From the IMG/VR virus record IMGVR_UViG_3300026078_000024, positions 28,878 through 92,877 of that record: a stretch of 64,000 bases of DNA; one strand, 5' to 3'. Positions 1-64,000 of the stretch are shown here, piece after piece. This stretch comes from a virus. A program made the position numbers and the translations under genes. The notes beneath the pieces were generated by a model. That model worked only from the letters and a program-made list of their open reading frames with translations. It was not told the origin of the DNA and ran no database searches. Positions within the stretch are counted from its first letter, which is position 1, and the number at the start of each line of letters is the position of its first letter.

Positions 1-609
1 GCGCTGATCAAGGTGCTCGAACACCGCCCCGGCGTCCAGGAGATTGATCAAGTACCGCTCGTCCTCACCCTGGTACCGGCCGTTGTCCAGGGTGCGGCCC
101 TCGGGGAAGCCGCCGACGCGGCGCACGGTCTCGGTCCGCACGAGGTGCGTGATCGGGATGAACGATCCGACGTGCTTGATGTGCGCGGCCATCTCGGGAG
201 TGAACCTGAGTCCCCACGGAGAGACCGGGAACCGGCCTTGATGGGTGACGGCCGTCGGGTCCCTCCCGTTGACCATCTGCGGCCGGGGGTAGACAAGATC
301 GACAGCAAAGCTGTTCTCGATCACCCGCATGCACGCCTTGAGGTGGTTCGGCCGGAGCCAGTCGTCATCGTCCAGCCAGGCGATCACGTCCGACTCGACC
401 CGCTCCAGGAGACGGTTCCGGGTCGCGGCGGCGCCGGTGCGGTCCTTGTCGACCTCGATCAAGAACTGGTCCGGCTGCCGGTCCTGCTTCATCACGCTCA
501 TCTCGGCGCGCATGAGGTCGACCTCGCGGCCGGGCAGGGTTGGAATGCATACGGCCACCGTGAGGTGCCTCGGGTTGGGCCGGTTCCCCCGGCGCTTCGC
601 TTCACCCAT
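1..609 (-). CDS. GT2-family glycosyltransferase (3' end beyond window start)
   Basis: Hand-translated because it is not in the ORF track: MGEAKRRG...VAVCIPTLPGR...GAAATRNRLL...IAWLDDDD...VGGF...GEDERY. GT-A DxD motif; paralogous to 1414-2013. Confidence 0.85.
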   Translation of the reverse strand, partial: MGEAKRRGNRPNPRHLTVAVCIPTLPGREVDLMRAEMSVMKQDRQPDQFLIEVDKDRTGAAATRNRLLERVESDVIAWLDDDDWLRPNHLKACMRVIENSFAVDLVYPRPQMVNGRDPTAVTHQGRFPVSPWGLRFTPEMAAHIKHVGSFIPITHLVRTETVRRVGGFPEGRTLDNGRYQGEDERYLINLLDAGAVFEHLDQR

Positions 610-617
610 GATCTTCC

Positions 618-836
618 TTACTTCCCGAACCGGACGGCCTGGCACACCGGGCACGGACAAGACGGTACGGGGGTCCCGACGTCTCCGATGTGGCCGGACC
701 ATTCCAAGATCTCTGCGTTGTACGCGTCCCTGATCGCCTGGTTGAACTCCCGGGCGGTCATGACGCGGCGGCTCCGCCGGGCATGCCTGGCGGCACGGTC
801 CGGCGACGTCCACCTGATGATCGTCCGGGTCACCAC
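618..836 (-). CDS. hypothetical protein (C-terminal CxCxxC)
   Basis: Fills the gap in a tightly packed minus-strand operon. Confidence 0.5.
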   Translation of the reverse strand: MVTRTIIRWTSPDRAARHARRSRRVMTAREFNQAIRDAYNAEILEWSGHIGDVGTPVPSCPCPVCQAVRFGK

Positions 837-1420
837 ATATCACCCCGTTGGAGCATGATTGCGTTTCGGGCCGCGCTCCGGTTCGCGTAGCCAACCTCTT
901 TGGCTACTTGATCAAATGTCATCCCTTGATCCCTGAGTTCCACGGCCTTGATCCGTTTGAGTTCCAGCTCTCGTCTGTGTGGTGCAGGCTCCCCCACTCG
1001 GCGGCACGCACGGCAGAACTTCTTTCCGCGATGCCAGTACGTGTTCGCCTCGTCGTAGGCATGACCCCGGAGACATTGATCGACTGGCCCTGATCTTCCG
1101 GCCAGATCGTTTTCCCGGTGGGTAGCCAGCCGCATGTGACGTTTCCAGTTCATGCACATCCGGTGCGGGCAGGTACTCCCGCCCTCGCACTCCGGATCTT
1201 CGTTGTGGCATGTGTGGTCGACTTCGAGTCCCTCCGGGATCTCGCCGACCATGAGCAGCCAGGCTGCTTTGTGGGCACCCACGTAATGACCACGGAGCCA
1301 GAAGTTCCCGTAACCGTGGCCTGTCTTGGCTCCGATGAACGGCCAGCAGGCATCCGGCCCGCCCGATTGATCAATCTTGGACAGGAGACGCGCTCTGTCG
1401 TCCCCGGTGATCCTTACCAT
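830..1420 (-). CDS. HNH homing endonuclease with C-terminal HTH
   Basis: CWPF..GYG...AHKAAW...VDHTC...C.N..H...EN HNH motif, CLRGH...CRAC zinc module, HTH-like tail. Confidence 0.85.
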   Translation of the reverse strand: MVRITGDDRARLLSKIDQSGGPDACWPFIGAKTGHGYGNFWLRGHYVGAHKAAWLLMVGEIPEGLEVDHTCHNEDPECEGGSTCPHRMCMNWKRHMRLATHRENDLAGRSGPVDQCLRGHAYDEANTYWHRGKKFCRACRRVGEPAPHRRELELKRIKAVELRDQGMTFDQVAKEVGYANRSAARNAIMLQRGDMW

Positions 1421-2013
1421 CTGTCTCCCCGGCCGCTCGTATTACCAGGATGCCAATGATAATACCAAGTGCGCTCGTTCAGATGGTGGAACGTCGCCCC
1501 GGCGTCCAGGAGCTTGAGCCACAACCCCCATTCGTCGCATGGGCTCGCGCCCGGCTCCCTGCTCTTGTTCCGGTCCTCGAACCCGCCGACGGACATAGCC
1601 AGCTCGGTACGAACCAGGAGAGTCACCGGAATGTAGTTCTGGATCTTCCTGAGCGCATGCTCGTTGAACGGTTGCCCCTCGTACTCCGGGAAAGGATCCC
1701 ACCCGGACGGCACGGTGAACCACGGATAGATCACATCGGCGCCGGACTCCTGTGCGGCCCGTAGCAGAGATCCAATGTGCCCCGGGCGCAGTGTGTCGTC
1801 GTCGTCCAAAAACGCAGTCCATTCGGTCGTCACGCCAGCGAGAGCCCGGTTTCTGGTGATGGCCGAACCTTCATGCGCCGTATCCACAGCAATGCTGATC
1901 CCGTCCACCGGATGTTCTTGCCGGAGAACGGAATCCATCGCCCTGGGCAGAAGGGTACGGGCCCGGGGCGGGATGCTCGGAGTGACCACGGTCACACCTG
2001 GCCTGTAGATCAC
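1414..2013 (-). CDS. GT2-family glycosyltransferase
   Basis: VTVVTPSIP, TRNRAL, AFLDDDD, VGGF, DEWGLW motifs. Confidence 0.9.
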   Translation of the reverse strand: MIYRPGVTVVTPSIPPRARTLLPRAMDSVLRQEHPVDGISIAVDTAHEGSAITRNRALAGVTTEWTAFLDDDDTLRPGHIGSLLRAAQESGADVIYPWFTVPSGWDPFPEYEGQPFNEHALRKIQNYIPVTLLVRTELAMSVGGFEDRNKSREPGASPCDEWGLWLKLLDAGATFHHLNERTWYYHWHPGNTSGRGDRW

Positions 2014-2147
2014 GGCTTCCTCCGGTCCTTGATGTCCCGTGCGACAAGACCGGCGATCGCCCCCAGGCAGACACCGATCACTCCCATCACGATCAACCCG
2101 AGGACCGGGCCGTAGAAGCCGGTGAAGTAGTCGATCACGGCGGTCAC
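2010..2147 (-). CDS. small membrane protein (45 aa)
   Basis: MTAVIDYFTGFYGPVLGLIVMGVIGVCLGAIAGLVARDIKDRRKP; GTGA overlaps at both ends. Confidence 0.6.
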   Translation of the reverse strand: MTAVIDYFTGFYGPVLGLIVMGVIGVCLGAIAGLVARDIKDRRKP

Positions 2148-3403
2148 AGTTTCCTCCCCAGGCGGATCAAGGTAACGCCGGACTGGTCGACGATGATCCC
2201 CGTCGGATCGATGACCACGGATCCGGGGGCGAACCGCAGAGACCGGAACTCCTCATGCCCGCATCCGATCACGAACACCGACCGGTGCTGGACCACCTCC
2301 GGGTTCCAGTGATCGTCAGTGTGCGGGTCCGTGGTATAGACCGGCACGATCTCCGCGAGTTGCTGGAAGAGAAGGAGCGCGGCCGACCCACCGGCGAGAT
2401 CACTGCCCGGCCGGTACGCGTTGCCGAGGATCACCACGGGAAGGTCGGTGAGGGCGTGGTAATCGATCGCGAGGGACGCGATCCACGACGACTGCGCCTC
2501 CCGCGCCCTCTGGAGGAACCCGAAGATATCGGCGGAGAGATCCAGCCGGTCGGCGAGATGCGACATGGCCACCACGTCCCGGGGGTGGCAGTACCCGCCT
2601 CCACCCATGCCGCCCTTGAGATACCTCCGGCTCATCAGGTTCGTGGTGGCGAGGGCGAGGGTGGTGGAGACGTCGTCCACGTCCGCGCCGGTCTTCTCGG
2701 CCAGCTCCAGCATCGTGTTCGCGAAAACGATCTTCATGGACGTGTACGTGTTGTACGCGACCTTGGTCAACTCCGCCGACGGGATCCTCATGGTCCTGAT
2801 CGGCCGGGAGTGCAAGGACGTGTAGATCTCCGTCACCGCGAGGGCGTCCTCGTAGGTGTCGGCACCCACGATCACGAACTCCGGGTTGAGGAGATCGTCG
2901 GCCACAGACCCGAGGGAGATCAGGGACGGGGTGTAGACCAGTCGGGTGTGATCGTTGAGGAGCGGCCGGAGCAACCTGTCGCACGTGCCGGGGAGCACTG
3001 TGGAGATCACCGCGATCGTGATCGTCTTGTGTGCCATGTCGGCCGCGCGCGCCAGCGACCGGACGGCGTTGATCAGGTAGGCGTAATCGAAGTCGCGCCG
3101 GGTCTCGGGGTCGAGGTTCGGCACGGTCCCGTCGAGGTGCGCCGGGTGCGGAGTCTGCACCGCTACAAAGATCGTGTCGGCGTTCGCGACGAGGGTCGCC
3201 GGGTCGTTGACGACGTTCATGCGGTTCAGGGCGAGGAGGTTGTCGATCTGTACCTCCTGCGGCGGCACGGCCTTGCCGGAGATGATGTCGAGGGGGTGCC
3301 GGGACATGTCGCACCCGGTCACCCGGTGTTTCCCGTGGACGTCGAGAACGAGGGCAAAGACGAGGCCCAGCTTCCCGAGACCGAGGACACCGACGTCAGC
3401 CAT
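2144..3403 (-). CDS. UDP-glucose/GDP-mannose 6-dehydrogenase family
   Basis: GLGKLG Rossmann motif, STVLPGT, SAELTKVAYN, GGGYCHPRD catalytic Cys; start trimmed to MADVGV. Confidence 0.92.
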   Translation of the reverse strand: MADVGVLGLGKLGLVFALVLDVHGKHRVTGCDMSRHPLDIISGKAVPPQEVQIDNLLALNRMNVVNDPATLVANADTIFVAVQTPHPAHLDGTVPNLDPETRRDFDYAYLINAVRSLARAADMAHKTITIAVISTVLPGTCDRLLRPLLNDHTRLVYTPSLISLGSVADDLLNPEFVIVGADTYEDALAVTEIYTSLHSRPIRTMRIPSAELTKVAYNTYTSMKIVFANTMLELAEKTGADVDDVSTTLALATTNLMSRRYLKGGMGGGGYCHPRDVVAMSHLADRLDLSADIFGFLQRAREAQSSWIASLAIDYHALTDLPVVILGNAYRPGSDLAGGSAALLLFQQLAEIVPVYTTDPHTDDHWNPEVVQHRSVFVIGCGHEEFRSLRFAPGSVVIDPTGIIVDQSGVTLIRLGRKL

Positions 3404-3405
3404 GG

Positions 3406-4164
3406 TCAGTCCTTCCGGGTGAGGATCGCGGCGCAGTACCGCCGGTCCGGGGTGAGGTAGTCGAAGTCGGTGATCGTGAACAGGTCTCCGAACCGCCGGT
3501 CGAGCTTCTCGCGGTCGTACCACGTGGCGTAGGTCCCGGTACCGTCGAAGAACCGCACGAATTGATCGAACTTCTCGTGCTCCTCCACCGGCTCCCGGGG
3601 CGGCTCGGTGCCGGTGGCGATCCTCCAGCCCTCGTCGCTGTAGACCATGAGCCGGATCTTCCCGTCCGGAGCCAGCATGAGATCGAACATTTCCATGGTC
3701 AGGCGGGCCTTGCGGATGTGGTGCAGCACCCCGCAGCAGTGGATCTCGTCGTACGTGTCGGTCAGGGCATGGATGTACGGCCACTCTTCAGTGATCTTGT
3801 ACATGTTCTTCGGGCCCCGGCCGGTCTCCAGACTCATCACGTGCGCGGCCAGTTCCACGTTCGCGGAGGACAGGTCGGCGATCGAGACGATGGCGCCGGT
3901 CCTGGCGATCTCCGCCGCTTCCATGCCCACCCCGCAGCCGTACTCCAGCACCCGTTGCCCGTACCGGTTCTCGTCCAGTGCCATGTAACGGCGCCACAGG
4001 CCGTCGTGGTTGCGCCAGCCGGTGTAACGGGTCTGGCGCATACGCTCGATCACTTCGTGAAGGTGATCATCGTTCCACGTGAGCATCTCGGCGGACGAGA
4101 GATACCCGACGTCGTCCACCGGCGGCAGGGACCATGCAGTCACGGTGTCGGCCCACTCGGTCAT
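3406..4164 (-). CDS. class I SAM-dependent methyltransferase
   Basis: VLEYGCGVG motif I, YDEIHCCGVLHH, LAPDGKI. Confidence 0.85.
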   Translation of the reverse strand: MTEWADTVTAWSLPPVDDVGYLSSAEMLTWNDDHLHEVIERMRQTRYTGWRNHDGLWRRYMALDENRYGQRVLEYGCGVGMEAAEIARTGAIVSIADLSSANVELAAHVMSLETGRGPKNMYKITEEWPYIHALTDTYDEIHCCGVLHHIRKARLTMEMFDLMLAPDGKIRLMVYSDEGWRIATGTEPPREPVEEHEKFDQFVRFFDGTGTYATWYDREKLDRRFGDLFTITDFDYLTPDRRYCAAILTRKD

Positions 4165-5432
4165 GACTTCCCCACGATCTCGAAGTGCGGCAAAGGAAAG
4201 ATCATCCGGCCGCCGTTCTTCAGGTAGTCGGCTTCCCGTTCGAGGAACACGGACCGGAAGAACCACGGGGAGATCAGGAGGTACTCCGGGTGGACGGCCC
4301 GCATGCCGGACTCATCCATGATCGGAATCCCGGTCGCGGACATGATCTTTCCGACCTTGGCCGGTGACCGTTCCACGGCGTACGGCAGGAGATCCGGCCC
4401 GGCGTCGATCATCTGGAGGAACGTCCCGCCCCGGGTGGACGCGCCGTACAGATAGACCGTCTCGCCCCGGTCGGCCGCCTTCTCCAGGAACGCCCGGGTG
4501 AGATCGAGTTCCTGCTTGACCGACCGGCCCCACTCCTGCCACACCTCCGGTCGTTGCAGCCCCTTGATCACCTCGGTCTCGTACACGTCCTGCACGCTGG
4601 CCGACTGCGGCCGGTCTCCGATGCGGGACACGGCCGTCCGGATGCACCCGCCGTTGACGGACGAGAAGGTGACATCGTTGATCTCCAGGCCGTGACGCTC
4701 CAGGAGGATCATGAGGGGGAGGAGCGCGAAGTACGTCACGTGTTCGTGGCACACGTTGTCGACTGCGTTCCGGCGGAGCATGTCCCCGGCGTAGTTCTGC
4801 TGAATGATCCACACCCCGCCGGGGGCGAGGCACTGCTCCACCCCGTGGACGAACCGGTTCGGATCATCGAGGTCGTAGAACATGGACACGGACGTGATCA
4901 CGTCGAACTCGCCGGGCTGGAAGAACCGGGGAGAAAAGTAGTTGTAGATCACCCGGTCGGCCGCGCCGGTCCGGCGCGCGTCCCGGGCGATCACGTGGAC
5001 CGGGTCGATCCCCGTGCGGGTGATCCCTGCCGGGACGTGACTGAGGAGGGTCCCGTCGTTGCAGGCGATGTCCAGCCACCGGCGCGGGTCGTGGCGGAAG
5101 GCGAGGGCGTAGTCGACCACGTCTTTGAGGTCCCGGACGATCGCCTCGTTCGTGCCGGACCGGAAGCCGTATCGATCATGGTAGAGCTTCTCGCGCGGCG
5201 TCGACTCCCCGAGCTGAAGAAGGGTGCAGTCGAGGCAGATCTTGAGCTTGAGGGGGTACGTCTCGGCGTCCGACCGGTAGTCGTCCGGGTCCACGAAGTC
5301 GGGGAGGCGGTGATTGCCGAGATCGATCACGTCCACGAGGTGGAGGGAGCCGCAGGACCGGCACACCACCCCGGGAACGCCCTCAATCAACGCCTGCATG
5401 TTCCGCAGGCCCGCATCCGTGGTCTTGCTCAC
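4161..5432 (-). CDS. NDP-hexose C-methyltransferase (TcaB9/NovU-like)
   Basis: CRSC...YPLKLKICLDC zinc domain, LDIACNDGTLL, HEHVTYF, YGASTRG, GGRMIFPLP. Confidence 0.9.
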   Translation of the reverse strand: MSKTTDAGLRNMQALIEGVPGVVCRSCGSLHLVDVIDLGNHRLPDFVDPDDYRSDAETYPLKLKICLDCTLLQLGESTPREKLYHDRYGFRSGTNEAIVRDLKDVVDYALAFRHDPRRWLDIACNDGTLLSHVPAGITRTGIDPVHVIARDARRTGAADRVIYNYFSPRFFQPGEFDVITSVSMFYDLDDPNRFVHGVEQCLAPGGVWIIQQNYAGDMLRRNAVDNVCHEHVTYFALLPLMILLERHGLEINDVTFSSVNGGCIRTAVSRIGDRPQSASVQDVYETEVIKGLQRPEVWQEWGRSVKQELDLTRAFLEKAADRGETVYLYGASTRGGTFLQMIDAGPDLLPYAVERSPAKVGKIMSATGIPIMDESGMRAVHPEYLLISPWFFRSVFLEREADYLKNGGRMIFPLPHFEIVGKS

Positions 5433-6319
5433 TGGCTCCTCCAGTAGCTCATGACGTCGGACAACATGGAATGCAGGGAGGTGGTCGGCCGCCAGCCGGT
5501 CACCGTCTTGATCTTCGCGTTGCTCGGGACCGGCCAGACCTGCGCGTCCCGGTGGACCAGGAGCGGATCTTCCTTCAGCTCGATCTCCGCCGTGGACATG
5601 CTCGCGAGGGTGTGCATGACGTGTTCCATGGTCACGTTGTTGGCCGAGCACACGTTGTAGATCCCCGGCTCCGCGTCGATCACGGCCGCGTATGCCTGCA
5701 CCACGTCCCGGACCGAGGTGAAGTTGCGGTACGCGGAGAGATCACCGTGTGAGACGAAGTCGGCGTGGCCCCGCTCCACGGCCACGATCCGGCGCGCGAA
5801 AGACGACTCCGCGTTCGCCGACTGGCGGCCCCACCCCGTATGGTTCCAGGCCCTCGTGCAGACGACGTGCATTCCGTACCGGCGCGCGTACGCCTGACCG
5901 GCCGTCGTCGCCCCCAGCTTCGCCGCTCCGTACGGCGTGGTCGGGAAGCATGGGGACAGCTCGGTGATGATCTCCGCCCCGTCCGGCCGCTCGTATCCGT
6001 ACTCCTCCGACGTGCCGGTGATCAGGATCCTCGCGTGTGCGCCGGTGGTCCGGACGGCCTCCAGGGTGTTCAAGGTTCCGCCCACGTTGACGTCGAACAC
6101 CCGGCGCGGATTGCGGAGCGACTCTCCCGGCCACGAGACGGCTGCCAGGTGGAAGATCTTGTCAGGCTGGAACTCGCTGACCATGTGCCGGACGGTCTCG
6201 AAGTCGCGGACGTCGCACGCGGCGAGGGTGCACCCCTGAACGGTGTGCCCCTGGTTCTCCAGCAGCTTGCGGAGGTGAGGCCCAACGAAGCCCCCCGCGC
6301 CCGTGATCATTGCTTTCAC
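5429..6319 (-). CDS. NAD-dependent NDP-sugar dehydratase/reductase (GMD/RMD-like SDR)
   Basis: ITGAGGFVG, FHLAA, TSEEYG, YGAAK catalytic motif. Confidence 0.9.
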   Translation of the reverse strand: MKAMITGAGGFVGPHLRKLLENQGHTVQGCTLAACDVRDFETVRHMVSEFQPDKIFHLAAVSWPGESLRNPRRVFDVNVGGTLNTLEAVRTTGAHARILITGTSEEYGYERPDGAEIITELSPCFPTTPYGAAKLGATTAGQAYARRYGMHVVCTRAWNHTGWGRQSANAESSFARRIVAVERGHADFVSHGDLSAYRNFTSVRDVVQAYAAVIDAEPGIYNVCSANNVTMEHVMHTLASMSTAEIELKEDPLLVHRDAQVWPVPSNAKIKTVTGWRPTTSLHSMLSDVMSYWRSQ

Positions 6320-7026
6320 TGCGCCGCCTTACTGATCGCGTTCATGAGCTTCCCGACGTCTTCCTGACGTTTCGGAAACAACTGGTTCCACAGTTGATCG
6401 ACATTGTCTTGGCTGTGCCGTGCCAGTCGATCTTGGTGGGTTTGATCGAGCGGGCCTTTGCCGACGGCGGGATGTAGATGTTCGGTGAACACGTCCGGGA
6501 GGAAGTGCAACCGGCCGACGCCCTGCGCCACCTGGTGGAGCCAGAGATCGTTGTAGTCGGACGAGAAGTACGGCGGGACGAAGTACCCGACGGCGTCCAC
6601 CCAGGCCCGGGTGATGAACCCGTGAGTGGCCAGATTCTGATCATGGATTCCGTCGCGGCCGTAGACGAGCCCGATCTTGTCCGGCCAGAGATCGAACGCC
6701 TCCCGTACCCGGATGTCCCAGTGATCGGTGCGGTAGACCGTCTCGTCGCACGAGTGCTGCATGATCATGCTGCTCTCGTCGGCGATCGCATAGCACTCGT
6801 TCCACAACTGGGAGAGGTTCAATGTGCCCCGGGGCCCGTGGGTCCAGAACACATCCCCGCCCTCGTTGTGCAGCGTGATCGCCATGTCCCGGGAGGGGGT
6901 GTCATCATCGTCGATGTAGAACACGTACTCCACCCGGTCACCGCACGTGACCCGGCCGGAGTCGACCATGCGTCGCATGTTGTGCGGACGGCCGCGCGTC
7001 GGCACGAGGACACTGATCACGGGCAT
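6316..7026 (-). CDS. GT2-family glycosyltransferase
   Basis: ISVLVPTRGRP, YIDDDD, SCDE, YNDLW, EHLHP. Confidence 0.85.
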   Translation of the reverse strand: MPVISVLVPTRGRPHNMRRMVDSGRVTCGDRVEYVFYIDDDDTPSRDMAITLHNEGGDVFWTHGPRGTLNLSQLWNECYAIADESSMIMQHSCDETVYRTDHWDIRVREAFDLWPDKIGLVYGRDGIHDQNLATHGFITRAWVDAVGYFVPPYFSSDYNDLWLHQVAQGVGRLHFLPDVFTEHLHPAVGKGPLDQTHQDRLARHSQDNVDQLWNQLFPKRQEDVGKLMNAISKAAQ

Positions 7027-7256
7027 GGACTCCCCGTCTCGGCCGTCCACAGGGTCTCGTTCGTCCCCTGATCGATGCACCGCTTCGCCTCCCCGGCCTC
7101 CCGGAGACGGAAGAGGGAGAGGTAGGCGAGTTGGGGGGTGATGTCCAGGGCGGCGGCGATCTCGTTCCGGGAGGCCATTCTGTGATCTTTCAGGTACGCC
7201 TTGACCGCCTTGTCCCGGTCCACCACGTCCTGCGGCCGTGTTCCCTTCCAAGCCAT
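7017..7256 (-). CDS. winged HTH DNA-binding protein
   Basis: SRNEIAAALDITPQLAYLSLFRL; first gene of the sugar operon. Confidence 0.65.
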   Translation of the reverse strand: MAWKGTRPQDVVDRDKAVKAYLKDHRMASRNEIAAALDITPQLAYLSLFRLREAGEAKRCIDQGTNETLWTAETGSPCP

Positions 7257-7285
7257 GTGTGGCTCCTGTTCTTTCGCTTGGTTCG

Positions 7286-7295
7286 ATCATACGAC
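7286..7295 (-). promoter_or_regulatory. extended -10 promoter motif GTCGTATGAT
   Basis: Same motif at 12073, 24602 and (variant) 13588, each upstream of a gene start. Confidence 0.55.
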
Positions 7296-7368
7296 ATGGG
7301 GGAGCCCGCGCCGGGGAGCTGGGAGAGTCACTCCGGCACGGGCTCATCATGGACGCGCACGAACCATA

Positions 7369-8313
7369 TCAGGGAGCGTAGCGGTAGCACGTCAACCATG
7401 AAGTCAGCACGTCCACCGAAGATCCCTTGGCGGCGTACGCACCGGCCAGCGCGGATTCGTTCTGGAGCACCCAGTCCGCCCGGTCCGGGAAGTCGGCGTG
7501 CACCGTCTTGAAGAGCTTCCCGTCGTAGTAGAACCTCACCGAATTCGGCACGATCTCCGTGCTGTAGGTGTGCCATCCGGTCCAGGCGGCGTTACCGGCG
7601 GCGTCACTGCCGGACTCGGCGAACCCGTGAGTGAACTCGCTGATGGGATCACTATCGAAGTTGCCCCCGGCCTCGGGGTAATCCACCTCGTTCGGCGTGT
7701 AGCGCAGGTGCGCCATTTTGTACCCCGGCGTCCGTGCCGAGACGCGGAAGCGCTCGGTGAACTTCCCGTATCGCAGACCCATGCACCGAAGGGGAACGGG
7801 AGCGGACACGTGGTTGGAACCACCGGAGGACGAACGCCACATGTGGACCCGCATGATCCCGTCACCGGTGGACGATTTGACGACGCTGATCGTGGTGGGA
7901 GGGTCGTACCACCCGCCGAAGGTCCGGTCGTTCCCGTTGGAGTGGTTCGTGGGGTTGGCGGTGTCTCCCCACCCGTTGGGATAAGCGCCAAGGGTGGCGT
8001 AGTAGTGGGGGTAAGCAGACTTGAGCCCTGCACACCGGAAGTCCCCGTCTCCGGCGCAGTGGTTGAACGCCCCGAGGGGGACAGAAGCGACCACGCCACC
8101 GGGGTTGAAGCTATCCCGGTAGAGCTGGTGGAACGGTCCGCAGTTGCCGACGGGGGTTGCGTTGTTCGTTGTGTGGCATGCGTCCTGGCTTGGGGTGACC
8201 GCTCCGGCGGGGGAGGGCCCCAGAAAGAGGGCACCGACAAGAGCCAGCACCCCCATCACCCCCGTGATCAGATAGCGCCACTTCGGACGGCGGCGCGCGT
8301 GCTTGCCGGTCAT
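7369..8313 (-). CDS. secreted glycoside hydrolase family 16-like protein
   Basis: Signal peptide ending AGA; EVDYPE catalytic ExDxxE; WHTYSTEIVPNSVRFYYDG. Confidence 0.8.
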   Translation of the reverse strand: MTGKHARRRPKWRYLITGVMGVLALVGALFLGPSPAGAVTPSQDACHTTNNATPVGNCGPFHQLYRDSFNPGGVVASVPLGAFNHCAGDGDFRCAGLKSAYPHYYATLGAYPNGWGDTANPTNHSNGNDRTFGGWYDPPTTISVVKSSTGDGIMRVHMWRSSSGGSNHVSAPVPLRCMGLRYGKFTERFRVSARTPGYKMAHLRYTPNEVDYPEAGGNFDSDPISEFTHGFAESGSDAAGNAAWTGWHTYSTEIVPNSVRFYYDGKLFKTVHADFPDRADWVLQNESALAGAYAAKGSSVDVLTSWLTCYRYAP

Positions 8314-8343
8314 GTCCGGCTCCTCTCACTCAGCCGGGCATGA

Positions 8344-8381
8344 TACGGCCCCCGGCGACAGAGCATGCACCGGGGGCCGTA
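8344..8381 (-). terminator. intrinsic terminator-like hairpin
   Basis: TACGGCCCCCGG...CCGGGGGCCGTA inverted repeat downstream of the gene ending at 8413. Confidence 0.55.
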
Positions 8382-8412
8382 GCGGAGGGGCGTCTCCGAG
8401 AGGGACGATACC

Positions 8413-8715
8413 TCAGCCGTTCTTGCGCACCTGACTGTAGTCGATCGCGTGCTGCTTGAACTGCTCGCAGAACTTGTCCAGCTTGGGGACCAGGTGCCAG
8501 GCTCCGGCGCCGGTGCGGGTCGTGGTCATGACGGCCACACCCCGGATGCACTGAAGCGTCGTGTTCGGATACTGATCACCGTTCGTGTAGGTCTCGGAGT
8601 AGTCGGCGTCCCACGACTTGATGTTCTCCTGGTCGCGGGTGTTGTTGGCTCCGCACCCGGTCAGAACACCGGCCCCGAGCAGCAGGGCCGCAACAGCGGC
8701 AACGGTCTTCTTCAT
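8413..8715 (-). CDS. lipoprotein
   Basis: MKK + hydrophobic stretch + LTGC lipobox. Confidence 0.75.
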   Translation of the reverse strand: MKKTVAAVAALLLGAGVLTGCGANNTRDQENIKSWDADYSETYTNGDQYPNTTLQCIRGVAVMTTTRTGAGAWHLVPKLDKFCEQFKQHAIDYSQVRKNG

Positions 8716-8960
8716 GATCCGTTCTCCCCTCGGAGGACTTTCTCGAACTCATGAGCGGCACGCTTCACAGTGCCGATCTTGTACTCCTCCGACTCGATCC
8801 CGGATGCGAGATGGGGGAGGGCGGCCACGGCCTGATCAAGGGCGACCATGCGGATCCTGAGATCCCATTCCCGCTCCTCTGCGGCGGCCCGGTCGATCTC
8901 GGGACGGTAGGGAGCCCACTCGTCCTCGCCCGGAGAATCCGCTTCAAATTTTTCGGTCAT
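8712..8960 (-). CDS. hypothetical protein
   Basis: RBS GAGGA; ATGA overlap with the downstream gene. Confidence 0.6.
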   Translation of the reverse strand: MTEKFEADSPGEDEWAPYRPEIDRAAAEEREWDLRIRMVALDQAVAALPHLASGIESEEYKIGTVKRAAHEFEKVLRGENGS

Positions 8961-9014
8961 TGATCTTTTTCCTCGTTTCTTTTGGTCGGTCGAACGATAC
9001 ACCGGCGGTCGATG

Positions 9015-9293
9015 CTACTCGTAGGAACGCCAGCGGTGGTAGTTCTCACAGGAGTTGAGCCATCCGGGGCCGGACCGGGTGGACCGCACCTGCACCACGG
9101 CCTCACACGTCGGGCACCAGTCCTTGACGGTGACCTGAGTGATCGGCCCGAGAACGCGCGCGAGACGATCCTCGTCCGACTCCTTCTGGATTCCCGGCCC
9201 GGCGACACACTCGGGGCAGCCGCACGGATCCGAGACGATCGGCTTGCTTCCGGGTTTGGCCGGTGCGTACGCCGGTCCGTCGGCTGCCCCCAT
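9015..9293 (-). CDS. hypothetical Cys-rich protein
   Basis: CGCPEC and CPTC motifs; operon packing. Confidence 0.55.
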   Translation of the reverse strand: MGAADGPAYAPAKPGSKPIVSDPCGCPECVAGPGIQKESDEDRLARVLGPITQVTVKDWCPTCEAVVQVRSTRSGPGWLNSCENYHRWRSYE

Positions 9294-9295
9294 GA

Positions 9296-9526
9296 TCAGT
9301 CCTTCCGGGTGATCTCGACGCCAGTCAAGCCGTCCTTGTCGAACGTGAACAGGCACGATATCCGCTCATCCATGGTCACGTTCGCGGCGGCCGTCGCCTC
9401 CTTGAACATCCGGGTCATGTCCCGGAGGAGATGCGGGTGGGTCTCGGGGGTGAAGCCCATTGCGTACAGATGATCGACCAACTGCCGGGGAGGATTCGGA
9501 TCCGTCGGATCGAGCCGATGGTCCAT
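9296..9526 (-). CDS. hypothetical protein
   Basis: Operon packing; TGATCATG junctions. Confidence 0.55.
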   Translation of the reverse strand: MDHRLDPTDPNPPRQLVDHLYAMGFTPETHPHLLRDMTRMFKEATAAANVTMDERISCLFTFDKDGLTGVEITRKD

Positions 9527-9528
9527 GA

Positions 9529-9792
9529 TCAGTTCCCCCAGTGCGGATGCGGGATGTGCCGGAGGAGCTTCTTGACCGGCGGGGGGTTCTCGGATCCCCG
9601 GCAGTTCGGGCAGCGGTCGTTCCCGTTGGCGGCGTGCACCCACCCCTTCAGGCGAGCGTCGTACCGTGCGTCCACCACCCCGGACGGGGCGGGAACGACC
9701 AGGTGGACAAGATCCCGGAGGGTCATGCCCGGGGCGAGTGCGGTGATCCCGCACCCGTCACACTTCAAGATCACTACCTTGTGGGCCGTCAT
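9529..9792 (-). CDS. zinc-ribbon protein
   Basis: CDGC...GW...DRCPNC; RBS GAGGAG. Confidence 0.6.
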   Translation of the reverse strand: MTAHKVVILKCDGCGITALAPGMTLRDLVHLVVPAPSGVVDARYDARLKGWVHAANGNDRCPNCRGSENPPPVKKLLRHIPHPHWGN

Positions 9793-9835
9793 GGTTATGC
9801 GGTCTCCTCGTTTACGGTGTATGGGTTGATCCGAT

Positions 9836-9988
9836 TGATCATGTCTTGACCTGGGCAAATCCCGCTCAGCACCACCCCTATCCACTCATAGGGGGGACCT
9901 CAAACGATCTCGTTAGCGGGGCAGCCAGAGGTTTTCTCACCCTACGTGTTGGTAACTTCTCTTATTTTCACGCTGGGTGTCCGGATAC
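9836..9988 (+). repeat. dispersed ~150-bp intergenic element, copy 1
   Basis: Core AAACGATCTCGTTAGCGGGGCAGCCAGAGGTTTT (9902-9935) is identical in the copies at 44.8 and 63.2 kb. Confidence 0.95.
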
Positions 9989-10020
9989 CCGGCCGCATGG
10001 ACGCATATCCATGCGGCCGG
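9989..10020 (-). terminator. terminator hairpin
   Basis: CCGGCCGCATGGA-CGCATA-TCCATGCGGCCGG immediately after the stop at 10028. Confidence 0.7.
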
Positions 10021-10027
10021 GTGTGGA

Positions 10028-10837
10028 TCACGCCTCGATCCGCTTCGACCTGCGGTTCGCGTTGTAGATCTCCACCGTCCGGTAGTACGCGGCCTGCGGG
10101 AGGGACAGAGACGGCCACGCGCGGTAGGTGTCGTGCACCTGGCTGAAGAACTTGTTGAAGCCGAGCTTCGCCAGCTTGGTCACGAACCCCGCCGTGTCGA
10201 GGCCACCGTGGGAAGCGTAGAGGCCCCCGATACCGTTGATCGACTCACCGCACACCGCGCCGACCTGACCCGGCCATGCAGCGTCGATCACCGCGAAGGT
10301 CCGGTCGAGGGTGGCGCCGGTCCCGTCGGCGAAGTAGATCTTCTTTGCGGCAGAGATCGCGTTGAACCGGCGCTGCCCCTTCTCCGCCGTACCGGCAACC
10401 GCCCAGTTGTACTTCGCGGCGATGTTCCGGATGTTGACCGCCCACTCCTCCTCCGCCACGAGAGCGATGCGGAAGGTGTCCAGCGGGGTGACCGCCTTCC
10501 GGTTGTTGTGCTTGAGGAACATCGCGGCCTCCTCCTGGAGGGTGAGGCCGGTGTAGACGTCCGCCGGGATCGTGCACGTGGTGGTGTCCACCCCGCACAC
10601 CGCCTTGAGGGCGTTCCAGCGAGTCTGCCCGTCGAGGATGATCCATTCCTCCTTGGCGTCTCCACCGATCATCGCCAGGCCGGGGACGCGGTGCGAGACG
10701 GTGATCGTCCCGACGTAGAGATCGTTCCAGTTGGCGGCGATCTCTGCGACCCGGCGCGGGTCCACAATCCGCTGAACGCGCGGGTCTATCGAGAGCTGGG
10801 CTGCGGACAGCTCCAGCGTTTCCTTGGTGATCCCCAT
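10028..10837 (-). CDS. ParB/Srx-fold DGQHR-like domain protein
   Basis: IDPRVQR...GTITVS...IILDGQTR...EEAAMF..HN. Confidence 0.7.
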   Translation of the reverse strand: MGITKETLELSAAQLSIDPRVQRIVDPRRVAEIAANWNDLYVGTITVSHRVPGLAMIGGDAKEEWIILDGQTRWNALKAVCGVDTTTCTIPADVYTGLTLQEEAAMFLKHNNRKAVTPLDTFRIALVAEEEWAVNIRNIAAKYNWAVAGTAEKGQRRFNAISAAKKIYFADGTGATLDRTFAVIDAAWPGQVGAVCGESINGIGGLYASHGGLDTAGFVTKLAKLGFNKFFSQVHDTYRAWPSLSLPQAAYYRTVEIYNANRRSKRIEA

Positions 10838-10843
10838 GATCCC

Positions 10844-11839
10844 TTACTTGCCTTCCTCGGTTCCCTCGCCGTTCTTCGCGGCCAGGTCGATCTTGTTGAG
10901 TGCGGTGGAGAGGAGCGCGGGCTGCTTGCCCGGCAGGGTCCACTCCGGGACCAGAACCTCGGACAGGAGGGTGAGGAGCTGGGACGCGGCGCGGCGCGAC
11001 TCCTCAAGATCCTTGACGAACGACCGGAGATCGTCTCCGTCCAGTTCCTTGATCTTGTCCTTGTTGTCGGTCCAGAACTTGTTGATCAGGACCACGTCCC
11101 GGATGCCGGACTGGTGGCCGGTCATGTGGCCCTTCATGGACAGGACCGGGTTGACCTTCCTCGCCGGGGACTGCTTGGTCTTGAGGGTCTCGCGCCGGGT
11201 CACCGCGTCGGCGGGCTTCGAGTCGGCCATGACCTCTTCCTGCTCCTCCGGCGGAAGATCGGCGATCCGGTCGGCCGCGTTGAGGGTGAGGTCCCCGTCG
11301 CGGACGGCCTTCTGAACCTTCGGGGTGGCCCGCTTGCGGACCTTCGCGGCCTTCGCCATGCCCCGGACCGTGGCGCCGGTCTCCTTCGCGATCACCTTCC
11401 GGGTCTTGGGCTCATCCGTGGTGCCGGGCTGCATCTCGGTCTTGCTCTTCGCGGCGTTCCGGTTGCCCGGCTTCCCGCCCCACCCCAGTTCTTCGAGGGC
11501 CTGGGCGGCGAAGTCGATCTGTCCCTGGGAGAGGTGACGCCGGACCACGTTGTGTGACCAGACGTAGTCGGCCGGGTCGCGGCCCGGCCACTTCTGGTCG
11601 AACTTGATCTCCGTGTGCGGCATCCGCTCGGCGACCGGCAGGTCCTTGTTGATCTCTTCGATCGCCAGGTACCGGTTGCGGCCGTCGAGGATCAGGCCCT
11701 CGAACATCACGATGGGGTCCATCTGGCCGTTGGCCCGGATGTCCTTGACCAGTTCGGCGAACTCCGCTTCTCCCAGGAGGGGGAAGACGTTCGCGAGACG
11801 GTGGAACCGAGGGTTTTCCTCGGGGGAGGTGGTGGTCAT
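10844..11839 (-). CDS. ParB-like N-terminal domain protein with HTH
   Basis: LVKDIRANGQMDPIVMFEGLILDGRNRYLA, N..RRHLS, HTH region. Confidence 0.8.
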   Translation of the reverse strand: MTTTSPEENPRFHRLANVFPLLGEAEFAELVKDIRANGQMDPIVMFEGLILDGRNRYLAIEEINKDLPVAERMPHTEIKFDQKWPGRDPADYVWSHNVVRRHLSQGQIDFAAQALEELGWGGKPGNRNAAKSKTEMQPGTTDEPKTRKVIAKETGATVRGMAKAAKVRKRATPKVQKAVRDGDLTLNAADRIADLPPEEQEEVMADSKPADAVTRRETLKTKQSPARKVNPVLSMKGHMTGHQSGIRDVVLINKFWTDNKDKIKELDGDDLRSFVKDLEESRRAASQLLTLLSEVLVPEWTLPGKQPALLSTALNKIDLAAKNGEGTEEGK

Positions 11840-12066
11840 GAACGGTGCCCCTTCTGGGCGAGGTAGTCGGCGGTCAGGCGGACCAGGGTCTCCTGGTCCA
11901 GTGGATCGTGCGTCTCCAGCCATTCCTTGATCGCCTGGCGCACGATGTATCCGAGCTTGGTTTCCCGGCGGACGGCGACGTCGTCGAGATGAGCGCGTGT
12001 CACGGGGTTGGTGACCACGGTCAACATCTCCGTGAGGCGCTCCTCTTCCTGTAGCTTCTTTGGCAT
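11836..12066 (-). CDS. ribbon-helix-helix DNA-binding protein
   Basis: MLTVVT...LDDVAVRRETKLGYIVRQAIKEWL; ATG 6 nt after TATGAT (leaderless). Confidence 0.65.
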   Translation of the reverse strand: MPKKLQEEERLTEMLTVVTNPVTRAHLDDVAVRRETKLGYIVRQAIKEWLETHDPLDQETLVRLTADYLAQKGHRS

Positions 12067-12120
12067 ACCCCCATCATACGACACCACCCCAGAAGATAAG
12101 AGATCTTGTTGGAGGGCACC

Positions 12121-12696
12121 ATGCGGATCATGGGCGTTGATCCATCGATCAGTTCCACCGGCGTCTCGTTCCCGGACGCGGAAACCATGGCGATCAAACC
12201 CCGGTCCAAGGGCGATCTCCGGCTCACCGAGATCGGTGATCAGCTCATGTTCGGCGTGCGGACGGCCCTGCCGGACCTCGTGGTGATCGAAGATCTCGCC
12301 GGGGTGTACCCGGGGAAGTCGGCGCGGATCATCCCCATGCTCCACGGGGTGATCAGAGACCGGCTGCAACAGGACCGCGTCCCGTTCATGCTCCTCAACC
12401 CGAGAACCGTCAAGATCTTCGCCACGGACAACGGCGGGGCCGACAAGGACGAGATGGCGCTAGCTGCCCGTCGGAGGCTCGGCCGGACGTACGGGACCGA
12501 TGACGAGTGCGACGCGGACTGGTGCCGGGTAGCGGGCCGTACGGCCTACGGTCTCGGGGAATGGACCGGGTACGACGACTGGCTCCGCATCCCGGTCGAA
12601 CAGACCGGCTACCTGCGGGTGACCAAGGGCGGGGAACGGATCGTGTGGCCGGTGGTCGGCAATCACCGGCCGTGGCCGAAGGTCGTTCTGCGGTGA
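12121..12696 (+). CDS. ruvC: RuvC-like Holliday junction resolvase
   Basis: MRIMGVDPS, VVIED, P.TVK.FAT..G.ADK, DDECDA. Confidence 0.85.
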   Translation: MRIMGVDPSISSTGVSFPDAETMAIKPRSKGDLRLTEIGDQLMFGVRTALPDLVVIEDLAGVYPGKSARIIPMLHGVIRDRLQQDRVPFMLLNPRTVKIFATDNGGADKDEMALAARRRLGRTYGTDDECDADWCRVAGRTAYGLGEWTGYDDWLRIPVEQTGYLRVTKGGERIVWPVVGNHRPWPKVVLR

Positions 12697-12703
12697 TCAT
12701 GCG

Positions 12704-12738
12704 GAAGGCCCCGCCGGATGGTGGACGGCGGGGCCTTC
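12704..12738. terminator. bidirectional terminator hairpin
   Basis: GAAGGCCCCGCC...GGCGGGGCCTTC between convergent genes. Confidence 0.7.
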
Positions 12739-12751
12739 GGTCAGGGGAAGA

Positions 12752-13417
12752 TCAGAACGGAGGTTCCGAGTCGTCCCCGCCCTCCCACGGGGAATCGTCG
12801 TCCGGCCCGGCGGCGGAGTCGACCATCTTGTCCTGGTACGCCGGGTTGTGCGCAGCCGGGGTCCACACCACCTCGTAGGTGTAGGCGTAGTAGTCGTTCG
12901 GCTTCTTCACGTCCTCGCCGCGCGTGATCGCCACGTGCGCGCCGACCTCCAGGGGCGCGAACTGGCGGCCGAGGTTGTACTTCTGTGCGGCGGCCTGGCG
13001 GCCCTTGCGGAACGCCTTCGCCAGTTCGCCATGGATGTACGCGGTACGGACACCGTCGTCATCCGGCAGTTCACGCCGGATGTACCGGTTCGACTCCCAG
13101 GTGTAGCCGGTCGGCTCGCACTGGAGGTCCACGGTGATCTGCATGCACGGGTTCTGCTTCGACGTCTCCGGGAACCGGAGCTTCGACTCGATCACCCGCT
13201 TCTTACCCTCCCAGTACTGGGGCTCGCCGGTGTCCTTGTCGGTCATCTGGACCTCGGTGGGGGACCACCCGATCACGTCCCCGACCACCTTGGCCCCGAC
13301 CTTCGGCCACTTCGCCGCGACGGACGCGCCACCGTCGAGATACTCCTCGGCACTGCGCACCTGACGCTGTGGTTCGACCCGCTGCCGACCGGCGAACGGG
13401 CCCGTGGATGTCGTCAT
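12752..13417 (-). CDS. putative single-stranded DNA-binding protein
   Basis: Acidic tail ending DDSEPPF; next to the exonuclease and helicase. Confidence 0.6.
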   Translation of the reverse strand: MTTSTGPFAGRQRVEPQRQVRSAEEYLDGGASVAAKWPKVGAKVVGDVIGWSPTEVQMTDKDTGEPQYWEGKKRVIESKLRFPETSKQNPCMQITVDLQCEPTGYTWESNRYIRRELPDDDGVRTAYIHGELAKAFRKGRQAAAQKYNLGRQFAPLEVGAHVAITRGEDVKKPNDYYAYTYEVVWTPAAHNPAYQDKMVDSAAGPDDDSPWEGGDDSEPPF

Positions 13418-13613
13418 GATCTTCCTGTCTGCTTGAGTGCTTCGATCTTCTGTGGGGGCCCCGCGCAGCTACGAGGCTTGCCTGCCGTGATCTCGGATGC
13501 CATGTCACCACGGCCCAACTGCTATCCCTTGATCACTGGCTTACAGACCAGGTACCTGATCTGCAATCGCCGGTAGGCGATGTCTCTATGATACGACCGC
13601 TTGGATCAGCCCG

Positions 13614-16067
13614 CTACGCCCTGGCCAGCCGGTCTTGCATGATCCGGACCAGCTTGTCCCGGTACTCCTTCGCGGCCGGTCGCTTCTCCTCCGGCATGGT
13701 CTTGATCTTGTCGTTGATCTCTTTGAACACGGCCGACGCTTCCGCCTTCGTCGTCACGGCATGGGCCCGGTCGGTCAGACTGCGTCCGTCCCGGGGCGTG
13801 GCTGGCGGCTCCGGGGTTTTCTCCGTCTCCTGGACCGGTTGGGTCGGGGAGGGGGTGTCGGGCCGGGAGACGGCCGTCTGTGCCTTTGGATCACCCAGCT
13901 TGACCAGCGCCACGAGGGCCTTGATCGTGTCGTCCGGGACCCCGGCGCGCTTCGCCCTCCTCCAGAGATCGTTCGCCTGGTCCCGGGTCTCGGCGCTCTT
14001 GAATGCGTCCGTCCACTGCTGGAGGGACAGCTCCCCCCACTCCGGCATGGGTGCGGCCAGGTCGGGGTCAGGGCCGCATCCGTCGGTGTCGTGGTCGCAG
14101 GCGTTCGCGGTTTCGATGTTGTCCCACTTCGCCCCGCACGCGCACGTGTACTGATCCATCTCGTACATCTCGCGGGCGGCGGCTTCCTTGATCGCCCGGA
14201 TCTTCTCCTTCTCCTCCTTCTCGCGCCGGACCGACTCCGCCCACTCCGGCCCCGATGCGACGGTGTGCGAGACGTGGCCGGGGTCCGGCCGTTCCGTTGC
14301 ATCCGCCCCGGTGGCGTCCTCTTTGATCGATTCGACCAACTCGGCCATGGCGGCGTCCCGCTCCTCCTGGGTGATCATGGCGGCCATGGCTTCGTCGTCG
14401 GCCGCCCGGTTCTCCATGGCCAGCTGATCTACCGACGGCTCCTCCGGGGTCGACTCCGGTTCCTCCCCCTGCTCGTAGTCCACCTCGGACCCGACGTCCG
14501 TCGCGGAGAACGTCGCGAACGGCACCTGGGGGAGTTCGATCTTCCAGAAGTCGCGGTTCGCCTTGCAGATCTGCGCACCCCGCCAGCCGGTGACGAGGTC
14601 GGCCGGGTAGAACTTGCACTCCCCCGACCCGTACGGGACGTGCATCACGACACCCACGTCCTCGCGCACCCGGGCGGGTTTGCCGTAGTCGGACAGACCG
14701 AAGTCCTCCAGCGGGGCCCACCGGAACGGGCCTCCCGGTTCGTCCTGCACGGCCACCCCGTTCTCGTTGATCGCGTGCGCGTAGATCGCCTCCTGGATCA
14801 GGATCTCCAGCCACGGGGATTCGATGTTGTCCCCCGACTTCACGTCCCCGATCACGAACTCTCCGGCGTGAATGGTCGTCGCGCGGCCGTCGAGATCGAG
14901 AACCTCCGTGTCCCTCACGCATTCGAGGACCCGGTCGAACGTGCCGGAGACACCCAGCTCCGAGGAGTAGACGGACCGCTCGATCAACCCCTTCACCGGT
15001 CGGAAACCGCATTCGGCCAGGGCGAGACGGTAGGCGACGGCGTCCCGGTAGTAGTCCTCCGGGACGTCTTCCAACTCCCGTTGTCCCGCGTCGACTTCCT
15101 CGGTGTACTTGTGGAGGGTCGTCCCTTTCTCGGCCCGTTTCTTGGACCCGGCTGCCAGCATCGCTTCCTCCGCCCGGGAGTTGAGGAAGGCGCGGCGGAC
15201 CTTGACGGCCTCCAGGGGTTCGAGGTTGCGGATGCCGGACGCGACCTTCTCCAAGATCTCCGGGTCCTGGAGGAGACCGATCAGGATCATCCGGTGGCGC
15301 CATTGGTCGAGGGCGTAGGAGTCGGCGATCCCCTCCGCGTACTTGCTGGCCCGGCTGCCGGAGATCGGTTTCCCCGTCTCGGGGTCCGGCAGCTTGTACC
15401 GGCCATTGACCACCGGCAGGGTCCGGGCGACGATCTTCGGACGGTCTTCCACCCGGTCCTGCTCCCGGGCGTACGGCCCGCAGCAGTCCTCGGCCTCGTA
15501 GCCGCCGTCCGCGCGCCGGATGTTCTCGCCTTCGAGGAAGTGTGATCCACAAGAGACACAGTTCCCGTCGTACCGGGCGGGCCAGAACCTCGGCCCATCG
15601 TCGACAACGTCCTCCCCCTCCTCCTCGTTCTCGTCCCCGTCGAGGAAGTCGTCCGCACCCCGGGGGACGTACGGCTCGGCCGCTGCGGGCCGCTCCGTCT
15701 CCCCCCGGTGGGATTGGGCGTTGTCGTGGAGTCCGCCCGGGAGCGGGTCGCGGAACGGGTTGGGCGGCGGCGGGACGTGGATCGAGGGATCGTCCGCCAT
15801 GGTCGGGCCCTCGTCCGGTTCGGCCATGCCGCAGTCGTCCACGGTGCAGAAGGAGCCGGAGTGTCCGTTCTCGTCGTCGGCCCACGTGAACCGGTGGGTG
15901 TGCAACTCGGTGTTCTGGACGGGGAAGTTGGATCCCTCGGGGCATGCCGGGTTGTCCGGCCCCACCCTCTTGCCGTTCGGCGCGTGCGACCGCACCCGGC
16001 CATTGCGCGTCAACGTGAGATCGTCTCGGGTGCACCCCTGGCAGGAGTATGTTTGCCGGTCGGTCAT
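13614..16067 (-). CDS. PD-(D/E)xK (Cas4/RecB-like) exonuclease with Zn-binding N-terminus and acidic C-terminus
   Basis: GTTLHKYTE, GVSGTFDRV, IGDVKSG, IQEAIYA; start MTDRQTYSC. Confidence 0.8.
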   Translation of the reverse strand: MTDRQTYSCQGCTRDDLTLTRNGRVRSHAPNGKRVGPDNPACPEGSNFPVQNTELHTHRFTWADDENGHSGSFCTVDDCGMAEPDEGPTMADDPSIHVPPPPNPFRDPLPGGLHDNAQSHRGETERPAAAEPYVPRGADDFLDGDENEEEGEDVVDDGPRFWPARYDGNCVSCGSHFLEGENIRRADGGYEAEDCCGPYAREQDRVEDRPKIVARTLPVVNGRYKLPDPETGKPISGSRASKYAEGIADSYALDQWRHRMILIGLLQDPEILEKVASGIRNLEPLEAVKVRRAFLNSRAEEAMLAAGSKKRAEKGTTLHKYTEEVDAGQRELEDVPEDYYRDAVAYRLALAECGFRPVKGLIERSVYSSELGVSGTFDRVLECVRDTEVLDLDGRATTIHAGEFVIGDVKSGDNIESPWLEILIQEAIYAHAINENGVAVQDEPGGPFRWAPLEDFGLSDYGKPARVREDVGVVMHVPYGSGECKFYPADLVTGWRGAQICKANRDFWKIELPQVPFATFSATDVGSEVDYEQGEEPESTPEEPSVDQLAMENRAADDEAMAAMITQEERDAAMAELVESIKEDATGADATERPDPGHVSHTVASGPEWAESVRREKEEKEKIRAIKEAAAREMYEMDQYTCACGAKWDNIETANACDHDTDGCGPDPDLAAPMPEWGELSLQQWTDAFKSAETRDQANDLWRRAKRAGVPDDTIKALVALVKLGDPKAQTAVSRPDTPSPTQPVQETEKTPEPPATPRDGRSLTDRAHAVTTKAEASAVFKEINDKIKTMPEEKRPAAKEYRDKLVRIMQDRLARA

Positions 16068-16069
16068 GA

Positions 16070-17716
16070 TCAGACCTTCCTCATGTGGTGATCGAACTTC
16101 TCGGAGGCCGCCCCGATCGCGATCAGGTCGGCCATGTCTCCCTTGGTTGGGTTCTCGGGGATCATGAACCCGTACTGCCGTGCCTTGCCGATCATCACCG
16201 GGTGCGCGGCCTCCTTCCGCCACCGGGCCGACTTCTCGCCGGTGCGCGACTTGTACGCGGTCAGATCGTCCGCCTCCGTCTCCGCCCACGCCTGTGCGGT
16301 GCCGAGGGGGAGGGAACGGTGGAGGCGGCGCCATTTGCCGCGCGCCGGTGCGGCGCACACGTCCCACCGGCCGTTTCCGTCGGCCCAGAGGAACACGAAC
16401 CCGTGGCCGACCGGGATGAACAACACCCCGGCGTCCGTGCGCAGCCACGCCTTGGACGAGGACGCGAACATGTCCATGTCCCGGTGCTTCAACGCGAACG
16501 CCAGAGACCCGGCCTCGTAGATCGTGTCCTGTTCCGTCTCGTACCGGATCGCGGCCTGCGCGAGGCTCTCGCCGGAATGGACGGTGTCCACCTCGCCGGG
16601 GGCGAGATCGATCAACGTGGAGAGACGGCCGCCGGTCCCGGCGACGTCGAGAACCAACGCGTCCTGCTTGCCCGGCCACGGGCGCAGCACCCGGCCGACC
16701 ATTTGCTGATAGAGGGCCGGGGACTTGGTGGGGCGGGCGATGACCACGCAGTCGGCCCAGGGGGCGTCGAATCCCTCCGTGAGAACCATGCAGTTGACGA
16801 TCACCCGGAGTTCACCGGTCTCGAACCTCTTGTAGATCAGCTGTCGCTCTTCCACCGGCGTCCCGCCGGTGACCACGACCGCACCCCGGCCGATCGCGCG
16901 CATCGTCGCGACCGCACTGAACACGTCGGGACAGAAGACGATCGATCTCCGGTGCGGCGCGTACTTCCGCAGGGCCTCGGCCACGAGGGTCGGGGATCCC
17001 GCGTCCACCATGGCGGACCCGAGAGCACCGGCTTGATAATCCCCGGCTGTGGTCCGGATCCGGGAAAGATCGAGATCGTCCAGTTCGATCCGCTGCCCGC
17101 GCACGTCCACCAGGTAGTTCCGGGAGATCATCCACAGGACGGACTTGGAATAGACCACGTCCTCCCACACCGACCCGAGACCCGTTCCGTCGCCCCGGGA
17201 GAGGGTCGCGGTGAACCCGGCGTTCAACGTGTCGGGGAACGCGTCGTAGATCTTCCGGTACGACGGCGCGGCGGCATGATGGCACTCGTCGGTGACGATC
17301 AGGCCGATCTCGCCGTACATGTCCTGATCATGGATCAGGCGCTCCAGGCGGCTGCCCCGTGAGAGGGTCTGGACGGACGCGACCATGACCGTGGCCCCGG
17401 TGTCGTCCGACTCGGCCTTGATCAGACCGGTGTCGAGATCCGGCGCGACCATGGCGAGCTTGTCGAGGGTCTGGCGGGCGAGTTCGTCCCGGTGCACGAG
17501 GATCACCTGACGGCGCGGATCCCGTTCCGTCCCGGCGGCGTCGGCGTAGGTGCGCCATTGGTAGAAGTCACGGGCGAGGGCGGAGAAGACGATCGTCTTT
17601 CCGGCCCCGGTCGGCAAGACCTCCGCCGGTCGGCGCATCCCGTCACCCCAGGCGCGGAACAACGCCCGGACGGCTTCCTCCTGGTAGTCCCTCAAGGTGA
17701 TCAAGCCGTGGCTCAC
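16070..17716 (-). CDS. SF2 DEAD/DEAH-box helicase
   Basis: LRDYQ, LPTGAGKT, DECHH, TAT, LTEGFD, QMVGRVLR. Confidence 0.95.
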   Translation of the reverse strand: MSHGLITLRDYQEEAVRALFRAWGDGMRRPAEVLPTGAGKTIVFSALARDFYQWRTYADAAGTERDPRRQVILVHRDELARQTLDKLAMVAPDLDTGLIKAESDDTGATVMVASVQTLSRGSRLERLIHDQDMYGEIGLIVTDECHHAAAPSYRKIYDAFPDTLNAGFTATLSRGDGTGLGSVWEDVVYSKSVLWMISRNYLVDVRGQRIELDDLDLSRIRTTAGDYQAGALGSAMVDAGSPTLVAEALRKYAPHRRSIVFCPDVFSAVATMRAIGRGAVVVTGGTPVEERQLIYKRFETGELRVIVNCMVLTEGFDAPWADCVVIARPTKSPALYQQMVGRVLRPWPGKQDALVLDVAGTGGRLSTLIDLAPGEVDTVHSGESLAQAAIRYETEQDTIYEAGSLAFALKHRDMDMFASSSKAWLRTDAGVLFIPVGHGFVFLWADGNGRWDVCAAPARGKWRRLHRSLPLGTAQAWAETEADDLTAYKSRTGEKSARWRKEAAHPVMIGKARQYGFMIPENPTKGDMADLIAIGAASEKFDHHMRKV

Positions 17717-17934
17717 GTGATCGCCTCCTGGCGGTTGTGCATCTCGGCCATGCCGAGAAGGAGACGGTAGTCGGAAGCGCGGGCTTCGAGATCCCGGACC
17801 CGGCGACCGGCGGCCGACGCATGCGGAGATGTGGGGACCAACCCCCGCCAGTACGACCGCTGTTGCTCTGCCCTGAGTTCCAACTCGGCCACTTTCGACC
17901 GGAGTTCGGCCATGGTGAGAGTGGAGAGTCTCAT
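17713..17934 (-). CDS. hypothetical coiled-coil protein
   Basis: Overlapping start/stop packing. Confidence 0.6.
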   Translation of the reverse strand: MRLSTLTMAELRSKVAELELRAEQQRSYWRGLVPTSPHASAAGRRVRDLEARASDYRLLLGMAEMHNRQEAIT

Positions 17935-18179
17935 TCCCGCCCCCTGACGATGTGGGTTTCACCCGTGTCGGCCACCGGCGTGCTCTCCTGCAACCGGCGC
18001 AACCTCGGGCCGGTCCGGGCGGAGATCTCGGCGCTGATCAGATCGAGGAGGGTTTCGACGTTGTCCCGGAAAGCCCTCAGCTCTCCGTCGAGGAACTGCT
18101 CGTGGATCCGTTCGGCCGCCGCTTCGGTGCGGCCTTCCAGGACGGCGTGGAGAATGGTGCCTTCAACCGAGTTGATCAT
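17931..18179 (-). CDS. hypothetical protein
   Basis: ATGA overlaps; RBS AAGGA. Confidence 0.6.
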   Translation of the reverse strand: MINSVEGTILHAVLEGRTEAAAERIHEQFLDGELRAFRDNVETLLDLISAEISARTGPRLRRLQESTPVADTGETHIVRGRE

Positions 18180-18403
18180 TCTTTGTCCTTCCGGTGCATG
18201 AAGGCCATGTGGCCGTTCCCGCACGTGACGATCCATGTCTTGCTCCCGGCGCCCTCGGTCACCTCAAGATCGATGGACGTGCAGTCCTTCGCCGGACACT
18301 CAACGACGATCGGTGCGCCGGTGGAGTCGACCGGCAGGGGCGCGGTCTTGGATTCGGTCACCCGGAATCCCTGGGGGAGTTCGTAACCACGGTCCTCATT
18401 CAT
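18176..18403 (-). CDS. small zinc-ribbon-like protein
   Basis: CPAKDC...CGNGH. Confidence 0.55.
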   Translation of the reverse strand: MNEDRGYELPQGFRVTESKTAPLPVDSTGAPIVVECPAKDCTSIDLEVTEGAGSKTWIVTCGNGHMAFMHRKDKE

Positions 18404-18827
18404 TCGTCCTGGGCCTCCAGTCCGTGTTGCTGTCCTTGCAGAACATGCACCGGGCCTCCCGCTCGGGGTGACCGCAGTAGGCGCAGCGCTTGTCGGGGTT
18501 CTCGGAATGCTCGGCGCCCCGCAGGTCGGCGAGACGGAGAGCGACCGCTTCACCGGACGACCGGGCGTAATGCCCGGAGCGCTGCCAGCCGCAGGTGCAG
18601 ACGACCGCCCACCACCCGCCCCCGTCCGCGTCCGGGTGCGTGTCGGCCGTGGTGTGGTGGAAGATCTCCGGGTCCTCCTGATCGAGGGCGGCCCTGACCC
18701 GGGCGGCCTCCTGCGCCTCCTTCAGGTCGGCGTCCCGTTCCAGGGCCTCCCAGCATTTCGGGCAGTCGAACGCCTCCCCCAGCTGCCGGGTGCGGGTACC
18801 GATGCACACATGGTCTTTTACGGTCAT
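18396..18827 (-). CDS. Cys-rich hypothetical protein
   Basis: CPKC, CTCGW, CAYC, CMFC. Confidence 0.6.
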   Translation of the reverse strand: MTVKDHVCIGTRTRQLGEAFDCPKCWEALERDADLKEAQEAARVRAALDQEDPEIFHHTTADTHPDADGGGWWAVVCTCGWQRSGHYARSSGEAVALRLADLRGAEHSENPDKRCAYCGHPEREARCMFCKDSNTDWRPRTNE

Positions 18828-18970
18828 GACGTCCTCCTCCGCCCCGTGGGGCGCGTCAGGAGCTGGGATGCGATGACCATGATCACGCCGAGTGATCCGA
18901 ACAGGATCATGATCCACATCTGGAACGGGGTGACGGTGAGAGAACCGGACCGGCGGTGCCTGCCCCTCAT
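18824..18970 (-). CDS. small membrane protein
   Basis: MRGRHRR... plus one transmembrane segment; RBS GGAGGAGG. Confidence 0.55.
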   Translation of the reverse strand: MRGRHRRSGSLTVTPFQMWIMILFGSLGVIMVIASQLLTRPTGRRRTS

Positions 18971-19404
18971 GCGTCCTCCTCCGGGTGGTTCTTCACCCAG
19001 TCGCGGATGACGGATTCGAGGGCGAGGAGCTTCTCGTTCCCGAGGTTGATCGCGAGGTTGTTCTCGGGGGTGCCGGTGCCGGTCCTCTGGGCGGTCCGCC
19101 ACTGGACCCGGAACTCCTCGCTCAACCCGGCGAGCTGGTCCTTGAGGCGCATCAGCTCGCGGATCCGCAGATGATCGGTTACCAAGATTTGAGACATCTT
19201 GAGATGCAGGGCTGCATGTTCGTCCCGGAGTGCCTCGTCGTAGTGGTGCGCGTGCATCGAACTGCCGTGGCTGCTCCCGCACTTGGCGCACACCGGGACG
19301 GAGAACGAGGAGATCAGATTGGTCTTGACCGTCCCGCATTCGCACGTCCACCTCACGCACAACGGGCACGGCGGGACGTACCACCGGCCTTTACGACTGG
19401 GCAC
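18967..19404 (-). CDS. Zn-finger/coiled-coil hypothetical protein
   Basis: CPLC, CECG, CAKC. Confidence 0.55.
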   Translation of the reverse strand: MPSRKGRWYVPPCPLCVRWTCECGTVKTNLISSFSVPVCAKCGSSHGSSMHAHHYDEALRDEHAALHLKMSQILVTDHLRIRELMRLKDQLAGLSEEFRVQWRTAQRTGTGTPENNLAINLGNEKLLALESVIRDWVKNHPEEDA

Positions 19405-19591
19405 GGTGCGGTCCCCTCCGGACCGGACGGTGACCGAGGTCGGCGGCATCCGTGGGGGACGGGACGCATCGGGGGCACCGGCGGTGTTCCGTCGGCGCGG
19501 CGGTGAGGTACGGGCGGAACGTCCACGCCCCGCACGTGTCGCACCGTGGGCCTCTCGCGGTGATCGCCGCAAGAGTGGCTTGCCAGTTCAT
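19391..19591 (-). CDS. small zinc-finger protein
   Basis: CDTC...CPRC; first gene of the leftward operon. Confidence 0.5.
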   Translation of the reverse strand: MNWQATLAAITARGPRCDTCGAWTFRPYLTAAPTEHRRCPRCVPSPTDAADLGHRPVRRGPHRAQS

Positions 19592-19686
19592 GTTGATCCC
19601 TTCTCCGGGCCGTTGTTTCGCATGTACCAAGAATACGTCCCAGTGACTGATCACCACAAACGCATGCGGGGGGTCATAATGGATGC

Positions 19687-19908
19687 ATGACCCTTACGCG
19701 CGCCCGGACGGGCACCCCAGACGTTCTCATCTCACGGCGGGACGCGGCCGACCGGCTCGGATGCCATATCCGGTCGATCGACTACTACCTCAACACCCGG
19801 AAGCTGACACGGTACAAGGACGGACGCGGCCGGGTGGGGATCGACCCGGAAGAGCTGGACCGCCTCACTTCCTTCACTCCGGCGGTAATCTCTCCGAACC
19901 CCCGCTGA
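19687..19908 (+). CDS. excisionase/MerR-like HTH DNA-binding protein
   Basis: LISRRDAADRLGCHIRSIDYY...IDPEELD; at the divergence point. Confidence 0.75.
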   Translation: MTLTRARTGTPDVLISRRDAADRLGCHIRSIDYYLNTRKLTRYKDGRGRVGIDPEELDRLTSFTPAVISPNPR

Positions 19909-19938
19909 CCGCCCCGCACCCGGAAAGGCAAGATCACC

Positions 19939-20175
19939 ATGGACTTTCTGACGTGGTGCCGGTCGAGCGACCGGTGGCGTTCGCATGCATGGGCCAATGA
20001 TCGTCGTGTCCGGCTGCCCGCAGACACCCCCGAGACCCGGGAGGCGTACGAGGAGACCTTCGTCTCCGCCGGGTACGGCGGATACCTGCACCGGCTCGCG
20101 GAGGAGACGGTGCACACCGGGTCGTCCGCATGGGCGGAGTACGTCACGGCCATGGGTGCGGAGGGCGGCTCATGA
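19939..20175 (+). CDS. hypothetical protein
   Basis: ATGA overlap with the replicase start. Confidence 0.55.
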   Translation: MDFLTWCRSSDRWRSHAWANDRRVRLPADTPETREAYEETFVSAGYGGYLHRLAEETVHTGSSAWAEYVTAMGAEGGS

Positions 20176-23100
20176 CCACGGATGCGGAGATCGCTCAGCA
20201 GAACGGTCATGTGGAGGGGGCTCAGGAGAGGGTCCTCGACGCCCTCGGGCACCCGTTCTCCCCCGAGTCGCTGCGAGTGCTGGCGGAGTCGGCGATCACA
20301 CCGGAGACGGCGGCACGGTACGGGATCACCGCCGTGGCGGATCCCGATCACATCCCTGACGAGATCTTCGGATCGTGGCACGCGTTCCTCGGCGAGGCCG
20401 AGACCGGCATGATCTTCACCTGGCGGGACACCGACCGGGAGATCCCTCAGTACCGTCCGGACGTGGCGGTGCAGACGCCGGACGAGAAGATCCACAAATA
20501 CCTCGTCCCGCGCGACTCCGGCACCTTCCTCAACCATCTGCGGAACCCCGTCGGCCCGGACGACCCGGTGTTGTTCGTGGAGGGGTCGAAGCAAGGCGTG
20601 GCTGCGGCAGCGTGGGCCCCGGAGGGGTGGGGGGTTGTGGCGGTACCCGGGTGCAACAACTGGGTCGGCACAGACCTCTCATGGGCCGACGGCCGCAAGG
20701 TGATCATTCTCTTCGATGCGGACTTCACGTCGAACCGTGACGTGTACGACGCGGCAGCCGGGCTGAAGGAGGCGCTGGAGGTCGAGGGCGCGGCGGAGGT
20801 GCGGTTCGCGCATCTCGCCGGGGCACGCAACAAGGACGGTCTCGACGACGTTCTCGGACGGCGGCCGGAGAACCGGCGGACCCTGTACATCGAACGGATC
20901 GCCGACATGGCGGCCGACCGTCTCGGACGGCGGCCCACCCGTTCCGTGCGCGCATCCGCGTATTTCGACGAGAAGGGCCTGTTGGCCCGGACGTCCGCCC
21001 TCACCGTTCTCGGCAATCAACCGGCGGCCCTCGCGGACGGATCCATGATCGCTCTGTACCGGGACGGCGTGTACCGGATCGATCTCGGGGACGAACCGCT
21101 GATCGAACAGGTCAAGGATCTCCTGGGTGAGGACTACCGGCCCGCGCACCGGAAGACGATCGAGGAATATCTCGTCGGCGAGCTGTCCGGTCGAAACCTC
21201 CGGGTCGGGCAGAGGTCCACGGAACCGCTCCTGAACACCGCGTCGTGCATGATCGACCTCCGCACCGGCGAGGTACTGGATCATGATCCGAAATACCTGA
21301 GCACGTTGCAGATCCCGGTCCCGTGGGTGCCGGACGCGGCGTGTCCGACGTACGAGGCGTGGCTTGAGGACGTGATCCCCGGCCAGGCCGAGGCACTGGA
21401 GGAACTCGCGTCCACGATGCTCGACCCGTCCCGGACGCCCTTCAAGGCGGCGTTCCTCTACGGGCCGACGCACTCCGGCAAGTCGACGTTCCTGCGGATC
21501 ATGGAAGCGGTCGCGGGTGCGGCGAACCGGTCGGCCGTCGATCTCCACCAGCTCGTCGATGATCATTTCATGTCTGCCGAGCTGTATCAGAAGATCTTGA
21601 ACATCGGGTCCGACATGTCAGCCGCCCACATCTCCGACGTCTCCCTGTTCAAGAAACTCACCGGCGAGGACCCGGTGCAGGCGAACCGGAAATACGGCCG
21701 GACGTTCACCTTCACGAACCGCGCCCTGTTCGCCTTCTCCGCAAACGAGATCCCCACCGTCGGCGAGACCTCCCGGGCGTACGTGCAACGCATGATGCCA
21801 TTCCACTTCTTCAACTCGTTCGCCGGTAACGAACGGCCGGAAATTGAAGAGCGGATGCTCCGCGAGGAACTCCCGGGGATTCTCCGCCGCTGGGTCTCGG
21901 CGTGGCGCCGGTTCTCCGAACGCGGGATCTACCTACCGGTTCCGGAGGACGTGCAGACGGAGTTCGAGACGTCGAGCGACCGAGTCGCCCGGTGGGTGCA
22001 GCTCCGGTGCGACGTGCACCCCGAGGCAATCGGGCAGATGGTCGGCGCGGACAAGGGAGAGACGATCTCCGCTCTCTACTCCTCATTCAAGATCTGGGCG
22101 AGGGAGGACGGACCGGCAAACGTCATGTCACGGCAGAAGTTCTCGGAGCGTCTCCGGCGCATGGATGGGGTCGGGGAGGTACGTCTCGCGCACCGGAACA
22201 AGAACCGGGGTCTGAACATCACCACGCGGACCGGAGAGGACCGGGAGATCGTTCATGTCCGTTCTGCCCCAGTGACTGACGGAGATGACCGGAATGCCCC
22301 GGTGACTGACGCGGATGACCCGAAGGCTTCCGGTACTGACGGAGATGACCGGAATGCCCCGGTGACTGACGCGGACGCACCAAATGAACCGGTGTCTACC
22401 AAGAACGTACGGAATGACAGCAATGTCGGTGTCCGTTCTGCCCCAGTCTCTACCGGAAACGTGACGGTTCGTCCCGGTGTGGGTGTGGGTGGTGTTGGTC
22501 GAACCCCGGTAAAGGGCATAGCAGTGGTTCAGAACAAGATCAACGATCTTTCCTCTGAAACTCCCTCATGGACCGAATTCTCTGATAAGACCCACACCGC
22601 CAACACCGCCCAGGTCAGAGATGGTTCTTATACTCACACCGAAGTCACACCCCCCAGGTCAGGGGCCACACCAAGACCCACACCGGGGCAAACCGGTACA
22701 TCTCCGATAGACACTGGGGCAAAACCGGACACCCCCGCTCCCGCGCCCCCCGACAAGACAGGACCGGCCGTGACTTCGAAAACACCCACACTTCCCACAC
22801 CCCCCAGGTCAGAGCACTGCCCCGACCCGTTCGCCGACCACACCCCGCCTCCGTCCGCCGTGCCGGTGGGTCTCGACCTGGAGGCATGGGACGCGGAAGA
22901 TCTCTTCCGTCACGACACCCCGGTCCTCGGTCCGTACGTCCGTCTCGTGGGTGCCGGTCCGGTCGGAGACGTGGCCACCGGTCGCGCGGAGGTTCTCGAA
23001 CGCATCCGGGGAGACAACCCGATCGTGGGCGTGAACCTCGCCCTGTTCGATCTCCCCGCCCTTGACGTGCACGAGGGGATCCCGGTGGAGGAGACGATCC

Positions 23101-24587
23101 CCCGGGCGCATGACATCCGGTTCGTGGCATTCCAGGACGACCCGCCGACGAGTTACGAGACGAAAGCCGGGCCGCATTACAAGCACTACAACCTGGAATC
23201 GCTCGCCAATCGGTATCTCGACGACCACAAGTCGGATCTCGGAAAGGCACTCGCCAAAGAATACGGCGGGTGGGGACATATCGCGTACGAGGACGCGCGG
23301 TATCACGACTACTGCCGGGACGACGTAAACAAGGCTCTCCGTCTCGCGGACGTCCTCCCCATGACCGACTACGACCGGCGGGAAATGCGCGTGGCCGCGA
23401 TCCTGGCGCGCGCGTCCATCGAGGGGTTCCGGGTGGACGTCCCGGCCCTCGAACGGCGGATCACGGAGCAGGCGGAGCAGACGGCCGCCGGTCGGCAGAT
23501 GCTCCACGACCGGTTCGGGTTCCCCACCCACACCGCCGACGGGAAGAACGTTTCGAAGGCCCCGCAACGGACGGTGGCGGGGAAGAGGGCGTTCGAGGAG
23601 GCGCTGAAGTCGTTCGGTGTGGATCTAGGTGACTGGCCCCGTGGCAAGGACGGGTCCCTCTCCCTCGGCAAAGAGATCATGGCCGAGGCGATCGTGTGGG
23701 CGGAGACGGAGAACCATCCCGCCCTGGCGATCATGAAGGCGGTCGCCGAGATGAACGGCCTCCGCTCGAACGCGGCCAACATCATGCGGTGCGTGGTGGG
23801 GGACCGGGTCCACCCGAGGTTCGAACCGTTCCAAGCGTTCGGCCGGTGGTCGGTCACCGAGCCGGGCCTGACGGTGCTCAAGAAGAGCTACGAGGACTCC
23901 GACCGGATCTTCATGCTGCCCGACCCGGGCGAGGCTCTCGTGTCGTTCGACGCGGACCAAGTGGACATCCGGTGCGTGGCGTTCCACTCCCAGGACCCAG
24001 GTCTCCTCGCGATCATGCAGGACCCGGACCGGGACATCCACTCCGAGATCTCCGATCTCGCGTTCGGCGATCATGAACCCGATCACCGGTTCCACGCCAA
24101 GTCGTGCGACCTGGGATGGCTGTACGGCCGCACCGTCAACGGTCTGGCCAACACCCCGGGGATCACCCGCGAGGCGGCCGAACGGGTGGACATGACGATG
24201 CGGACGCAGTTCAACTCCGTGCCGGACTGGCAGCATGACGTGCGGCGGGCGGCAGAGGGCCGCGCGTTGCTCGACAACGGGTTCGGGAGGCACTTCCGGT
24301 GCGACGAGGGCAGGGAGTACACCCAGGCACCGGCGGGACACGGTCAGTCGATGACACGGGACGTGGTGGCCGAAGGACTCCTGCGCATGAAGGACCGGCA
24401 CCCCGAACTGATCCCCCGTCTCCGCGTCGTCGTCCATGACGAGATCGTGATGTCCATCCCCAGGGCTGATCTTGAGGACGTGAAGCGGGCGGTGATCGAG
24501 GATATGACGATCGAACGGGGCGGCGTGCCGTTCACGTGGGGATCTTCCCCCGCCGGAGACAACTGGGCCGAGTGCTACAAGAAGTGA
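20172..24587 (+). CDS. primase (TOPRIM)-SF3 helicase-family A DNA polymerase fusion
   Basis: LFVEGSKQ / ILFDAD / DGLDD TOPRIM; GPTHSGKST D5-type helicase; GLDLEA exonuclease; SFDADQVDIR, HAKSCDLGWLYG, VVHDEIV PolA motifs A, B and C. Confidence 0.92.
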   Translation: MTTDAEIAQQNGHVEGAQERVLDALGHPFSPESLRVLAESAITPETAARYGITAVADPDHIPDEIFGSWHAFLGEAETGMIFTWRDTDREIPQYRPDVAVQTPDEKIHKYLVPRDSGTFLNHLRNPVGPDDPVLFVEGSKQGVAAAAWAPEGWGVVAVPGCNNWVGTDLSWADGRKVIILFDADFTSNRDVYDAAAGLKEALEVEGAAEVRFAHLAGARNKDGLDDVLGRRPENRRTLYIERIADMAADRLGRRPTRSVRASAYFDEKGLLARTSALTVLGNQPAALADGSMIALYRDGVYRIDLGDEPLIEQVKDLLGEDYRPAHRKTIEEYLVGELSGRNLRVGQRSTEPLLNTASCMIDLRTGEVLDHDPKYLSTLQIPVPWVPDAACPTYEAWLEDVIPGQAEALEELASTMLDPSRTPFKAAFLYGPTHSGKSTFLRIMEAVAGAANRSAVDLHQLVDDHFMSAELYQKILNIGSDMSAAHISDVSLFKKLTGEDPVQANRKYGRTFTFTNRALFAFSANEIPTVGETSRAYVQRMMPFHFFNSFAGNERPEIEERMLREELPGILRRWVSAWRRFSERGIYLPVPEDVQTEFETSSDRVARWVQLRCDVHPEAIGQMVGADKGETISALYSSFKIWAREDGPANVMSRQKFSERLRRMDGVGEVRLAHRNKNRGLNITTRTGEDREIVHVRSAPVTDGDDRNAPVTDADDPKASGTDGDDRNAPVTDADAPNEPVSTKNVRNDSNVGVRSAPVSTGNVTVRPGVGVGGVGRTPVKGIAVVQNKINDLSSETPSWTEFSDKTHTANTAQVRDGSYTHTEVTPPRSGATPRPTPGQTGTSPIDTGAKPDTPAPAPPDKTGPAVTSKTPTLPTPPRSEHCPDPFADHTPPPSAVPVGLDLEAWDAEDLFRHDTPVLGPYVRLVGAGPVGDVATGRAEVLERIRGDNPIVGVNLALFDLPALDVHEGIPVEETIPRAHDIRFVAFQDDPPTSYETKAGPHYKHYNLESLANRYLDDHKSDLGKALAKEYGGWGHIAYEDARYHDYCRDDVNKALRLADVLPMTDYDRREMRVAAILARASIEGFRVDVPALERRITEQAEQTAAGRQMLHDRFGFPTHTADGKNVSKAPQRTVAGKRAFEEALKSFGVDLGDWPRGKDGSLSLGKEIMAEAIVWAETENHPALAIMKAVAEMNGLRSNAANIMRCVVGDRVHPRFEPFQAFGRWSVTEPGLTVLKKSYEDSDRIFMLPDPGEALVSFDADQVDIRCVAFHSQDPGLLAIMQDPDRDIHSEISDLAFGDHEPDHRFHAKSCDLGWLYGRTVNGLANTPGITREAAERVDMTMRTQFNSVPDWQHDVRRAAEGRALLDNGFGRHFRCDEGREYTQAPAGHGQSMTRDVVAEGLLRMKDRHPELIPRLRVVVHDEIVMSIPRADLEDVKRAVIEDMTIERGGVPFTWGSSPAGDNWAECYKK
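22266..22415 (+). repeat. five degenerate 30-bp tandem repeats inside the replicase linker
   Basis: GCCCCAGTGACTGACGGAGATGACCGGAAT-type units encoding APVTDGDDRN / APVTDADDPK and variants. Confidence 0.85.
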
Positions 24588-24601
24588 TCATGCGCCGACC
24601 G

Positions 24602-24611
24602 GTCGTATGAT
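24602..24611 (+). promoter_or_regulatory. extended -10 promoter motif GTCGTATGAT
   Basis: Intergenic, 32 nt before the start at 24644. Confidence 0.55.
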
Positions 24612-24643
24612 GGTGATGGACGAGAGATAGGACACAAGGGATC

Positions 24644-25087
24644 ATGACGCACAGCATGGACGGGTACGACGACCCCCACGGGCGTGAGTTGGATCTTGCA
24701 CCCCGTTGGGACGCGGCCCCCGGTGGGTGGGGGATCGTTCAGGTGAGGATCGCGGGTGCATCGGCCCGCCGGACCTACGCGTACGAGACGGACGAACCGC
24801 TGATGATCGGTGACTGGGTGACCATCCCCGGCAACGTGGTCAACGAGTTCGGAGGGTTCGGGGTGGTCAAGAGCTATGGCCGCGACGGGTACACCGGTCC
24901 CCTGAAGAAGATCATGGCGAAGATCCCCGAACCGCCGGAGCTGATGATCCGCATGTCCGTGGTCAAGAGCAAGGACCGGGCGGCGGAGATCTACGATCAG
25001 GCGGTGCGCGATGGGTGGCGCGGTGACCGGCTCACCGCGCTGGCGGTCCTCGGTGAGTCGCGTCTGCGGTCGCGGGGTGTGCGATGA
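24644..25087 (+). CDS. hypothetical protein
   Basis: RTYAY...IGDWVTIP SH3/KOW-like pattern. Confidence 0.65.
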   Translation: MTHSMDGYDDPHGRELDLAPRWDAAPGGWGIVQVRIAGASARRTYAYETDEPLMIGDWVTIPGNVVNEFGGFGVVKSYGRDGYTGPLKKIMAKIPEPPELMIRMSVVKSKDRAAEIYDQAVRDGWRGDRLTALAVLGESRLRSRGVR

Positions 25088-26001
25088 TCCTTCTCTGGTT
25101 CAAGATCATCTCGTACAAGATCTACAAGATGATCACCAAGGAACCCTCGAACCGTGCCGACACAGGGGCAGAGATCGATGTTCCGCGCGCACACGTGAGC
25201 TGTGATCATTGCCTGCACGAGGCGCACGACCGGTCGTGTGCGGAGTGCGGGTGCACGGCGCGACCGGACCTCCCGGACGGGGATGCAGGCGTGCATGTCG
25301 GCCTCGACCCGTCCGCTCCCGGCGGTATCGCTCCGGTGTTCGCCCGGGACGCCCTCCGTCTGGCGGCTCTCGACGAGGACCGCCGGGCGCGGGAGGAGGC
25401 CGCCGGTCTCGACCCGTCACGGTGCCCGTGCGGCGGCCGTCACTTCCCCTCCGCCGACGCGTGCCGGTGGTGCCTGTGCCACGACCCGAGCCGGGTGAAC
25501 CACCTGAGCCAGGAAGCGGTGGACCGTCTCCGGTACGACATGAGCGTCCCCCCGTTCCCGACCCACCCCGTGGCAGAGATCATCCGGAACAGCTACCGTC
25601 CGTGCTCGGTGTGCGGCGCGCCGGACCATGCCGGGGTGACCCACCCCGGGACCGTGGACGGGATCATGGACACCGGGCGCGAGCGGTTCCCCGGACTGGA
25701 GACGATCACCCCGGAGGACGTCCACGCCGAGATCATGGACAGCTCGCCCGCTAAAGAGATCGTTGTGTGTGGCAGGTGTGGTCACCCCGACCACGGGGCC
25801 GGAGACGGCCGCTGCGCCTTCCAGGTGGCAAGCCGGATGCAGGACGAGGGGTTCCACATGTGCCCCTGCACCGTTCCCCGACATGACCCGCACAAGTGCG
25901 AGCATCAGGTGAGTGAGCATGTGGACAGCGGCTGCATGGTGACCGGCTGCCGGTGCGAGTCCTCGTACGGCACGGCTTGCGGCCGGGAGGGGAACTCATG
26001 A
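25084..26001 (+). CDS. multi-Zn-finger Cys/His-rich protein
   Basis: Repeated CxxCxH...C.C units. Confidence 0.65.
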   Translation: MILLWFKIISYKIYKMITKEPSNRADTGAEIDVPRAHVSCDHCLHEAHDRSCAECGCTARPDLPDGDAGVHVGLDPSAPGGIAPVFARDALRLAALDEDRRAREEAAGLDPSRCPCGGRHFPSADACRWCLCHDPSRVNHLSQEAVDRLRYDMSVPPFPTHPVAEIIRNSYRPCSVCGAPDHAGVTHPGTVDGIMDTGRERFPGLETITPEDVHAEIMDSSPAKEIVVCGRCGHPDHGAGDGRCAFQVASRMQDEGFHMCPCTVPRHDPHKCEHQVSEHVDSGCMVTGCRCESSYGTACGREGNS

Positions 26002-26153
26002 TCTTCCTTGAGGTTCTCGCGGCTGCGTGCTGGATCTTCTACACCTTCTGGAAGTTGATGAAGGTGGTCCTCGACCCGCGTCTCGACTGGTCCGTCTCGC
26101 CCCTCGCCCTCATGTTCCTCACCGTCCTCGACGTGCGCAGGAAGCTGGCGTGA
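25998..26153 (+). CDS. small membrane protein
   Basis: Hydrophobic; ATGA overlap. Confidence 0.5.
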   Translation: MIFLEVLAAACWIFYTFWKLMKVVLDPRLDWSVSPLALMFLTVLDVRRKLA

Positions 26154-26287
26154 TGTGGTGGTGGGTGGTCGGCATGCCGGTCCTGTGGTTCCGCCGGTTG
26201 CTGTGCCGCGCCGGTCTCCACGACGACATGACCGACGAGTTCGGCGGCTACTCCCCGGTGTGTTTCCGGTGTCACGAGAGGATCTGA
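26153..26287 (+). CDS. small protein with LCxxGxH...CxxC motif
   Basis: RRLLCRAGLHD...VCFRC. Confidence 0.5.
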   Translation: MWWWVVGMPVLWFRRLLCRAGLHDDMTDEFGGYSPVCFRCHERI

Positions 26288-26289
26288 CC

Positions 26290-26400
26290 ATGAAGGTGTG
26301 CTGCCCCAACTGCCACAGCGAGGACGTGAAGGCATCCCCGTCCGGCACGATCTTCCGGTGTCTCGCGTGCCTCTACTCGTGGGTGGTGGCACCGGCATGA
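26290..26400 (+). CDS. small zinc ribbon
   Basis: CPNCHS...CLAC. Confidence 0.5.
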   Translation: MKVCCPNCHSEDVKASPSGTIFRCLACLYSWVVAPA

Positions 26401-26864
26401 GGGCGCGCCGTGCCGAGCACCCGGGGATCACGTTCCGGTCCAAGCTCGAAGCCCAGTGGTCGGCGATCTTCGATGAGATGGGGTGGACATGGGAGTACGA
26501 GCCCGTCCGGTTCGATCTTCCGTCCGGGATCTACATTCCCGACTTCAAGATCCGCCCACGGGCCGGTGATCCGTTCTGGGTGGAGATCAAAGGACCATGG
26601 CCGAACGCCCGTGAGTTCGAGGTGGCGACGGAAGTCAACATCTACGCACAGACTCCGTTGATCATTCTGTCCGGAGACGTGCCACGGCAGATCAACGGCG
26701 GCACGGCGTGGTGGTTCGACCCGGCAACCGACCGGTGGTCCATGCTGCGCTCCGAGGAGGGCCTGATCCGGGTGTTGTGGCCGGACGCGGCCGACCGGCC
26801 GGAACGTCTCGCCGGGTGGGATGACGTCCTGGAGAACGGACGCCGGGCGGAGATCATCACATGA
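26397..26864 (+). CDS. PD-(D/E)xK endonuclease
   Basis: FRSKLEAQW...WEYEP...YIPDF...WVEIKG. Confidence 0.85.
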   Translation: MRARRAEHPGITFRSKLEAQWSAIFDEMGWTWEYEPVRFDLPSGIYIPDFKIRPRAGDPFWVEIKGPWPNAREFEVATEVNIYAQTPLIILSGDVPRQINGGTAWWFDPATDRWSMLRSEEGLIRVLWPDAADRPERLAGWDDVLENGRRAEIIT

Positions 26865-26910
26865 GGCGACGTGGTCGCCGGACCTACTCAACGAGGAGCC
26901 CTGATGGATC

Positions 26911-27063
26911 ATGTGCTACATCCCGCGCTGGTACGAGACGGTTCGCGAGGCGAATGAGATCATGCTCCGGCAGTGGCGCCGGGGCGACTGGCGGTTCGGT
27001 CATGTGGAGTGGTGTGCGCAGCACCACGCCTACCACCTCATGAAGGGCGTGGTCCGTGTTTGA
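26911..27063 (+). CDS. hypothetical protein (50 aa)
   Basis: Hand-read MCYIPRWYETV...HVEWCAQHHAYHL; fills a gap. Confidence 0.4.
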   Translation: MCYIPRWYETVREANEIMLRQWRRGDWRFGHVEWCAQHHAYHLMKGVVRV

Positions 27064-27271
27064 GGAACTGAAGATCAGGATCAGACAACGGGGGATCGAT
27101 GTGTTCGGCACGGTGCACGTCGTGCAGCTCGAAATGCCGATGATCGATTACGACACGGACGGTGTGCCGGAGAACGTGGAGGCGTTGATCCGGAAGATCT
27201 TCGAAGAGAAGTTCCCCGGCGCGGTGCAGGACCCGTTCACCGAGGTGGACCGGGATACCCTCCGGCCATGA
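27056..27271 (+). CDS. hypothetical protein
   Basis: Operon packing. Confidence 0.5.
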   Translation: MFEELKIRIRQRGIDVFGTVHVVQLEMPMIDYDTDGVPENVEALIRKIFEEKFPGAVQDPFTEVDRDTLRP

Positions 27272-27427
27272 ACAATCCTTCGGATGTTCTTCCGAACAAA
27301 GAACTGAAGGCACTGGCGGCACATCACCGCCGGTGCCTTCTCTGCCGCTATCTGTTCGGGTGCCGTGTCTCCGACCGTCTCCTCACCGCATATCATCACT
27401 CCGTTCACATCCCCATGGAGGCGCCCG

Positions 27428-28813
27428 GTGCTCCGGTTCCTGCGGTACGAGAAGATCCCCCTCGACGAGCTTGATCTCTTCCCCGGCAACGCGAACGTCG
27501 GCAACGTCCCGGCGATCGTGGAGTCCTTGATCGAGAATTCACAGTTCCGCAGTCTGATCGTTCGCGAGGTGGACGGGCGGCACGTGGTCATGGCCGGGAA
27601 CCATACGAAGCTGGCCATGGTCGAACACGGCGCACAGCTCTGCGACCGGGCGCGGCGGCACGCCGAGAACCCGGACGACAACCCTGCGTGCGGCCTGTGC
27701 GTGGACGATCAACCGTTCGACGGTCGGCCACGGTGCGAGATCTACGAATGCGACGACGACGATGCGATCAAGGTCAACGTCGCGGACAACCGGATCCAGG
27801 AGTTCGGGCACCGGGACGATCAGCTTCTGGCCGACCAGCTCGGCACGTTGGAAGATCTCGCGGGCACCGGTTACGACTACCACGACTACGAGTCGATCAC
27901 GCACCGCCTCTTGGAGGGCAGCTACATAGATCAGCAGACGGCGGAGGTACTGGCCACCCAGGAACCGGTGAGCGCCCCGGAGCCGGGAAGCCAGGCACCA
28001 CCCGACCCCCCTCGGGTCATCTCCCGCACCGTCCCCCTCGACGCCATGTTCTGTTGCCGCTACAACTCGATCTCCCTCGCGGCGTACGAGATGGGTTTCC
28101 TGCCCGGCATGATCTCGTCCAAGACCGATGCCTGGCGCAAGATCCTGGACCGCAACCCAGGCATCCGTATCGGTCTCATGGACAACGACTGGCACGACTA
28201 CGATCATGCCGCGCACATCGCCGGGGTGACGGAGGCGAAACCGAAATACGCCACGGTCCGGGACGTCATGACCAAGGCGCAGTGCGAGGCGGCCGGGGTG
28301 GAGTTCTTCCCGGTCGAACAGATCCTGGACATGGCGGCCGAGGTCGCGGAACACGCCGACCACGTGATCGTGATCCCGAAGTACGACTGCCTTGACAAGA
28401 TCCCCGAAGAGTACGTGATCGGGTTCTCCGTGCCCACGTCCTACGGCGGTACCCCCATGCCCGCCTCGATGCTCCAAGGACGCCGGGTCCACCTCCTCGG
28501 CGGATCATGGAAGAACCAGCGCGCGTTCCTGGAGATCCTCGGCGAGGACGTGGTGTCTCTGGACAACAACCACGTCTTGAGGATCTGCGAGTTCGGGAAC
28601 TTCTCGTTCCCCGACGGGTCCACGTCCCGTCTCGCCAATCTCGACCCACGGATGCCGCGCACCTGGCAGGCCGCCGCGATCTTGTCTCTTGCCTCCATCC
28701 GGGACGAACTCAACGCCCGGTATGCGGCAGGGATCACGTCGGCGGCCGACGAGGTGCCGGACGTGACGGAGTACGTGCACGACGATCAAGAGGACAACGA
28801 GGAGACGGAATGA
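27428..28813 (+). CDS. ParB/Srx N-domain fused to a TGT-like domain; candidate DpdA-type DNA deazaguanine transglycosylase
   Basis: N-terminus PGNAN.GNV..IVESL...AGNHT...ADNR; C-terminus YATVRD, VIVIPK, RRVHLLGGS, VSLDNN; directly upstream of queF/C/D/E and folE. Confidence 0.65.
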   Translation: MLRFLRYEKIPLDELDLFPGNANVGNVPAIVESLIENSQFRSLIVREVDGRHVVMAGNHTKLAMVEHGAQLCDRARRHAENPDDNPACGLCVDDQPFDGRPRCEIYECDDDDAIKVNVADNRIQEFGHRDDQLLADQLGTLEDLAGTGYDYHDYESITHRLLEGSYIDQQTAEVLATQEPVSAPEPGSQAPPDPPRVISRTVPLDAMFCCRYNSISLAAYEMGFLPGMISSKTDAWRKILDRNPGIRIGLMDNDWHDYDHAAHIAGVTEAKPKYATVRDVMTKAQCEAAGVEFFPVEQILDMAAEVAEHADHVIVIPKYDCLDKIPEEYVIGFSVPTSYGGTPMPASMLQGRRVHLLGGSWKNQRAFLEILGEDVVSLDNNHVLRICEFGNFSFPDGSTSRLANLDPRMPRTWQAAAILSLASIRDELNARYAAGITSAADEVPDVTEYVHDDQEDNEETE

Positions 28814-29202
28814 CCAAGGTTCTCGGAGAACGCACGAGCGCCCCGATCAAGGCGGCGGATCTCGACGTGATCGACGTCGACAACCTCGCCCGGCCGGTGC
28901 GCTACACCACCAAGGAGCTGAACGCCCTCTGCCCGGTCACCGGCCAGCCGGACCAGTACGAGGTGATCATTCAGTACGACGCGCCGGGGAAGACGATCGA
29001 GTCCAAGTCCCTGAAGCTCTACCTCTGGTCGTTCCGGGACCGGGGGATCTTCGCGGAGGATCTCGCCGCGACGATCGCGAAAGATCTCTGCAAGGCGTTG
29101 CGGTTCCCGGTCCGGGTGCATCTCACGCAACAGGTCCGGGGCGGGTTGGTCCTGGAGGTCGACGCGTTCGGAGAACCGGTCATGGGGAGTGACGACGTAT
29201 GA
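28810..29202 (+). CDS. queF: preQ0 reductase (type I QueF)
   Basis: LCPVTGQPD, QueF motif ESKSLKLY, RGG. Confidence 0.9.
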   Translation: MTKVLGERTSAPIKAADLDVIDVDNLARPVRYTTKELNALCPVTGQPDQYEVIIQYDAPGKTIESKSLKLYLWSFRDRGIFAEDLAATIAKDLCKALRFPVRVHLTQQVRGGLVLEVDAFGEPVMGSDDV

Positions 29203-29882
29203 AGGCGATCATCTGTTTCTCCGGCGGGATGGACTCCACCGTCCTCGCCACGTCGTACCTCCACCAGGGGTACAAGCTGGGCCTGTTGTCGTTCGACTAC
29301 GGGCAACGCCACAAGGCGGCCGAGCTGGCGGCCGGTGCGCGCGTCGCCGGGTATCTCGACAACCTCGGCATCGCGCCCGTGTCCCGCCAGGTGGTCGATC
29401 TCGGGGTCCTCGGGGATCTCCTCCCCGGTTCCGCGTTGACGGATCCGGAGGTCGACGTGCCGGACGGGCATTACGCGGCCGAGACGATGCGCGCCACCGT
29501 GGTCCCGAACCGCAATGCGATCATGGCGAACATCGCGATTGGGGTTGCGTCGGCGGTGGAGGCGGACGTGATCGCCCTCGGGATGCATGCCGGGGACCAC
29601 GCGATCTACCCCGACTGCCGACCCGAGTTCGTCCGGGCGTTGCGTCAGACCATGGTCCACGCCCTCAAGGGGTTCCACACCCCGCGTCTCGACACGCCGT
29701 TCATCGGCATCAGCAAGACCAACATCGCCCGCCTCGGGGACACCCTCGGCGCGCCGGTGCATCTCTCCTGGTCCTGCTACAAGGGCGGCGATTTGCACTG
29801 CGGCACCTGTGGCACGTGCACAGAGCGCAAAGAGGCGTTCAAGGACGCCGGTGTCCATGATCCGACGGAGTACCTGGCGTGA
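29199..29882 (+). CDS. queC: 7-cyano-7-deazaguanine synthase
   Basis: SGGMDS, YGQRH, VPNRN, YPDCRPEF, SCY...HCGTCGTC. Confidence 0.97.
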   Translation: MKAIICFSGGMDSTVLATSYLHQGYKLGLLSFDYGQRHKAAELAAGARVAGYLDNLGIAPVSRQVVDLGVLGDLLPGSALTDPEVDVPDGHYAAETMRATVVPNRNAIMANIAIGVASAVEADVIALGMHAGDHAIYPDCRPEFVRALRQTMVHALKGFHTPRLDTPFIGISKTNIARLGDTLGAPVHLSWSCYKGGDLHCGTCGTCTERKEAFKDAGVHDPTEYLA

Positions 29883-30256
29883 GCTACACGATCTGCAAGA
29901 CGTTCCGGTTCGAGGCCGCGCACCAGTTGCACGGCCTCCCGCCGGACCACCAGTGCGCCCGGATGCACGGCCACTCCTACCGGATCGACCTGGAACTCAC
30001 TGAGTTGGGTGCCGAGTTGGACTACCCCGGGTTCGTGGTCGACTTCGGGCGCCTGAAGCCGTTCAAGGAGTGGATCGACAAGACCCTCGATCACCGCGTC
30101 CTGAACGAGATCCTGCCGGTCGAACCGACAGCGGAGAACCTCGCCGCATGGATCTTCTCCGTGGTCGAGATCGCCCTCCCGGAATGGATCTCCGGCAAGG
30201 TCGCGGCCGTGAGGGTCCACGAGACCGAGACATCCTGGGCGGAGTACCGGCCGTGA
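29879..30256 (+). CDS. queD: 6-carboxy-tetrahydropterin synthase
   Basis: FEAAH, CARMHGHSY, DFG, LDHRVLN, PTAEN, ET. Confidence 0.95.
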   Translation: MSYTICKTFRFEAAHQLHGLPPDHQCARMHGHSYRIDLELTELGAELDYPGFVVDFGRLKPFKEWIDKTLDHRVLNEILPVEPTAENLAAWIFSVVEIALPEWISGKVAAVRVHETETSWAEYRP

Positions 30257-30900
30257 GGCCCGACTCCGTGGACAAGATCGTCGTCCAGTACTTCGGTGCC
30301 GTGACGGCGCAGCGGTTCGAGTACCGGGGCGTGGTGCACGACGTGCCGCGCCTCACCGTCTCCCCCGGCCTCCTGCGCGGTTACACCTGCCCGGCCGGAT
30401 GCGGCGGGTGCTGTCCCCGCTTCTCGTTGGACTACCTGCCGACCGAGACGCGGCCGGACGGCACCACGCCCCGGATGATCGACTTCAACGGGTACCAGGT
30501 GGAGATCTTCTCGGATCTCCAGGACGACCACCGTTCCGACCGCTGCCGGAACCTGATGCCCGACGGCCGGTGCGGCATCCATCCGGTCCGCCCGTTCTCG
30601 TGCGACTTCGAGCTGATCCGGTTCATGGCCCGGCCGGGCACGGCGCACATGAATCAGCGCCTGTTCTCCCGTGGGTGGAACATGAAGCGCACCGACGGCG
30701 GCCGGGGCGCCAAGTGCGAGATGCTCCCGGCCGACCCGTCCACCGTGGCGGACGTGATCCGTAAGCTCGGCCGTCTGGCGGAATGGGCCGACCACTTCGG
30801 GATCTCCACCCGCACCGGCCTGATCGTCGACTGGGTGGAGAAGATCAAGGACGATCCCATGTCGGCCGACAACCTCGTCCTTCCGGGGAGGTCGCGGTGA
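30253..30900 (+). CDS. CxxxCxxCC (YkgJ/FliB-like) Fe-S protein; candidate preQ1 N-methyltransferase
   Basis: CPAGCGGCC...CRNL..DGRCGIH..RPFSC; embedded between queD and queE with GTGA overlaps. Confidence 0.7.
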   Translation: MRPDSVDKIVVQYFGAVTAQRFEYRGVVHDVPRLTVSPGLLRGYTCPAGCGGCCPRFSLDYLPTETRPDGTTPRMIDFNGYQVEIFSDLQDDHRSDRCRNLMPDGRCGIHPVRPFSCDFELIRFMARPGTAHMNQRLFSRGWNMKRTDGGRGAKCEMLPADPSTVADVIRKLGRLAEWADHFGISTRTGLIVDWVEKIKDDPMSADNLVLPGRSR

Positions 30901-31652
30901 GCTACCAGGACAACCACGACACCGTGACCCCGTCTCTCGTCGTCTCGGAGATCTTCGGGCCGACCGTGTCCGGCGAGGGCGCGACGTTGGGGCGCCGGTG
31001 CGGCTTCCTCCGCCTCATGGGCTGCAACCTTCACTGCACGTGGTGCGACACGGCGTACACCTGGGATGCGCGCCGGTTCGATCTCGTCGCGCAGGGCCAC
31101 CGGATGACATGGCCGGTGATCGTGGAGCAACTGATCGCGATGAACGTCGACCTGGTGATCGTCTCCGGCGGAGAACCTCTCCTCCACCAGGACCAGCGGG
31201 CTTGGGAGTTGATCCTCCGCTCCCTGACCGGCGCCGGTATCGGGGTCGAGGTCGAGACGAACGGTACGAAGATCCCGAACCAGGCCAGCCGGGACTTCGT
31301 GCGCCGGTTCACCGTCTCCCCCAAGCTGGCGCACGCCGGTGATCCCGAGTCGGCGCGCATCGTGCCGGAGGCGATCGGTGCCTTTCGGCTGATCATGGAC
31401 CAGCTGGGTGAGTGGAAGGACAGGGTGATCTTCAAGTTCGTGTGCGCCACCCCGGAGCACGTGGCCGAGGTGCAGCGCTGGGTGAAGATCTTCCAGATCA
31501 GGCCGGAGTGCGTATGGATCATGCCGGAGGGCGTCGACACTCCGGCCTTGTGCGATCATCTGGCTGTGATCACGGATCCTGCCGTGGCTGCCGGGTTCAA
31601 CGTCACGACCCGCCTCCACATCCATGTGTGGGGCGACGAAAGAGGCCACTGA
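30897..31652 (+). CDS. queE: 7-carboxy-7-deazaguanine synthase (radical SAM)
   Basis: EIFGPTVSGEG, CNLHCTWCDT, SGGEP, VETNGT, SPKL, RLH. Confidence 0.95.
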   Translation: MSYQDNHDTVTPSLVVSEIFGPTVSGEGATLGRRCGFLRLMGCNLHCTWCDTAYTWDARRFDLVAQGHRMTWPVIVEQLIAMNVDLVIVSGGEPLLHQDQRAWELILRSLTGAGIGVEVETNGTKIPNQASRDFVRRFTVSPKLAHAGDPESARIVPEAIGAFRLIMDQLGEWKDRVIFKFVCATPEHVAEVQRWVKIFQIRPECVWIMPEGVDTPALCDHLAVITDPAVAAGFNVTTRLHIHVWGDERGH

Positions 31653-31654
31653 TC

Positions 31655-32290
31655 ATGTGCACTGACGCCTGTTCCGAGATGCATACCTACATCCCCGGTT
31701 GTGATCTCTCCGTGGGTTTCGCCGCGCCGACGGCGGCCGACATGTTCCGCGACGGCATGCGCGGCATGTTCTCGTACCTCGGTCTCGACCCGGACGGCGA
31801 GGAACTGGTGGACACCCCCGGCCGGTGGATCCGGGCCATGGAAGAGTTCACGCAGGGGTATCAGGAAGATCCCGGTCGGATCCTGGAACGGACCTTCCCC
31901 GTGGCCCGGTCCGGCGCGGAACCAATCGGCGTGTCCCATATCCCGTTCACGTCCATCTGTGCCCACCACCTGTTGCCGTTCTCCGGCACGGCGATGATCG
32001 CCTACATGCCCGGCGAGGGTGACCGGGTGGTGGGTCTCTCCAAGCTCCCGCGTCTTCTCGACGCGTTCGCCCGACGTCTCCAGACCCAGGAACGGATCAC
32101 GGTGCAGATCACCGAAGCGATCGACAAGCATCTGTCGCCCCGGGGTGCGGCGTGCGTGATCCGGTCCGAACACGGGTGCCTCGCGCACCGGGGAGCACGG
32201 AAGCCCGGCGCGGTCATGGTGACCTCGTCCTTTACGGGATACTTCAGAGATCCGGACCGTCGGCGGGAGCTTCTCGACCTCATGCGGTGA
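31655..32290 (+). CDS. folE: GTP cyclohydrolase I
   Basis: DTPGR, SICAHHLLPF, GLSKLPR, RRLQTQE, HGCLAHRG. Confidence 0.95.
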   Translation: MCTDACSEMHTYIPGCDLSVGFAAPTAADMFRDGMRGMFSYLGLDPDGEELVDTPGRWIRAMEEFTQGYQEDPGRILERTFPVARSGAEPIGVSHIPFTSICAHHLLPFSGTAMIAYMPGEGDRVVGLSKLPRLLDAFARRLQTQERITVQITEAIDKHLSPRGAACVIRSEHGCLAHRGARKPGAVMVTSSFTGYFRDPDRRRELLDLMR

Positions 32291-32317
32291 GATTTGGATC
32301 TAGAAGGAAATTGAATC

Positions 32318-32914
32318 ATGACGGCACCCGAACGATTCGAAGATCCCGAGCGGTTGGAACGGATCAGGCAGGCCGCACACCTGAAGGTGGTCGTCGGCAT
32401 GACCTGGGACGATGCGGCGCGCGCCACCGGCTTCAACTCCCCCCAGGCGTGTTCGGCGGCGGTGAAGGCGCACGTCAAGAACCTCGCCCGGGAGACGGAG
32501 AAGGAGTTGGAGGCCCTCGTCCAGCAGTCGGACATGCGGTACGACGCCATGCGGCGCCGGGCTCACGCGATCATGGTGGCCGACCATCCGTTGGTGCAGG
32601 GCGGAGAGATCGTGAGGGACGACCAGGGGCGGCCGTTGCGGGACGCCGGTCCACAACTCGCGGCGCTCAATGCCCTGTTGAGAATCGAGTCGCAGTGGTC
32701 CGATCTGCACGGGATCAACGCCTCCAAAAAGCTGGAGATCGCCCTCAACGTCCGGGCCGACGTGGAGTCGAATCTTGTGGCAGAGGCGGTTCTCGCGGCG
32801 GCTGAAGCCCTTGGCTTGGAACCCCAACAGCGCATGCTCGCCCTGGAAGCGGCAGCGGCGCGTCTCGACGCGGTGGACGGAGAGGTGATCTCGGATGAGC
32901 AGACCCCTGAGTGA
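32318..32914 (+). CDS. putative terminase small subunit (HTH)
   Basis: N-terminal HTH (GMTWDDAARATGF), D.GPQLAA...LLRI..LHGINA as in actinophage TerS-like proteins. Confidence 0.6.
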   Translation: MTAPERFEDPERLERIRQAAHLKVVVGMTWDDAARATGFNSPQACSAAVKAHVKNLARETEKELEALVQQSDMRYDAMRRRAHAIMVADHPLVQGGEIVRDDQGRPLRDAGPQLAALNALLRIESQWSDLHGINASKKLEIALNVRADVESNLVAEAVLAAAEALGLEPQQRMLALEAAAARLDAVDGEVISDEQTPE

Positions 32915-33053
32915 AGACGATGCGGCGGCCCGGCGGAAAGACGAGAACGGTTCATGGGGCGTGATCGTCATGTGCGACACCGAACAGCAGCAGATCGAGC
33001 TGCTCCAGCGCATGATCGACGAAGGCCGGGTCGTCCGCGCCCTGATCAAATGA
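32895..33053 (+). CDS. small protein (52 aa)
   Basis: WGVIVMCDTEQQQIELLQRMIDEG; translationally coupled to the GNAT gene. Confidence 0.55.
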   Translation: MSRPLSEDDAAARRKDENGSWGVIVMCDTEQQQIELLQRMIDEGRVVRALIK

Positions 33054-33580
33054 CCGGGTTCACGTGGCACCGGTCGACCGGCCATCCATTCGTCCCGTTG
33101 TGCATTCACAAGATCGACCGGTCCCTGTGGCCCATGTTCTCCCGCCACCACTACCTGAGCGCCGATATCAACTCCTCCGCACAGTGTTACGGCGGGTTCA
33201 TCGGGGAAGATCTCGTGGCGTTCATGGCGTACATCCATTTCCCCCATCCCAAGGTCCGGAACATCAAACGCGGGCATCGCACCGTCGTCCTCCCCGACTT
33301 CCAAGGGCTCGGGATCTCCGGGGTCATGGCGGAAACCATCGGCCAGATGCTGCACGATCAAGGCTTCCGTTACCGGCGCGTCATCGCCCACCCGGCAGTG
33401 ATCTCCTACTGCTCCCGGTCACCGCGTTGGAGGGAAACCACCAACACCTCTCGCAAGGTTCCTGACCGGCCGACCGGAGACAGGTGGAGTGTGGCGGGAG
33501 AACGGACCCCGGTGAAACGGATCATCGATCCCCGCGTCCTGTCCATGAGATCGTTCGAGTATGTGCCGGTGATCAGGTGA
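33050..33580 (+). CDS. GNAT-family acetyltransferase
   Basis: FSRHHYL, RTVVLPDFQGLGI acetyl-CoA motif A, HPA. Confidence 0.85.
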   Translation: MTGFTWHRSTGHPFVPLCIHKIDRSLWPMFSRHHYLSADINSSAQCYGGFIGEDLVAFMAYIHFPHPKVRNIKRGHRTVVLPDFQGLGISGVMAETIGQMLHDQGFRYRRVIAHPAVISYCSRSPRWRETTNTSRKVPDRPTGDRWSVAGERTPVKRIIDPRVLSMRSFEYVPVIR

Positions 33581-34251
33581 AGAGGGACATCGAGGTCTTT
33601 ACGGAGATCAACGTCACGCCCCGGGTTCTCCAGGTGTCCGGCATGTTCGACGTCCCGGCGTCCGGCAGGGTCACCGCCCAGTGGAGTGTGGATCTTCCCA
33701 TCGAGGACCGTGAGTGGAATGTCGGTCTTATCGTCGGCCCGTCCGGTTCGGGCAAGTCGGTCATGGCGCGCACATTGTTCCCCGAGGCGACCCGTGCCGT
33801 TCATTCCTGGGACGACCGGGCCCTTGTCGACTGCTTCCCTCCCGGTATGGGGATCAAAGACGTGGTCGGCCTCCTCACCTCGGTGGGTCTCGGTTCTCCC
33901 CCGGCGTGGATACGCCCCTACCGGACCCTCTCCACCGGTGAGGCGTTCCGCGCCTCCGTCGCCCGTACATTGGCCCAGGCCGAGGGAGTGTGCGTGGTGG
34001 ACGAGTTCACGTCCACCGTGGACCGGCAGGTTGCGAAGATCGCCAGTCATGCGATTCAGAAGACAGTGCGGCGGCGCGGCCAGCAACTGATCGCCGTCAC
34101 CTGCCACTACGATGTGATCGACTGGCTTCAGCCGGATTGGATCTACGACACCGGAACGTCACACGCGGCACTCGGCGGAGAAGATCCGGCGGTCATTGAG
34201 AAGATCAACCCCACCGGCCCGTGCGTCCACCAGACAAGGATCTCCTCATGA
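33577..34251 (+). CDS. ABC-type ATPase (non-transporter)
   Basis: GPSGSGKS, LSTGE, VVDEFTSTVDR, TCHYDV. Confidence 0.9.
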   Translation: MKRDIEVFTEINVTPRVLQVSGMFDVPASGRVTAQWSVDLPIEDREWNVGLIVGPSGSGKSVMARTLFPEATRAVHSWDDRALVDCFPPGMGIKDVVGLLTSVGLGSPPAWIRPYRTLSTGEAFRASVARTLAQAEGVCVVDEFTSTVDRQVAKIASHAIQKTVRRRGQQLIAVTCHYDVIDWLQPDWIYDTGTSHAALGGEDPAVIEKINPTGPCVHQTRISS

Positions 34252-34589
34252 GTCCGAGTGACTTCAACCCGATCGGGCCGGACGCGTTCGATCTCGGTCA
34301 TGATCATTGGGGCGCCTACTCCGCATGGGCACCGGACCGGGAACTGAATCCCCACCGTGCGCACCTGCCGGACGTGGAGAAGTGGGGGATCTTGATCTAC
34401 CACAAGAACCCGGCCGGTAAGTGGTGCGCCGGGTTCTGCACCTTCGCCGGAGACGTGCAACGGGAGGTGGCACCGACGGCGGTCACGTGGGACGTGATCA
34501 GTTGGGAACCGTTGACGATCTCTCCGTCCGTTCTCTGTTCGTGCGGTGATCATGGTTATGTGCGCGAAGGGGCATGGGTGCCTGCCTGA
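34248..34589 (+). CDS. hypothetical protein (DUF6527-like)
   Basis: LTISPSVLCSCGDHGYVREGAW. Confidence 0.6.
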   Translation: MSPSDFNPIGPDAFDLGHDHWGAYSAWAPDRELNPHRAHLPDVEKWGILIYHKNPAGKWCAGFCTFAGDVQREVAPTAVTWDVISWEPLTISPSVLCSCGDHGYVREGAWVPA

Positions 34590-34617
34590 CATTACGGGGA
34601 TCACGTACCATTGATCC

Positions 34618-35130
34618 ATGGATCAAAAGTGCTGCACCAAGTGCAAGACGATCAAGCCTCTCGATCAGTTCTACCGGCGCAAGCGTGCCAAGGACGGCCG
34701 GACATCAGAGTGCGCCGAATGCCGGAATGCTGCGGTGAAGCAGTGGAGGATCGACAACCCGGAGAGAGCCAAGAAGATCGAACACAACCGGGCGCGCGAT
34801 TACTCGAAAGAGATCTCAAGAACGAAGGCATACCGCGCGACCCCCGAAGGGAAGCGCCGGATGCGCGGGTACCGGTTGAAGGCCGAATACGGGATCAGCT
34901 TGGAGCAGTACGAAGATCTATTGGACGAACAAGGCGGGGTGTGCGCGATCTGCAAGCGTCCACCGTCCGGCGAGAATCACGCCAACACGTACCTGCATGT
35001 CGATCATGACCATGTGTCCGGCCATGTCCGAGGTCTTCTCTGCCACCCGTGCAATACCGCAATCGGTCTGCTCGGCGATGATCCGGAACGAATCCAGGCG
35101 GCGGCCAGTTACGTGCATCACAGATCGTAG
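34618..35130 (+). CDS. endonuclease VII-family nuclease
   Basis: YGIS..QY..LL..QGGVCAIC...VDHDH..G.VRGLLC..CN. Confidence 0.9.
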   Translation: MDQKCCTKCKTIKPLDQFYRRKRAKDGRTSECAECRNAAVKQWRIDNPERAKKIEHNRARDYSKEISRTKAYRATPEGKRRMRGYRLKAEYGISLEQYEDLLDEQGGVCAICKRPPSGENHANTYLHVDHDHVSGHVRGLLCHPCNTAIGLLGDDPERIQAAASYVHHRS

Positions 35131-35222
35131 GGGGCATGGGTCCCGGCGTAACCGGCCCGGCGTGCGGCCCCCGCTGCCGTCTCCCGCGCGTTCAACCCCC
35201 TCCCGGTCCACCCATACACACT

Positions 35223-35260
35223 TGTGCGCCCCGACCTCTCAGCGGGGCGCACAGCCTTTT
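35223..35260 (+). terminator. intrinsic terminator
   Basis: TGTGCGCCCCG...CGGGGCGCACA followed by GCCTTTT. Confidence 0.7.
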
Positions 35261-35274
35261 GGATCTAGTCAAAT

Positions 35275-35572
35275 TTAGATGTATGGGGTAGGTACAGCAC
35301 CCGTAGATCAAAAGAGAACCCCTCCGGAGAGGGGTTCTGATCTTCACTTCTTGATCTTCCGATTGACGATCGACTTCGCGTTCGGGGTCCTGCGCGCTAT
35401 CCGGGTGGCGGAGAAGAAGATTGCCGCTGCGACTCCGGGGGTCCTGTTCATGATCCCTGCTCTCTGTTGATTTGTCCATCTACTAGTAGTATGCGCCGAA
35501 TTGACCCGGTTCAACCCGATTCGATGGTAAAATCTAAGAACTTTTAATGCTGTACCTACCCCATACACCTAA
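35275..35572. repeat. 25-bp inverted repeats (35275-35299 and 35548-35572) flanking an AT-richer cassette
   Basis: TTAGATGTATGGGGTAGGTACAGCA versus the reverse complement TTAGGTGTATGGGGTAGGTACAGCA; 1 mismatch. Confidence 0.9.
35344..35451 (-). CDS. 35-aa basic peptide inside the inverted-repeat cassette
   Basis: MNRTPGVAAAIFFSATRIARRTPNAKSIVNRKIKK; hairpin terminator AGAACCCCTC-CGGA-GAGGGGTTCT right after the stop. Confidence 0.45.
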   Translation of the reverse strand: MNRTPGVAAAIFFSATRIARRTPNAKSIVNRKIKK

Positions 35573-35592
35573 CTGCGCTGGAGCAAGATCAG

Positions 35593-35665
35593 TCGGGTGG
35601 GTGAGACTCGAACTCACGATCTCTGGTTCCCGAAACCAGTGCCTTACCACCTTGGCCACCACCCG
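35593..35665 (-). tRNA. tRNA-Pro (anticodon CGG)
   Basis: CGGGTGG/CCACCCG acceptor stem, D arm GCCAAGGTGGTAAGGC, CTGGT-TTCGGGA-ACCAG anticodon arm, GTGAG-TTCGAGT-CTCAC T arm; CCA not encoded. Confidence 0.92.
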
Positions 35666-35925
35666 TGAGCGGGAGAACCGGGCACGCGCCCCCGGCTGCG
35701 ATCGTTGACACCGCTCCCGCACGGCTGTCTGTGAAGCCTGCTGGTGCCAGCCGCAGCGGACCCAGGTGCATCGGAGGTGTGACGGCCTCCGCCAGGGGTC
35801 GGCCACGGGGGACGGGAAGACACCGAGTAACCCGTGATCACTGTCCCTTTGCCCGGCGCCCCTCGGACGTCACTCCTACTCACGCCGTATGCTGCTCACT
35901 GTATCGGACCGACCGAAGGATATGC

Positions 35926-36243
35926 ATGCGGGTTCCTGCCGAGTTGGTGATCGTCCAAGACACGGTCATTCTCCAGAAGTGCGCACTCTACAAAGATCAT
36001 TTCTGCGCCGTGGTCAACGCGCACCACATCTGCCCGAAGTCATGGTTCGAGGCGGCAGGGGTCCTGGTCGTCACCCCCATGATCACCCTGTGCCCGGTGT
36101 GCCACATGAACGTGCACGCGGCGATCGACGGGAAGATCAAGGGGCAGGATGTATCCATGATCCCGCCCCGTTGCCGGAGCCTCGCGGCACAGGCGTTCGA
36201 TCTGGCGACCATGAACAACCTCACCCCGGGACTGACGCTATGA
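35926..36243 (+). CDS. HNH endonuclease-like protein
   Basis: AHHICPKS...ITLCPVCHMNVH. Confidence 0.7.
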   Translation: MRVPAELVIVQDTVILQKCALYKDHFCAVVNAHHICPKSWFEAAGVLVVTPMITLCPVCHMNVHAAIDGKIKGQDVSMIPPRCRSLAAQAFDLATMNNLTPGLTL

Positions 36244-36503
36244 CCACCCCTCCCGAACCCGACCCCAACTGGTCGTTCTCCCCGGACCACGACATACGGT
36301 GCCCCGAGTGCGACACCCACCTCCACGGCCTCAACTGGGTCCTGAACGACGACGAGACCGAGACGGTCGGCATGTCCCTCGTCCCGTGCGGCCATGAACT
36401 CCCCACGGTCCAATGGGAGTTGAAGTTCTCCGGCCGGGACACGGGGGAACGCCGGTACGGGCAGACGATCAGGATCCCGGCGTTCATCAGAAAGGTTCAA
36501 TGA
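36240..36503 (+). CDS. hypothetical zinc-ribbon protein
   Basis: CPEC...PCGH. Confidence 0.55.
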   Translation: MTTPPEPDPNWSFSPDHDIRCPECDTHLHGLNWVLNDDETETVGMSLVPCGHELPTVQWELKFSGRDTGERRYGQTIRIPAFIRKVQ

Positions 36504-37084
36504 CCATGGTTCATCTCGGACCGACGTCCACGACCAAGACCTACCGGCCGCGCGTCGGAGATATCGGCCTCGTCCGGATCTCCGGCGCGGGCGGCCGGAT
36601 CATCCGGAGCCTCCAATGGGCCGACGGCTGCGGGTACGAGGACTACGAGCACGCCCTAGGGGTGGTCGAGAACGATCCCGCCGGAGACACCGGACCGGTG
36701 ATCGTGGAGGCGGAACCCGGCGGGGCGGTGAAGGTCCCGTTGCATTACACCGGCGTCCGGTGGTTGGTCTGCCCGAACGAGTACCGCAGTGAGATGGTCC
36801 ACTTCCTCAATCTCTGCGCCGACCAGAAGATCCCCTACTCCTGGCTCGACTACGCGGCGATCGGCGCCCGCCGGTTCCACCTCCCCGGCGGGTTCCTCCA
36901 GAACTACATTCGGACGTCCCAGCACATGATGTGTTCACAGCTCGTCGATTGGTGCGCCAGCCAAGCGGGTTGGCACCTGTTCGACGACGGCCGGTGGGAG
37001 GGTTACGTCCCTCCGTGTGACCTCAACAAGTTGTGGCACAAGCACTACGACCTGCACAACGGCACCGCCTTCCAGGGAGCTTGA
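36500..37084 (+). CDS. permuted NlpC/P60 papain-like amidase (YiiX/YaeF-like)
   Basis: GDIGL, YEHA, VEA, PYSW, MCSQLV (His before Cys). Confidence 0.75.
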   Translation: MTMVHLGPTSTTKTYRPRVGDIGLVRISGAGGRIIRSLQWADGCGYEDYEHALGVVENDPAGDTGPVIVEAEPGGAVKVPLHYTGVRWLVCPNEYRSEMVHFLNLCADQKIPYSWLDYAAIGARRFHLPGGFLQNYIRTSQHMMCSQLVDWCASQAGWHLFDDGRWEGYVPPCDLNKLWHKHYDLHNGTAFQGA

Positions 37085-37086
37085 TC

Positions 37087-37920
37087 ATGACCGTCACCGT
37101 CCGCCGGTACGAGAACGTCACCGACCCGCGTCTCGGCCGACACGTCCGCCGGGACGACCGGGACTTCGCCTACTCCGTGGCACCCTTGCCGCGCCGGGCG
37201 TTGCATTCCGTCGACTGGACGCGCCGTGTCCCGATCTTCAATCAGGGCCAGGTGGGGTCGTGCACGTTCAACGCGGCGGCCGGGTGTCTCGCCACCGATT
37301 CCTCGGGCGGCCGTACCGGCGCGCAGGTCGCGCACGTCACCCATGCCGACACGTTCGGCGTGTTCCGCATGGGCGATTACCAGGTGCAGGAGAACCCGTT
37401 CGTTCTCTCCGGGTACTCCCTCACCACCAAGATCGACCCGTTCCCCGGCGACTACCCCACCGAGGACACAGGGTCGGACGGCCCGTCGGCAGCGTCGGCC
37501 TTGGTCCTTCTCGGTCTCGCCGACCATTACACCCATGCCTTCACGTTGGACGCGGTCCAGACGGCATTGCAGTACGGGCCGGTGATGTGGGGAACCGTCT
37601 GGCTCAATTCCATGTACGACCTCGACGCGCACGACTGCCTGGTCATCGACACGTCGTCCGGCGAGGCGGGCGGCCACGAAATGGAGATCTCCGGCTGGGA
37701 TTCCGACACCGGTCTCTACAAGATCCCGCAATCGTGGGGGGAGTCGTTCGGCGACCACGGATGGATCTATGTGAAGGAGCCTGATCTTGTGACTCTTCTC
37801 GGCATGCAGGGGGACATCACGCAACCGGTGTGGGCGACGGTTCCGAAGCCGGTTCCGGTGACGGCGCAGGCGTTCTACAACACGATCAAGGCGGACGCGA
37901 AGAAGGTGGGATTGAAGTGA
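37087..37920 (+). CDS. C1 (papain-family) cysteine peptidase
   Basis: NQGQVGSCT, GGHEM, QSWGESFGDHG. Confidence 0.85.
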   Translation: MTVTVRRYENVTDPRLGRHVRRDDRDFAYSVAPLPRRALHSVDWTRRVPIFNQGQVGSCTFNAAAGCLATDSSGGRTGAQVAHVTHADTFGVFRMGDYQVQENPFVLSGYSLTTKIDPFPGDYPTEDTGSDGPSAASALVLLGLADHYTHAFTLDAVQTALQYGPVMWGTVWLNSMYDLDAHDCLVIDTSSGEAGGHEMEISGWDSDTGLYKIPQSWGESFGDHGWIYVKEPDLVTLLGMQGDITQPVWATVPKPVPVTAQAFYNTIKADAKKVGLK

Positions 37921-38249
37921 GCCCGGAGCCCAACTACACAGAAGATCCAGGTGATTTCGACTTCGGCTCCCTCGACAAACCCAAAACGGAGGTGCTCTCT
38001 TCTCGGGCCATGCCGGTCTCGGAGGCGGCCAAGGCGTTGCGGAACGCGGCATCCGGCCGGGCCGGAGACGCGCGGGTGTTCAAGATCAATGCCGAGGGGT
38101 CAGTGGAGACACGCGGGTATTCTCCGGACGAGGTCCGGCAACTCATGTCCGACTGGCGTGATCACATGTTCGACTTCGGCCGCCGCGCGCAGGCCCTCGC
38201 GGGCACCATGGACGAGATGCACGACCCGGGGACGGGGGGATACCAGTGA
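37917..38249 (+). CDS. hypothetical protein
   Basis: GTGA overlaps. Confidence 0.55.
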   Translation: MSPEPNYTEDPGDFDFGSLDKPKTEVLSSRAMPVSEAAKALRNAASGRAGDARVFKINAEGSVETRGYSPDEVRQLMSDWRDHMFDFGRRAQALAGTMDEMHDPGTGGYQ

Positions 38250-38935
38250 TCGGATTCCTGATCGGGTTCCTCGGTCATCTCGCCGTCTCTGCGATCATCG
38301 CCGGTCGCATGTACCGGCGTGAGTACGATCTCGTCTACGGATCACCGGCCCCGCAGATCTACGGCGGGAAGCACGGTCATGACGCGGCCCACCGGGCGGC
38401 CATGCGCGAGGCCATGCCGTGGTTCGCCTTCTGGCCGTTCTTCGGTCTCTGGGCAGGCATGGGGTGGCTGATCACCCTCGGACACCGGCAGTCGTGGGTC
38501 GAACGGGCCAACGAACTACGGAAGTTGGAAGAGGAGACGGGTCAACTCGCCACGCAGCAAGACCCGTTGGCGGGTCTCGACCGTACCGTGGGAGGGGGCA
38601 TGACCGTCACCCATGACCAAGATGCAGCCCGGCATCCCTGCCCGTGCGGGTACGTCACGGAGTGTGGGATGCATTGCGGGGACGGACACGAGACCGGTCG
38701 GTGCCCGGCGAACCACTTCCCCCCGTTCCCGGTCGCGCGTCTCGGCGATCATCCCGAGTTCGGTGATCTCTCCGGTGCGGAGATGGTGGACTACGTCATC
38801 CGGGCCCGGCATCCGGAGAAGCTCGTTCAGCATGTGAAGTGCGGGAAGATCCGGGAGTACGAGGTGGGCACGATGAAGGAGCCCGGCCGGAAGATGTTCA
38901 TCGACGACCGTGGCCACTGCTGGGAGGACGCATGA
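38246..38935 (+). CDS. membrane protein with Cys-rich C-terminus
   Basis: Two hydrophobic segments; CPCG. Confidence 0.6.
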   Translation: MIGFLIGFLGHLAVSAIIAGRMYRREYDLVYGSPAPQIYGGKHGHDAAHRAAMREAMPWFAFWPFFGLWAGMGWLITLGHRQSWVERANELRKLEEETGQLATQQDPLAGLDRTVGGGMTVTHDQDAARHPCPCGYVTECGMHCGDGHETGRCPANHFPPFPVARLGDHPEFGDLSGAEMVDYVIRARHPEKLVQHVKCGKIREYEVGTMKEPGRKMFIDDRGHCWEDA

Positions 38936-39258
38936 CCAACTATGTAGATCTCGACGAGCTGAAGGACCGGGTGTATTTCGAGTCGGCCACGTTCGACCGG
39001 CGGTTCAAGTGGTCGGAGATCATGCCGGACCCGAAGGTCGCCCCGGTGATCGCCGGTGAGGGCGGAGAACCGGACCGGTGGGCCGACGGGTTCCGCCGGT
39101 TCCACCTCCTCGACTGCGCGCACCGGGACGTGGACCGTGACGGTGATCTCTGCACCCATTGCGGCCACGCCTTCGAGCACTCCCCGCATGCGGTGTGGGA
39201 GACGAAGGGCGCGAAGGCGGCAAAGAAGACGACGGCGCGGCGGAGGAAGACGAAGTGA
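38932..39258 (+). CDS. hypothetical protein
   Basis: RBS GGAGG; ATGA overlap. Confidence 0.55.
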   Translation: MTNYVDLDELKDRVYFESATFDRRFKWSEIMPDPKVAPVIAGEGGEPDRWADGFRRFHLLDCAHRDVDRDGDLCTHCGHAFEHSPHAVWETKGAKAAKKTTARRRKTK

Positions 39259-39412
39259 AGCCGAAGCAGAAGATCTTGGTTCCCATGGCGCCGGAGCGGC
39301 GTCTCGCGGTGTACGCCCGGCAGCGGGGCGTGGAGGAAGATCTCTCGCGTCTCACCCCGAGGCAGCGGCGCCGGTACCTCAAGAAGATCCCGTACTGGCA
39401 ACGGATCAAGAA

Positions 39413-39416
<4 letters not shown>
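39255..39416 (+). CDS. small basic protein
   Basis: LTPRQRRR; overlaps with neighbours. Confidence 0.5.
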
Positions 39417-41037
<1,621 letters not shown>

Positions 41038-41041
<4 letters not shown>

Positions 41042-41066
41042 CACGACCGTGCCGATCATGCAGGGT
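41038..41066 (+). promoter_or_regulatory. sigma70/HrdB-type promoter
   Basis: TTGACA-17 nt-CAGGGT, upstream of a structured region with no credible ORF. Confidence 0.6.
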
Positions 41067-41072
41067 AGGAGT

Positions 41073-41355
41073 CAACGCGTTGCCGACGGGTGACGCGGGG
41101 CGTGACGGAAGGGCCCTATGCAGAACGGGGCCCGAACGTGCGACCGGCGGAAGACAACCGCCGGGGTGGCTGGCCAACGGTGATCCACCCGGGCGGGACG
41201 GGAGTAGCGTCTCGGAATCTGTGTCCTCGCGGACTAACGGTTGACCCGGGGTTGAGTGGCCTATACCCAAGGACTGCACCCCGGTGGAGGTGGAATCCTC
41301 CCACCCACACAACCGCCCCCGGCGTGCCTCCTTCGGAGGAGTCCGGGGGCGTTGT
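41073..41355 (+). ncRNA. candidate structured ncRNA (~280 nt)
   Basis: Promoter, about 7 consecutive hairpins and a terminal UUCG-capped terminator; no credible ORF. Confidence 0.6.
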
Positions 41356-41359
41356 GCTG

Positions 41360-41443
41360 TCACCTCTGAAGTGCCGGAATGAGCACATCGACGATCAACC
41401 ATGCCGCGAGGATCGCGGCGAGGATGGTTCCGAACAGTTTCAT
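41360..41443 (-). CDS. 27-aa hydrophobic peptide
   Basis: MKLFGTILAAILAAWLIVDVLIPALQR. Confidence 0.55.
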   Translation of the reverse strand: MKLFGTILAAILAAWLIVDVLIPALQR

Positions 41444-41445
41444 GA

Positions 41446-41523
41446 TCAGATCACCCCGAGCACGGCGAGGATCAGCAGGAGCACGAGCAGGCAGACGAGG
41501 ACGTACAACAGGCCACCAGGCAT
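41446..41523 (-). CDS. 25-aa hydrophobic peptide
   Basis: MPGGLLYVLVCLLVLLLILAVLGVI; RBS GGAGGTG. Confidence 0.6.
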   Translation of the reverse strand: MPGGLLYVLVCLLVLLLILAVLGVI

Positions 41524-41587
41524 GACGATCACCTCCGGGTGTCTCTCCGGACGGATACCCCGGTTGACATGATCTATCGTCGTGCTC

Positions 41588-42961
41588 ATGGTTGGTCCGT
41601 CCACGGCACGTCTCGCGGCGCAGCGCATGAGGGATCTCGCGGCCCTCGCGCGCCGTACTGCCATGGGGTGGCAGCCGGAACCCCACCAGATTCCTCCCCC
41701 GGGCAACTGGTACGGCTGGCTCCTCCTCGCCGGACGTGGTGCGGGCAAGACCGATGCCTGCGCGCACGCCATGGTGGAGCACGTGAACGGTCCGGCGTGC
41801 ATGCCCGGCCCGATCCCTCACTGGATGGCTATCATCGGCCCGACCCTCGGTGACGCTGTCCGCTCCGGCTACGAGGGTCCGTCGGGGATCCGGGCCCACG
41901 ATCCCCGGGCGGTGAAGGTCACCCGGGACGGCGGAACGGTGATCCATTGGCCGAACGGGTCCGAAGCGAAGATCTTCGGTGCCCACTCGGAAGAGGACAC
42001 GGACCGTCTCCGTTCCGGCGGTAACAACTGCTTCGTGTGGTGCGAAGAGATGGCGGCCTGGCGCTATCTGGATCTTGCCTACGCACAGATGCGCTTCGGT
42101 CTCCGCACGGGTCCCCGGCCCCGGTGGATCGGGTCGACCACACCCCGGCCGCGCGCGTTGATCAAGAAATTCGCCCAGAAGACTCCCCGGAACATGGTGA
42201 TCACCCATGCCACGACCCGGGACAATCCCCACCTCGGCCAGGAGTTCTATGAGTCGTTGATCGAGGCGTACGGAGGGACGTCTCTCGCGGCCCAGGAGCT
42301 TGAGGGCCGGATCATCGACCAGGACGAGAACGCCCTGTGGGTGCGCGAGTCGATCGAGAGGAACCGGATCGACCTGGACGACGCGCCCCACTTCTCCAAG
42401 ATCACAGTGGGTGTTGACCCGTCCGGCGGCGCCGGAGAACAGGGAGTCGTCGTGGCGGGCAAGTCGTTGTGGCTCCCGCCCGGGGCGGATGAGAGGTTGG
42501 TCAAGCCGAAGATCCACGGGTTCGTTCTCGACGACCGGACGTGCCATCTCAAGCCGGACGGGTGGGGGAAGCGCGTGGTGCGCGCGGCCGTCGACTGGGA
42601 GGCGGACGATATCGTCGTCGAACAGAACTACGGCCGCGACATGGCCATTGCCACCGTCCGGGCCGCACAGGAACACCTCGGGTACAACATCCCGATCAGG
42701 GTGGTCAACGCGACCCGGGGAAAGAAGGTCCGCGCGGAACCCGTCTCCGCTCTCACCGACAACGGCCGGTGGCACCACGCCGGTGTCTTTGACGACCTTG
42801 AGGACCAACTCTGCACGTGGCATGAGGAGTTGGACTGGTCCCCTGACCGTCTCGATGCCATGGTGTGGGATGCCTGGCACCTGAAGCTCGCGCACACCGC
42901 ACCGGCAGGACCGGCGTCGATCGGGTCCAGTGCAGCGCGGAAAAAGATCGCCATGGGCTAG
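41588..42961 (+). CDS. terL: terminase large subunit
   Basis: AGRGAGKT Walker A, WCEE Walker B, STTP, VGVDPS, SPDRLDA nuclease motifs. Confidence 0.95.
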   Translation: MVGPSTARLAAQRMRDLAALARRTAMGWQPEPHQIPPPGNWYGWLLLAGRGAGKTDACAHAMVEHVNGPACMPGPIPHWMAIIGPTLGDAVRSGYEGPSGIRAHDPRAVKVTRDGGTVIHWPNGSEAKIFGAHSEEDTDRLRSGGNNCFVWCEEMAAWRYLDLAYAQMRFGLRTGPRPRWIGSTTPRPRALIKKFAQKTPRNMVITHATTRDNPHLGQEFYESLIEAYGGTSLAAQELEGRIIDQDENALWVRESIERNRIDLDDAPHFSKITVGVDPSGGAGEQGVVVAGKSLWLPPGADERLVKPKIHGFVLDDRTCHLKPDGWGKRVVRAAVDWEADDIVVEQNYGRDMAIATVRAAQEHLGYNIPIRVVNATRGKKVRAEPVSALTDNGRWHHAGVFDDLEDQLCTWHEELDWSPDRLDAMVWDAWHLKLAHTAPAGPASIGSSAARKKIAMG

Positions 42962-43008
42962 TGCTATGATCCGTCCGGCTCAATCCACCTCACGAAGGAA
43001 CCCCGGCC

Positions 43009-43380
43009 ATGGGAAGTGTCACCAAGATCTTCGGCAGAGAGCAGGCGATGTGGCTCGGCCTCGTCGCCGGTGTTGTCGGCGTCCTCACCGGTTTCGGGAT
43101 CCAGGTCCCGGAGCACGCACAGGGCATCGTCACTGCCGTGATCGTCTTTGCCTTCGGCGTCTACAACGCGGTCAAGCTCCACGACGGCCTGAACGCCCTC
43201 GTGTCGCACGTCGCCCTCGCGCTCTTCTCCCTCCTCGCGGCCTTCGGTCTCAACTGGTCGGATCACAAGCAGGCTCTCGTTCTCGGCGGCCTCGCCCTCG
43301 TGACCGGGTTCATTACCCGGCAGGTCTCGACCAACCCGGTACCGGCGGCCGTCAGCCCGGCAGGGAAGCTGGTGGAATGA
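43009..43380 (+). CDS. holin-like membrane protein
   Basis: Four hydrophobic helices; FGRE...TRQVS actinophage holin pattern. Confidence 0.7.
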   Translation: MGSVTKIFGREQAMWLGLVAGVVGVLTGFGIQVPEHAQGIVTAVIVFAFGVYNAVKLHDGLNALVSHVALALFSLLAAFGLNWSDHKQALVLGGLALVTGFITRQVSTNPVPAAVSPAGKLVE

Positions 43381-43643
43381 GCAAGCGGGCATGGGGGATC
43401 GTCGCGGCCTCGGTCGCGGCGGTCCTCGTGGCCCTGGTCGTCTTCCTCGTCCACGGGTCCGGGTCGTCCGGTCCGGACCTCGGGGCGTGCAAGAGGGCGA
43501 TGCAGCGGCAGTTCGACTACGGCATGAAGCACCCGGACGCACCGGCGGGGACGAGGCCGCCGGAATGCCGGGGTGTGCAGGACAAGGACGTGCAGAGGTT
43601 CGCTGGCGAGATCATCGCCCACTACAACGGAACGGGATCGTGA
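43377..43643 (+). CDS. membrane-anchored protein
   Basis: N-terminal transmembrane segment; ACK...RPPECRG. Confidence 0.6.
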   Translation: MSKRAWGIVAASVAAVLVALVVFLVHGSGSSGPDLGACKRAMQRQFDYGMKHPDAPAGTRPPECRGVQDKDVQRFAGEIIAHYNGTGS

Positions 43644-43834
43644 GCAGGTCGAGGGGCGGAGCTGAGCAGAGGGCGTTGAACGCGGCCCGGCAGCGGCGCG
43701 ACAACGGGGATCCCCTCCCTTTCATGCTGATCTTAAAGCAGGAGCGCGACCGGCGGGGAGTGATCCTGCCGGTGGGGAAGTCCCGGCGGAAGGTCGAGAC
43801 GGTGAGGAGCGATCTTCTGTGTTCCGAGAACTGA
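43640..43834 (+). CDS. small basic protein
   Basis: GTGA overlap. Confidence 0.45.
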   Translation: MSRSRGGAEQRALNAARQRRDNGDPLPFMLILKQERDRRGVILPVGKSRRKVETVRSDLLCSEN

Positions 43835-44244
43835 TCTTGTGGCTGATGCTCTCGGCCGCTTCCTTCCGTCTCACGCGCCTCGTGGTCAAGGACACGTTCC
43901 CGCCGGTCCTGTGGGTCCGCGACCGCCTCGCCGGTGGCTGGCGGCCGATGACCGACGCCGACTGGCGGGAGGTCCGGCAGCCGGGCGTGCCGGTCCTGGA
44001 GAAACACCCGGTCCCCTTCCAGGTGCAGGTGATCAACAAGGTGAGCAACCGCTGGGTAGAACGTGCGAAGTGGTCGCCGGACTGGCTGGCCGAACTGATC
44101 ACCTGCCCGTGGTGCGCGTCGGCGTACGTCTCGGCGTGCGTGGTCGGCGTGACGGATATCGTCATCGGCCTCGCCTGGCCGTGGCTCATGGCGTTCGCGG
44201 TGTGGGCCGTGGCCGCTCCATTGGCAGCAAGGGAATGGTCATGA
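43819..44244 (+). CDS. DUF1360-like membrane protein
   Basis: FRLTRLVVKDT...ELITCPWCAS. Confidence 0.75.
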   Translation: MFRELILWLMLSAASFRLTRLVVKDTFPPVLWVRDRLAGGWRPMTDADWREVRQPGVPVLEKHPVPFQVQVINKVSNRWVERAKWSPDWLAELITCPWCASAYVSACVVGVTDIVIGLAWPWLMAFAVWAVAAPLAAREWS

Positions 44245-44342
44245 ACCTCAACTGGCCTGCGGCCGTAGTCGCTCTCGGAACGATCGCCCTCGGAATCGGG
44301 GCGGTCAAGATCCTCCGGAGGAAGAAGAGGAAGATCAAGTGA
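44241..44342 (+). CDS. small transmembrane peptide with basic tail
   Basis: MNLNWPAAVVALGTIALGIGAVKILRRKKRKIK. Confidence 0.5.
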   Translation: MNLNWPAAVVALGTIALGIGAVKILRRKKRKIK

Positions 44343-44623
44343 CCGAACCGCAAGGACCCCCGCCGTTCGACCCGGCTCACCCGTCCGTCTCGAACCAGGT
44401 TCCGGCGTGGCTGTTCACCGGCCGCCACAAGGGCCCGCAGGGTGATCTTCTCCTCTTGACGATCAGGGTCCCGAACGCCACCGTGACGGCGGTCATGAGC
44501 AAGGCTGACGGAGAGGCTTGGATCAAGCAGATCCAGGGGGAGTTGGATCAGATGTCCTCTTTGACCCTCGCCCCGGCCAACACACCCCTGCCTCCCATGA
44601 ATGGCAAACTGCCCGGTCCCTGA
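44339..44623 (+). CDS. hypothetical protein
   Basis: GTGA overlap; followed by a hairpin. Confidence 0.6.
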   Translation: MTEPQGPPPFDPAHPSVSNQVPAWLFTGRHKGPQGDLLLLTIRVPNATVTAVMSKADGEAWIKQIQGELDQMSSLTLAPANTPLPPMNGKLPGP

Positions 44624-44653
44624 TCTACACTGGGCAGTGCCTATCCGGGTCAT

Positions 44654-44690
44654 GAGGCCCCGGCGGTCTTGATCCCTCCGCCGGGGCTTC
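44654..44690 (+). terminator. terminator hairpin
   Basis: GAGGCCCCGGCGG...CCGCCGGGGCTTC. Confidence 0.65.
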
Positions 44691-44718
44691 GTTGTGTCTA
44701 TGCACCGGGATGAATGGC

Positions 44719-44869
44719 TATCCGGTCACCCAGCGCGAAAATAAGACATGTTACCAATACGTAGGGTGAAAAAACCTCTGGCTGCCCCGCTAACGAGATC
44801 GTTTAGGGTCCAAGGTATGAGTGGATAGGGGACCTGCTGAGCGGGATTTGCCCTGGTCAGCGCTTGATC
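44719..44869 (-). repeat. dispersed ~150-bp intergenic element, copy 2 (inverted)
   Basis: Core reverse complement at 44771-44804. Confidence 0.95.
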
Positions 44870-44913
44870 GTCTTCTTGATATTACCGAGCGGTAACCGGA
44901 TCTTGCATAACCA

Positions 44914-45276
44914 TCACCGGGTCAAGATGATCACTACGGTCATGATCCCCACGATCGCGCCGACGGCTGTGATGATCCATCCGTACGCGGCGCCGATTCC
45001 CGAGCCGCGCCCCTCCGCCCGGGTCACCCGGCGGGCAAGATCGTTCACGATCTTTTCGAGGGCGTCGAGTTGATCAGTGGTCGCTACCCCGGTCCGCAGT
45101 TCGTTGAGCAACTCGAACCGCTTGTCGGCGGACATCTCGGCCTTGTCGACGGCCTCCTTCGCGGCCAGCAGCGCGGCCTCGACCGCCTTCCCGCTCGCCT
45201 CGTAACGCTCTTGGTACCGGCGGTCTCGTTCGTCGATGATCTCCCGGAGGTGATCACACTCGGGACACTCGGACAT
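44914..45276 (-). CDS. coiled-coil protein with C-terminal transmembrane segment
   Basis: AKEAVDKAE..ADKRFE..NE.R, transmembrane tail. Confidence 0.7.
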   Translation of the reverse strand: MSECPECDHLREIIDERDRRYQERYEASGKAVEAALLAAKEAVDKAEMSADKRFELLNELRTGVATTDQLDALEKIVNDLARRVTRAEGRGSGIGAAYGWIITAVGAIVGIMTVVIILTR

Positions 45277-45310
45277 TGGACGTCTCCCCGGTCCGTGCCA
45301 TCATGCACTC

Positions 45311-45574
45311 ATGTTGATCGCTGTCCAGGACCCCGTCAGCATCGCACTGATCCAATACGGGGCGGTCGGTGCTATAGCGATCATGGCGTTGTTCGCAGTT
45401 CGCGTGCTCTTCAACCGGATCACTGAGCAATCGGCTCGGGACCGGGACCGGGCCGACCGGCTGGAGGCAGAACTGCGGGCCCTGAACGAGGCAGTACGGA
45501 CTGAGTATCTCGGGACGCTCGCCAAGGCGACTGACGCGATTGCGGACGCACTCGCGCAGCGCCGGAGGGGATGA
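45311..45574 (+). CDS. holin-like/membrane coiled-coil protein
   Basis: LIQYGAVG transmembrane segment followed by a coiled coil. Confidence 0.65.
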   Translation: MLIAVQDPVSIALIQYGAVGAIAIMALFAVRVLFNRITEQSARDRDRADRLEAELRALNEAVRTEYLGTLAKATDAIADALAQRRRG

Positions 45575-45581
45575 GCTGACC

Positions 45582-45800
45582 ATGGCGCGACCGACGCCGG
45601 TAGACGAGCTGGTCAAGGAGTCGATCAGGCTACGCAGGGAACTGGAAGAGCGGGCACGGCGGTTGAGCGACTTCGCCGATATGCTGATCAAAGAAACGCA
45701 CGAGGGGGATGAGTATGAGCGCGGACGAGAAGACGGAGCCGCCGAAGAACGGGCCGATTCAGAAGAGCGACCGTCTTCCGACACTGATCACTCTGGCTGA
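45582..45800 (+). CDS. hypothetical coiled-coil protein
   Basis: RBS GGAGGGG; overlaps the next gene by about 85 nt. Confidence 0.4.
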   Translation: MARPTPVDELVKESIRLRRELEERARRLSDFADMLIKETHEGDEYERGREDGAAEERADSEERPSSDTDHSG

Positions 45801-46215
45801 ACAGCTGATTGCAGAGGTCGACGAGCTGTCCAAGGACAGTGGCAAGCAGTTCGTGTCTCTGGCGAAGCGCGCCCGGACGAACCGGATGCTGATCTCCATC
45901 ACCGCTGCCAGCGTCATGATCGACATTGTCCTCACCATCGTCCTGACGGTGATCGGAGTCGGCATGCAGCGCAACACGGACCGGATCGACCAGCTCACGC
46001 AGCGGCTCGACCAGGCACAGACGGTGCAGAGGCAGAAGGCCCTCTGTCCTCTGTATCAGATCTTCCTCGACTCCAAGTCGGCGGCCGGACGCAATGCGGC
46101 CCCGGACCCGAAGAAGTATGATCACGCCTTCGTGGTGATCAAGCAGGGGTACGAGGCCCTCAACTGCGATCAGTACATCACCGGCACTCCGACCCCGGAG
46201 CCGCCCACTCCGTAA
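45715..46215 (+). CDS. membrane protein (lysis-associated?)
   Basis: Central transmembrane segment, coiled coil, LCPLY...C. Confidence 0.65.
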   Translation: MSADEKTEPPKNGPIQKSDRLPTLITLAEQLIAEVDELSKDSGKQFVSLAKRARTNRMLISITAASVMIDIVLTIVLTVIGVGMQRNTDRIDQLTQRLDQAQTVQRQKALCPLYQIFLDSKSAAGRNAAPDPKKYDHAFVVIKQGYEALNCDQYITGTPTPEPPTP

Positions 46216-46270
46216 GGGATTCCTCGCCGATCACGGTACTCTGTGGCCGATCAAGGCCGGGAGGATCACC

Positions 46271-48082
46271 ATGGCGTGGAACCCGTTCGCCCGGCGATCG
46301 ACGCCGGAAGAGGCGCTGACCGCTGCTGCAACCATCGTTGCCAAGCCGCGCGGCCCGCTGATGAAAACCGACGAGTCCTGGCAGCGGGAGGCATGGGAGT
46401 TCTACGACTCCCTGGGCGAGTTCAACACCGGTGTCTCGTGGCTGGCGTCCATGATGTCCCGGGTCCGGTTCCGCGCGGCCAAGCTCGACGTCGATCTTGA
46501 CGAACCGTCGATCTCCGATGTGAAGCCGACGGATCTTGCGGCCACCCTCATGCGCGACCTCGCCGGGGGCGTCAGCGGCCAGGCGCAGATGATCAGGGGT
46601 CTGACCACTCAGCTCTCCGTCCCGGGCGAGGGATACCTCGTCGGCGAGCAGCTCACGGAGAAGTCGTTCTCTTGGATGGTCCGGAGCAATGAGGAGGTCC
46701 GCGCCACCGGCAGCCACTTCGAGGTGGTCGGCGACCGCATCCCCAACGTCCGATGGGTCCCCCTCCCCGAGAACTCCCTCGTGGTCCGGGTCTGGCGTCC
46801 ACACCCGCGCTACTACCACGTCGCCGATTCCCCGGCCCGTTCTGCCCGGCCGATCATGCGGGAACTGGAGCTGGTCAACCGGCACATCACGGCGGAGTAT
46901 CTCTCCCGTCTCGCCATGGCCGGACTCCTGATCCTGCCGGAGGAGGCGTCGTTCCCGGTCCGCGAGGAGTTCGCGGACGAGCCTGACGCGTTGTCTCTGG
47001 AGTTCGTGGAGATCGCGGCCGAGTCGATCCGGGAGCCGGGCCATGCGTCCGCGATCGTCCCCCTCTTGATCCGTGTCCCGGCCGAAGTCGCGGAGAAGAT
47101 CCGCCACATCGACTTCACAGTCAGGATCGACGAGAAGGTCATCGACCGGCGTAACTCCGTGATCGAGCGTCTCGCCAACAAGCTGGACATCCCGGCTGAG
47201 ATCATGACCGGCCGGGGCGCGGTGAATCACTGGACGGCATGGAACCTCGACGAGGCGGCCCTCAAGACCCACATTGCCCCCATGGCCGAGTTGATCGCCC
47301 ACTGCCTCACCGTCGGGTATCTCCAGCCGCGCCTTGCGGCATCCGGGGAGAAGGACGTCGGGCAATGGGTCGTGTGGTACGACCTGTCCGAACTGGCGAT
47401 CCGGCCGGACCGGTCCGAGAACGCGATTCAGGCGTACGACCGTCACGAGATCGACGGCGAGGCCCTGCGCCGGGAGACCGGTTTCGACGAGGACGACGCA
47501 CCCGAGGGCGACATTCTCAAGATCCAGATGCTCAAGGCCCTGGTCCGGACACAGACCAACCCGGCCATGGTCGGCGAGGCGTTCGAGGCCCTCACCAAGG
47601 CGGGGATCTTCACCGAGCCGGTGGCACCGGTCGCGCCGACCGGCGGCGCCCCGGGTGCTCCACCCGGCCAGGGACCCCCGCCGGAGAAGACGACAGGGGA
47701 GGAGACCGGTCCGCCGAACGAGGGGAAGGTCCCGTCTCCGCCGACGAAGCCCCCGGCGGAACCGGCCAAGACAGCGGCACAGCTCGAACATGCCCTGAAG
47801 CAGGCGAGGACTCTCCACGCGGTCCGGTTCTCCGGCACGCGCGGCCCGGTCCTCCTCCATCCGCCCCTGTGCTCCGAGAACGCCTACGGGTGCCCGTTCA
47901 CCCACGCGGCCGAGGAAGCGTTGATCACCCAGCTCTCCACCGGATCGTATGAGGCGAAGCTCGACCCGTTCGGACGTCTGATCATCGGTGCCGGTGTGCC
48001 GTGGCTCGACACGTCCGGATGGATCACCACGGAGACGACCATCCTCAAGAGGCCCGGCCGGAAGGTGGTCACCAGTGGCTAA
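46271..48082 (+). CDS. portal protein
   Basis: WQREAWEFYD..GE, L.VPGE, RVWRPHP...ADSP, SRLAMAGLL, NHW.AW (cluster B-like portal). Confidence 0.85.
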   Translation: MAWNPFARRSTPEEALTAAATIVAKPRGPLMKTDESWQREAWEFYDSLGEFNTGVSWLASMMSRVRFRAAKLDVDLDEPSISDVKPTDLAATLMRDLAGGVSGQAQMIRGLTTQLSVPGEGYLVGEQLTEKSFSWMVRSNEEVRATGSHFEVVGDRIPNVRWVPLPENSLVVRVWRPHPRYYHVADSPARSARPIMRELELVNRHITAEYLSRLAMAGLLILPEEASFPVREEFADEPDALSLEFVEIAAESIREPGHASAIVPLLIRVPAEVAEKIRHIDFTVRIDEKVIDRRNSVIERLANKLDIPAEIMTGRGAVNHWTAWNLDEAALKTHIAPMAELIAHCLTVGYLQPRLAASGEKDVGQWVVWYDLSELAIRPDRSENAIQAYDRHEIDGEALRRETGFDEDDAPEGDILKIQMLKALVRTQTNPAMVGEAFEALTKAGIFTEPVAPVAPTGGAPGAPPGQGPPPEKTTGEETGPPNEGKVPSPPTKPPAEPAKTAAQLEHALKQARTLHAVRFSGTRGPVLLHPPLCSENAYGCPFTHAAEEALITQLSTGSYEAKLDPFGRLIIGAGVPWLDTSGWITTETTILKRPGRKVVTSG

Positions 48083-51000
48083 TGATCACCTGAACGGCGG
48101 CATGATCGCCCTCATGCCGACGGCGGAGGACGCGGCCCGTCTCGCGGTCAAGGGCGGGGAAGCGCCGGAAGAACTCCACCTCACCCTGATGTATCTCGGG
48201 GACGACGGATCCGCCTACTCCCCGGCGGCGCAACAGGAGATCATCGGTGCCCTCATGCTGATGATCTCCGAGTTCCCGCCGATCACCGCGAAGATCTTCG
48301 GTGCCGCGCACTGGAACGGCGACGGAGACACCCCGTCCTGGGTATGGTCCGTCGGTGACCAGGCTCCGCCGGACGGCACCCCGCCCCTGGAGGCATACCA
48401 CGACGTGGCGTGCGAAGCGGTGTTCGTCGCGGCCCCCGTCGGCGTGACGATCCCGGCGCAGCATTGCCCGTGGGTCGCGCACATCTGTGCGGAGTACTCG
48501 GACGACCTCACCTTGATCAAGGAACTGGAGAAGCGCCTCGGGCCGGTGACGTTCGACCGGGTCCGCGTCTCGTTCGGGGATCAGGACACGGACATCCTCC
48601 TGACCGGGTCCATGACGGCGGCCGGACAGCTCCGACGGAAGCTCACCGACTTCGAGATCGCCTCGCGCGCCGACTTCGCCATGATCGACAAGCAGTGGGA
48701 CGATGCGGTCGGATCCGCTTTGCACGACTACGTGATCGCTGAGGCGGAACAGAGGGCGGAGATCCGGGAACAGATCACGAAGGCCGTCGACACCGACAAC
48801 CTCGCGTCTCTTGATCAGCTCCACGTCGACACGGACCACATGGCGGCCCTTCTCGCCGACCACATGACCCGGTACGCGGTCAAGGCGGGGAAGGAGATGC
48901 AGCGCGAGGCGGAGAGCCAGGGGGTGAGGGTTCCGGAATGGGACCTCAGCGGGGCGTTGCTGGCCAGCAGCGGGGCGGACGTCATCAGGTCGGTCGCCCG
49001 GGTAACGGCCCGCGCGCTGGGCCTCTCGCTGGTGCAGAGCGCCGGTCGGCGGGCCCTGACGTTCGTCACCGGCGGCAGGTCCGGGAAGGACGTCGCGGCG
49101 AAGGTCGACGAGGGCTTGAAAGATCTCTCCACCCGCACCCCGCGAGACTTCATCTCCTCCGCCATGTCATCGGCGCAGAACACCGGTCGCATGGCGGTCC
49201 TCAACGTCGCTCCGCCCGGGGTCTACATGGCCTCCGAGGTGCTCGACAAGAACACATGCGCGGCATGCCGGACGATCGACGGGACCGAGTTCACGTCGCT
49301 CGCGCAGGCGGCCGAGGCGTACCCGGCGGGAGCCGGTGGATACGTCAACTGCGCGGGCGGCGGCCGGTGCAGGGGTACGATGATCGCCGTTTGGGGATCA
49401 GCGGAGGTAGGAAGTGCAGCCCAGGAGGTAGGCATGGCCACCGTGACCGAGAACCTCGGCGGAAAGCCGAACCCGGGGACCAAGAAGGACAAGCGGCTCA
49501 AGGAAAACGATCAGTACGAGAGTGAGACCCTCGCCACGGACGACTGCGAGGGCGAGGACTGCGACGAGAACATGTCCTCCGAAGCGCATCTCTCGATCAC
49601 CGAGATCGTCAACCTCGCCTGGGACGGGTCCGCGTCCCGGTTCACGCCGGAGCAGTATCAGAAGGCGTGCGCGGCCTGCGACTCCGGGTCCGGCACCCCG
49701 AAGGAGCGGTGCTTCCTCCCCCACCACGAACCCGGCGGGGCCCTCAACGAGGACGGTCTGTCGGCCGCTGCCGGTCGTATCTCGTCTCTGTCGGGCCACG
49801 ATCCGGCGGCCGTGGCGCGCGCCAAGTCCCACCTCCGTGGGCATTACAACAAGATCGGGAAGCCGGTCCCGTCGAACCTGAAGGCCACGAACGAAGAGGT
49901 GGCAGCGCTCGCGCTGGAGGACGATTACGACCTGATCATCTGGGGTGCGCCGGTGGAGGCGTTCGAGGACACCGGATGTCCCCCGAACATGATGAAGGAC
50001 CCGGCGACCGGCGAGTGCGGACCGATGAAGGCCACCGGCGAGACGGCGCCCTGGAAGGGCGTCCTGGCGGTGGAGGACCAGGTGACGGGAGACGGCCGCG
50101 AGTTCGCCGCCGGTGCTCTCACGTGGGCCGACCCGATCGAGCCCGGCGAGGTGCTCCTCCGCTGGAACAAGGAAGACAGCCACGGCGGGGAGCCGCACAC
50201 CACGGCGGTCACCGTCGGACGGATCGACAAGATCTGGCGTGACGGAAACATGATCATGGGTCAGGGCGTGTTCGACCTCGGGTCCGACGATGGGGCGGAG
50301 GCGCACCGGCGGGTGGAGCAGAAGTTCCTCAGGGGTGTGTCGATCGACGCCGACTCGATCGGCCAGGCGGACGTGGAGTTCGTGTGGCCGGAGGGCGCCA
50401 TGGCGGAGGAGGGCGAGGAGGTGGACATCCTCGCGGCCCTGTTCATGGCACCCGAGAAGGTGGTGTACCACGGCGGCCGGATCCGCGCGGCGACCCTCTG
50501 TGACATCCCCGCCTTCAAGGAGGCGTACATCGCCCTCATGGACGACACCGGCGCGATCGTCGCCGGTGGCGCTCCGTCGGCGGATGAGATGACCGAGCGG
50601 GAACGGGAGATCGAGCGGAAGCTGATCCGGCCCAAGCCGGATCGTCTCGGATCCGCCCTTCTCGCCCATGGCGGCCCTGAATGGCGGCCCCCGGCGGAAT
50701 GGTTCGAGAACCCTCAGCTCACCCAGCCGACCACGATCCACGTCACCGAGGACGGCCGGGTGTTCGGCCATGCCGCGCAGTGGGGTGCGTGTCACATCGG
50801 GTTCATGGACGTGTGCACCCAGCCGCCGCGCGAGGACGACTTCCCGTACTTCCTCACCGGCGAATTGATCGCCGACAACGGCAAGGTGATCACGGTTGGG
50901 CAGATCACCGTCACGACCAACCACGCCGACCTCTACGTGGCGGCCGGACCGGCGAAGGAGCACTACGAGAACACCGGGAACGCGATCGCCGACGTCCACG

Positions 51001-51341
51001 TGGGTGCAGACAGGATCGGCATTTGGGTTGCCGGTGCGATCCGGCCCGGCGCCGATCCCGCCCTGGTCCACGAACTCCGCGCGGCCGGTGAGGTCTCCGG
51101 CGATTGGCGGCGCATCGGCGGGCAGCACCGCCTCGTGGGTCTTCTCGGGGTGAACGTCGGCGGGTTCGTGGTACCCCGCATGAAGGCGCGCGTGGCCGGT
51201 GGCCAGGTTCAGGCTCTCGTCGCGGCCGGTCGTCTCTCGACCGCTCACGACATGCCGGTGAAGGTCGACATGGATCTCCAGACGGCCCGTAGGATCGTGA
51301 TGGACGATCTTTCCCGCCAGATGAATGAGGGGAGTGAATGA
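48075..51341 (+). CDS. 2H phosphoesterase + MuF-like + capsid maturation protease fusion
   Basis: HLTL / HICA 2H motifs; ASEVLDKNTC..C...DG...CAGGGRCRG MuF-like region; TGDGREF, G.ID, RGVSID, ATLCDIPAF protease region; SGDWR C-domain. Confidence 0.75.
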   Translation: MANDHLNGGMIALMPTAEDAARLAVKGGEAPEELHLTLMYLGDDGSAYSPAAQQEIIGALMLMISEFPPITAKIFGAAHWNGDGDTPSWVWSVGDQAPPDGTPPLEAYHDVACEAVFVAAPVGVTIPAQHCPWVAHICAEYSDDLTLIKELEKRLGPVTFDRVRVSFGDQDTDILLTGSMTAAGQLRRKLTDFEIASRADFAMIDKQWDDAVGSALHDYVIAEAEQRAEIREQITKAVDTDNLASLDQLHVDTDHMAALLADHMTRYAVKAGKEMQREAESQGVRVPEWDLSGALLASSGADVIRSVARVTARALGLSLVQSAGRRALTFVTGGRSGKDVAAKVDEGLKDLSTRTPRDFISSAMSSAQNTGRMAVLNVAPPGVYMASEVLDKNTCAACRTIDGTEFTSLAQAAEAYPAGAGGYVNCAGGGRCRGTMIAVWGSAEVGSAAQEVGMATVTENLGGKPNPGTKKDKRLKENDQYESETLATDDCEGEDCDENMSSEAHLSITEIVNLAWDGSASRFTPEQYQKACAACDSGSGTPKERCFLPHHEPGGALNEDGLSAAAGRISSLSGHDPAAVARAKSHLRGHYNKIGKPVPSNLKATNEEVAALALEDDYDLIIWGAPVEAFEDTGCPPNMMKDPATGECGPMKATGETAPWKGVLAVEDQVTGDGREFAAGALTWADPIEPGEVLLRWNKEDSHGGEPHTTAVTVGRIDKIWRDGNMIMGQGVFDLGSDDGAEAHRRVEQKFLRGVSIDADSIGQADVEFVWPEGAMAEEGEEVDILAALFMAPEKVVYHGGRIRAATLCDIPAFKEAYIALMDDTGAIVAGGAPSADEMTEREREIERKLIRPKPDRLGSALLAHGGPEWRPPAEWFENPQLTQPTTIHVTEDGRVFGHAAQWGACHIGFMDVCTQPPREDDFPYFLTGELIADNGKVITVGQITVTTNHADLYVAAGPAKEHYENTGNAIADVHVGADRIGIWVAGAIRPGADPALVHELRAAGEVSGDWRRIGGQHRLVGLLGVNVGGFVVPRMKARVAGGQVQALVAAGRLSTAHDMPVKVDMDLQTARRIVMDDLSRQMNEGSE

Positions 51342-51433
51342 CGATGTGCGGTTGTGGTGGCCAGGTTCCCCCGCCCCCTCCCCCGCCTCCGGTCGGCGGC
51401 CAGCAGCCCCCGGCGGAGCCGGAACAGAAGTAG
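51338..51433 (+). CDS. tiny CGC/Pro-rich protein
   Basis: MTMCGCGGQVPPPPPPPPVGGQQPPAEPEQK; ATGA overlap. Confidence 0.5.
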   Translation: MTMCGCGGQVPPPPPPPPVGGQQPPAEPEQK

Positions 51434-51643
51434 TCCCCCGGACCGGGGTCGATCTTGGTCGGTCCGGCCCCGTGAGAGCCCCCGTCGGCGTGTCCTCGTT
51501 CGCCGATGGGGGCCTCTCTGTGCCCTCATATGTGCTTTGACCAGGCCATTCGAAAGATACTCGATCTTTGGAAGATTCGTGATCAGGTGCTACGGTGCGG
51601 CCCGAACGATCAACGACAGCGTCTGCTCATTCCGGAGGTCATC

Positions 51644-53425
51644 GTGCCCGAGCAGCTCGAACGCATCACGGTCCCGGGCAATCTCATTCCGCTCGAAGAC
51701 GACGAACTCCAGACGCTGCACGACAACGTGCTTGCAGCGTTCAACGATGTCCGGGACAAGGGCCCCGGCCACTACGAGGAGACCGACCTCTCGTACGCGT
51801 ACGAACTGCGTGACGGTCTTTCTCGGGTGAAGGCCGAGATGTCCGCCCGGAAGGTGCGTGCCGAGCAGACGGCCGCCAGCCAGGCTCTCAAGGCCGAGCG
51901 CGTCATGAACGAGATCAACGAGTCGATCAACGGCGCGGCCGAGGGCACCCCCGAGGCGGTCGTCCAGCAGGCCAAGAGCGACCTGGAGCGCGAGAAGGCG
52001 ATCGCGGCAGCGGCGGCCCAGGGCGTCACGGACGCCATGATCAAGCTCTTCGGCGACCGGCGTGGCAACTTCATGCAGGTCACGGAGCGGGCCCCGGCGT
52101 CTCTCGGTGCCACCCAGCAGAAGGCCCCGAAGGTCGACGTACCCCAGCCCACCCTCGGCGTGACGGCCGCCGGATCCGGCCAGGCCCTCACCTCGCTGGA
52201 GTCTCTCGGCGACGCGTTCACCCGCATGGCCGGAGACATCCCGGTCACTCAGCTCGGCCGCCACGCCCCGCGCCACAAGGTCGCGTCGATCGCGAACGAC
52301 TTCAAGTACCGGGCCGACCGGGACACCTCGCCGTACGTCCTCCAGGAGTACATGGACGAGATGATGTCTCAGGACGGGTCCCCCGCCCTGACGGCCGCCG
52401 GTGGCTGGTGTGCACCGAACGAGATCCGTTACAACTTCTTCAACATCGCCGAGGAGCCCTCCGGCATCGTCGACCTCCCCACGGTCGGCGTGACCCGAGG
52501 CGGCCTCCAGTGGCCGGTCTCTCCCGCCATCGGAGACGTGTTCTTCCAGGCGGGCGGCTCCAACCCGGCATCCGGCTTCGGTGGCTTCGCGTTCAGCTTC
52601 GCGAACACCTCCGACCCGTGGCTGTGGTCCGAGACGGACGACATCCTCACCGTCACCGGCTCGGTCAACAAGCCGACCCTCCGCGTCCCCTGCTCGTCCT
52701 TCACGTCCGGTCGCCTTGAGGCGTACGGCATCACGCTGACGGCGGGCAACCTGACCGACTCGGCGTACCCGGAGCAGACGCAGAACTTCCTCCGCCTCCT
52801 CCGCATGGCGTATGCCCACGCGATCAACGCGCGCCTGATCTCCCTCATGGCGTCCGCGTCCACGGCCTTCTCGGGTCTCGGCGGTTCGGGCAAGCCTGCC
52901 TTCCAGACGATCCTGGACGGCGTCGAACTCGCGGCCACCGACTACCGCAACAAGTTCGCCATGGCGGACGACGCGGTCCTTGAAGTCATCCTCCCCAGGT
53001 ACGTCCTCGCGGTGATCCGGGCGGACCTCGCCTGGAGGACCCGCCAGGAGGGCTCGAACTCCGTGCCGGACAGCACGATCCGGAGCTACTTCACTGACCG
53101 TGGTGTTCGCGCTCAGTTCGTCTCGGACTACCAGGTTCGCGGTTCCGGCCAGTTCGGCAACAACGTGACCACCCTCACCACGTGGCCGACCACGGCGGAC
53201 ATGCTGATCTACGCCCCCGGCACCTTCCTCCACGGCCAGGGCATGTCCCTGGACCTCGGTGTCGTGCGTGACTCCGTCCTCAACGCCGAGAACGACTTCA
53301 CAGCTGCCTGGGCGGAAGAGACCCACATGATCGCCAAGGTGGGTCACGAGAGCCGGAAGTACACGATCACCTACGGCGTCGCGGGTGCCGGTACCGCCGA
53401 CCTCTCCGCAGGCGCTCAGCTCTGA
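51644..53425 (+). CDS. major capsid (hexamer) protein with N-terminal scaffold-like coiled coil
   Basis: RBS GGAGG; LTAAGGWCAP, DLP...RGG, LDLGVVRDS.LN..NDFT. Confidence 0.88.
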   Translation: MPEQLERITVPGNLIPLEDDELQTLHDNVLAAFNDVRDKGPGHYEETDLSYAYELRDGLSRVKAEMSARKVRAEQTAASQALKAERVMNEINESINGAAEGTPEAVVQQAKSDLEREKAIAAAAAQGVTDAMIKLFGDRRGNFMQVTERAPASLGATQQKAPKVDVPQPTLGVTAAGSGQALTSLESLGDAFTRMAGDIPVTQLGRHAPRHKVASIANDFKYRADRDTSPYVLQEYMDEMMSQDGSPALTAAGGWCAPNEIRYNFFNIAEEPSGIVDLPTVGVTRGGLQWPVSPAIGDVFFQAGGSNPASGFGGFAFSFANTSDPWLWSETDDILTVTGSVNKPTLRVPCSSFTSGRLEAYGITLTAGNLTDSAYPEQTQNFLRLLRMAYAHAINARLISLMASASTAFSGLGGSGKPAFQTILDGVELAATDYRNKFAMADDAVLEVILPRYVLAVIRADLAWRTRQEGSNSVPDSTIRSYFTDRGVRAQFVSDYQVRGSGQFGNNVTTLTTWPTTADMLIYAPGTFLHGQGMSLDLGVVRDSVLNAENDFTAAWAEETHMIAKVGHESRKYTITYGVAGAGTADLSAGAQL

Positions 53426-53496
53426 TCATCGTCGTCCTTGTCGCCGGGTGGGATCACCGCCCACCCGGCGATCGATTTCAGGGAAGGCGGTGAATC

Positions 53497-54414
53497 ATGG
53501 CCGGACCTCGCGTCGTCGTACCGGGCCCGTCCTTCACCCCGCTCCCGTACTCGCTGTGGGACGCGGTGCAGAAGCCGACGGCGGCCGACAACCACTGGCA
53601 GAACGGGATCACGTGGGTCGACCGGTGCGGCAACGGCGACACCCTGTACGAGGAGTGCATTGCGGTCACCGGGTCCGGCGGTTCGCCGACGGCGCAGGCG
53701 TCCATGGCGAGCAACATCACGCAGACGAACCGGGGTGCCACCCCCTTCGCCTGCTACGCCGAATTCGACTGTTCTCCGGTCGGCCTGGCCGACGCGCAGA
53801 CGATCGCGGACGACTCGCTCGCCAAGATCCGGAACTTCCAGCTCGAACGGGCCTTCTGGTCCGGCACCGCCGGTAAGACCAAGACCGGCAACGTCGCGCA
53901 GACCACCGTGTTCCCGCACCTCGCGGCGAACGCGACCCTGACCGACCCGAACGACTCCACGATCACCCTTCAGCCGGTGGCCAACATGTCCGCCTCCGGC
54001 GGCGCGACCACGGACGTGGCCGACGGCCTCGGGCAGCTTCAGGGCGCTCTTGCGAGTGCGTACCACGGCGTCGGAGTGATCCACATTCCGACGGCGGCAC
54101 TGCCCACGTTCGTTGCCTGGGATCTCGTCGAGGACCGTGACGGCGGGCTGTATACCCACACCGGTAACCGGGTGGTCGTCGGCCACGGGTACCCCGGCAC
54201 GTCCCCGGCCGGGGTGGCACCGGCGGCCGGAACCACGTGGATCTACGGCACCGGGGCCGTGTTCGGTTATCAGGCGTCGGTCGAGATGGGCTCACTCAAT
54301 GAGCTGTTCGACCGGTCGGAGAACACCCACCACATGGTGGCCCAGCAGGTCTACGTGCTCGGCTTCGAGTGCGCCCTGTACGCAACGCAAGTACAACTCG
54401 GCGTGCCCACATAA
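53497..54414 (+). CDS. second capsid (pentamer-type) protein
   Basis: Follows the major capsid gene; HWQNG, PF..YA...C, ERAFW, T.TGN.VV.G.GY, as in Rosebush-like phages. Confidence 0.7.
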   Translation: MAGPRVVVPGPSFTPLPYSLWDAVQKPTAADNHWQNGITWVDRCGNGDTLYEECIAVTGSGGSPTAQASMASNITQTNRGATPFACYAEFDCSPVGLADAQTIADDSLAKIRNFQLERAFWSGTAGKTKTGNVAQTTVFPHLAANATLTDPNDSTITLQPVANMSASGGATTDVADGLGQLQGALASAYHGVGVIHIPTAALPTFVAWDLVEDRDGGLYTHTGNRVVVGHGYPGTSPAGVAPAAGTTWIYGTGAVFGYQASVEMGSLNELFDRSENTHHMVAQQVYVLGFECALYATQVQLGVPT

Positions 54415-54426
54415 GGAGTTGAGACC

Positions 54427-55116
54427 GTGGCAACGACGACGTTCAATGCCGCTCCGATCAAGGGGCGCGTCTTCCGTATCGTCAAGCTGGACTCGTGCGG
54501 CAACCCGGTCACCGGCACCGGTTCGGGTATGCAGCTCGTTCACGCAGCGTTCACGCAGATCGGGCAGGACCCGCAGTACGAAGACGGCGTGGAGTTCTTC
54601 GAGAGGACGGCGTCCGGCGCCCTGTGCGTCAACCAGAAGGACGACCCGATCCTCAAGAGGATCAACCTGACCATCGACTTCTGCTCGATCAACGTCACCG
54701 GCGCGTCCTATATGGCGTCGGCAACCGAACTCACGACCGGGTCTCCCACCACCGGTTACGGCTTCGCCCTCTCCGAGGGCGCGTCGTCCAACCGGTACTC
54801 CCTGGAGGTCTGGCAGGAGGTCGCGGGGTCCGGCGCGTGTTCGGCCACCGGCCAGCAGCAGTACATCTACAACGCCTGGCCGAACGTCGGTGCGACCAAG
54901 GTCAACAACTACAACGTCGAACTTGCCCGGTCGACCCTCGAACTGATGGCAGAGACGCGCGCCGTGTCCGTGGCCTCGAACGGCTGGCTGTCCAAGAACG
55001 GATCCGCGTCCTGGCTCCCTGCCGGTATCTCCCTCGCGGGCACCGAGCACTGGCTGTGGAACATCACCACCACGGCGCCTCCGACGGCTGCGGTCAACCC
55101 GACGGCGAACCTCTGA
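54427..55116 (+). CDS. major tail protein
   Basis: IKGR..RIVKLDSCG, ASG.LC, GFAL, LEVW. Confidence 0.8.
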   Translation: MATTTFNAAPIKGRVFRIVKLDSCGNPVTGTGSGMQLVHAAFTQIGQDPQYEDGVEFFERTASGALCVNQKDDPILKRINLTIDFCSINVTGASYMASATELTTGSPTTGYGFALSEGASSNRYSLEVWQEVAGSGACSATGQQQYIYNAWPNVGATKVNNYNVELARSTLELMAETRAVSVASNGWLSKNGSASWLPAGISLAGTEHWLWNITTTAPPTAAVNPTANL

Positions 55117-55118
55117 TC

Positions 55119-55439
55119 ATGAGAGGAGTCGTCCTCAACCCGGGACCGAGGCAGTGGGAATGCGCCCACTGCCCGGTCACCGACGTGACCCCGTGGGACA
55201 CGCCGAACCGGTACCACCCCTGCTCCGGCCTGGGCGGGATCACCGCCCCCATGATCCCGGCCGGGTCGGGGGCCCGGACACGCTCCGTGGTCCGAGAAGA
55301 CTACGTGGGAGACGAGATCGTCCAGTACGACTGGTGGGGACGGCCGATCATGTCGGTCGTCACCGAGCGGCCGGACGGATCCAATGATGTGACGGTCCTT
55401 GCGCCGACTGCGCGCATGATCACTCAGGCGGTGATGTGA
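55119..55439 (+). CDS. hypothetical protein
   Basis: WECAHC, HPC..L.G..APM, REDYVG, DGSND. Confidence 0.65.
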   Translation: MRGVVLNPGPRQWECAHCPVTDVTPWDTPNRYHPCSGLGGITAPMIPAGSGARTRSVVREDYVGDEIVQYDWWGRPIMSVVTERPDGSNDVTVLAPTARMITQAVM

Positions 55440-55440
55440 C

Positions 55441-55932
55441 GTGGCATGGTCCGCCAGCAACGTCTTCCAGGAGTGGGTCAAGAACCCCCTCTTCAACGGC
55501 TCCGGCGGTACGCCCCCGACCAGCTACACCGGGTACCTCACGGACACGATGAACTGCGCCCTCTACGCGTCCGGCATCACCCCGGACCGCAACGCAGCCG
55601 TCGGTTCCACCGGGTACAACACCGGCGTGTGGATCACCGGTAACGAAAAGACCGGCTCCTCCGAATGGGTGGCAGGCGGCCGGGCCCTCGCGTCCAAGAC
55701 GAACGCGGCCAGTTCCGGCACGATCACCCTCGACGCGGCCGACCTCACCGGGTCGGCATCCATCACCATGACGTCCGTGGAAGGCTGCCTGATCTACGAC
55801 AACACGATCTCCGGCGGCACGGTGGCCAAACAGGGCATGTGCTTCCTGTGGTTCGGCGGTGCTCAGTCGGTCACGACCGGTACGTTCTCCGTCGTGTTCA
55901 ACGCGGCCGGTATCGTCACGGCGACGGTCTGA
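55441..55932 (+). CDS. virion structural protein
   Basis: G/S/T-rich beta protein; DAAD, GTF.V.F.A.GI. Confidence 0.7.
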   Translation: MAWSASNVFQEWVKNPLFNGSGGTPPTSYTGYLTDTMNCALYASGITPDRNAAVGSTGYNTGVWITGNEKTGSSEWVAGGRALASKTNAASSGTITLDAADLTGSASITMTSVEGCLIYDNTISGGTVAKQGMCFLWFGGAQSVTTGTFSVVFNAAGIVTATV

Positions 55933-55942
55933 GGAGTAGATC

Positions 55943-56473
55943 ATGGCACGCACTCTCTACGTCGCCCCCGTCCCGCCGCTCAACACCGGCACGGGCACCG
56001 TGGCGAACACCGCTTCGATCACGGATGCGTCCCCGGCACCGCAGATCATTCTCCCCGCGAACCTTCTCGACGTCGGGCAGATCCTCCGGCTGAAGGCGTT
56101 CGGGGTGCTGTCCACCACGGGCACCCCGACGATCATTCTCGGGTTCTACTACGGCGCGGTGGCCGGTACCGCCCTGGCGGCGTCCGCTGCGATCACCACC
56201 GGCTCCGGCGTGGCGAACGTCCCATGGGAGATCGAATACGAGGGGCGCGTGCGGACCACCGGATCCACCGGCACGATCATGGGGCGCGGGACCATGCAGC
56301 TCGGAACGTCCGTGTCTGCGATCACGTTCAACCCGATTCCGGCCACGGCCCTGGCCACGGTGACGATCGACACGACCACGGCCAAGCAGATCACCGTGGG
56401 TGCCACGTGGAGCGCGGCGTCTTCTTCGAACACCCTGACCTGCCACCACTTCGGCGTCGAACTGATCGGCTGA
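55943..56473 (+). CDS. virion structural protein
   Basis: T/A/G-rich beta-sandwich composition. Confidence 0.7.
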   Translation: MARTLYVAPVPPLNTGTGTVANTASITDASPAPQIILPANLLDVGQILRLKAFGVLSTTGTPTIILGFYYGAVAGTALAASAAITTGSGVANVPWEIEYEGRVRTTGSTGTIMGRGTMQLGTSVSAITFNPIPATALATVTIDTTTAKQITVGATWSAASSSNTLTCHHFGVELIG

Positions 56474-56503
56474 TCCCAGGGAGCAGTCTGGCCGGAGGCA
56501 ATC

Positions 56504-58849
56504 ATGGGCCTTGTTCAGACGAAACAGGGCTCTGCCGCTTCTGGCTCGCTGACCATCACACTCGACGCGCCAACGACGGCGGGCAATGCCCTGATCGTCA
56601 TCCTCGCGTCGTCGGGCACCACGACCAACCCCACCTCGGTCTCCTCGATCACCCTGGGTGGCAGTGCCGGTAACTTCGTCTCGGTCAGTACCTTCGGGTC
56701 GGCATCCGACGCGGCGATCGGCGCGACCTGGCTCGACCTGAACTGTGTGGGCGGACAGACCTCCGTCGCTATCACCATGTCCGGCGGCTCCGGGACGATC
56801 GCGACCCTGGCCACGGTGTACGAGTGGTCCGGGTTGGTCGCGGCCAGCGCGTTCGACAAGACGTCCGGCGGAGTGAGCGCCGGGTCGACCTCGTGGACGT
56901 CCGGCACGACGGCGGCCGTCTCCCAGCCGTCCGAACTCCTGATCGGCGGATCCTTCGTCACGGTGTCCGGCAGTTCTCCGACGATCACCGGGCCCACCTC
57001 CCCGTGGAACAACCTCTCCCAGGTGTCCCAGGCGCAGGGGTCGTTCAACGACGCATGGATGAGCGGATATCAGGTGATCTCCTCGGGAGGCACCGCCACC
57101 TATTCGGGCACCGTCTCTCCGTCGAGCCAGTCGATCTCCCAGGTCAACACGTTCAAATTGCTGGTGGCCGAACCCACCCCCATGCTGCCGCTCTTCCTGC
57201 CCGGCGATGATCCCTTCAGCGGGATCAAGCCGTGGGGCGGGGTGGACGACTGGCAGCACGACGTGACCGTGATCGCCGGAGTGGCGTCGATCAAGTTCGA
57301 GGCCCCGACGTTCAACAACACCATGCTGCTCTTGGCTCTCGCCAATGAACGCGGCATGGGTGCGCGGGGAATCGGCGTCGATGATCCGGACGTCCGGCTC
57401 GATCCCCTCCTCACCCCGGACGACGTCACCGGCGGCATGGCTCCCTGGGGCGGCGCTCCGGACTCCGGCACCGTCTCGGCCGTGTCGGTGAACGCCGGAG
57501 TAGCCTCGGTCTCGTTCTCCGCCCAGGCGCCGACGGCGGGGATCTCGGCCCTGCCCGGCCAGGCGGCGATGACGATCACCGGGCAGGGACCGACGGCGGG
57601 CGTGGCGGCCCTCCCCGGCGCGTCCTCGGTTACCATCTCCTCTCAGGCCCCGGTCGTAGGTCTGAGCGCTCTTCCCGGATCGTCCGCTGTCGTCATCAGC
57701 GGGCAGTCGTCATCGGCGGGAATAGCTCCCACGGCCGGGGTGTCCTCGATCACCTTCTCCGCCAAGGACGCCCTTGCGGGTCCTGGTGGTGCCGCTGGCG
57801 TTGCGTCGATCACCTTCGCGGCCAAGGACGCGTCCACGGGTCTCGGGGTGAACGCGGGCGCGGCGGCCGTGTCGTTCTCCGCCCAGGCCCCAACGGCGGG
57901 CGTTACTGCCCTCCCGGGGGCCGCAGCCGTCTCGCTCACGGGTCAGCAGCCCATGGTGGGCCTGGGGGCCCTCCCCGGTACCGCTGCGGTCACCACGGCG
58001 GTCCAGCAGGACACGACCGGTCTCGGGGCGAACGCGGGCGCGGCGGCCGTCGCCTTCGCGGCCCTCCAGCCGACAGTGATCGCACTCGACGGGACCTACG
58101 ACCCCTCCCCGCCTCTCTTCCTGCCGGACGACCCGTACGGAGGGATCTTCCCGTGGGGCGGCGCAACAGACGGATTGATCACCGGAGATCTTTCCGTAGG
58201 TGCCGGGGTGGCGACGATCACGATCACCGCCCAGTCGCCGACGGCGGGGATCTCGGCCCTGCCCGGCACGGCAACGATGATCCAAACCTCTCAGTCGCCC
58301 GCTGCGGGCCTTTCAGCCCTGCCCGGGACCGGTTCCATCAACTTCACCGGAAACTCGCCTACGGCGGGAGCTGGGGCGCAAGCCGGGGCAGCCACGGTGA
58401 GTCTCTCCGCCCGTGCTCCGTCCGCCGGTGTCTCCGCCCTGCCGGGAACCGCTGCGGTCACCGTCTCCGGGGATCAGCCGTCGGTGGGGATCGCGCCGGT
58501 GGCGGGCGCGGCGGCCGTCGCCTTCACCGGCCGTTCCGCCCTCGCCGGTCCGGGCGGAACCGCTGGCGTTGCCAGCATCTCCTTCTCCGTCCCGGCGCCC
58601 CGCGTCGGCCTCGGGGCGGCCCCCGGCGTGGCGGCCGTCTCCTTCTCGGCCGTCAACGCCTCCGTGGTCCTCCCGCAGAGCGGAGCACCCACGGTGATCT
58701 CGGGACGGCAGCCGCTCGGCCAGCTGTACGGCCGGGAGCCGATCAGTCCTGCCACCGGCCGGGAGACCGGGCCGATCTCCGGTCGAGGAACGATATCTTC
58801 AACATCAGGAACTGAGCCCGACTCCACGATCAGCGGGAGGGAGCCATGA
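56504..58849 (+). CDS. fibre-like virion protein with ~20-aa repeats
   Basis: Repeats such as AGVASITFSAQAPTAGISALPG; PWGG motif three times. Confidence 0.75.
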   Translation: MGLVQTKQGSAASGSLTITLDAPTTAGNALIVILASSGTTTNPTSVSSITLGGSAGNFVSVSTFGSASDAAIGATWLDLNCVGGQTSVAITMSGGSGTIATLATVYEWSGLVAASAFDKTSGGVSAGSTSWTSGTTAAVSQPSELLIGGSFVTVSGSSPTITGPTSPWNNLSQVSQAQGSFNDAWMSGYQVISSGGTATYSGTVSPSSQSISQVNTFKLLVAEPTPMLPLFLPGDDPFSGIKPWGGVDDWQHDVTVIAGVASIKFEAPTFNNTMLLLALANERGMGARGIGVDDPDVRLDPLLTPDDVTGGMAPWGGAPDSGTVSAVSVNAGVASVSFSAQAPTAGISALPGQAAMTITGQGPTAGVAALPGASSVTISSQAPVVGLSALPGSSAVVISGQSSSAGIAPTAGVSSITFSAKDALAGPGGAAGVASITFAAKDASTGLGVNAGAAAVSFSAQAPTAGVTALPGAAAVSLTGQQPMVGLGALPGTAAVTTAVQQDTTGLGANAGAAAVAFAALQPTVIALDGTYDPSPPLFLPDDPYGGIFPWGGATDGLITGDLSVGAGVATITITAQSPTAGISALPGTATMIQTSQSPAAGLSALPGTGSINFTGNSPTAGAGAQAGAATVSLSARAPSAGVSALPGTAAVTVSGDQPSVGIAPVAGAAAVAFTGRSALAGPGGTAGVASISFSVPAPRVGLGAAPGVAAVSFSAVNASVVLPQSGAPTVISGRQPLGQLYGREPISPATGRETGPISGRGTISSTSGTEPDSTISGREP

Positions 58850-59181
58850 GCAAAGTAACGATCAGTGAACCGTATGTCGTCGGAGAGAAACCCTCCCCGC
58901 TGGTGTATCAGTTCCTCGACTCGAACGGGACGGCGATCAACATCACCGGGTACACCGCGAAGTTCCAGTGGCAGGAGAGGGACGGTGCGGCCACAAGCGC
59001 CAGTGCCACGGTCTCGGACGGCCCGAACGGCAAGGCGCAGTACACGTTCACCGGGAACGAGTTCTCCACTGCCGGTCACTACCGCGCTCAGTTCTGGGTG
59101 GGCAACGGGACGAACCGGTACGCGTCCGTAGACATCGTCTTCACCGTCGTCCTGCCGGTCGGCACGGCGCCGAGCATCTGA
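58846..59181 (+). CDS. BppU-like Ig-fold structural protein
   Basis: INITGYT, DGPNGKAQY, GHYRAQF. Confidence 0.65.
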   Translation: MSKVTISEPYVVGEKPSPLVYQFLDSNGTAINITGYTAKFQWQERDGAATSASATVSDGPNGKAQYTFTGNEFSTAGHYRAQFWVGNGTNRYASVDIVFTVVLPVGTAPSI

Positions 59182-59192
59182 GGGAGTGAATC

Positions 59193-59594
59193 ATGGCCAA
59201 CAGCAGCGTATCGGTCACCCCCGGCTCGGGCGTGAACATCGACTCACATCAAATCGGGTCCGGTGACCAGCAGCAGATCATCAGGACGGCCAAGGCCGAC
59301 ACGGTCAGTGCGGCGGCGAACACCACGTGGGCGGTCTCGACCACGGCGGCTCAGTCGCAGATCGCGGCCGACGAGAACCGGGTCGGGATGCTGATCTACA
59401 ACGCGTCCACGGTCCGGGTGTATATCCGGTACGACAACACCGCGCCGACCACGTCCGGCTCAAACGCCCACTGGTATCTCGATGCCGGAGACCGGTACGA
59501 GGTCCCGGACACCTTCTGCCAGCTCGCTGTGTCGATCGTGGCTTCCGTCTCCGGAACCGGCACGGTGAACTTCGCACTCGGGACGGAGACCTGA
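59193..59594 (+). CDS. virion structural protein
   Basis: V.VTPGSG, R.GMLIYN.S...YI jelly-roll-like pattern. Confidence 0.65.
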   Translation: MANSSVSVTPGSGVNIDSHQIGSGDQQQIIRTAKADTVSAAANTTWAVSTTAAQSQIAADENRVGMLIYNASTVRVYIRYDNTAPTTSGSNAHWYLDAGDRYEVPDTFCQLAVSIVASVSGTGTVNFALGTET

Positions 59595-59596
59595 TC

Positions 59597-61357
59597 ATGC
59601 CCCTCGCACCGTTCCAGCCGTTCGACATTCCCGACTACTGGTGTGTCTTCGGCCACTCGTACATGCAGTACGCCTTCGGCACCTTCTACCAGACCGGCCG
59701 AGCCGACGCCCTGTTCTTCGCGACCATGGACACCGAACCGTTCAACAAGCAGAACTGGGCGGTCAACGGATCCCGGGCGTGCATCGAGGGGTACTCCACC
59801 GGCGGGTTCGCCCGGTTCTACAAGGGATCGAAGAAGCCGCAGCGCGGCGGCCCGTACGTGTCCAACGGCGGCGCCATGATGATCTGCTGGGGGATCAACG
59901 ATCTCGGCCTCGTCGGCAACACCACGCAGATCAAGACAGCCGTTCAGCACGCCTTCCGGGCGATCATCAGCCGGTGGCGCGCATCGGTGATCTACGAGAA
60001 CGACTTCCAGGTGGGCACGAGGACGTCGTACGGCGCCGGGTTCGGGTCCGTCTCGGCCCCCGGCTACACATCGAACGACACGGCCCACTGGTGCACTGCT
60101 ACCACGAACGCCAACTTCACCCTCACCCTCCCGTCCGACTACAACGGCGAGACGGTGGCCGTGACGCTGGTCGGTGCGGGCGGTGTCTCCGGCGGCATCG
60201 TCACCTGGGGCGGCACGACCGGCGTATCCGGCACCACCTCCACGTCGAACATCCTCCCGTCCTCCGCCGTGTCCCACTGCCCGGTGGTCAAGAGGTTCAC
60301 CGGCCTCACGTCCGCGAACGCCGGACAGACGATCACCGGCACGGTGAACACCCTCGACTCCGGCGGCGCGGTCATGCTCGATTTCTGGGCGCTGGAATCG
60401 CAGAACCCGGCCCCCATCATCGTCTGCAACACGGCCCGCCTCACCGCCTCCGGCTACACCACCAACTACCCGTCCTGGTCCGGCACCGAAGCGTCTCGTG
60501 ATCAGGACGTGGTCGACCTCAACGCCAACACCACGGCAGTGGTCGCGGAGTTCGATTCCATGGTCCAGATCGCCGACGTCGATTCTGTGATCAACAAGCA
60601 GGCATCGTTCCTGTTCTCCGACGGCCTGCACCCGAACGAATTCGGGTCGGCCGCGATCGTGGATGCGATCGCGGCGGCCCGGAAGAACCTGCGCCCCACG
60701 AACGCGTACAAGACCCGGAACTTCAACGTCCCGGCCCCGCGCGCGTCGGCCGTCCGGAAGCCTCGCCGGTCCGGTCTGTGGTACACCGCCGACAACGTCC
60801 CGCCCCCGGCCGCGACCACGGCCACGGTCGGTTCGGCCGGTGATCTCTGGGCGATCCCGGTGATCGTCACTGAGGCCACGGAGTTCTGGAACCGGCTCAC
60901 AATCGAAATGTCGTCCACGGCGACCACCGGCGCCACGATCCGCTGGGGGATCTACGACAATGTGGCCTGGGACGCGTACCCGGGCGAGATCGTCTCGGAG
61001 CCGACGGCGGCCTCCGGCCCTCTGTCGACCGGCACGACGGCGGCCGTGGTGCAGTCCCCCACCGGCGGTAACGGATCTTTCCAGACCGTCATGGACCCGG
61101 GGCTCTACTGGCTGAGTCTTCTCGTGGTCACCGTCGGATCGACTCCCAGTTGGAGAACGATCCAAGGACCGAACGGGGTCATGCCGAACACGTCCAGTAC
61201 GGGCGCTCTCGACCAGACCCTCGCCACGATCAAGAACGGATACAAGGCGACCGGTGTGGCCACGTCCGCCATGCCGACGAGCTGGCCGAGCGGCGGAACG
61301 GCGACCGCGAACGCGCCCTATATCGGGTTCCAGGTCAACATCAACGCGACGAACTGA
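59597..61357 (+). CDS. SGNH/GDSL hydrolase-domain virion protein
   Basis: FGHS (block I), AVNG, WGIND, DGLHPN. Confidence 0.8.
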   Translation: MPLAPFQPFDIPDYWCVFGHSYMQYAFGTFYQTGRADALFFATMDTEPFNKQNWAVNGSRACIEGYSTGGFARFYKGSKKPQRGGPYVSNGGAMMICWGINDLGLVGNTTQIKTAVQHAFRAIISRWRASVIYENDFQVGTRTSYGAGFGSVSAPGYTSNDTAHWCTATTNANFTLTLPSDYNGETVAVTLVGAGGVSGGIVTWGGTTGVSGTTSTSNILPSSAVSHCPVVKRFTGLTSANAGQTITGTVNTLDSGGAVMLDFWALESQNPAPIIVCNTARLTASGYTTNYPSWSGTEASRDQDVVDLNANTTAVVAEFDSMVQIADVDSVINKQASFLFSDGLHPNEFGSAAIVDAIAAARKNLRPTNAYKTRNFNVPAPRASAVRKPRRSGLWYTADNVPPPAATTATVGSAGDLWAIPVIVTEATEFWNRLTIEMSSTATTGATIRWGIYDNVAWDAYPGEIVSEPTAASGPLSTGTTAAVVQSPTGGNGSFQTVMDPGLYWLSLLVVTVGSTPSWRTIQGPNGVMPNTSSTGALDQTLATIKNGYKATGVATSAMPTSWPSGGTATANAPYIGFQVNINATN

Positions 61358-61366
61358 GGGACGATC

Positions 61367-62158
61367 ATGGCTACCACTGACTTCGGTCCTTGCGCCGACT
61401 GGCCCTGCCGGTGGATCTGTGACGTCTCGTCCGAGTCGCCGACGGCCACCGGCGCGGCCGTGACGGCTGCCACCTACGTCCTGTGGGCCCTCTCCGGTCG
61501 CCAGTACGGGACGTGCACGACCACTCTCCGGCCATGCCGCCGGGAGTGTTACGACGATGCCTGGTGGAACACGTACGCGGCCCCGTGGTCCACGTACACC
61601 GATTACGTCGGCTCCACCTACCCGTGGTTCGTTCTCGGGTGCGGCGGGTGCCGTGGCACCTGCTCCTGCTCGCAGATCTCCGAGGTGCTCCTCCCGTCCC
61701 CGGTCCAGTCGATCACCACGGTCAAGCTGGACGGGGTGGCAGCGCCGACCGGGTCCTACCGTCTCGACAACAACCGGCTGCTTGTCCGGACGGACGGCCA
61801 GGTCTGGCCCCGGTGCAACGATCTTTCCAAGGACGACACCCAGGCAGGGACGTGGTCGGTGACGGCGGTCTACGGCCAGCCGGTTCCGAAGATGGGTGAG
61901 GTCGCCATGGGCGAACTCGCCTGCGAGATCTTGAAGGCGATGAACGGCGAGGAGTGCCGCCTCCCTGCCGGAGTGACTCAGCTCACCCGGCAGGGGGTGT
62001 CGGTCTCCGTTCCCGATATCGGGTCGATCTTCTCGAACGGCCGGACCGGGTTGTATCTCGTCGACATGTTCCTGATCTCCGCCAACCCGAAAAAGATCAT
62101 GCAGCGCGGCCGGATCTTCTCGCCGGATAGGACGATCCACCGGAGGGCCGGGACGTGA
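61367..62158 (+). CDS. head-to-tail adaptor
   Basis: LWALSGRQYG.C...RPC, ELACE, RQGVS, TGL..VD. Confidence 0.8.
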   Translation: MATTDFGPCADWPCRWICDVSSESPTATGAAVTAATYVLWALSGRQYGTCTTTLRPCRRECYDDAWWNTYAAPWSTYTDYVGSTYPWFVLGCGGCRGTCSCSQISEVLLPSPVQSITTVKLDGVAAPTGSYRLDNNRLLVRTDGQVWPRCNDLSKDDTQAGTWSVTAVYGQPVPKMGEVAMGELACEILKAMNGEECRLPAGVTQLTRQGVSVSVPDIGSIFSNGRTGLYLVDMFLISANPKKIMQRGRIFSPDRTIHRRAGT

Positions 62159-62664
62159 GCCAGATCAAGGGCGACGACAAGTGGTTCCAGGTCTGCAACA
62201 TCATCCTGGGTGCGGCCAAGGCGGGGTTGGTCAAGCCGGTGAACCGGTACCTGATCACCACGGGGCAGATCGCCCATGACGACTGCTGTGACGGACAGCT
62301 CGCCGTCTCGTACACCCGGACCTCACCGACGGAGTCCTTCCCCACGGAACAGGTCACCAAGGTCGGCCTGGACTGTGACCCGGCGTACGAGATCGGGGAG
62401 ATCACTGTGTCGATCACCCGGTGTGCTCCGCAGGCCCTCAACAGCCAGAACGCCCCCTCACCTGACGCCCTGACGGCGCATGCCCAACAGAACATGATCG
62501 ACGCGAACCAAATCCGCCGGTCCGTGTCCGTGGCACTGTGCCAGGTGCACTCCGACATGACCTCGGGTCTGGACTACTTCGTCCGGTCACAGCTCATGAT
62601 CGGCCCCGAGGGCGCATGCGACGGCTCCGAACTGTACCTGTACGTCGGTCTCGCGGCAGGATGA
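62155..62664 (+). CDS. tail terminator-like protein
   Basis: DDCCDGQL, RCAP, GPEGAC; position in the operon. Confidence 0.65.
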   Translation: MSQIKGDDKWFQVCNIILGAAKAGLVKPVNRYLITTGQIAHDDCCDGQLAVSYTRTSPTESFPTEQVTKVGLDCDPAYEIGEITVSITRCAPQALNSQNAPSPDALTAHAQQNMIDANQIRRSVSVALCQVHSDMTSGLDYFVRSQLMIGPEGACDGSELYLYVGLAAG

Positions 62665-62668
62665 TCAC

Positions 62669-63058
62669 ATGGCACAGGATTTCGTGGTCGTGGACCCCCG
62701 CAAGGGGATGTTGCTGGCTGAACGGTCGGCGGTCGCCCTGGTGGCGCAGACGACGGAACGGGTTGCCATGGCGGCGCGCGCCATGGCGCCGGGATCCATG
62801 AAAACCAAGATCCGCGCCGTGCCGAGCAAGGGCATCGGACTGGTGATCAGTGATCACCCGGCGACGATGTTCGTGATCTACAAGACCAAGCCGCACATCA
62901 TCATGGCCAAGAGGGCGGGCGGCTACCTGAAGTTCCAGGTGAAGAACTCCAGTGACTTCACCTTCGTCGGTCCGTCTCCGCATCGGTTCGTCCGGCACCC
63001 GGGCAACCAGCATCCGAACAACTTCCTGCTCAAGGCCCTGGAAGCGTCCAAGTTCTGA
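62669..63058 (+). CDS. neck/HK97 gp10-like protein
   Basis: TKPHII, VRHPG..PNNFL..AL. Confidence 0.7.
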   Translation: MAQDFVVVDPRKGMLLAERSAVALVAQTTERVAMAARAMAPGSMKTKIRAVPSKGIGLVISDHPATMFVIYKTKPHIIMAKRAGGYLKFQVKNSSDFTFVGPSPHRFVRHPGNQHPNNFLLKALEASKF

Positions 63059-63128
63059 CGATCATGCAGGTCTGCATCTCTGGTGAGTTATGCAGTGGCA
63101 TGGCTTACGGTGTATAGCACGATCCAAA

Positions 63129-63283
63129 TGATCAAGCGCTGACCAGGTAAAACTCTTTTGATCTTACCCCTGGTCCACTCATACCTTGGACCCTAAACGA
63201 TCTCGTTAGCGGGGCAGCCAGAGGTTTTCTCACCCTACGTGTTGGTAACTTTTCTTATTACCACGCTGGGCAACCGGATACCC
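63129..63283 (+). repeat. dispersed ~150-bp intergenic element, copy 3
   Basis: Core at 63195-63228. Confidence 0.95.
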
Positions 63284-63346
63284 ATGCAGGACGGCGCATA
63301 CAGGGTTCCGGAAAGATCTTGAGCCTCGACGCGCTACGTTGATCAA

Positions 63347-63799
63347 ATGAAGGATTTCACGAGGCAGCCCCGCGTAGTCGAGTTCATGATCAACGATGAT
63401 CATTTCCGTGGAAAGCCGTTCCTGGCGGCTCAGACGATGATCGACTTCACCCTGAAGGTCGACAAGCTCGGGGAAGACATCACCGCGCAGCAAGGGTTCG
63501 ATCTCATGTCCGAGTCCCTCGCACTGGTCCTCATGCCGGACAGCATGAAGCGGTTCAAGGACCGGATGATCGACCCCTCCAACCCGGACGCGGCATCCCT
63601 GACCGGCCAGCCGCCGATCGAGCTTCCACAGGTGAACGAGATCATCGAGTGGATCATGGAGGAGTACGGGATGCGCCCCCCAGCGTCTCCGCCGACCTCA
63701 TCGGATGGGCCCTCACCCCAGGGCGGTGGAGCGAACTCAACGGAGAGGCCGCAGGACGTGGTGTCGATCTCCTCGGGCTCCCAGCAGACCAGTTTCTAG
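63347..63799 (+). CDS. tail assembly chaperone (short form)
   Basis: MKDFT...PI.L.QVNEIIEWIMEEYGMRP. Confidence 0.8.
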   Translation: MKDFTRQPRVVEFMINDDHFRGKPFLAAQTMIDFTLKVDKLGEDITAQQGFDLMSESLALVLMPDSMKRFKDRMIDPSNPDAASLTGQPPIELPQVNEIIEWIMEEYGMRPPASPPTSSDGPSPQGGGANSTERPQDVVSISSGSQQTSF

Positions 63800-64000
63800 A
63801 CTTCGTCTACTTTTCGATGATCGCTCGACTGGCGCCGGACGAGAACTACGACACGACGGCCGCGCGGAAAGAGCTTGATCAACAACTGAGCGTTCTCCGG
63901 TGGAAGGTCCCGGGCGGCAGCCGGTTCGAGGACGTGGAGATCGAGGAAGGCGCACCGTCCTGGTGGGCGGGCGACGAAGAGGCTAGTCAGTCTTCCCTCG
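63682..64000 (+). CDS. tail assembly chaperone -1 frame extension (truncated by window end)
   Basis: Open -1 frame from CGC CCC CCA: SVSADLIGWA...GVDLLGLPADQFLDFVYF...APSWWAGDEEASQS. Confidence 0.65.

Follow-up and report, generated by a model that had tools for sequence, protein, structure and literature searches.

The window, a stretch of 64,000 nucleotides from a 92.9-kb virus record, contains three copies of an intergenic cassette that belongs to an undescribed family of non-coding elements carried by a group of uncultured phages from soil. The cassettes have a fixed internal architecture, lie at the boundaries of gene clusters, follow a coordinated pattern of orientation, are patchily distributed among related phages, and share no conserved RNA helices. 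As far as their sequences can tell, they look more like DNA control sites bound by protein than like a folded small RNA, and we tentatively read each one as a two-faced promoter/operator that would act at the DNA level at operon junctions and is specific to one phage group.

A phage-specific family of cassettes

A sequence-only reading of the window had described a thrice-repeated element of about 150 bp with an invariant 34-bp core. The core does occur exactly three times, at 9902–9935 (+), 44771–44804 (−), and 63195–63228 (+), with no match in 100 dinucleotide-preserving shuffles, and a repeat search gave pairwise identities of 86–89% over 110–154 nt for the three copies. Alignment of the family, however, corrects the unit to about 222 bp, running from TTATGC(A/G)G to just beyond the second G-N-ATA motif, and the count of three applies to the window: the record has a fourth copy 3.2 kb ahead of it (genome positions 25467–25686 (+), corresponding to L004:1414–1633). 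The copies are AT-richer than coding DNA, as had been claimed (49–54% GC, compared with 65% for the genome).

Homologous cassettes are found in related IMG/VR phages and in metagenome contigs, with three to five copies per genome. About 46 distinct copies form a near-gapless alignment, and sets of 32–50 copies from diverged phages occupy 222–226 alignment columns with hardly any gaps. No homologue was found in Rfam, GenBank phages, plasmids, and 185,579 bacterial and archaeal genomes; two pattern scans of these species genomes returned zero matches and one chance match, the latter of which fails the family profile. Rfam 15 covariance models run over the whole window matched only a tRNA (35593–35665), and a permissive Rfam scan of copy 1 gave only hairpin-type microRNA noise. 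The element corresponds to no known promoter class and to no host REP or MITE family, and it is conserved in relatives.

Placement and coordinated orientation

All cassette copies, of either orientation, are intergenic and closely flanked by a stop on one side and a start on the other; their sites are the starts of head, tail, and accessory gene clusters. Copy 1 (9795–10017, +) is antisense to both of its neighbors, lying between the 3′ end of a ParB-like DUF6551 gene (10028–10837, minus strand) and a minus-strand zinc-ribbon gene of 87 aa, whose start codon, at 9792, is beside the left end of the cassette. The left end of copy 2 (44688–44910, −) abuts the stop of a 120-aa membrane-protein gene (44914–45276, minus strand); on its right side come a hairpin and then a convergent plus-strand gene with its end at 44623. 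Copy 3 (63088–63310, +), the tail-module copy, is placed in sense between a gp10-like gene of 129 aa (62669–63058) and a tail assembly chaperone gene (63347–63799).

Whichever direction the cassette takes, a strong hairpin is found on the side of the upstream gene (about −21 versus −13 kcal/mol), with the gene start opposite. In copies 1, 2, and 4 the hairpin is at the right (3′) end. That of copy 1 (9984–10025; 14 bp, G+C-rich, −28.5 kcal/mol) lies between the right end of the cassette and the stop codon of the minus-strand gene upstream, and that of copy 2 (44657–44687, −25.3 kcal/mol) follows the right end and is common to the convergent gene. A small hairpin, ATGCAG-gt-CTGCAT (63064–63077), separates the left end of copy 3 from the gp10-like stop, at a place where relatives carry a different one. 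A pairing of CCCGCT with AGCGGG that had been noted from the sequence does exist in two copies of this genome, but only in those two, and relatives lack it.

The orientation of the cassettes relative to their neighbors appears mixed when copies are taken one by one: of the 18 found in four other genomes, roughly half lie in sense with the flanking genes and half antisense to them. Since copies face in either direction with respect to their neighbors, a simple promoter that fires one way does not account for them, in agreement with the sequence-only reading. Taken genome by genome, every copy that precedes the tail module is inverted with respect to the copy in that module, and every other copy is direct (18 of 18, seven genomes). 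The choice of face is uniform within a genome and opposite at the tail module. Two phage lineages have the same pattern with every copy flipped, and the same kinds of operon use opposite faces in the two. The cassettes could conceivably form a genome-wide coordinated system whose members act together, either as a two-state switch between the tail module and the other operons or as complementary RNAs pairing between operon transcripts, although we regard this as doubtful; to our knowledge, neither arrangement has been described for phages.

Internal architecture and a candidate two-faced promoter

Across the family the invariant blocks are (C/T)TGACC (columns 51–56 of the alignment; 9848–9853 (+) in copy 1), AG, ACNCTACG, GTA, ACCGNATA, and GNATA, and the family-wide invariant core, ACNCTACG-N5-GTA(A/G)NTT, is at 9939–9958 (+) in copy 1. 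A heptamer, C[CT]GNATA, is found once on the far left, inverted, and twice on the right, in direct orientation. Nearly every copy has it at columns 2 (reverse), 186, and 206 (both forward), and often at 195 (reverse) as well. In copy 1 the left-end heptamer is TATGCGG (9796–9802, −), the reverse complement of the motif, and the right arm carries CCGGATA (9981–9987, +; column 186) followed, always 15 nt later, by GCATA (10003–10007, +), which lies within the hairpin loop in copies 1 and 4. The right heptamer pair often makes a 16-bp palindrome, CCGNAT-N4-ATNCGG, with a perfect match in 2 of 25 scored copies and a degenerate form in many more, and the N position of this palindrome is the only clearly covarying pair. 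Terminal inverted repeats, which the earlier reading had not seen, are present as short imperfect motifs of 7–9 bp (TTATGCR left, YGCATAA right); the cassette interior is more conserved than these ends.

The invariant core also contains two candidate −10 hexamers that face apart: TAGNGT on the bottom strand (columns 149–144) and TA(A/G)NTT on the top strand (columns 158–163). In both, T1 and A2 are invariant and a G precedes the hexamer. The cassette would be an AT-richer module of about 222 bp, following immediately on the hairpin at the end of one gene cluster and set immediately ahead of the next start, with an invariant center from which the outward-facing −10-like hexamers may fire both ways. 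Leftward firing would pass through a conserved leader of about 140 nt, with heptamer sites upstream, and rightward firing through a leader of about 60 nt, with heptamer sites downstream of the start. A putative phage protein that binds the C[CT]GNATA heptamers could favor one face and block the other, and all ordinary operons of a genome would use one face and the tail module the other.

We lean towards this promoter/operator reading because the length, invariant blocks, and positions and symmetry of the heptamers are fixed; because the cassettes are intergenic, keep the hairpin on the side of the upstream gene, and number three to five at the starts of head, tail, and accessory clusters; and because there are no family-wide helices and no integrase, resolvase, IS200-type, or TnpB gene, and the face is chosen by module. 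Several observations count against it. No TTGACA-like block lies 16–18 bp from the candidate −10s on either strand and no −35 is conserved, a sigma-70 consensus scan found no promoter in copy 1, TANNNT-like hexamers easily arise by chance in 222 bp, and such a length is large for a promoter with its operator. Neither face of copy 2 leads directly into a gene; the leftward one would run antisense through the 120-aa gene on its way to the portal operon. The hairpins lack U-tracts and therefore may not terminate transcription. Finally, because the two lineages use opposite faces, the promoter reading needs a swapped regulatory logic.

P2-type phages and Mu have late promoters with a common activator site near −55 that shows dyad symmetry. 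The cassettes resemble them in number, about four per genome, and in standing at the head of late operons, and the center of the palindrome would be near −56 if the leftward face is a promoter. Those late promoters, in contrast, are short and one-directional and have no sequence similarity to the cassette, for which promoter activity is putative.

Little sign of a conserved RNA

The sequence-only reading had offered a multicopy sRNA or a nucleoprotein site as explanations. An unbiased scan of every column pair in 46 copies gave no stacked covarying pairs and no covarying helices. Candidate helices have 77.8% of cells paired compared with 75.4% in shuffles, and 6 pairs changed on both sides compared with 5.1 expected. 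The fold z-score of the variable region has a mean of about −0.6 over 16 lineages, and counts of G-U versus A-C pairs do not track a transcribed strand. A family of independently transcribed genes for structured small RNAs would be consistent with the folding of three individual copies (z = −3.2, −2.0, −2.6), the strong hairpin that ends copies 1, 2, and 4, and a few compensatory changes in the left arm, noticed by eye and specific to particular lineages. Such genes are nevertheless very improbable, given that Rfam, covariation, shuffled pairing, z-scores, and wobble counts are all null, that no conserved promoter is found upstream of the cassette left end (which in copy 1 touches a start codon), that copy 3 has no terminator, and that the hairpin changes side with context. 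The multicopy sRNA is accordingly not borne out.

RNA might act without folding on itself. Promoterless cassettes could be co-transcribed in long operon transcripts, and, since the copy of the tail module has the opposite orientation to the rest, its RNA would be complementary to theirs; the duplexes would be cut by RNase III, coupling or separating the tail module and the other operons, and the hairpin on the upstream side would protect the new 3′ end. Such a sense/antisense network would account for the conservation of relative orientation only, the tail copy being opposite in both lineages despite the full flip. Perfect stretches shared with the tail copy measure 20–57 nt within a genome, for all pairs but one, compared with 9–20 nt between genomes, and copies cluster by genome. 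Fixed length and a lack of intramolecular helices are both expected of such a network, and the tight packing leaves no space for outside promoters. We still consider it unlikely. Measured against their own gene, copy 2 and its counterpart in a related phage have the same sense as the tail copy, so that the rule of RNA sense has exceptions, whereas the rule of DNA orientation has none. Duplexes also fail to account for the repeated heptamers or for the blocks that stay invariant from one lineage to another, and strong upstream hairpins may block read-through. The clustering by genome also speaks for the promoter/operator reading, being expected from co-evolution of the sites with a cognate factor or from their homogenization.

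Patchy distribution and the question of mobility

Cassette bearers are not monophyletic in a tree of nine core proteins, and 11 complete relatives have no cassette. Related phages show empty sites: the gp10-like/chaperone junction is filled in this lineage and empty in most relatives, the gp10-like stop being followed directly by the CCGGAAAGATC motif in cassette-free phages, and the copy 2 junction is empty in genome G004. Insertion sites differ between genomes, and one syntenic region holds both orientations. Together with the short terminal inverted motifs, the subterminal repeats, and the clustering of copies by genome, these features would fit a MITE-like, non-autonomous mobile element, possibly with regulatory signals, that spread within certain phage genomes and was tolerated only at operon boundaries. 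Parallels exist in the Correia elements of Neisseria, which are MITEs carrying regulatory signals, and in the MPMEs, mobile elements of mycobacteriophages; like them, the cassette is small, non-coding, multicopy, and intergenic, with terminal inverted motifs and both filled and empty sites.

Other evidence makes a MITE-like origin quite unlikely. No target-site duplication was seen in the flanks of four copies or in comparisons of filled with empty sites, and the five bearer genomes lack integrase, resolvase, IS200-type transposase, and TnpB genes (PF00589, PF00239, PF01797, and PF07282, the families covered by the search), leaving the cassette, unlike Correia elements and MPMEs, with no partner transposase found. 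It occurs only in phages and is absent from host-type genomes, its interior is better conserved than its ends (the reverse of a typical MITE), and its copies are oriented in a coordinated, non-random way. Phages with only 45–65% protein identity have several of the sites in synteny.

The distribution of the cassette also parallels that of the ParB-like DUF6551 gene, which is present in all five bearer genomes and in one of eight cassette-free genomes. A copy is directly beside or downstream of this gene in G000, G004, and G005, and PHROGs labels the gene and its neighbor as ParB-like. A dispersed centromere-like or loading site for phage ParB-like proteins, with the heptamers of the two arms joined around a bent center, would agree with these associations and with the two-arm boxes, the 16-bp palindrome, and the fixed spacing. 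The parS site of P1 is likewise multi-box and N15 has four scattered centromere sites; the cassette resembles these in its heptamer-type boxes, its copy downstream of a ParB-like gene, and its scatter through the phage genome, but it is much longer, the protein is of the DUF6551/DGQHR type, and ParB binding is putative. We think a centromere-like role improbable. The co-occurrence may stem from phylogeny, the gene is found without a cassette in G015, no copy is beside the gene in G003 and G007, and DUF6551/DGQHR proteins may serve DNA modification instead of partition. Moreover, a centromere explains neither the placement between hairpin and gene start nor the coordinated orientation. Of the nucleoprotein site proposed earlier, the general idea gains from the fixed length, the invariant blocks, and the fixed heptamer half-sites, while the link to ParB is weak and may reflect shared ancestry.

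Significance

Actinophage genomes commonly carry repeated intergenic motifs, and we know of almost none with a known function. Those described include the SAS/ESAS of Cluster K, an 18-bp repeat in Cluster EC, inverted repeats in Clusters EG and O, and a 50-bp repeat in Cluster DJ; they are 13–50 bp long, have one direction relative to transcription, and lie 14–30 bp from start codons (PMC7302621, PMC9671010). The cassette is like them in being cluster-specific, non-coding, multicopy, located in short gaps near gene starts, conserved in a phage group, and presumed regulatory, and unlike them in its length of about 222 bp, its several sub-sites, its use of both orientations, and its coordinated pattern.

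What makes the cassette unusual is the combination of large and fixed length, recognizable sub-sites, and a pattern of orientation that survives a full flip between lineages. This pattern leads to specific, testable predictions about the expression units of large phages and the timing of tail production. A cassette this compact could become a useful bidirectional regulatory part, and its patchy, phage-only distribution would offer a clean case of regulatory DNA spreading between viruses.

Copies and architecture of the cassette

The 34-bp core described in the sequence-only reading recurs exactly in the window, at 9902–9935 (+), 44771–44804 (−) and 63195–63228 (+), with no matches in 100 shuffles, and a repeat search of the window pairs the copies at 86–89% identity over 110–154 nt. 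The three copies reported there stand, and the source record (IMG/VR, 92,877 bp, rated 100% complete, with the window as bases 28878–92877) adds a fourth at 25467–25686 (+), 3.2 kb before the window. Aligning all four gives a unit of about 222 bp rather than the ~150 bp first proposed, extending from TTATGC(A/G)G to just beyond a second G-N-ATA motif that lies a constant 15 nt past CCGGATA (copy 1, 9795–10017; copy 2, 44688–44910; copy 3, the tail-module copy, 63088–63310). The two end motifs are mutually inverted, so the cassette ends do carry short terminal inverted repeats, which had been reported missing. The copies are indeed AT-richer, with 49–54% GC against 65% for the genome.

An information profile reveals (near-)invariant blocks: (C/T)TGACC at columns 51–56, AG at 120–121, a T-run at 138–140, ACNCTACG at 144–151, GTA and then TT at 157–159 and 162–163, AC at 175–176, ACCGNATA at 185–192, and GNATA at 208–212. 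A heptamer, C(C/T)GNATA, has forward instances at columns 186 and 206 and a reverse one at column 2; a second reverse instance is frequent at 195 and creates a 16-bp palindrome. The fourth heptamer base is identical in all three heptamers in several phages and different in others. The palindrome AACGA-TC-TCGTT was discarded as a cassette feature because of its lack of conservation, with AAAGGATCTCGTT already in the nearest related lineage (G001), as was GATC clustering, since the density of GATC in the cassette equals that in the genome. Across the whole record GATC is 4.7-fold in excess (1387 observed, 296 expected), and the excess is 2.3–3.2-fold in four related phages.

Further motifs occur outside the cassette. 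An extra GACCCGGATAGGCAC, which includes the CCGGATA heptamer, lies at 44636–44650, just past the hairpin that follows copy 2; it is conserved in a related phage (loci L013/L014) and likewise at loci L028, L034 and L035. To the left of copy 4 (locus L004, 1370–1412), TCAC(T/A)G is directly repeated three or four times at intervals of about 11–13 bp; these repeats are also present at L015 and L031, and at traB-side copies lie just upstream of the cassette left end. Two further sets of repeats in the window are intragenic: at least five tandem 30-bp repeats (22245–22457) inside a 1485-aa primase/D5-helicase/family-A polymerase fusion gene (20130–24587), and diverged repeats in a 60-nt register (57274–58652), probably tandem protein domains, inside a 781-aa structural-region gene (56504–58849).

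A phage-restricted family

The cassette is restricted to phages and is not a known family. Rfam 15 yielded no relevant family, either for the window at gathering scores or in a permissive scan of copy 1, and BLASTN with copy 1 found nothing in 50,697 GenBank phage records or 72,556 PLSDB plasmids. Exact scans of IMG/VR with 21-mer and 20-mer sub-blocks gave no match; five 16-mer matches were dismissed as chance, with just 16–17 nt in agreement. The idea of a host REP/MITE family found no backing in two pattern scans of 185,579 GTDB species genomes, the first returning nothing and the second a single scaffold in a Gemmatimonadota MAG, a chance match that fails the family profile and has no proteins in common with the phage. 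The phage has only distant relatives among cultured actinophages: no portal protein of theirs exceeds 36% identity to its own, and Streptomyces phage TurkishDelight is among the nearest.

Uncultured relatives do carry the cassette. Following the proteins that adjoin the copies turned up two related IMG/VR contigs (61–65% protein identity) with three copies in syntenic positions, and a gapped pattern recovered further copies from IMG/VR and from 12 metagenome contigs. Among 76 loci retrieved with a profile built on tail-assembly-chaperone homologues, nhmmer detected diverged copies in 19. Searching whole records with a sequence-only covariance model added five more genomes of 67–88 kb, with 5, 4, 3, 2 and 4 copies; no copy occurs in eleven complete genomes that are equally related. 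The alignment of about 46 distinct copies spans 222–226 columns and is nearly gapless.

Tests for a folded RNA or a coding sequence

A folded-RNA structure, as would befit the multicopy sRNA proposed earlier, is not supported by these copies. When every pair of columns was scanned without bias, no stacked helices with covariation emerged, and clear covariation is limited to the N-N pair of the 16-bp palindrome, whose wobble versus A-C mismatches do not agree with the strand expected to be transcribed. The best hand-built helices pair in 77.8% of cells against 75.4% when shuffled, with both-sided changes in 6 pairs against 5.1 expected. A long-range CUGAC/GUUAG helix was rejected: it reaches 82.5% pairing but shows no both-sided changes, and many relatives have GUUCG. 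Fold z-scores for the variable region range from −3.2 to +1.1 across 16 lineages (mean about −0.6), the RNAalifold consensus energy is −2.9 kcal/mol for 17 copies, and the structure conservation index is 0.21 in sense and 0.30 in antisense for 31 copies. Nor does the cassette contain a consistently open reading frame.

Of the two options raised by the sequence-only reading, we favour the nucleoprotein site, a protein-bound DNA module rather than a folded RNA: the length is fixed, blocks are invariant, half-sites recur, and the cassette lies between a hairpin and a gene start.

Gene context and coordinated orientation

With genes called on third-position GC, all copies are intergenic and tightly packed, the stop of the upstream gene on one side and a downstream start typically 0–50 nt from the other end; the left end of copy 1 contains the ribosome-binding site of the downstream gene. 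Among 18 copies in G003–G005 and G007, nine are sense, seven antisense, and two in divergent regions. Irrespective of cassette direction, the strongest nearby hairpin is on the upstream-gene side, with means of about −21 kcal/mol on the left and −14 on the right in sense settings, and about −13 on the left and −21 on the right in antisense settings.

A separate conserved motif, CCGGAA(A/C)GATC(A/T)TG, is found at 63307–63349 and, in loci L040–L115, just upstream of position 2501; a motif akin to it is also present in most cassette-free relatives. It starts a 7-codon upstream reading frame ending in Leu-Arg-stop (63319–63342). The TGA of this frame is a few bases 5′ of the ATG of the tail assembly chaperone, and that ATG lacks a Shine-Dalgarno sequence, an arrangement that suggests translational coupling.

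When each genome is read along its structural-gene direction and the tail-module copy is taken as the reference, copies that precede this module are inverted (7/7) and copies elsewhere are direct (11/11). The rule spans about ten different insertion sites in seven genomes. Its chance probability is about 1 in 500–1000 if those sites are independent, a generous figure given the relatedness of the genomes. Five genomes (G000, which is this phage, G001, G004, G005 and G006) have a sense tail copy immediately before the chaperone gene. The tail copy of G003 and G007 is antisense and sits three genes earlier, and all their other copies are flipped too. A global flip of this kind, in lineages that share their gene order, speaks against a function tied to an external direction, such as replication polarity or FtsK/KOPS-type polarity. 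A network of RNA duplexes among the copies would be the most natural account of such a flip-tolerant rule; we nevertheless judge it unlikely, as it leaves the conserved sub-sites unexplained and meets an exception at copy 2.

Evolution and site occupancy

Copies group by genome, not by position. In a nine-core-protein tree G000, G004 and G005 form a clade, and G003 and G007 fall elsewhere among cassette-free genomes. The gp10-like/chaperone junction is empty in most relatives, the stop leading directly into CCGGAA(A/C)GATC(A/T)TG, and is occupied by a hairpin and cassette in the phage's own lineage; in the syntenic region upstream of a 350-aa gene, cassette orientation is opposite between the two lineages. 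The patchy distribution and empty sites could be explained by a MITE-like element, but the conserved interior and ordered orientation would not, and we regard this origin as quite unlikely. The five bearer genomes encode no integrase, resolvase, IS200-type transposase or TnpB. An IS200/IS605-derived element was rejected on the absence of Y1 transposase and TnpB genes, and a site-specific recombination site on that of tyrosine and serine recombinases.

G000, G004 and G005 share the cassette site downstream of the ParB-like DUF6551 gene (269 aa). That gene is present in 5/5 bearers versus 1/8 cassette-free genomes. The case for a ParB-type site is made by this co-occurrence and by the adjacency; both may stem from shared ancestry, and we consider this reading improbable. 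A 397-aa phrog_1362 protein with no assigned function (locus L209, 455–1648 (−); genome 20454–21647) has the same distribution, in 5/5 bearers and 1/8 cassette-free relatives. Genomes that lack a cassette next to the DUF6551 gene have, after the stop of that gene, another conserved spacer of ~80 bp that includes the hairpin ATCCC-N3-5-GGGAT (G015, a cassette-free relative, 26788–27700; G007, 63800–63902; G003, 21630–21732).

A candidate two-faced promoter

Actinophages are well known to carry short repeated intergenic motifs, the majority of them unexplained (PMC7302621, PMC9671010). The cassette stands apart from these by its size and internal architecture, by its use in both directions and by the coordinated orientation of its copies. 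Its invariant centre resembles two −10-like hexamers pointing apart, each preceded by a G. Given this pairing, the most economical reading, which we hold tentatively and at less than even confidence, is a putative two-faced promoter with predicted binding sites on one side. One face would serve ordinary operons and the other the tail module, which would account both for use of the cassette in either orientation and for the division of its faces between the tail module and ordinary operons.

What the first reader, a model, noticed from the sequence alone, without database searches (positions are those of the whole stretch)
30253..30900. CxxxCxxCC Fe-S-type protein wedged between queD and queE: candidate preQ1 amine methyltransferase
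Seen: CPAGCGGCC...C..L..DGRCGIH..RPFSC, with 4-nt overlaps to both que neighbours. Established: this Cys pattern marks the YkgJ/FliB family, and FliB methylates lysine primary amines. preQ1, available here through QueF, carries a primary aminomethyl group. Inference: the protein methylates it, giving an N-methyl-preQ1 base (a DpdM-like role).
Basis: partly seen in the sequence, partly recalled or inferred. Interest (0 to 1): 0.75.

Follow-up and report, generated by a model that had tools for sequence, protein, structure and literature searches.

The report
Phage DpdM: preQ1 DNA-base methylase

Summary
The ORF at 30253-30900 (+, GTG start, 215 aa) is real. It overlaps queD and queE by GTGA and carries CPAGCGGCC plus four more Cys.

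It is a full-length homologue of the two DpdM proteins tied to mdPreQ1 by experiment (Cui et al. 2023, PMC10516641):
- Vibrio phage VH7D: 32% identity, E 2e-32.
- Cellulophaga phage phiSM: 42% identity, E 1e-27.

All eight metal-binding Cys are invariant. An AlphaFold model (pLDDT 95) matches the viral DpdM-type models at TM 0.82-0.97 and matches no solved structure.

Across 82 unique homologue loci, 57 have 7-deazaguanine genes in their flanks. Every genome at least 87% complete encodes QueF.

Syntenic operons exist without the gene (provirus L042; Mycobacterium phage Rinkes versus Knocker). dpdM is therefore an add-on tailoring cassette.

Less ordinary points:
- The only candidate transglycosylase in this 92.9-kb virus is a ParB-DUF6610 fusion. 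DUF6610 is "DpdA4", published as specific to archaeal viruses.
- Fifteen loci hold a bare DUF6610-DpdM pair.
- DpdM and FliB match the same Pfam model, which points to [4Fe-4S]/SAM chemistry.

The scan met a DpdM orthologue before on other DNA (e1-5351978).

The parts
30253..30900 (+). dpdM orthologue (215 aa; CxxxCxxCC plus 4 further Cys): the finding itself
27365..28813 (+). ParB-like N-terminal domain fused to DUF6610 (the 'DpdA4' of Cui 2023). It is the only candidate DNA guanine transglycosylase found in this virus genome.
   Evidence: PF20314 at 130.6 bits and phrog_723 ParB. No Knocker, Pan1 or phiSM DpdA-like gene in the whole 92.9-kb genome. The domain model is a TIM barrel that aligns to Z. 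mobilis TGT over 221-226 of 231 residues at Z 13, tied with other TIM barrels.
28810..29202 (+). queF (unimodular preQ0 reductase; CPVTGQPD and ESKSLKLY motifs)
   Evidence: PF14489 at 56 bits, TIGR03139 at 76 bits, sequence, start codon
29199..29882 (+). queC
   Evidence: PF06508 at 193 bits
29879..30256 (+). queD
   Evidence: PF01242 at 110 bits
30897..31652 (+). queE (radical SAM CDG synthase)
   Evidence: PF04055 and PF13353; homologues in related operons
31655..32290 (+). folE (GTP cyclohydrolase I)
   Evidence: PF01227 at 186 bits; ATG at 31655

Best explanation
The gene encodes an orthologue of phage DpdM. DpdM is a metal/Fe-S cysteine-cluster enzyme that N-methylates the exocyclic aminomethyl group of 7-aminomethyl-7-deazaguanine (preQ1), so that 2'-deoxy-7-(methylamino)methyl-7-deazaguanosine (mdPreQ1) appears in the phage's own DNA. 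The pathway in this virus would run as follows. FolE, QueD, QueE and QueC make preQ0 (established pathway). QueF reduces it to preQ1 (established for phage QueF). The ParB-DUF6610 protein exchanges guanine in DNA for preQ1 (inferred; DUF6610 is untested biochemically). DpdM then methylates the amine, on DNA as proposed in the literature or on the free base (open question). By analogy with FliB, which matches the same Pfam model, the methyl donor is probably SAM and the CxxxCxxC(C) cysteines probably hold an oxygen-sensitive [4Fe-4S] cluster (inferred). The biological role is protection of phage DNA from host restriction. This is established for other 7-deazaguanines and inferred here.
For: Homology: tblastn gives VH7D-type Vibrio DpdMs at 32% identity over residues 1-199 (E 2e-32), phiSM DpdM at 42% over residues 33-157 (E 1e-27), and Knocker gp4 and Pan1_55 at 53%. 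All 8 Cys are invariant in the 5-way alignment and in 59 sequences. Fold: the model has pLDDT 95.4 and pTM 0.90. It matches three BFVD models at TM 0.97, 0.86 and 0.82, of 214, 304 and 217 aa, which are the lengths of Knocker gp4, VH7D DpdM and phiSM DpdM. A generic viral Zn/Fe-chelating-domain protein reaches only TM 0.34. [quoted passage not shown] Context: the gene sits in a seven-gene, translationally coupled operon with QueF. Of 82 unique homologue loci, 57 carry deazaguanine genes in their flanks; immediate neighbours are DUF6610 (13 upstream), DpdA (12 downstream) and QueF (21). Every homologue-bearing record at least 87% complete has QueF. Presence/absence: L042 has the same ParB-DUF6610-queF-queC-queD-queE-folE order without dpdM. 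Rinkes equals the Knocker operon minus dpdM. dpdM occupies four different slots in related operons. Phylogeny: the window protein lies inside the clade spanned by phiSM and VH7D DpdM (midpoint root). Mechanistic analogy: FliB is SAM-dependent, needs a [4Fe-4S] cluster, has a CX4CX3CC motif and 8 conserved Cys (PMC8598068). FliB-family ORFs and DpdMs match PF03692 positions 2 to about 70.
Against: There is no chemistry for this protein or for any member of its subclade; it is only 32-42% identical to the validated enzymes. The virus is an uncultivated metagenomic genome. In the published cases mdPreQ1 is a minor species (about 5% of dPreQ1; 0.01-0.1% of G), and the methyl donor and metal content of DpdM are unknown. 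The authors even argue that a fourth Cys would disfavour a [4Fe-4S]/SAM site. The partner transglycosylase here is DUF6610, which has never been shown to be active. The Pfam score is just below gathering (21.9 versus 23 bits). Direct DpdM-FliB profile similarity is weak.
Confidence: 0.8

Rival explanations
1. Same enzyme and same product, but a different substrate stage. DpdM methylates the free base preQ1 in the nucleotide pool, and the transglycosylase then inserts N-methyl-preQ1. This is nested inside the best explanation; it is a rival only to the step 'acts on DNA'.
For: This is my inference from Table 2 of PMC10516641. Co-expressing DpdM with DpdA2 drops dPreQ1 from 2765 to 0, and from 3666 to 97 per 10^6 nt, while only 9-40 mdPreQ1 appear. 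Methylation of DNA-resident dPreQ1 should conserve the sum; diversion of the free preQ1 pool would not. In the window the gene sits among the base-synthesis genes (queD-dpdM-queE), not next to the transglycosylase.
Against: Cui et al. describe a positively charged groove and tunnel in the phiSM model and propose action on DNA. Across the family the most frequent immediate neighbours are the transglycosylases DUF6610 and DpdA, which fits either order. Gene order is weak evidence. The drop in dPreQ1 could also reflect expression burden or inhibition of DpdA2.
Confidence: 0.3
2. A DpdM-like enzyme that places a different group on the preQ1 amine (dimethyl, aminocarboxypropyl or another alkyl), so the final base in this clade is not mdPreQ1.
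For: The window clade (window, L049, L050, Knocker) is only 32-42% identical to the validated DpdMs. FliB cleaves SAM to MTA as well as SAH, so ACP-type chemistry is accessible in the superfamily. mdPreQ1 is only a trace product in known phages, which leaves room for an undetected main product.
Against: All catalytic-site candidates (8 Cys, R42, R106, D118, E120, R123) are invariant across the whole family, including the validated members. The fold is near-identical (TM 0.82-0.86). There is no positive evidence for another product.
Confidence: 0.1
3. Not a tailoring enzyme. Instead it is a small Fe-S/Zn protein serving the pathway, for example as an electron donor or maturation factor for the radical-SAM enzyme QueE immediately downstream.
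For: It overlaps queE by 4 nt. It is a Cys-rich putative Fe-S protein. QueE needs a reductant (general knowledge).
Against: The syntenic operons in L042 and Rinkes have QueE without this gene. Fifteen loci pair it with DUF6610 and have no queE. In VH7D it lies far from any que gene, yet it generates mdPreQ1 in E. coli. QueE is the immediate neighbour in only 6 of 82 loci.
Confidence: 0.04

Closest known systems
DpdM of Vibrio phage VH7D (CF80_gp081) and Cellulophaga phage phiSM (CEPG_00054 / PhiSM_gp53); Cui et al. 2023, NAR 51:9214
   Same: Full-length homology, the CxxxCxxCC motif plus four further invariant Cys, the same predicted fold with no solved relative, and a genome that also encodes QueF and a deazaguanine DNA transglycosylase.
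   Different: Only 32-42% identity. The host virus is a 65% GC uncultivated phage whose terminase is closest to Streptomyces phages (43% identity). The partner transglycosylase is a ParB-DUF6610 fusion rather than DpdA1 or DpdA2. The gene is wedged between queD and queE.
Mycobacterium phage Knocker gp4 (hypothetical protein) and Pseudanabaena phage Pan1_55 (YkgJ family cysteine cluster protein)
   Same: These are the closest isolated-phage homologues (53% identity; TM 0.97 to the Knocker-length model). Both lie inside queF-containing deazaguanine operons. Knocker also has ParB-DUF6610 as gp1.
   Different: Both are unannotated as DpdM and untested. Knocker additionally has a DpdA-like gp3. Pan1 has a TGT-like DpdA and no DUF6610.
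FliB, flagellin lysine-N-methylase of Salmonella (NF038110; Wang et al. 2021, PMC8598068)
   Same: It N-methylates a primary alkylamine. It has an N-terminal Cys motif ending in CC plus further conserved Cys (8 in all). It matches the same Pfam model, PF03692, over the same positions. It shares a central C..L..G.C.IH...P..C segment.
   Different: The substrate is a protein. FliB is about 390-430 aa with a long C-terminal region. The motif spacing is CX4CX3CC, not CX3CX2CC. The window protein has no NF038110 hit. hhalign probability is only 9%.
[quoted passage not shown]
   Same: It is an alternative add-on enzyme that decorates the same preQ1 amine in a queF-containing phage pathway.
   Different: It has an unrelated fold and cofactor, and it gives complete replacement by fdPreQ1.
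Class A/B radical-SAM methylases (RlmN/Cfr type)
   Same: A CxxxCxxC motif is present, and Fe-S/SAM methyl transfer is possible.
   Different: There is no Radical_SAM Pfam match. The model is not a TIM-barrel radical-SAM fold and matches no solved structure. In the DpdM family a fourth Cys is predicted at the cluster site.

Membership tests
DpdM (phage dPreQ1 methyltransferase, Cui et al. 2023) | Significant, near full-length sequence similarity to the experimentally linked DpdMs (VH7D, phiSM) | tested here: met
   VH7D-type at 31.8% identity over residues 1-199, E 2e-32; phiSM at 41.8% over residues 33-157, E 1e-27. Alignment. phrog_21666 and phrog_16018 at E 1e-29 to 1e-30.
DpdM (phage dPreQ1 methyltransferase, Cui et al. 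2023) | CxxxCxxCC motif plus four further Cys forming two predicted 4-Cys metal sites | tested here: met
   C46, C50, C53, C54, C98, C107, C117 and C155 are invariant. The geometry of the two sites could not be checked because no model coordinates were available.
DpdM (phage dPreQ1 methyltransferase, Cui et al. 2023) | Shared DpdM fold, with no solved homologue | tested here: met
   Model pLDDT 95.4. BFVD matches at TM 0.86 (304 aa, 31% identity) and 0.82 (217 aa, 29% identity). These entries are unnamed in the tool and were identified only by length and identity. PDB: Foldseek found nothing at E<=1e-3; the best VIA Z was 2.6.
DpdM (phage dPreQ1 methyltransferase, Cui et al. 2023) | Genome also encodes QueF (or can draw on host preQ1) and a deazaguanine DNA transglycosylase | tested here: met
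   QueF at 28810-29202 and ParB-DUF6610 at 27365-28813 lie in the same operon. Family-wide census.
DpdM (phage dPreQ1 methyltransferase, Cui et al. 2023) | Produces mdPreQ1 in DNA | not testable with these tools
   This needs LC-MS/MS. The virus is an uncultivated IMG/VR genome.
Pfam PF03692 CxxCxxCC (YkgJ-type putative Zn/Fe-chelating domain) | Score at or above the gathering threshold (23 bits) | tested here: inconclusive
   21.9 bits for the 215-aa protein and 23.6 bits for the six-frame ORF. phiSM DpdM scores 25.7 and VH7D 16.4. Many close homologues carry a precomputed PF03692 hit. The protein is a borderline, peripheral member.
FliB flagellin lysine-N-methylase (NCBIfam NF038110) | Match to the equivalog model, CX4CX3CC spacing, and a protein of about 370 aa or more | tested here: not met
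   No NCBIfam hit at E<=0.01. Spacing is CX3CX2CC and length is 215 aa. hhalign against 8 FliB-family ORFs gives probability 9% over 25 columns.
Radical SAM superfamily (PF04055) | Radical_SAM domain match around the CxxxCxxC motif | tested here: not met
   Only PF03692 was reported for this protein at E<=0.01, whereas the neighbouring QueE does match PF04055.
DpdA4 / DUF6610 (applies to the neighbouring gene 27365-28813) | PF20314 match; TGT-like TIM barrel; found with preQ1 genes | tested here: met
   PF20314 at 130.6 bits. Haloarchaeal virus homologues including HVTV-1 gp69. TGT aligned over 221-226 of 231 residues at Z 13, tied with other TIM barrels. The published restriction to archaeal viruses does not hold here.

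The most novel reading that the evidence does not exclude
DpdM's real partner is the DUF6610 ('DpdA4') transglycosylase, and the DUF6610-DpdM pair is a self-sufficient two-gene module that turns host or phage preQ1 into methyl-preQ1 in DNA. It would operate in bacterial phages (here guided by a fused ParB domain) and in bacterial chromosomes as well. DpdM would be a FliB-like, oxygen-sensitive [4Fe-4S]/SAM N-methylase. Its activity would then have been underestimated in aerobic E. coli assays, and mdPreQ1 could be the major base in phages such as this one.
Probability: 0.3. Interest if true: 0.6.

Novelty: new member of a known kind. Interest (0 to 1): 0.38.

Why it matters
DpdM is known from a single paper. 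It has no solved structure, its cofactor and methyl donor are unknown, and the measured activity is very low.

This locus and its relatives add four things.

1. The family is much larger than the eight phages reported: 370 clusters at 50% identity. It reaches high-GC phages, including a cultivable mycobacteriophage, Knocker.

2. Natural plus/minus pairs exist (Knocker versus Rinkes; the window versus L042). These make the function testable by simple DNA mass spectrometry.

3. There is a recurrent link to DUF6610 ("DpdA4"), which was thought to be specific to archaeal viruses and has never been shown to be active. Here it appears in bacterial phages and in bacterial contigs.

4. A documented biochemical precedent, FliB, suggests assaying DpdM anaerobically with SAM and a reductant.

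None of this overturns current understanding. It extends a known counter-restriction DNA modification pathway.

Tried and rejected
The contexts of the closest homologues (P0002-P0010, 70-86% identity) could not be read, so I used the search for related loci instead.

- The TGT Pfam model PF01702 found nothing in the window's genome. It also misses every known phage DpdA, 0 of 21 records including Knocker gp3 and phiSM DpdA1, so that negative is uninformative. I replaced it with tblastn of three phage DpdAs against the whole genome, which gave nothing better than E 0.75.

- The supplements of Cui et al. are not held. I could not check whether Knocker is among their 'seven other phages'.

- I looked for a FliB sequence in the E. 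coli 042 flag-2 locus. The only relative, EC042_RS01400, matches NF038110 positions 106-363 and lacks the Cys-rich N-terminus, so it was useless for comparison. Full-length FliB-family ORFs came from a phylum sample instead.

- The direct profile-profile comparison of DpdM and FliB was weak. I therefore do not claim close homology.

- The PDB sequence search, Foldseek PDB search and VIA wide search gave no solved relative. This is no proof of a new fold.

- Pfam scans of long fused forms containing a DpdM domain (P0149, P0201, P0229, P0236, P0266) gave no informative partner domain.

- No promoter or terminator signal stood out above shuffles inside the operon.

Full report
OBSERVATION

The ORF at 30253-30900 (+) starts with GTG inside the sequence GTGA, which also holds the queD stop. 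It ends with TGA inside a second GTGA, which holds the queE start.

It encodes 215 aa with CPAGCGGCC (C46, C50, C53, C54) and further Cys at 98, 107 (DGRCGIH), 117 (RPFSCDFE) and 155. The start is fixed by homologues that begin at the same aligned position.

The surrounding genes form one translationally coupled unit:
- ParB-DUF6610 (27365-28813)
- queF (28810-29202)
- queC (29199-29882)
- queD (29879-30256)
- this ORF (30253-30900)
- queE (30897-31652)
- folE (31655-32290)

Five of the junctions are 4-nt overlaps and the last is a 2-nt spacer.

The window is the 3' 64 kb of a 92,877-bp IMG/VR virus genome rated 100% complete. It has about 65% GC. Its large terminase is closest to Streptomyces phages at 43% identity. 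An actinobacterial host is therefore plausible but not shown.

WHAT IT IS

Pfam gives only a borderline CxxCxxCC hit: PF03692 at 21.9 bits against a cut-off of 23. NCBIfam gives nothing.

tblastn against sequenced phages finds 27 records:
- Mycobacterium phage Knocker gp4: 53.5% identity.
- Pseudanabaena phage Pan1_55: 53% identity.
- Eighteen Vibrio phage records, including the VH7D, phi-Grn1 and phi-ST2 group: 28-32% identity, E down to 2e-33.
- Seven Cellulophaga phage records (phiSM group): 42% identity over the core, E 1e-27.

The Vibrio and Cellulophaga proteins are the ones Cui et al. 2023 (PMC10516641) named DpdM.
- VH7D DpdM co-expressed with VH7D DpdA2 produces mdPreQ1 in E. coli plasmid DNA. 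It does not do so in a delta-queF strain.

The eight Cys that those authors assign to two metal sites are invariant in the 5-way alignment and in a 59-sequence alignment. That alignment also keeps R42, R74, R106, D118, E120, R123, R140, R170, R174 and W178.

An AlphaFold2 model built on that alignment is very confident: pLDDT 95.4, pTM 0.90.
- In the viral model library it matches three proteins at TM 0.97, 0.86 and 0.82. Their lengths (214, 304, 217 aa) and identities (53, 31, 29%) fit Knocker gp4, the Vibrio DpdM and the phiSM DpdM.
- The next hit, a generic viral 'zinc- or iron-chelating domain' protein, reaches only TM 0.34.
- No solved structure resembles it. Foldseek finds nothing at E<=1e-3, the best VIA-align Z is 2.6 over 48,161 chains, and phmmer against PDB finds nothing.
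- This agrees with the published statement that DpdM has a fold not seen in nucleic-acid methylases.

FAMILY AND CONTEXT

The family is discrete and small.
- 370 clusters at 50% identity out of 1.84 billion representatives reach E<=1e-3, and 283 reach E<=1e-10.
- 482 clusters at 90% identity are found, nearly all metagenomic.
- Only 8 loci were found in one genome each of 185,579 prokaryote species.

I collected homologue loci from sequenced phages, IMG/VR, GTDB genomes and JGI/ENA metagenomes. I classified their ORFs with HMMs built in session for QueF, QueC, QueD, QueE, FolE, DpdA and DUF6610.

Results for the 82 unique loci:
- 57 have at least one deazaguanine gene in what is often a very short flank.
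- Of the 23 loci with at least 5 kb on both sides, 17 do: QueF in 13, DpdA in 8, DUF6610 in 5.
- Three of the six exceptions (VH7D, L016, L019) encode QueF elsewhere in the same genome.
- Records with no QueF at all are fragments rated 8-24% complete.
- The immediate neighbours of dpdM are DUF6610 (13 upstream), DpdA (12 downstream) and QueF (12 upstream, 9 downstream).

The queD-dpdM-queE-folE arrangement of the window is kept in a relative at 74% identity (L050) and in two copies at 100% and 99% identity from other samples (L048, L049).

DPDM IS AN ADD-ON CASSETTE

- An IMG/VR provirus (L042, GC 0.69) has ParB-DUF6610 (54% identical), queF, queC, queD, queE and folE in the window's order. 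Only 20 nt separate queD and queE, and there is no dpdM anywhere in the 57.7-kb record.
- Mycobacterium phage Rinkes has the Knocker operon minus gp4.
- In other ParB-DUF6610 operons dpdM sits after queE (L079), after queF (L088) or after dpdA (Knocker).

A gene that comes and goes at different slots in otherwise conserved preQ1 operons behaves as an optional tailoring step, not as part of base synthesis.

In a FastTree of 70 family members, the window groups with L049, L050 and Knocker. It lies within the clade spanned by phiSM DpdM (basal) and VH7D DpdM (nested). The root is a midpoint root, so the bracketing is provisional.

HOW IT MOST LIKELY WORKS

What is shown by others:
- Phage QueF reduces preQ0 to preQ1.
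- DpdM is required for mdPreQ1.

What I infer here:
- The ParB-DUF6610 protein supplies dPreQ1 in DNA.
- DUF6610 is the 'DpdA4' of Cui et al. It was found in Halovirus HVTV-1, whose DNA carries dPreQ1 at 30% of G. Its activity has never been demonstrated.

Evidence on the transglycosylase in this virus:
- No DpdA1- or DpdA2-type gene exists in the whole genome.
- The DUF6610 domain model (pLDDT 82) is a TIM barrel.
- It aligns with Z. mobilis tRNA-guanine transglycosylase over 221-226 of 231 residues at Z 13. That score is tied with other TIM barrels, so this is compatible but not specific.

For the chemistry, the best precedent is FliB. It is a SAM-dependent lysine N-methylase that needs an oxygen-sensitive [4Fe-4S] cluster held by a CX4CX3CC motif, and it has eight conserved Cys (PMC8598068). 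Cui et al. do not mention FliB.

I fetched eight full-length FliB-family ORFs (NF038110 above cut-off).
- They and the DpdMs match the same Pfam model over the same positions: FliB 26.7 and 23.1 bits, phiSM DpdM 25.7, window 21.9.
- Direct hhalign similarity is limited to the central C..L..G.C.IH...P..C segment: 25 columns, probability 9%.
- So FliB is a superfamily-level analogy, not a close relative.

This analogy predicts SAM as methyl donor and sensitivity to oxygen. That could explain the very low mdPreQ1 yields published so far. It is a hypothesis.

Whether methylation happens on DNA (the authors' proposal) or on the free base is open.
- In their Table 2, DpdM co-expression removes almost all dPreQ1 (2765 to 0; 3666 to 97) while only 9-40 mdPreQ1 appear.
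- In my reading this fits diversion of the free preQ1 pool at least as well as methylation of DNA.

COMPARISON WITH THE KNOWN, AND NOVELTY

The protein passes every DpdM membership criterion that sequence tools can test. It fails those of FliB proper and of radical SAM. It is a borderline PF03692 member. It is therefore a new member of a known kind.

Three things go beyond the literature held in the library, where DpdM, mdPreQ1, DpdA4 and DUF6610 occur in that one paper only.
- DUF6610 is not confined to archaeal viruses. Among sequenced phages it occurs in 49 haloarchaeal virus records and, fused to ParB, in three Mycobacterium phages. It also occurs in this virus and several IMG/VR and TARA contigs.
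- Fifteen loci hold a DUF6610-DpdM pair without que genes. Two of these sit in contexts that look chromosomal rather than viral. In a Meiothermus MAG the pair is flanked by MetH, a cupin regulator and an oligopeptide ABC transporter. In a Bryobacterales MAG it is flanked by a transposase and a tannase.
- The FliB precedent for mechanism.

The same scan already followed up a DpdM orthologue in another genome (e1-5351978).

VERDICT

The enzyme family is already described, so interest is moderate (0.38). That interest comes mainly from the DUF6610 partnership and from the ready-made plus/minus phage pairs for testing.

Noticed in passing
window 27365-28813; L001 1-1317 (Knocker gp1); L047 1-1302 (Rinkes gp1): DUF6610 ('DpdA4', published as specific to archaeal viruses) occurs fused to a ParB-like domain in bacterial phages. 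These include this virus, three Mycobacterium phages annotated only as 'ParB-like nuclease domain protein', and several IMG/VR and TARA contigs. In the window's genome it is the only candidate deazaguanine transglycosylase.
   Followed up: partly
L030 7337-8618; L025 6886-8621; L024 2828-4212; also L061, L053, L057, L060, L063, L078, L102, L108, L112, L113, L116, L023: Fifteen loci carry a DUF6610 gene directly next to (usually overlapping) a dpdM homologue, with no que genes in the flank. In L030 (Meiothermus MAG) the neighbours are MetH, an HTH-cupin regulator and an oligopeptide ABC transporter. In L024 they are a transposase and a tannase. This may be a cellular or island-borne two-gene DNA-modification module that uses host preQ1.
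   Followed up: partly
L042 8001-12090 (IMG/VR provirus, 57.7 kb): This locus has the same ParB-DUF6610-queF-queC-queD-queE-folE operon as the window (49-65% identical proteins, except QueD at 33%) but no dpdM. Only 20 nt separate queD and queE. It is a natural minus-dpdM comparator.
   Followed up: yes
L001 1310-1702 (Knocker gp2); L047 1299-1691 (Rinkes gp2): These genes are annotated 'GTP cyclohydrolase I' or 'GTP cyclohydrolase' but are QueF-like (48.7% identical to the window's QueF). These cluster-B-type mycobacteriophages are therefore predicted to carry dPreQ1 rather than the dPreQ0 measured in Rosebush.
   Followed up: partly
proteins P0149 (779 aa), P0201 (1064 aa), P0229, P0236, P0266: These are long metagenomic proteins with a full DpdM domain fused to large regions that have no informative Pfam match. 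P0149 has a DUF3102 hit. The partner domains are unexplained.
   Followed up: partly
L032 2957-3886 (-), E. coli 042 flag-2 locus, EC042_RS01400: This 309-aa protein is annotated 'hypothetical' in most E. coli genomes and 'lysine-N-methylase' in some. It matches only positions 106-363 of the FliB model and lacks the Cys-rich N-terminal region, so it is unlikely to be an active FliB-type methylase on its own. It is present in 1279 of 5426 complete E. coli genomes.
   Followed up: partly
window 32895-34251: Small ORFs follow folE and a putative HTH protein. They were not examined here, and a link to the deazaguanine pathway is untested.
   Followed up: no
window 35592-35665 (-): A single tRNA-Pro(CGG) gene lies downstream of the modification operon.
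   Followed up: no

What the first reader, a model, noticed from the sequence alone, without database searches (positions are those of the whole stretch)
41038..41355. Candidate ~280-nt multi-hairpin phage ncRNA upstream of the terminase
Seen: TTGACA-17-CAGGGT, then successive stems CGCGTTGCC/GGTGACGCG, GGGCCC/GGGCCC, CCGGCGG/CCGCCGG, GGGTGG/CCACCC, GGGACG/CGTCTC, GTCC/GGAC, CCGGGGT/ACCCCGG, and a T-arm-like GGAGG-TGGAAT-CCTCC-CACCC. It ends in a CGCCCCCGG...CCGGGGGCG terminator with a C(UUCG)G loop. Several G-U pairs favour the + strand as RNA. Inference: an independent structured RNA, such as a tRNA mimic, Y-RNA-like RNA, decoy or packaging-associated RNA.
Basis: partly seen in the sequence, partly recalled or inferred. 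Interest (0 to 1): 0.78.

Follow-up and report, generated by a model that had tools for sequence, protein, structure and literature searches.

The report
New structured RNA gene in soil phages
The stretch is a real, separately transcribed, intricately folded non-coding RNA of about 285 bases, carried by a small group of uncultured high-GC soil phages; it matches no described RNA family, is abundant in rhizosphere RNA samples, and its function is unknown.

Summary
Window 41038-41360 is a stand-alone RNA gene on the + strand: a -35 TTGACA, a weak -10, a core of about 235 nt and a GC-rich terminator hairpin.

- **Homologues and fold:** nine distinct homologues exist, all in uncultured phage or soil contigs. 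They support a five-way-junction fold of 70 pairs. 97.4% of cells are paired, against 35-47% in slid controls, and 28 pairs show compensatory changes, against 2-6.
- **Strand:** G-U pairs outnumber A-C pairs 55 to 3, which puts the RNA on the + strand.
one stem (CCGGCGG/CCGCCGG) is not conserved. A loop-loop pseudoknot (GCAG/CUGC) is new.
- **Not coding:** no reading frame is kept across the homologues.
- **Expression:** three metatranscriptome runs give error-free contigs confined to 41084-41326 at depth 6-57. Flanking phage contigs have depth 2-3.
- **Known families:** Rfam 15, ARAGORN and phage BLAST find nothing.
- **Mobility:** the gene is single-copy. It is absent from nine complete related phages. 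It sits at two genome positions and in both orientations relative to the neighbouring genes. In three loci tRNA-Pro(CGG) follows it directly.

It is therefore a mobile, trans-acting RNA cassette, not a terminase leader or a packaging element. The nearest known kind is the set of ornate phage RNAs found near tRNA genes (ROOL, GOLLD). Its mechanism remains inference.

The parts
41038..41066 (+). Promoter-like site: -35 TTGACA (41038-43), 17-nt spacer, -10-like CAGGGT (41061-66). The TGA inside TTGACA is the stop codon of the upstream 61-aa ORF.
   Evidence: Sequence read. A TTGAC-type -35 lies at the same spot in 7 of 9 homologues. In all nine, an A-at-2/T-at-6 or TAA-type -10 lies 4-6 nt before the conserved CAACG. 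It does not pass the E. coli-type consensus scan. No transcription start was mapped.
41074..41360 (+). Predicted primary transcript of about 285 nt, from near the conserved CAACG to the U-containing tail after the terminator.
   Evidence: The ends are inferred from the promoter and terminator. RNA contigs cover 41084-41326 (X19, depth 56.8), 41084-41308 (X21, depth 46.2) and 41084-41300 (X23, depth 6.4), all without mismatch.
41074..41312 (+). Conserved structured core: 235 model positions forming a five-way junction, with a three-way junction inside one arm.
   Evidence: Model R1 scores it at 247.6 bits and the eight other homologues at 222-269 bits.
41076..41097 (+). H1, the 5' hairpin (41076-83 with 41090-97).
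   Evidence: 8 pairs, 5 with compensatory change, 100% of cells paired.
41099..41104 (+). H2 5' strand (GG-C-GUG). It pairs with CACCC at 41302-41306 and closes the five-way junction.
   Evidence: 5 pairs, nearly invariant (one U-A to U-G change), 97.8% paired and no compensatory change. It rests on conservation and energy only.
41105..41139 (+). H3/H4 arm. ACG/CGU (41105-07 with 41137-39) and the H4 hairpin (41111-17 with 41127-33) are separated by a symmetric GAA/GAA internal loop. The 9-nt apical loop AUGCAGAAC is almost invariant.
   Evidence: H4 has 7 pairs, 3 with compensatory change, 100% paired. H3 is invariant.
41120..41123 (+). Pseudoknot, 5' half: GCAG in the H4 loop pairs with CUGC at 41274-41277.
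   Evidence: 4 pairs, 100% paired in 9 of 9 sequences. There is one compensatory event: L040 has GCGG with CCGC. Whether the contact is within one molecule or between molecules cannot be told.
41141..41243 (+). Large arm. H5 (41141-46 with 41238-43) encloses the invariant joiner GCGGAAGACAA; the 16-pair hairpin H6 (41158-75 with 41179-96), whose 15-nt apical region is invariant and holds the palindrome UGGCCA; H7 (41199-203 with 41210-14); the invariant joiner GGAAUCUGU; and H8 (41223-26 with 41231-34, loop UCGC).
   Evidence: Pairs with compensatory change: H5 2 of 6, H6 5 of 16, H7 4 of 5, H8 2 of 4.
41246..41284 (+). H9 arm (41246-52 with 41278-84). Its interior varies in length and carries the 3' half of the pseudoknot.
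Evidence: 7 pairs, 6 with compensatory change.
41286..41301 (+). H11, the T-arm-like hairpin GGAGG-UGGAAU-CCUCC. It abuts the H2 3' strand with no linker.
   Evidence: Invariant stem. The loop is UGGAAU or UAGAAC. ARAGORN and the Rfam tRNA and tmRNA models do not call it.
41314..41360 (+). Terminator. Outer stem CGCCCCCGG/CCGGGGGCG (41314-22 with 41343-51), inner stem CCUCC-UUCG-GGAGG, then the tail UUGUGCUGU. It probably also terminates the convergent minus-strand peptide genes.
   Evidence: Sequence read. All nine homologues have a GC-rich hairpin with CCCCCGG-type arms at this position, with a different interior in each. The U tract is too weak for the simple scan.
41360..41523 (-). Neighbours, not part of the RNA: two tiny hydrophobic ORFs (27 aa at 41360-41443, 25 aa at 41446-41523) with a GGAGGTG ribosome-binding site. 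They converge on the RNA terminator.
   Evidence: Read. A peptide of one or the other type is present in six loci (window, L049, L002, L021, L050, L051). None is present next to the RNA in L040, L043 or L048.
39738..40859 (+). Upstream neighbour: a protein with Rpf-type transglycosylase, NlpC/P60 and LysM domains. A 61-aa ORF follows at 40856-41041.
   Evidence: Pfam E-values 6.6e-36, 3.6e-19 and 7.7e-07.
41582..42961 (+). Downstream neighbour: the large terminase. A conserved TAnnnT (TATCGT, 41575-80) lies 7 nt before ATG 41588, which suggests the gene has its own promoter and a leaderless mRNA.
   Evidence: Pfam Terminase_6N 9e-19 and Terminase_6C 2.4e-07. The promoter is inferred from conservation.

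Best explanation
**What it is.** The element is a stand-alone gene for a stable, trans-acting, highly structured non-coding RNA of a family not yet described.

**How it is made (inferred).** Host RNA polymerase starts at a TTGACA-type promoter that abuts the stop codon of the upstream gene. It makes an RNA of about 285 nt and stops at a GC-rich hairpin.

**Fold (supported by covariation).** Five helices radiate from one junction:
- a closing helix;
- an arm with a GAA/GAA internal loop;
- a large arm that itself branches three ways;
- a variable arm;
- an invariant T-arm-like hairpin.

The loop of one arm pairs with the inside of another, forming the GCAG/CUGC pseudoknot.

**A cassette, not a cis signal (shown).** The gene is single-copy and absent from nine complete sister phages. 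It occurs at two genome slots, in both orientations relative to the flanking genes, and is often followed directly by tRNA-Pro(CGG).

**Mechanism (inferred, about one chance in three).** About 60 unpaired nucleotides are invariant. They include four CGGAA/UGGAA elements, five AACG elements and a palindromic UGGCCA apical loop. I propose that they form a rigid surface which binds and sequesters or recruits a host or phage factor of the tRNA, translation or RNA-processing machinery during lytic infection, possibly as a self-associating RNA particle. The confidence given applies to the core claim (real, independent, expressed, structured RNA of a new family), not to this mechanism.
For: - **Homologues.** Nine distinct homologues were found by BLAST, pattern scans and a covariance model.
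- **Structure.** 70 pairs; 97.4% of cells paired against 35-47% when partners are slid; 28 pairs with changes on both sides against 2-6; 0 of 500 shuffles reach the observed covariation score.
- **Strand.** 55 G-U cells against 3 A-C cells.
- **Folding energy.** z = -3.2.
- **Not coding.** No frame is kept across the homologues and GC3 is 0.70.
- **Expression.** Three metatranscriptome runs give mismatch-free contigs that all begin at 41084 and end at 41300-41326, at depths 56.8, 46.2 and 6.4. Other phage contigs in run X19 have depth 2.1-3.4.
- **Own transcription unit.** The promoter-like site and terminator hairpin are conserved in position. In L040 and L048 a terminator-like hairpin of the upstream gene precedes the promoter.
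- **Position and orientation.** The RNA lies between the lysin-like gene and TerL in seven loci. It lies between tail genes in L043 and L048, in opposite orientations relative to those genes.
- **tRNA link.** tRNA-Pro(CGG) lies right after the terminator in L021, L043 and L050.
- **Copy number and distribution.** One copy per genome in five RNA-bearing records and none in nine complete relatives.
- **Exchange between phages.** RNA identities do not follow TerL identities.
- **Lifestyle.** No tyrosine or large-serine integrase is found in the complete record.
Against: - No transcription start, 3' end or strand has been measured; contigs cannot show these.
- The -10 is weak, and neither the promoter nor the terminator passes a simple consensus scan.
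- The closing helix, H3 and the T-arm-like hairpin are invariant, so covariation cannot support them.
- The family is small (nine sequences, several of them close), so some compensatory cells are inherited together.
- The pseudoknot rests on one compensatory event.
- No partner protein, no target with complementarity and no host are known. The binding or sequestration mechanism is therefore analogy, not evidence.
Confidence: 0.8

Rival explanations
1. The RNA is a tRNA-like or tRNA-pathway RNA. The T-arm-like hairpin stacked on the closing helix would mimic the acceptor/T-arm minihelix, so the RNA would be cut by RNase P or RNase Z, receive CCA, or bind tRNA-handling enzymes. Comparable cases are tmRNA, YrlA Y RNAs and the small stable RNAs of the phage T4 tRNA cluster.
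For: - The junction has cloverleaf-like topology: closing helix, three arms, then a 5-bp hairpin that abuts the 3' strand of the closing helix with no linker.
- The loop UGGAA fits the T-loop consensus as I recall it (from memory, not tested).
- tRNA-Pro(CGG) follows the RNA in three loci, and L049 has a T-arm remnant at that slot.
Against: - ARAGORN finds no tRNA or tmRNA here.
- Rfam's tRNA, tmRNA and YrlA models give no match even at E = 10.
- The closing helix has 5 pairs with a bulge, not 7. The loop has 6 nt, not 7. There is no G3-U70 pair and no tag reading frame.
- The phage has no Ro/TROVE gene.
- The abundant RNA contigs run 14 nt upstream of the closing helix and up to 20 nt downstream of it. 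The bulk RNA is therefore not trimmed to a tRNA-like end (weak evidence).
Confidence: 0.12
2. The RNA is a cis-acting leader of the late (packaging) operon. A constitutive promoter plus a terminated, structured leader would be read through only when a phage antiterminator or a ligand acts, as with lambda pR'-tR' 6S RNA, HK022 put RNA or a riboswitch.
For: - In seven of nine loci the RNA lies directly upstream of TerL in the same orientation and ends in a terminator.
- Its size is in the range of large riboswitch aptamers.
Against: - In L043 it is inverted relative to all flanking genes, and in L048 it lies in the tail module.
- In six loci, convergent minus-strand peptide genes, in two of them with a tRNA, lie between it and TerL.
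- TerL has its own conserved TAnnnT 7 nt before its ATG.
- Nine complete relatives express TerL without it.
- The terminator arms show no conserved alternative pairing with the core.
Confidence: 0.05
3. The RNA is the antitoxin of a type I toxin-antitoxin-like pair. It would converge on the mRNA of the tiny hydrophobic peptides at 41360-41523 and control it through overlap at their 3' ends.
For:
- A peptide of one or the other type is kept in six loci.
Against: - L040, L043 and L048 have no such peptide next to the RNA.
- All six loci that have the peptide belong to one close clade, so this counts as one observation.
- In L021 and L050 a tRNA gene separates the two.
- Any overlap would involve only the poorly conserved terminator, whereas selection acts on a 235-nt tertiary fold, far beyond what an antisense RNA needs.
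Confidence: 0.06
4. The element is a packaging component: either a pRNA-like RNA that docks the terminase on the portal, or a structured cos/pac site in DNA.
For: It is adjacent to TerL in most loci, and no small-terminase gene lies directly upstream of TerL.
Against: - It is absent from nine complete relatives whose TerL is 56-64% identical.
- It sits in the tail module in two phages.
- TerL here has the usual nuclease domain.
- G-U pairs and compensatory changes point to RNA, not duplex DNA.
- Relatives have direct terminal repeats placed elsewhere.
- No Rfam pRNA match.
Confidence: 0.03
5. The RNA is a ribozyme, self-cleaving or otherwise catalytic, carried as a mobile cassette.
For: - It has a compact pseudoknotted multi-helix junction with many invariant unpaired nucleotides.
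- In all three runs the RNA contigs begin at the same base, 41084, which lies in the loop of H1.
Against: - It matches no known ribozyme family.
- The common 5' limit at 41084 is equally well explained by the loss of about 10 nt of a transcript's 5' end in cDNA libraries (established behaviour, cited from memory) after a start near 41074.
- No second cleavage product and no joined form were seen.
Confidence: 0.05
6. The stretch codes for protein: the 160-aa ORF at 41090-41572 (+) or the 126-aa ORF at 41022-41402 (-).
For: Both frames are open in the window.
Against: - GC3 is 0.70 and 0.60, against 0.83-0.88 in neighbouring genes.
- L021, L050 and L051 have stops in all three + frames.
- The open minus frame shifts between homologues because the indels are 2 and 4 nt long.
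- The substitution pattern is that of paired RNA.
Confidence: 0.01

Closest known systems
ROOL and GOLLD RNAs (large 'ornate' RNAs of phages and prophages)
   Same: They are encoded by phages, often beside tRNA genes. They have a complex multi-helix fold with pseudoknots supported by covariation, no known protein partner and no known function. GOLLD is reported to rise during lysis (bioRxiv 10.1101/2024.12.08.627333). Here the RNA is phage-encoded, tRNA-Pro follows it in three loci, it has a pseudoknot, and it is abundant in RNA samples.
   Different: No sequence or structure match (Rfam scans). The core is about 235 nt, against roughly 600 to over 800 nt. The hosts are presumably Actinomycetota of soil rather than Firmicutes, rumen or lake organisms. 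Multimer formation, which defines what is now known of ROOL and GOLLD, is untested here.
Phage T4 small stable RNAs (species 1 and 2) in the tRNA gene cluster
   Same: They are phage-encoded stable RNAs of unknown function that sit beside phage tRNA genes (from my own knowledge, not checked here).
   Different: The T4 RNAs are shorter and mature out of tRNA precursor transcripts. This RNA has its own promoter and terminator and occurs without a tRNA in six of nine loci. No sequence comparison was possible.
YrlA / bacterial Y RNAs
   Same: They are structured RNAs with a tRNA-like T-arm module, and some are phage-encoded.
   Different: No YrlA match to this RNA. No Ro/Rsr (TROVE) gene in the phage. 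No Ro-binding terminal helix was identified.
phi29 pRNA
   Same: It is a phage non-coding RNA linked to the packaging genes.
   Different: No match. This RNA is dispensable in nine complete relatives, lies in the tail module in two phages, and accompanies a terminase of the ordinary nuclease-bearing type.
Lambda 6S RNA (pR'-tR') and HK022 put RNAs
   Same: They are short transcripts, terminated at a hairpin, that start at a host-type promoter just before late genes.
   Different: Those act in cis on the same transcription complex. This RNA is found inverted and displaced, and TerL appears to have its own promoter.
Type I antitoxin RNAs with convergent toxin genes (for example SR4/bsrG, RatA/txpA)
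   Same: The RNA converges on small hydrophobic peptide genes and shares a terminator region with them.
   Different: The peptide is missing in three of nine loci, a tRNA intervenes in two, and the conserved part of the RNA is a tertiary fold outside any possible overlap.

Membership tests
tRNA / tRNA-like structure | Cloverleaf recognised by tRNA detectors (7-bp acceptor, D, anticodon and T arms) | tested here: not met
   ARAGORN calls only tRNA-Pro at 35592-35665 in the window and none inside any homologue of the RNA. The Rfam tRNA model gives no hit at E up to 10.
tRNA / tRNA-like structure | T arm: 5-bp stem with a 7-nt UUCRANY loop, stacked on a 7-bp acceptor stem | tested here: not met
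   The stem has 5 bp but the loop has 6 nt (UGGAAU or UAGAAC). The adjoining helix has 5 bp plus a bulged C.
tmRNA | tRNA-Ala-like ends with G3-U70, a tag reading frame, and detection by ARAGORN or Rfam | tested here: not met
   No ARAGORN tmRNA call. No Rfam hit. No G-U at the third pair of the closing helix.
YrlA / Y RNA | Match to the YrlA model | tested here: not met
   No hit on the RNA. The only weak YrlA hit (21.7 bits, E = 2.8) lies on the neighbouring tRNA of L043.
YrlA / Y RNA | A Ro/Rsr (TROVE) partner gene nearby | tested here: not met
   PF05731 is absent from the complete phage record, while the control rings in Deinococcus. A host copy cannot be excluded.
ROOL / GOLLD | Match to the family covariance models | tested here: not met
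   No hit at E up to 10 in the window or at E up to 5 in five homologous loci.
ROOL / GOLLD | Phage-encoded and often next to tRNA genes | tested here: met
   All copies lie on phage contigs. tRNA-Pro follows directly in 3 of 9.
ROOL / GOLLD | RNA-only homo-multimer | not testable with these tools
   Only hints exist: an invariant palindromic UGGCCA in an apical loop, and a loop-loop pairing that could be intermolecular.
phi29-type pRNA | Required part of the packaging motor, so present in all related phages next to the packaging genes | tested here: not met
   Absent from nine complete relatives, with a positive control. It lies in the tail module in L043 and L048.
Cis-regulatory leader or riboswitch | Fixed position and orientation upstream of the regulated gene | tested here: not met
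   It is inverted relative to the neighbouring genes in L043. Convergent genes lie between it and TerL in six loci.
Type I antitoxin RNA | Obligate pairing with a small toxic-peptide gene and extended complementarity to its mRNA | tested here: not met
   No peptide gene adjoins the RNA in L040, L043 or L048. Any overlap is limited to the terminator. Toxicity was not tested.
Intrinsic-terminator-bounded small RNA gene (generic) | Own promoter, own terminator and a discrete transcript | tested here: inconclusive
   The promoter-like site and hairpin are conserved in position, and RNA contigs are confined to the element in three runs. However, the ends and the strand were not measured, and the consensus scan is negative.

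The most novel reading that the evidence does not exclude
The RNA founds a new class of 'ornate' phage RNA in phages of Actinomycetota. It works without a dedicated protein. Either it assembles into a defined RNA-only multimer through its invariant palindromic loop and the GCAG/CUGC loop-loop contact, as ROOL and GOLLD do, or it acts as a tRNA-directed RNA machine that captures or processes host tRNA or a tRNA-handling enzyme during infection.
Probability: 0.13. Interest if true: 0.85.

Novelty: new variant of a known kind. Interest (0 to 1): 0.6.

Why it matters
Large, tightly conserved RNAs with no known function are rare, and they have repeatedly led to new biochemistry: riboswitches, ribozymes and RNA nanocages. 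This one has several practical advantages.

- **Tractable size.** The core is about 235 nt, small enough for probing, crystallography or cryo-EM.
- **Data in hand.** A covariation-supported five-way junction, a pseudoknot and expression evidence from natural soil communities are already available.
- **New host range.** It extends the pattern of structured RNAs beside phage tRNA genes to high-GC soil phages, where none is catalogued in Rfam.
- **Not a cis signal.** It behaves as a portable cassette that moves between phages, so it probably confers a selectable benefit in infection rather than acting as a cis signal.
- **Part of a wider pattern.** Earlier notes of this scan describe other unannotated structured RNAs in the terminase-adjacent slot of unrelated phages, and one note appears to describe a relative of this RNA in another genome. 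The slot may be a general home for phage RNA cargo.

Tried and rejected
- **Rfam 15.** E-value scans of 38000-44000 and of five homologous loci found nothing on the RNA.
- **ARAGORN.** No call on the RNA.
- **GenBank phages.** blastn of the region and of the tRNA-flanking region found no match.
- **Species-representative genomes.** A pattern scan of 185,579 genomes returned four chance hits, none confirmed by the model. No cultured or MAG host copy was found, but only one pattern was tried.
- **First viral pattern scan.** L037 and L039 are chance 18-mers inside coding sequence.
- **T-arm pattern scan.** L053 and L054 are chance hits.
- **Search through a tail-protein neighbour.** Two loci were returned. 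L056 lies in record G002, which has no match to the model; L055 was not searched with the model.
- **Model over 30 TerL-related loci.** No further copies.
- **Target search.** The reverse complement of the invariant 15-nt apical loop gave 3 matches with up to 3 mismatches, one of them the loop's own site, against 2.6 expected by chance.
- **Upstream of the window's tRNA-Pro (35666-35925, minus strand).** No excess structure, z = +1.6.
- **Run X20.** It held parts of the 3.3-kb stretch but no contig on the RNA; I draw no conclusion from this.
- **High depth at 39875-39940 in the RNA runs.** It comes from mismatched contigs of other organisms' Rpf domains.
- **Catalogue of about 10,000 viral structured-RNA candidates (PMC10690425).** Its motifs are 29-151 nt long and its supplementary files are not held, so I could not check whether fragments of this RNA are listed there.
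- **First RNAalifold model.** Two of its helices were rejected after pair counting: UCUGUG/CGCGGA and the inner hairpin of the H9 arm.
Full report
**Setting.** The window is the last 64 kb of a 92.9-kb record of an uncultured virus that IMG/VR rates 100% complete. It has 65.5% G+C.

- The nearest cultured terminase is that of Streptomyces phage mu1/6, at 43% identity. The host is therefore probably an actinomycete, but it is unknown.
- The DNA occurs in many rhizosphere and soil metagenomes.
- No tyrosine or large-serine integrase is present, and several relatives have direct terminal repeats. The phage is therefore probably virulent.
- The finding lies in a 320-nt gap. Upstream are a gene for an Rpf-transglycosylase/NlpC-P60/LysM protein (39738-40859) and a 61-aa ORF (40856-41041). 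Downstream are two tiny hydrophobic ORFs on the minus strand (41360-41523), then the large terminase (41582-42961).

**The observation.** The + strand folds to -160 kcal/mol, z = -3.2, with no shuffle as good. The minus strand gives z = -2.3. Rfam 15 and ARAGORN report nothing in the element.

**Homologues.** The following searches gave nine distinct copies: the window, L049, L002, L050, L051, L021, L040, L043 and L048.

- BLAST against 35 terminase-related viral loci.
- Three exact-pattern scans of viral contigs.
- One scan of metagenome contigs.
- A covariance model, R1.

The copies score 222-269 bits and are 71-97% identical to one another. A scan of species-representative bacterial genomes gave only chance hits.

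**Structure.** RNAalifold on five sequences already gave 88 pairs, 25 of them with compensatory changes. I counted pairs on the nine-sequence alignment and inspected covarying columns. I then made three changes to the model:

- I dropped a poorly paired inner hairpin.
- I added a loop-loop pseudoknot.

The revised fold has 70 pairs in 11 helices.

| Measure | Observed | Control |
|---|---|---|
| Cells paired | 97.4% | 35-47% when 3' partners are slid by 1-3 columns |
| Pairs changed on both sides | 28 | 2-6 in the slid controls |
| Shuffles reaching the covariation score | 0 of 500 | - |

Caveats:

- The alignment was fitted to a model of the same family.
- Several sequences are close relatives, so cells are not independent events.
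- Three helices (the closing helix H2, H3 and the T-arm-like H11) never vary, so they rest on conservation alone.

Those bases instead form a long-range helix and the base of a 16-pair hairpin.

The pseudoknot pairs GCAG at 41120-23 with CUGC at 41274-77. It is paired in all nine sequences and has one compensatory event (GCGG/CCGC in L040). The same loop could alternatively pair with the invariant UCUGU at 41218-22, and one event cannot settle this.

G-U cells outnumber A-C cells 55 to 3, so the + strand is the folded one.

**Not coding.** The 160-aa ORF at 41090-41572 has GC3 of 0.70, against 0.83-0.88 for neighbouring genes. Three homologues have stops in all three + frames. Indels of 2 and 4 nt shift the open minus frame between homologues.

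**Expression.** Six metatranscriptome runs hold parts of a 3.3-kb stretch around the element. I laid four of them on it.

| Run | Contig on the RNA | Depth |
|---|---|---|
| X19 | 41084-41326 | 56.8 |
| X21 | 41084-41308 | 46.2 |
| X23 | 41084-41300 | 6.4 |

- Each of these three runs gave one mismatch-free contig that lies wholly inside the predicted RNA.
- Other error-free phage contigs in X19 have depth 2.1-3.4, and nothing covers 40921-41083.
- Contamination by DNA would give even cover, so this indicates a discrete RNA much more abundant than the neighbouring messages.
- Contigs cannot give strand, exact ends or level. The three studies date from one year and one habitat and may be one campaign.
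- The shared 5' limit at 41084 lies 10 nt downstream of the conserved CAACG, where a start is expected from the -10-like hexamer. Ordinary cDNA libraries lose about that much of a 5' end (my own knowledge). A processing site in the H1 loop is the alternative.
- The contigs extend 14 nt upstream and up to 20 nt downstream of the closing helix. This argues, weakly, against trimming to a tRNA-like end.

**A transcription unit of its own.**

- A TTGAC-type -35 lies at the same place in seven of nine copies.
- In all nine, a hexamer with A at position 2 lies 4-6 nt before CAACG; it ends in T in seven copies and in C in L048 and L043.
- All nine end in a GC-rich hairpin with CCCCCGG-type arms and a different interior in each.
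- In L040 and L048 a separate hairpin closes the upstream gene just before the promoter.
- The E. coli-type scan finds neither signal, so both remain inferred.
- TerL has a conserved TAnnnT 7 nt before its ATG (41575-80 and 41588) in the close relatives. This suggests its own promoter and a leaderless message (inference).

**A mobile cassette.**

- In seven loci the RNA lies between the lysin-like gene and TerL.
- In L043 and L048 it lies between homologues of window genes 62669-63058 and 63347-63799 in the tail module, in opposite orientations relative to those genes.
- Five RNA-bearing records have exactly one copy each. Nine complete relatives with TerL 56-64% identical have none.
- In those relatives, the lysin-TerL gap holds unrelated small ORFs and hairpins.
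- RNA similarity does not follow phage similarity. The L002 RNA is closest to that of L040 (88.5%), although their terminases are only about 60% related. The window RNA is closer to L048 than to L002.
- The RNA is far better conserved than the flanking proteins: about 81% nucleotide identity between the window and L040, against 50-61% amino-acid identity.

Together these points indicate strong selection on the RNA and exchange of the cassette between phages. They exclude an obligatory cis role in packaging or late transcription.

**Link to tRNA.** tRNA-Pro(CGG) follows the terminator within 20-70 nt in L021, L043 and L050. L049 has a T-arm remnant at that slot. The window carries its tRNA-Pro(CGG) elsewhere, at 35592-35665 on the minus strand. 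The five-way junction has a cloverleaf-like order of helices, and the invariant hairpin GGAGG-UGGAAU-CCUCC abuts the closing helix as a T arm abuts an acceptor stem. Nevertheless, every formal test of tRNA, tmRNA or Y-RNA membership failed.

**The small peptides.** A hydrophobic peptide of one of two types is encoded on the minus strand between the RNA and TerL in six loci, all of one clade. None is present in L040, L043 or L048, and in L021 and L050 the tRNA intervenes. It is not excluded as a side role of the shared terminator.

**What it most likely does.**

- **Shown:** the RNA is real, folded, under selection, expressed, autonomous and portable.
- **Inferred:** it acts in trans during lytic infection.

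About 60 unpaired positions are invariant across copies that differ at a quarter of all positions. They include repeated CGGAA/UGGAA and AACG elements, the joiners GCGGAAGACAA and GGAAUCUGU, and a 15-nt apical region with the palindrome UGGCCA. This pattern points to tertiary contacts and a specific binding surface rather than to antisense pairing, and no target for the apical loop exists in the phage.

My best guess, at about one in three, is a scaffold or decoy for a host or phage factor of tRNA, translation or RNA-processing biology, possibly self-associating. The nearest known kind is ROOL/GOLLD: phage RNAs near tRNA islands, of unknown function, now known to form RNA-only cages in which some 'pseudoknots' proved to be contacts between molecules.

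**Novelty.**

- No Rfam family matches.
- A 2023 catalogue of viral structured-RNA candidates covers motifs of 29-151 nt only and could not be searched.
- Earlier notes of this scan describe unannotated structured RNAs in terminase-adjacent slots of other phages. One unverified note (e1-5349614) appears to describe a relative of this RNA, next to an rpf gene in another genome. I treated these notes as leads only.
- I class the element as a new RNA family within a known kind (phage-borne structured RNAs of unknown function), with moderate to high interest. Its narrow distribution (nine copies) and the lack of any functional handle limit that interest.

Noticed in passing
window 41360-41523 (-): Two tiny hydrophobic ORFs (27 and 25 aa) with a GGAGGTG ribosome-binding site lie divergent from TerL. 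A peptide of the MRLFxIIVGAIxAAWL type is conserved in L002, L050, L051 and L021. A second type (MxxxLxYVLVxxLLVLLILAVLGV) is shared with L049.
   Followed up: partly
window 41564-41590: TTGACA (41564-69) and TATCGT (41575-80) are conserved directly before the TerL ATG at 41588. This would give a leaderless late mRNA, and the annotated GTG at 41582 may not be the real start.
   Followed up: partly
L021:2172-3001, also L022, L025 and L026: The terminase gene of several relatives is interrupted after about residue 150 by 350-830 nt that do not match TerL. The insert could be an intein, an intron or a homing-endonuclease gene.
   Followed up: no
L049:2130-2200: Just after the RNA terminator there is a canonical T arm (GCCGG-TTCGAGT-CCGGC) without a callable tRNA. 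It is probably a decayed tRNA at the slot where L021 and L050 carry tRNA-Pro(CGG).
   Followed up: no
window 39738-40859: A stand-alone protein with Rpf-type transglycosylase, NlpC/P60 and LysM domains is conserved just upstream of TerL in most relatives, including those without the RNA. The gap between it and TerL is a hot spot for different small inserts.
   Followed up: partly
window 63058-63347: This 289-nt AT-richer gene-free gap in the tail module is the slot where L043 and L048 carry the RNA. It has no match to the RNA model here.
   Followed up: partly
window 20130-24587 and 2144-6319: One 1485-aa protein fuses DUF3854, D5-type primase-helicase and family A DNA polymerase domains. A minus-strand block encodes a UDP-glucose dehydrogenase-like protein, a C-methyltransferase and an NDP-sugar dehydratase/epimerase-family protein, which suggests sugar modification of DNA or of the cell surface.
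   Followed up: no
window 35592-35665 (-) and 35666-35925: The phage's tRNA-Pro(CGG) lies 5.4 kb from the RNA. Its sequence differs from the tRNA-Pro that follows the RNA in L021, L043 and L050. The 260 nt upstream of it show no excess structure (z = +1.6).
   Followed up: yes
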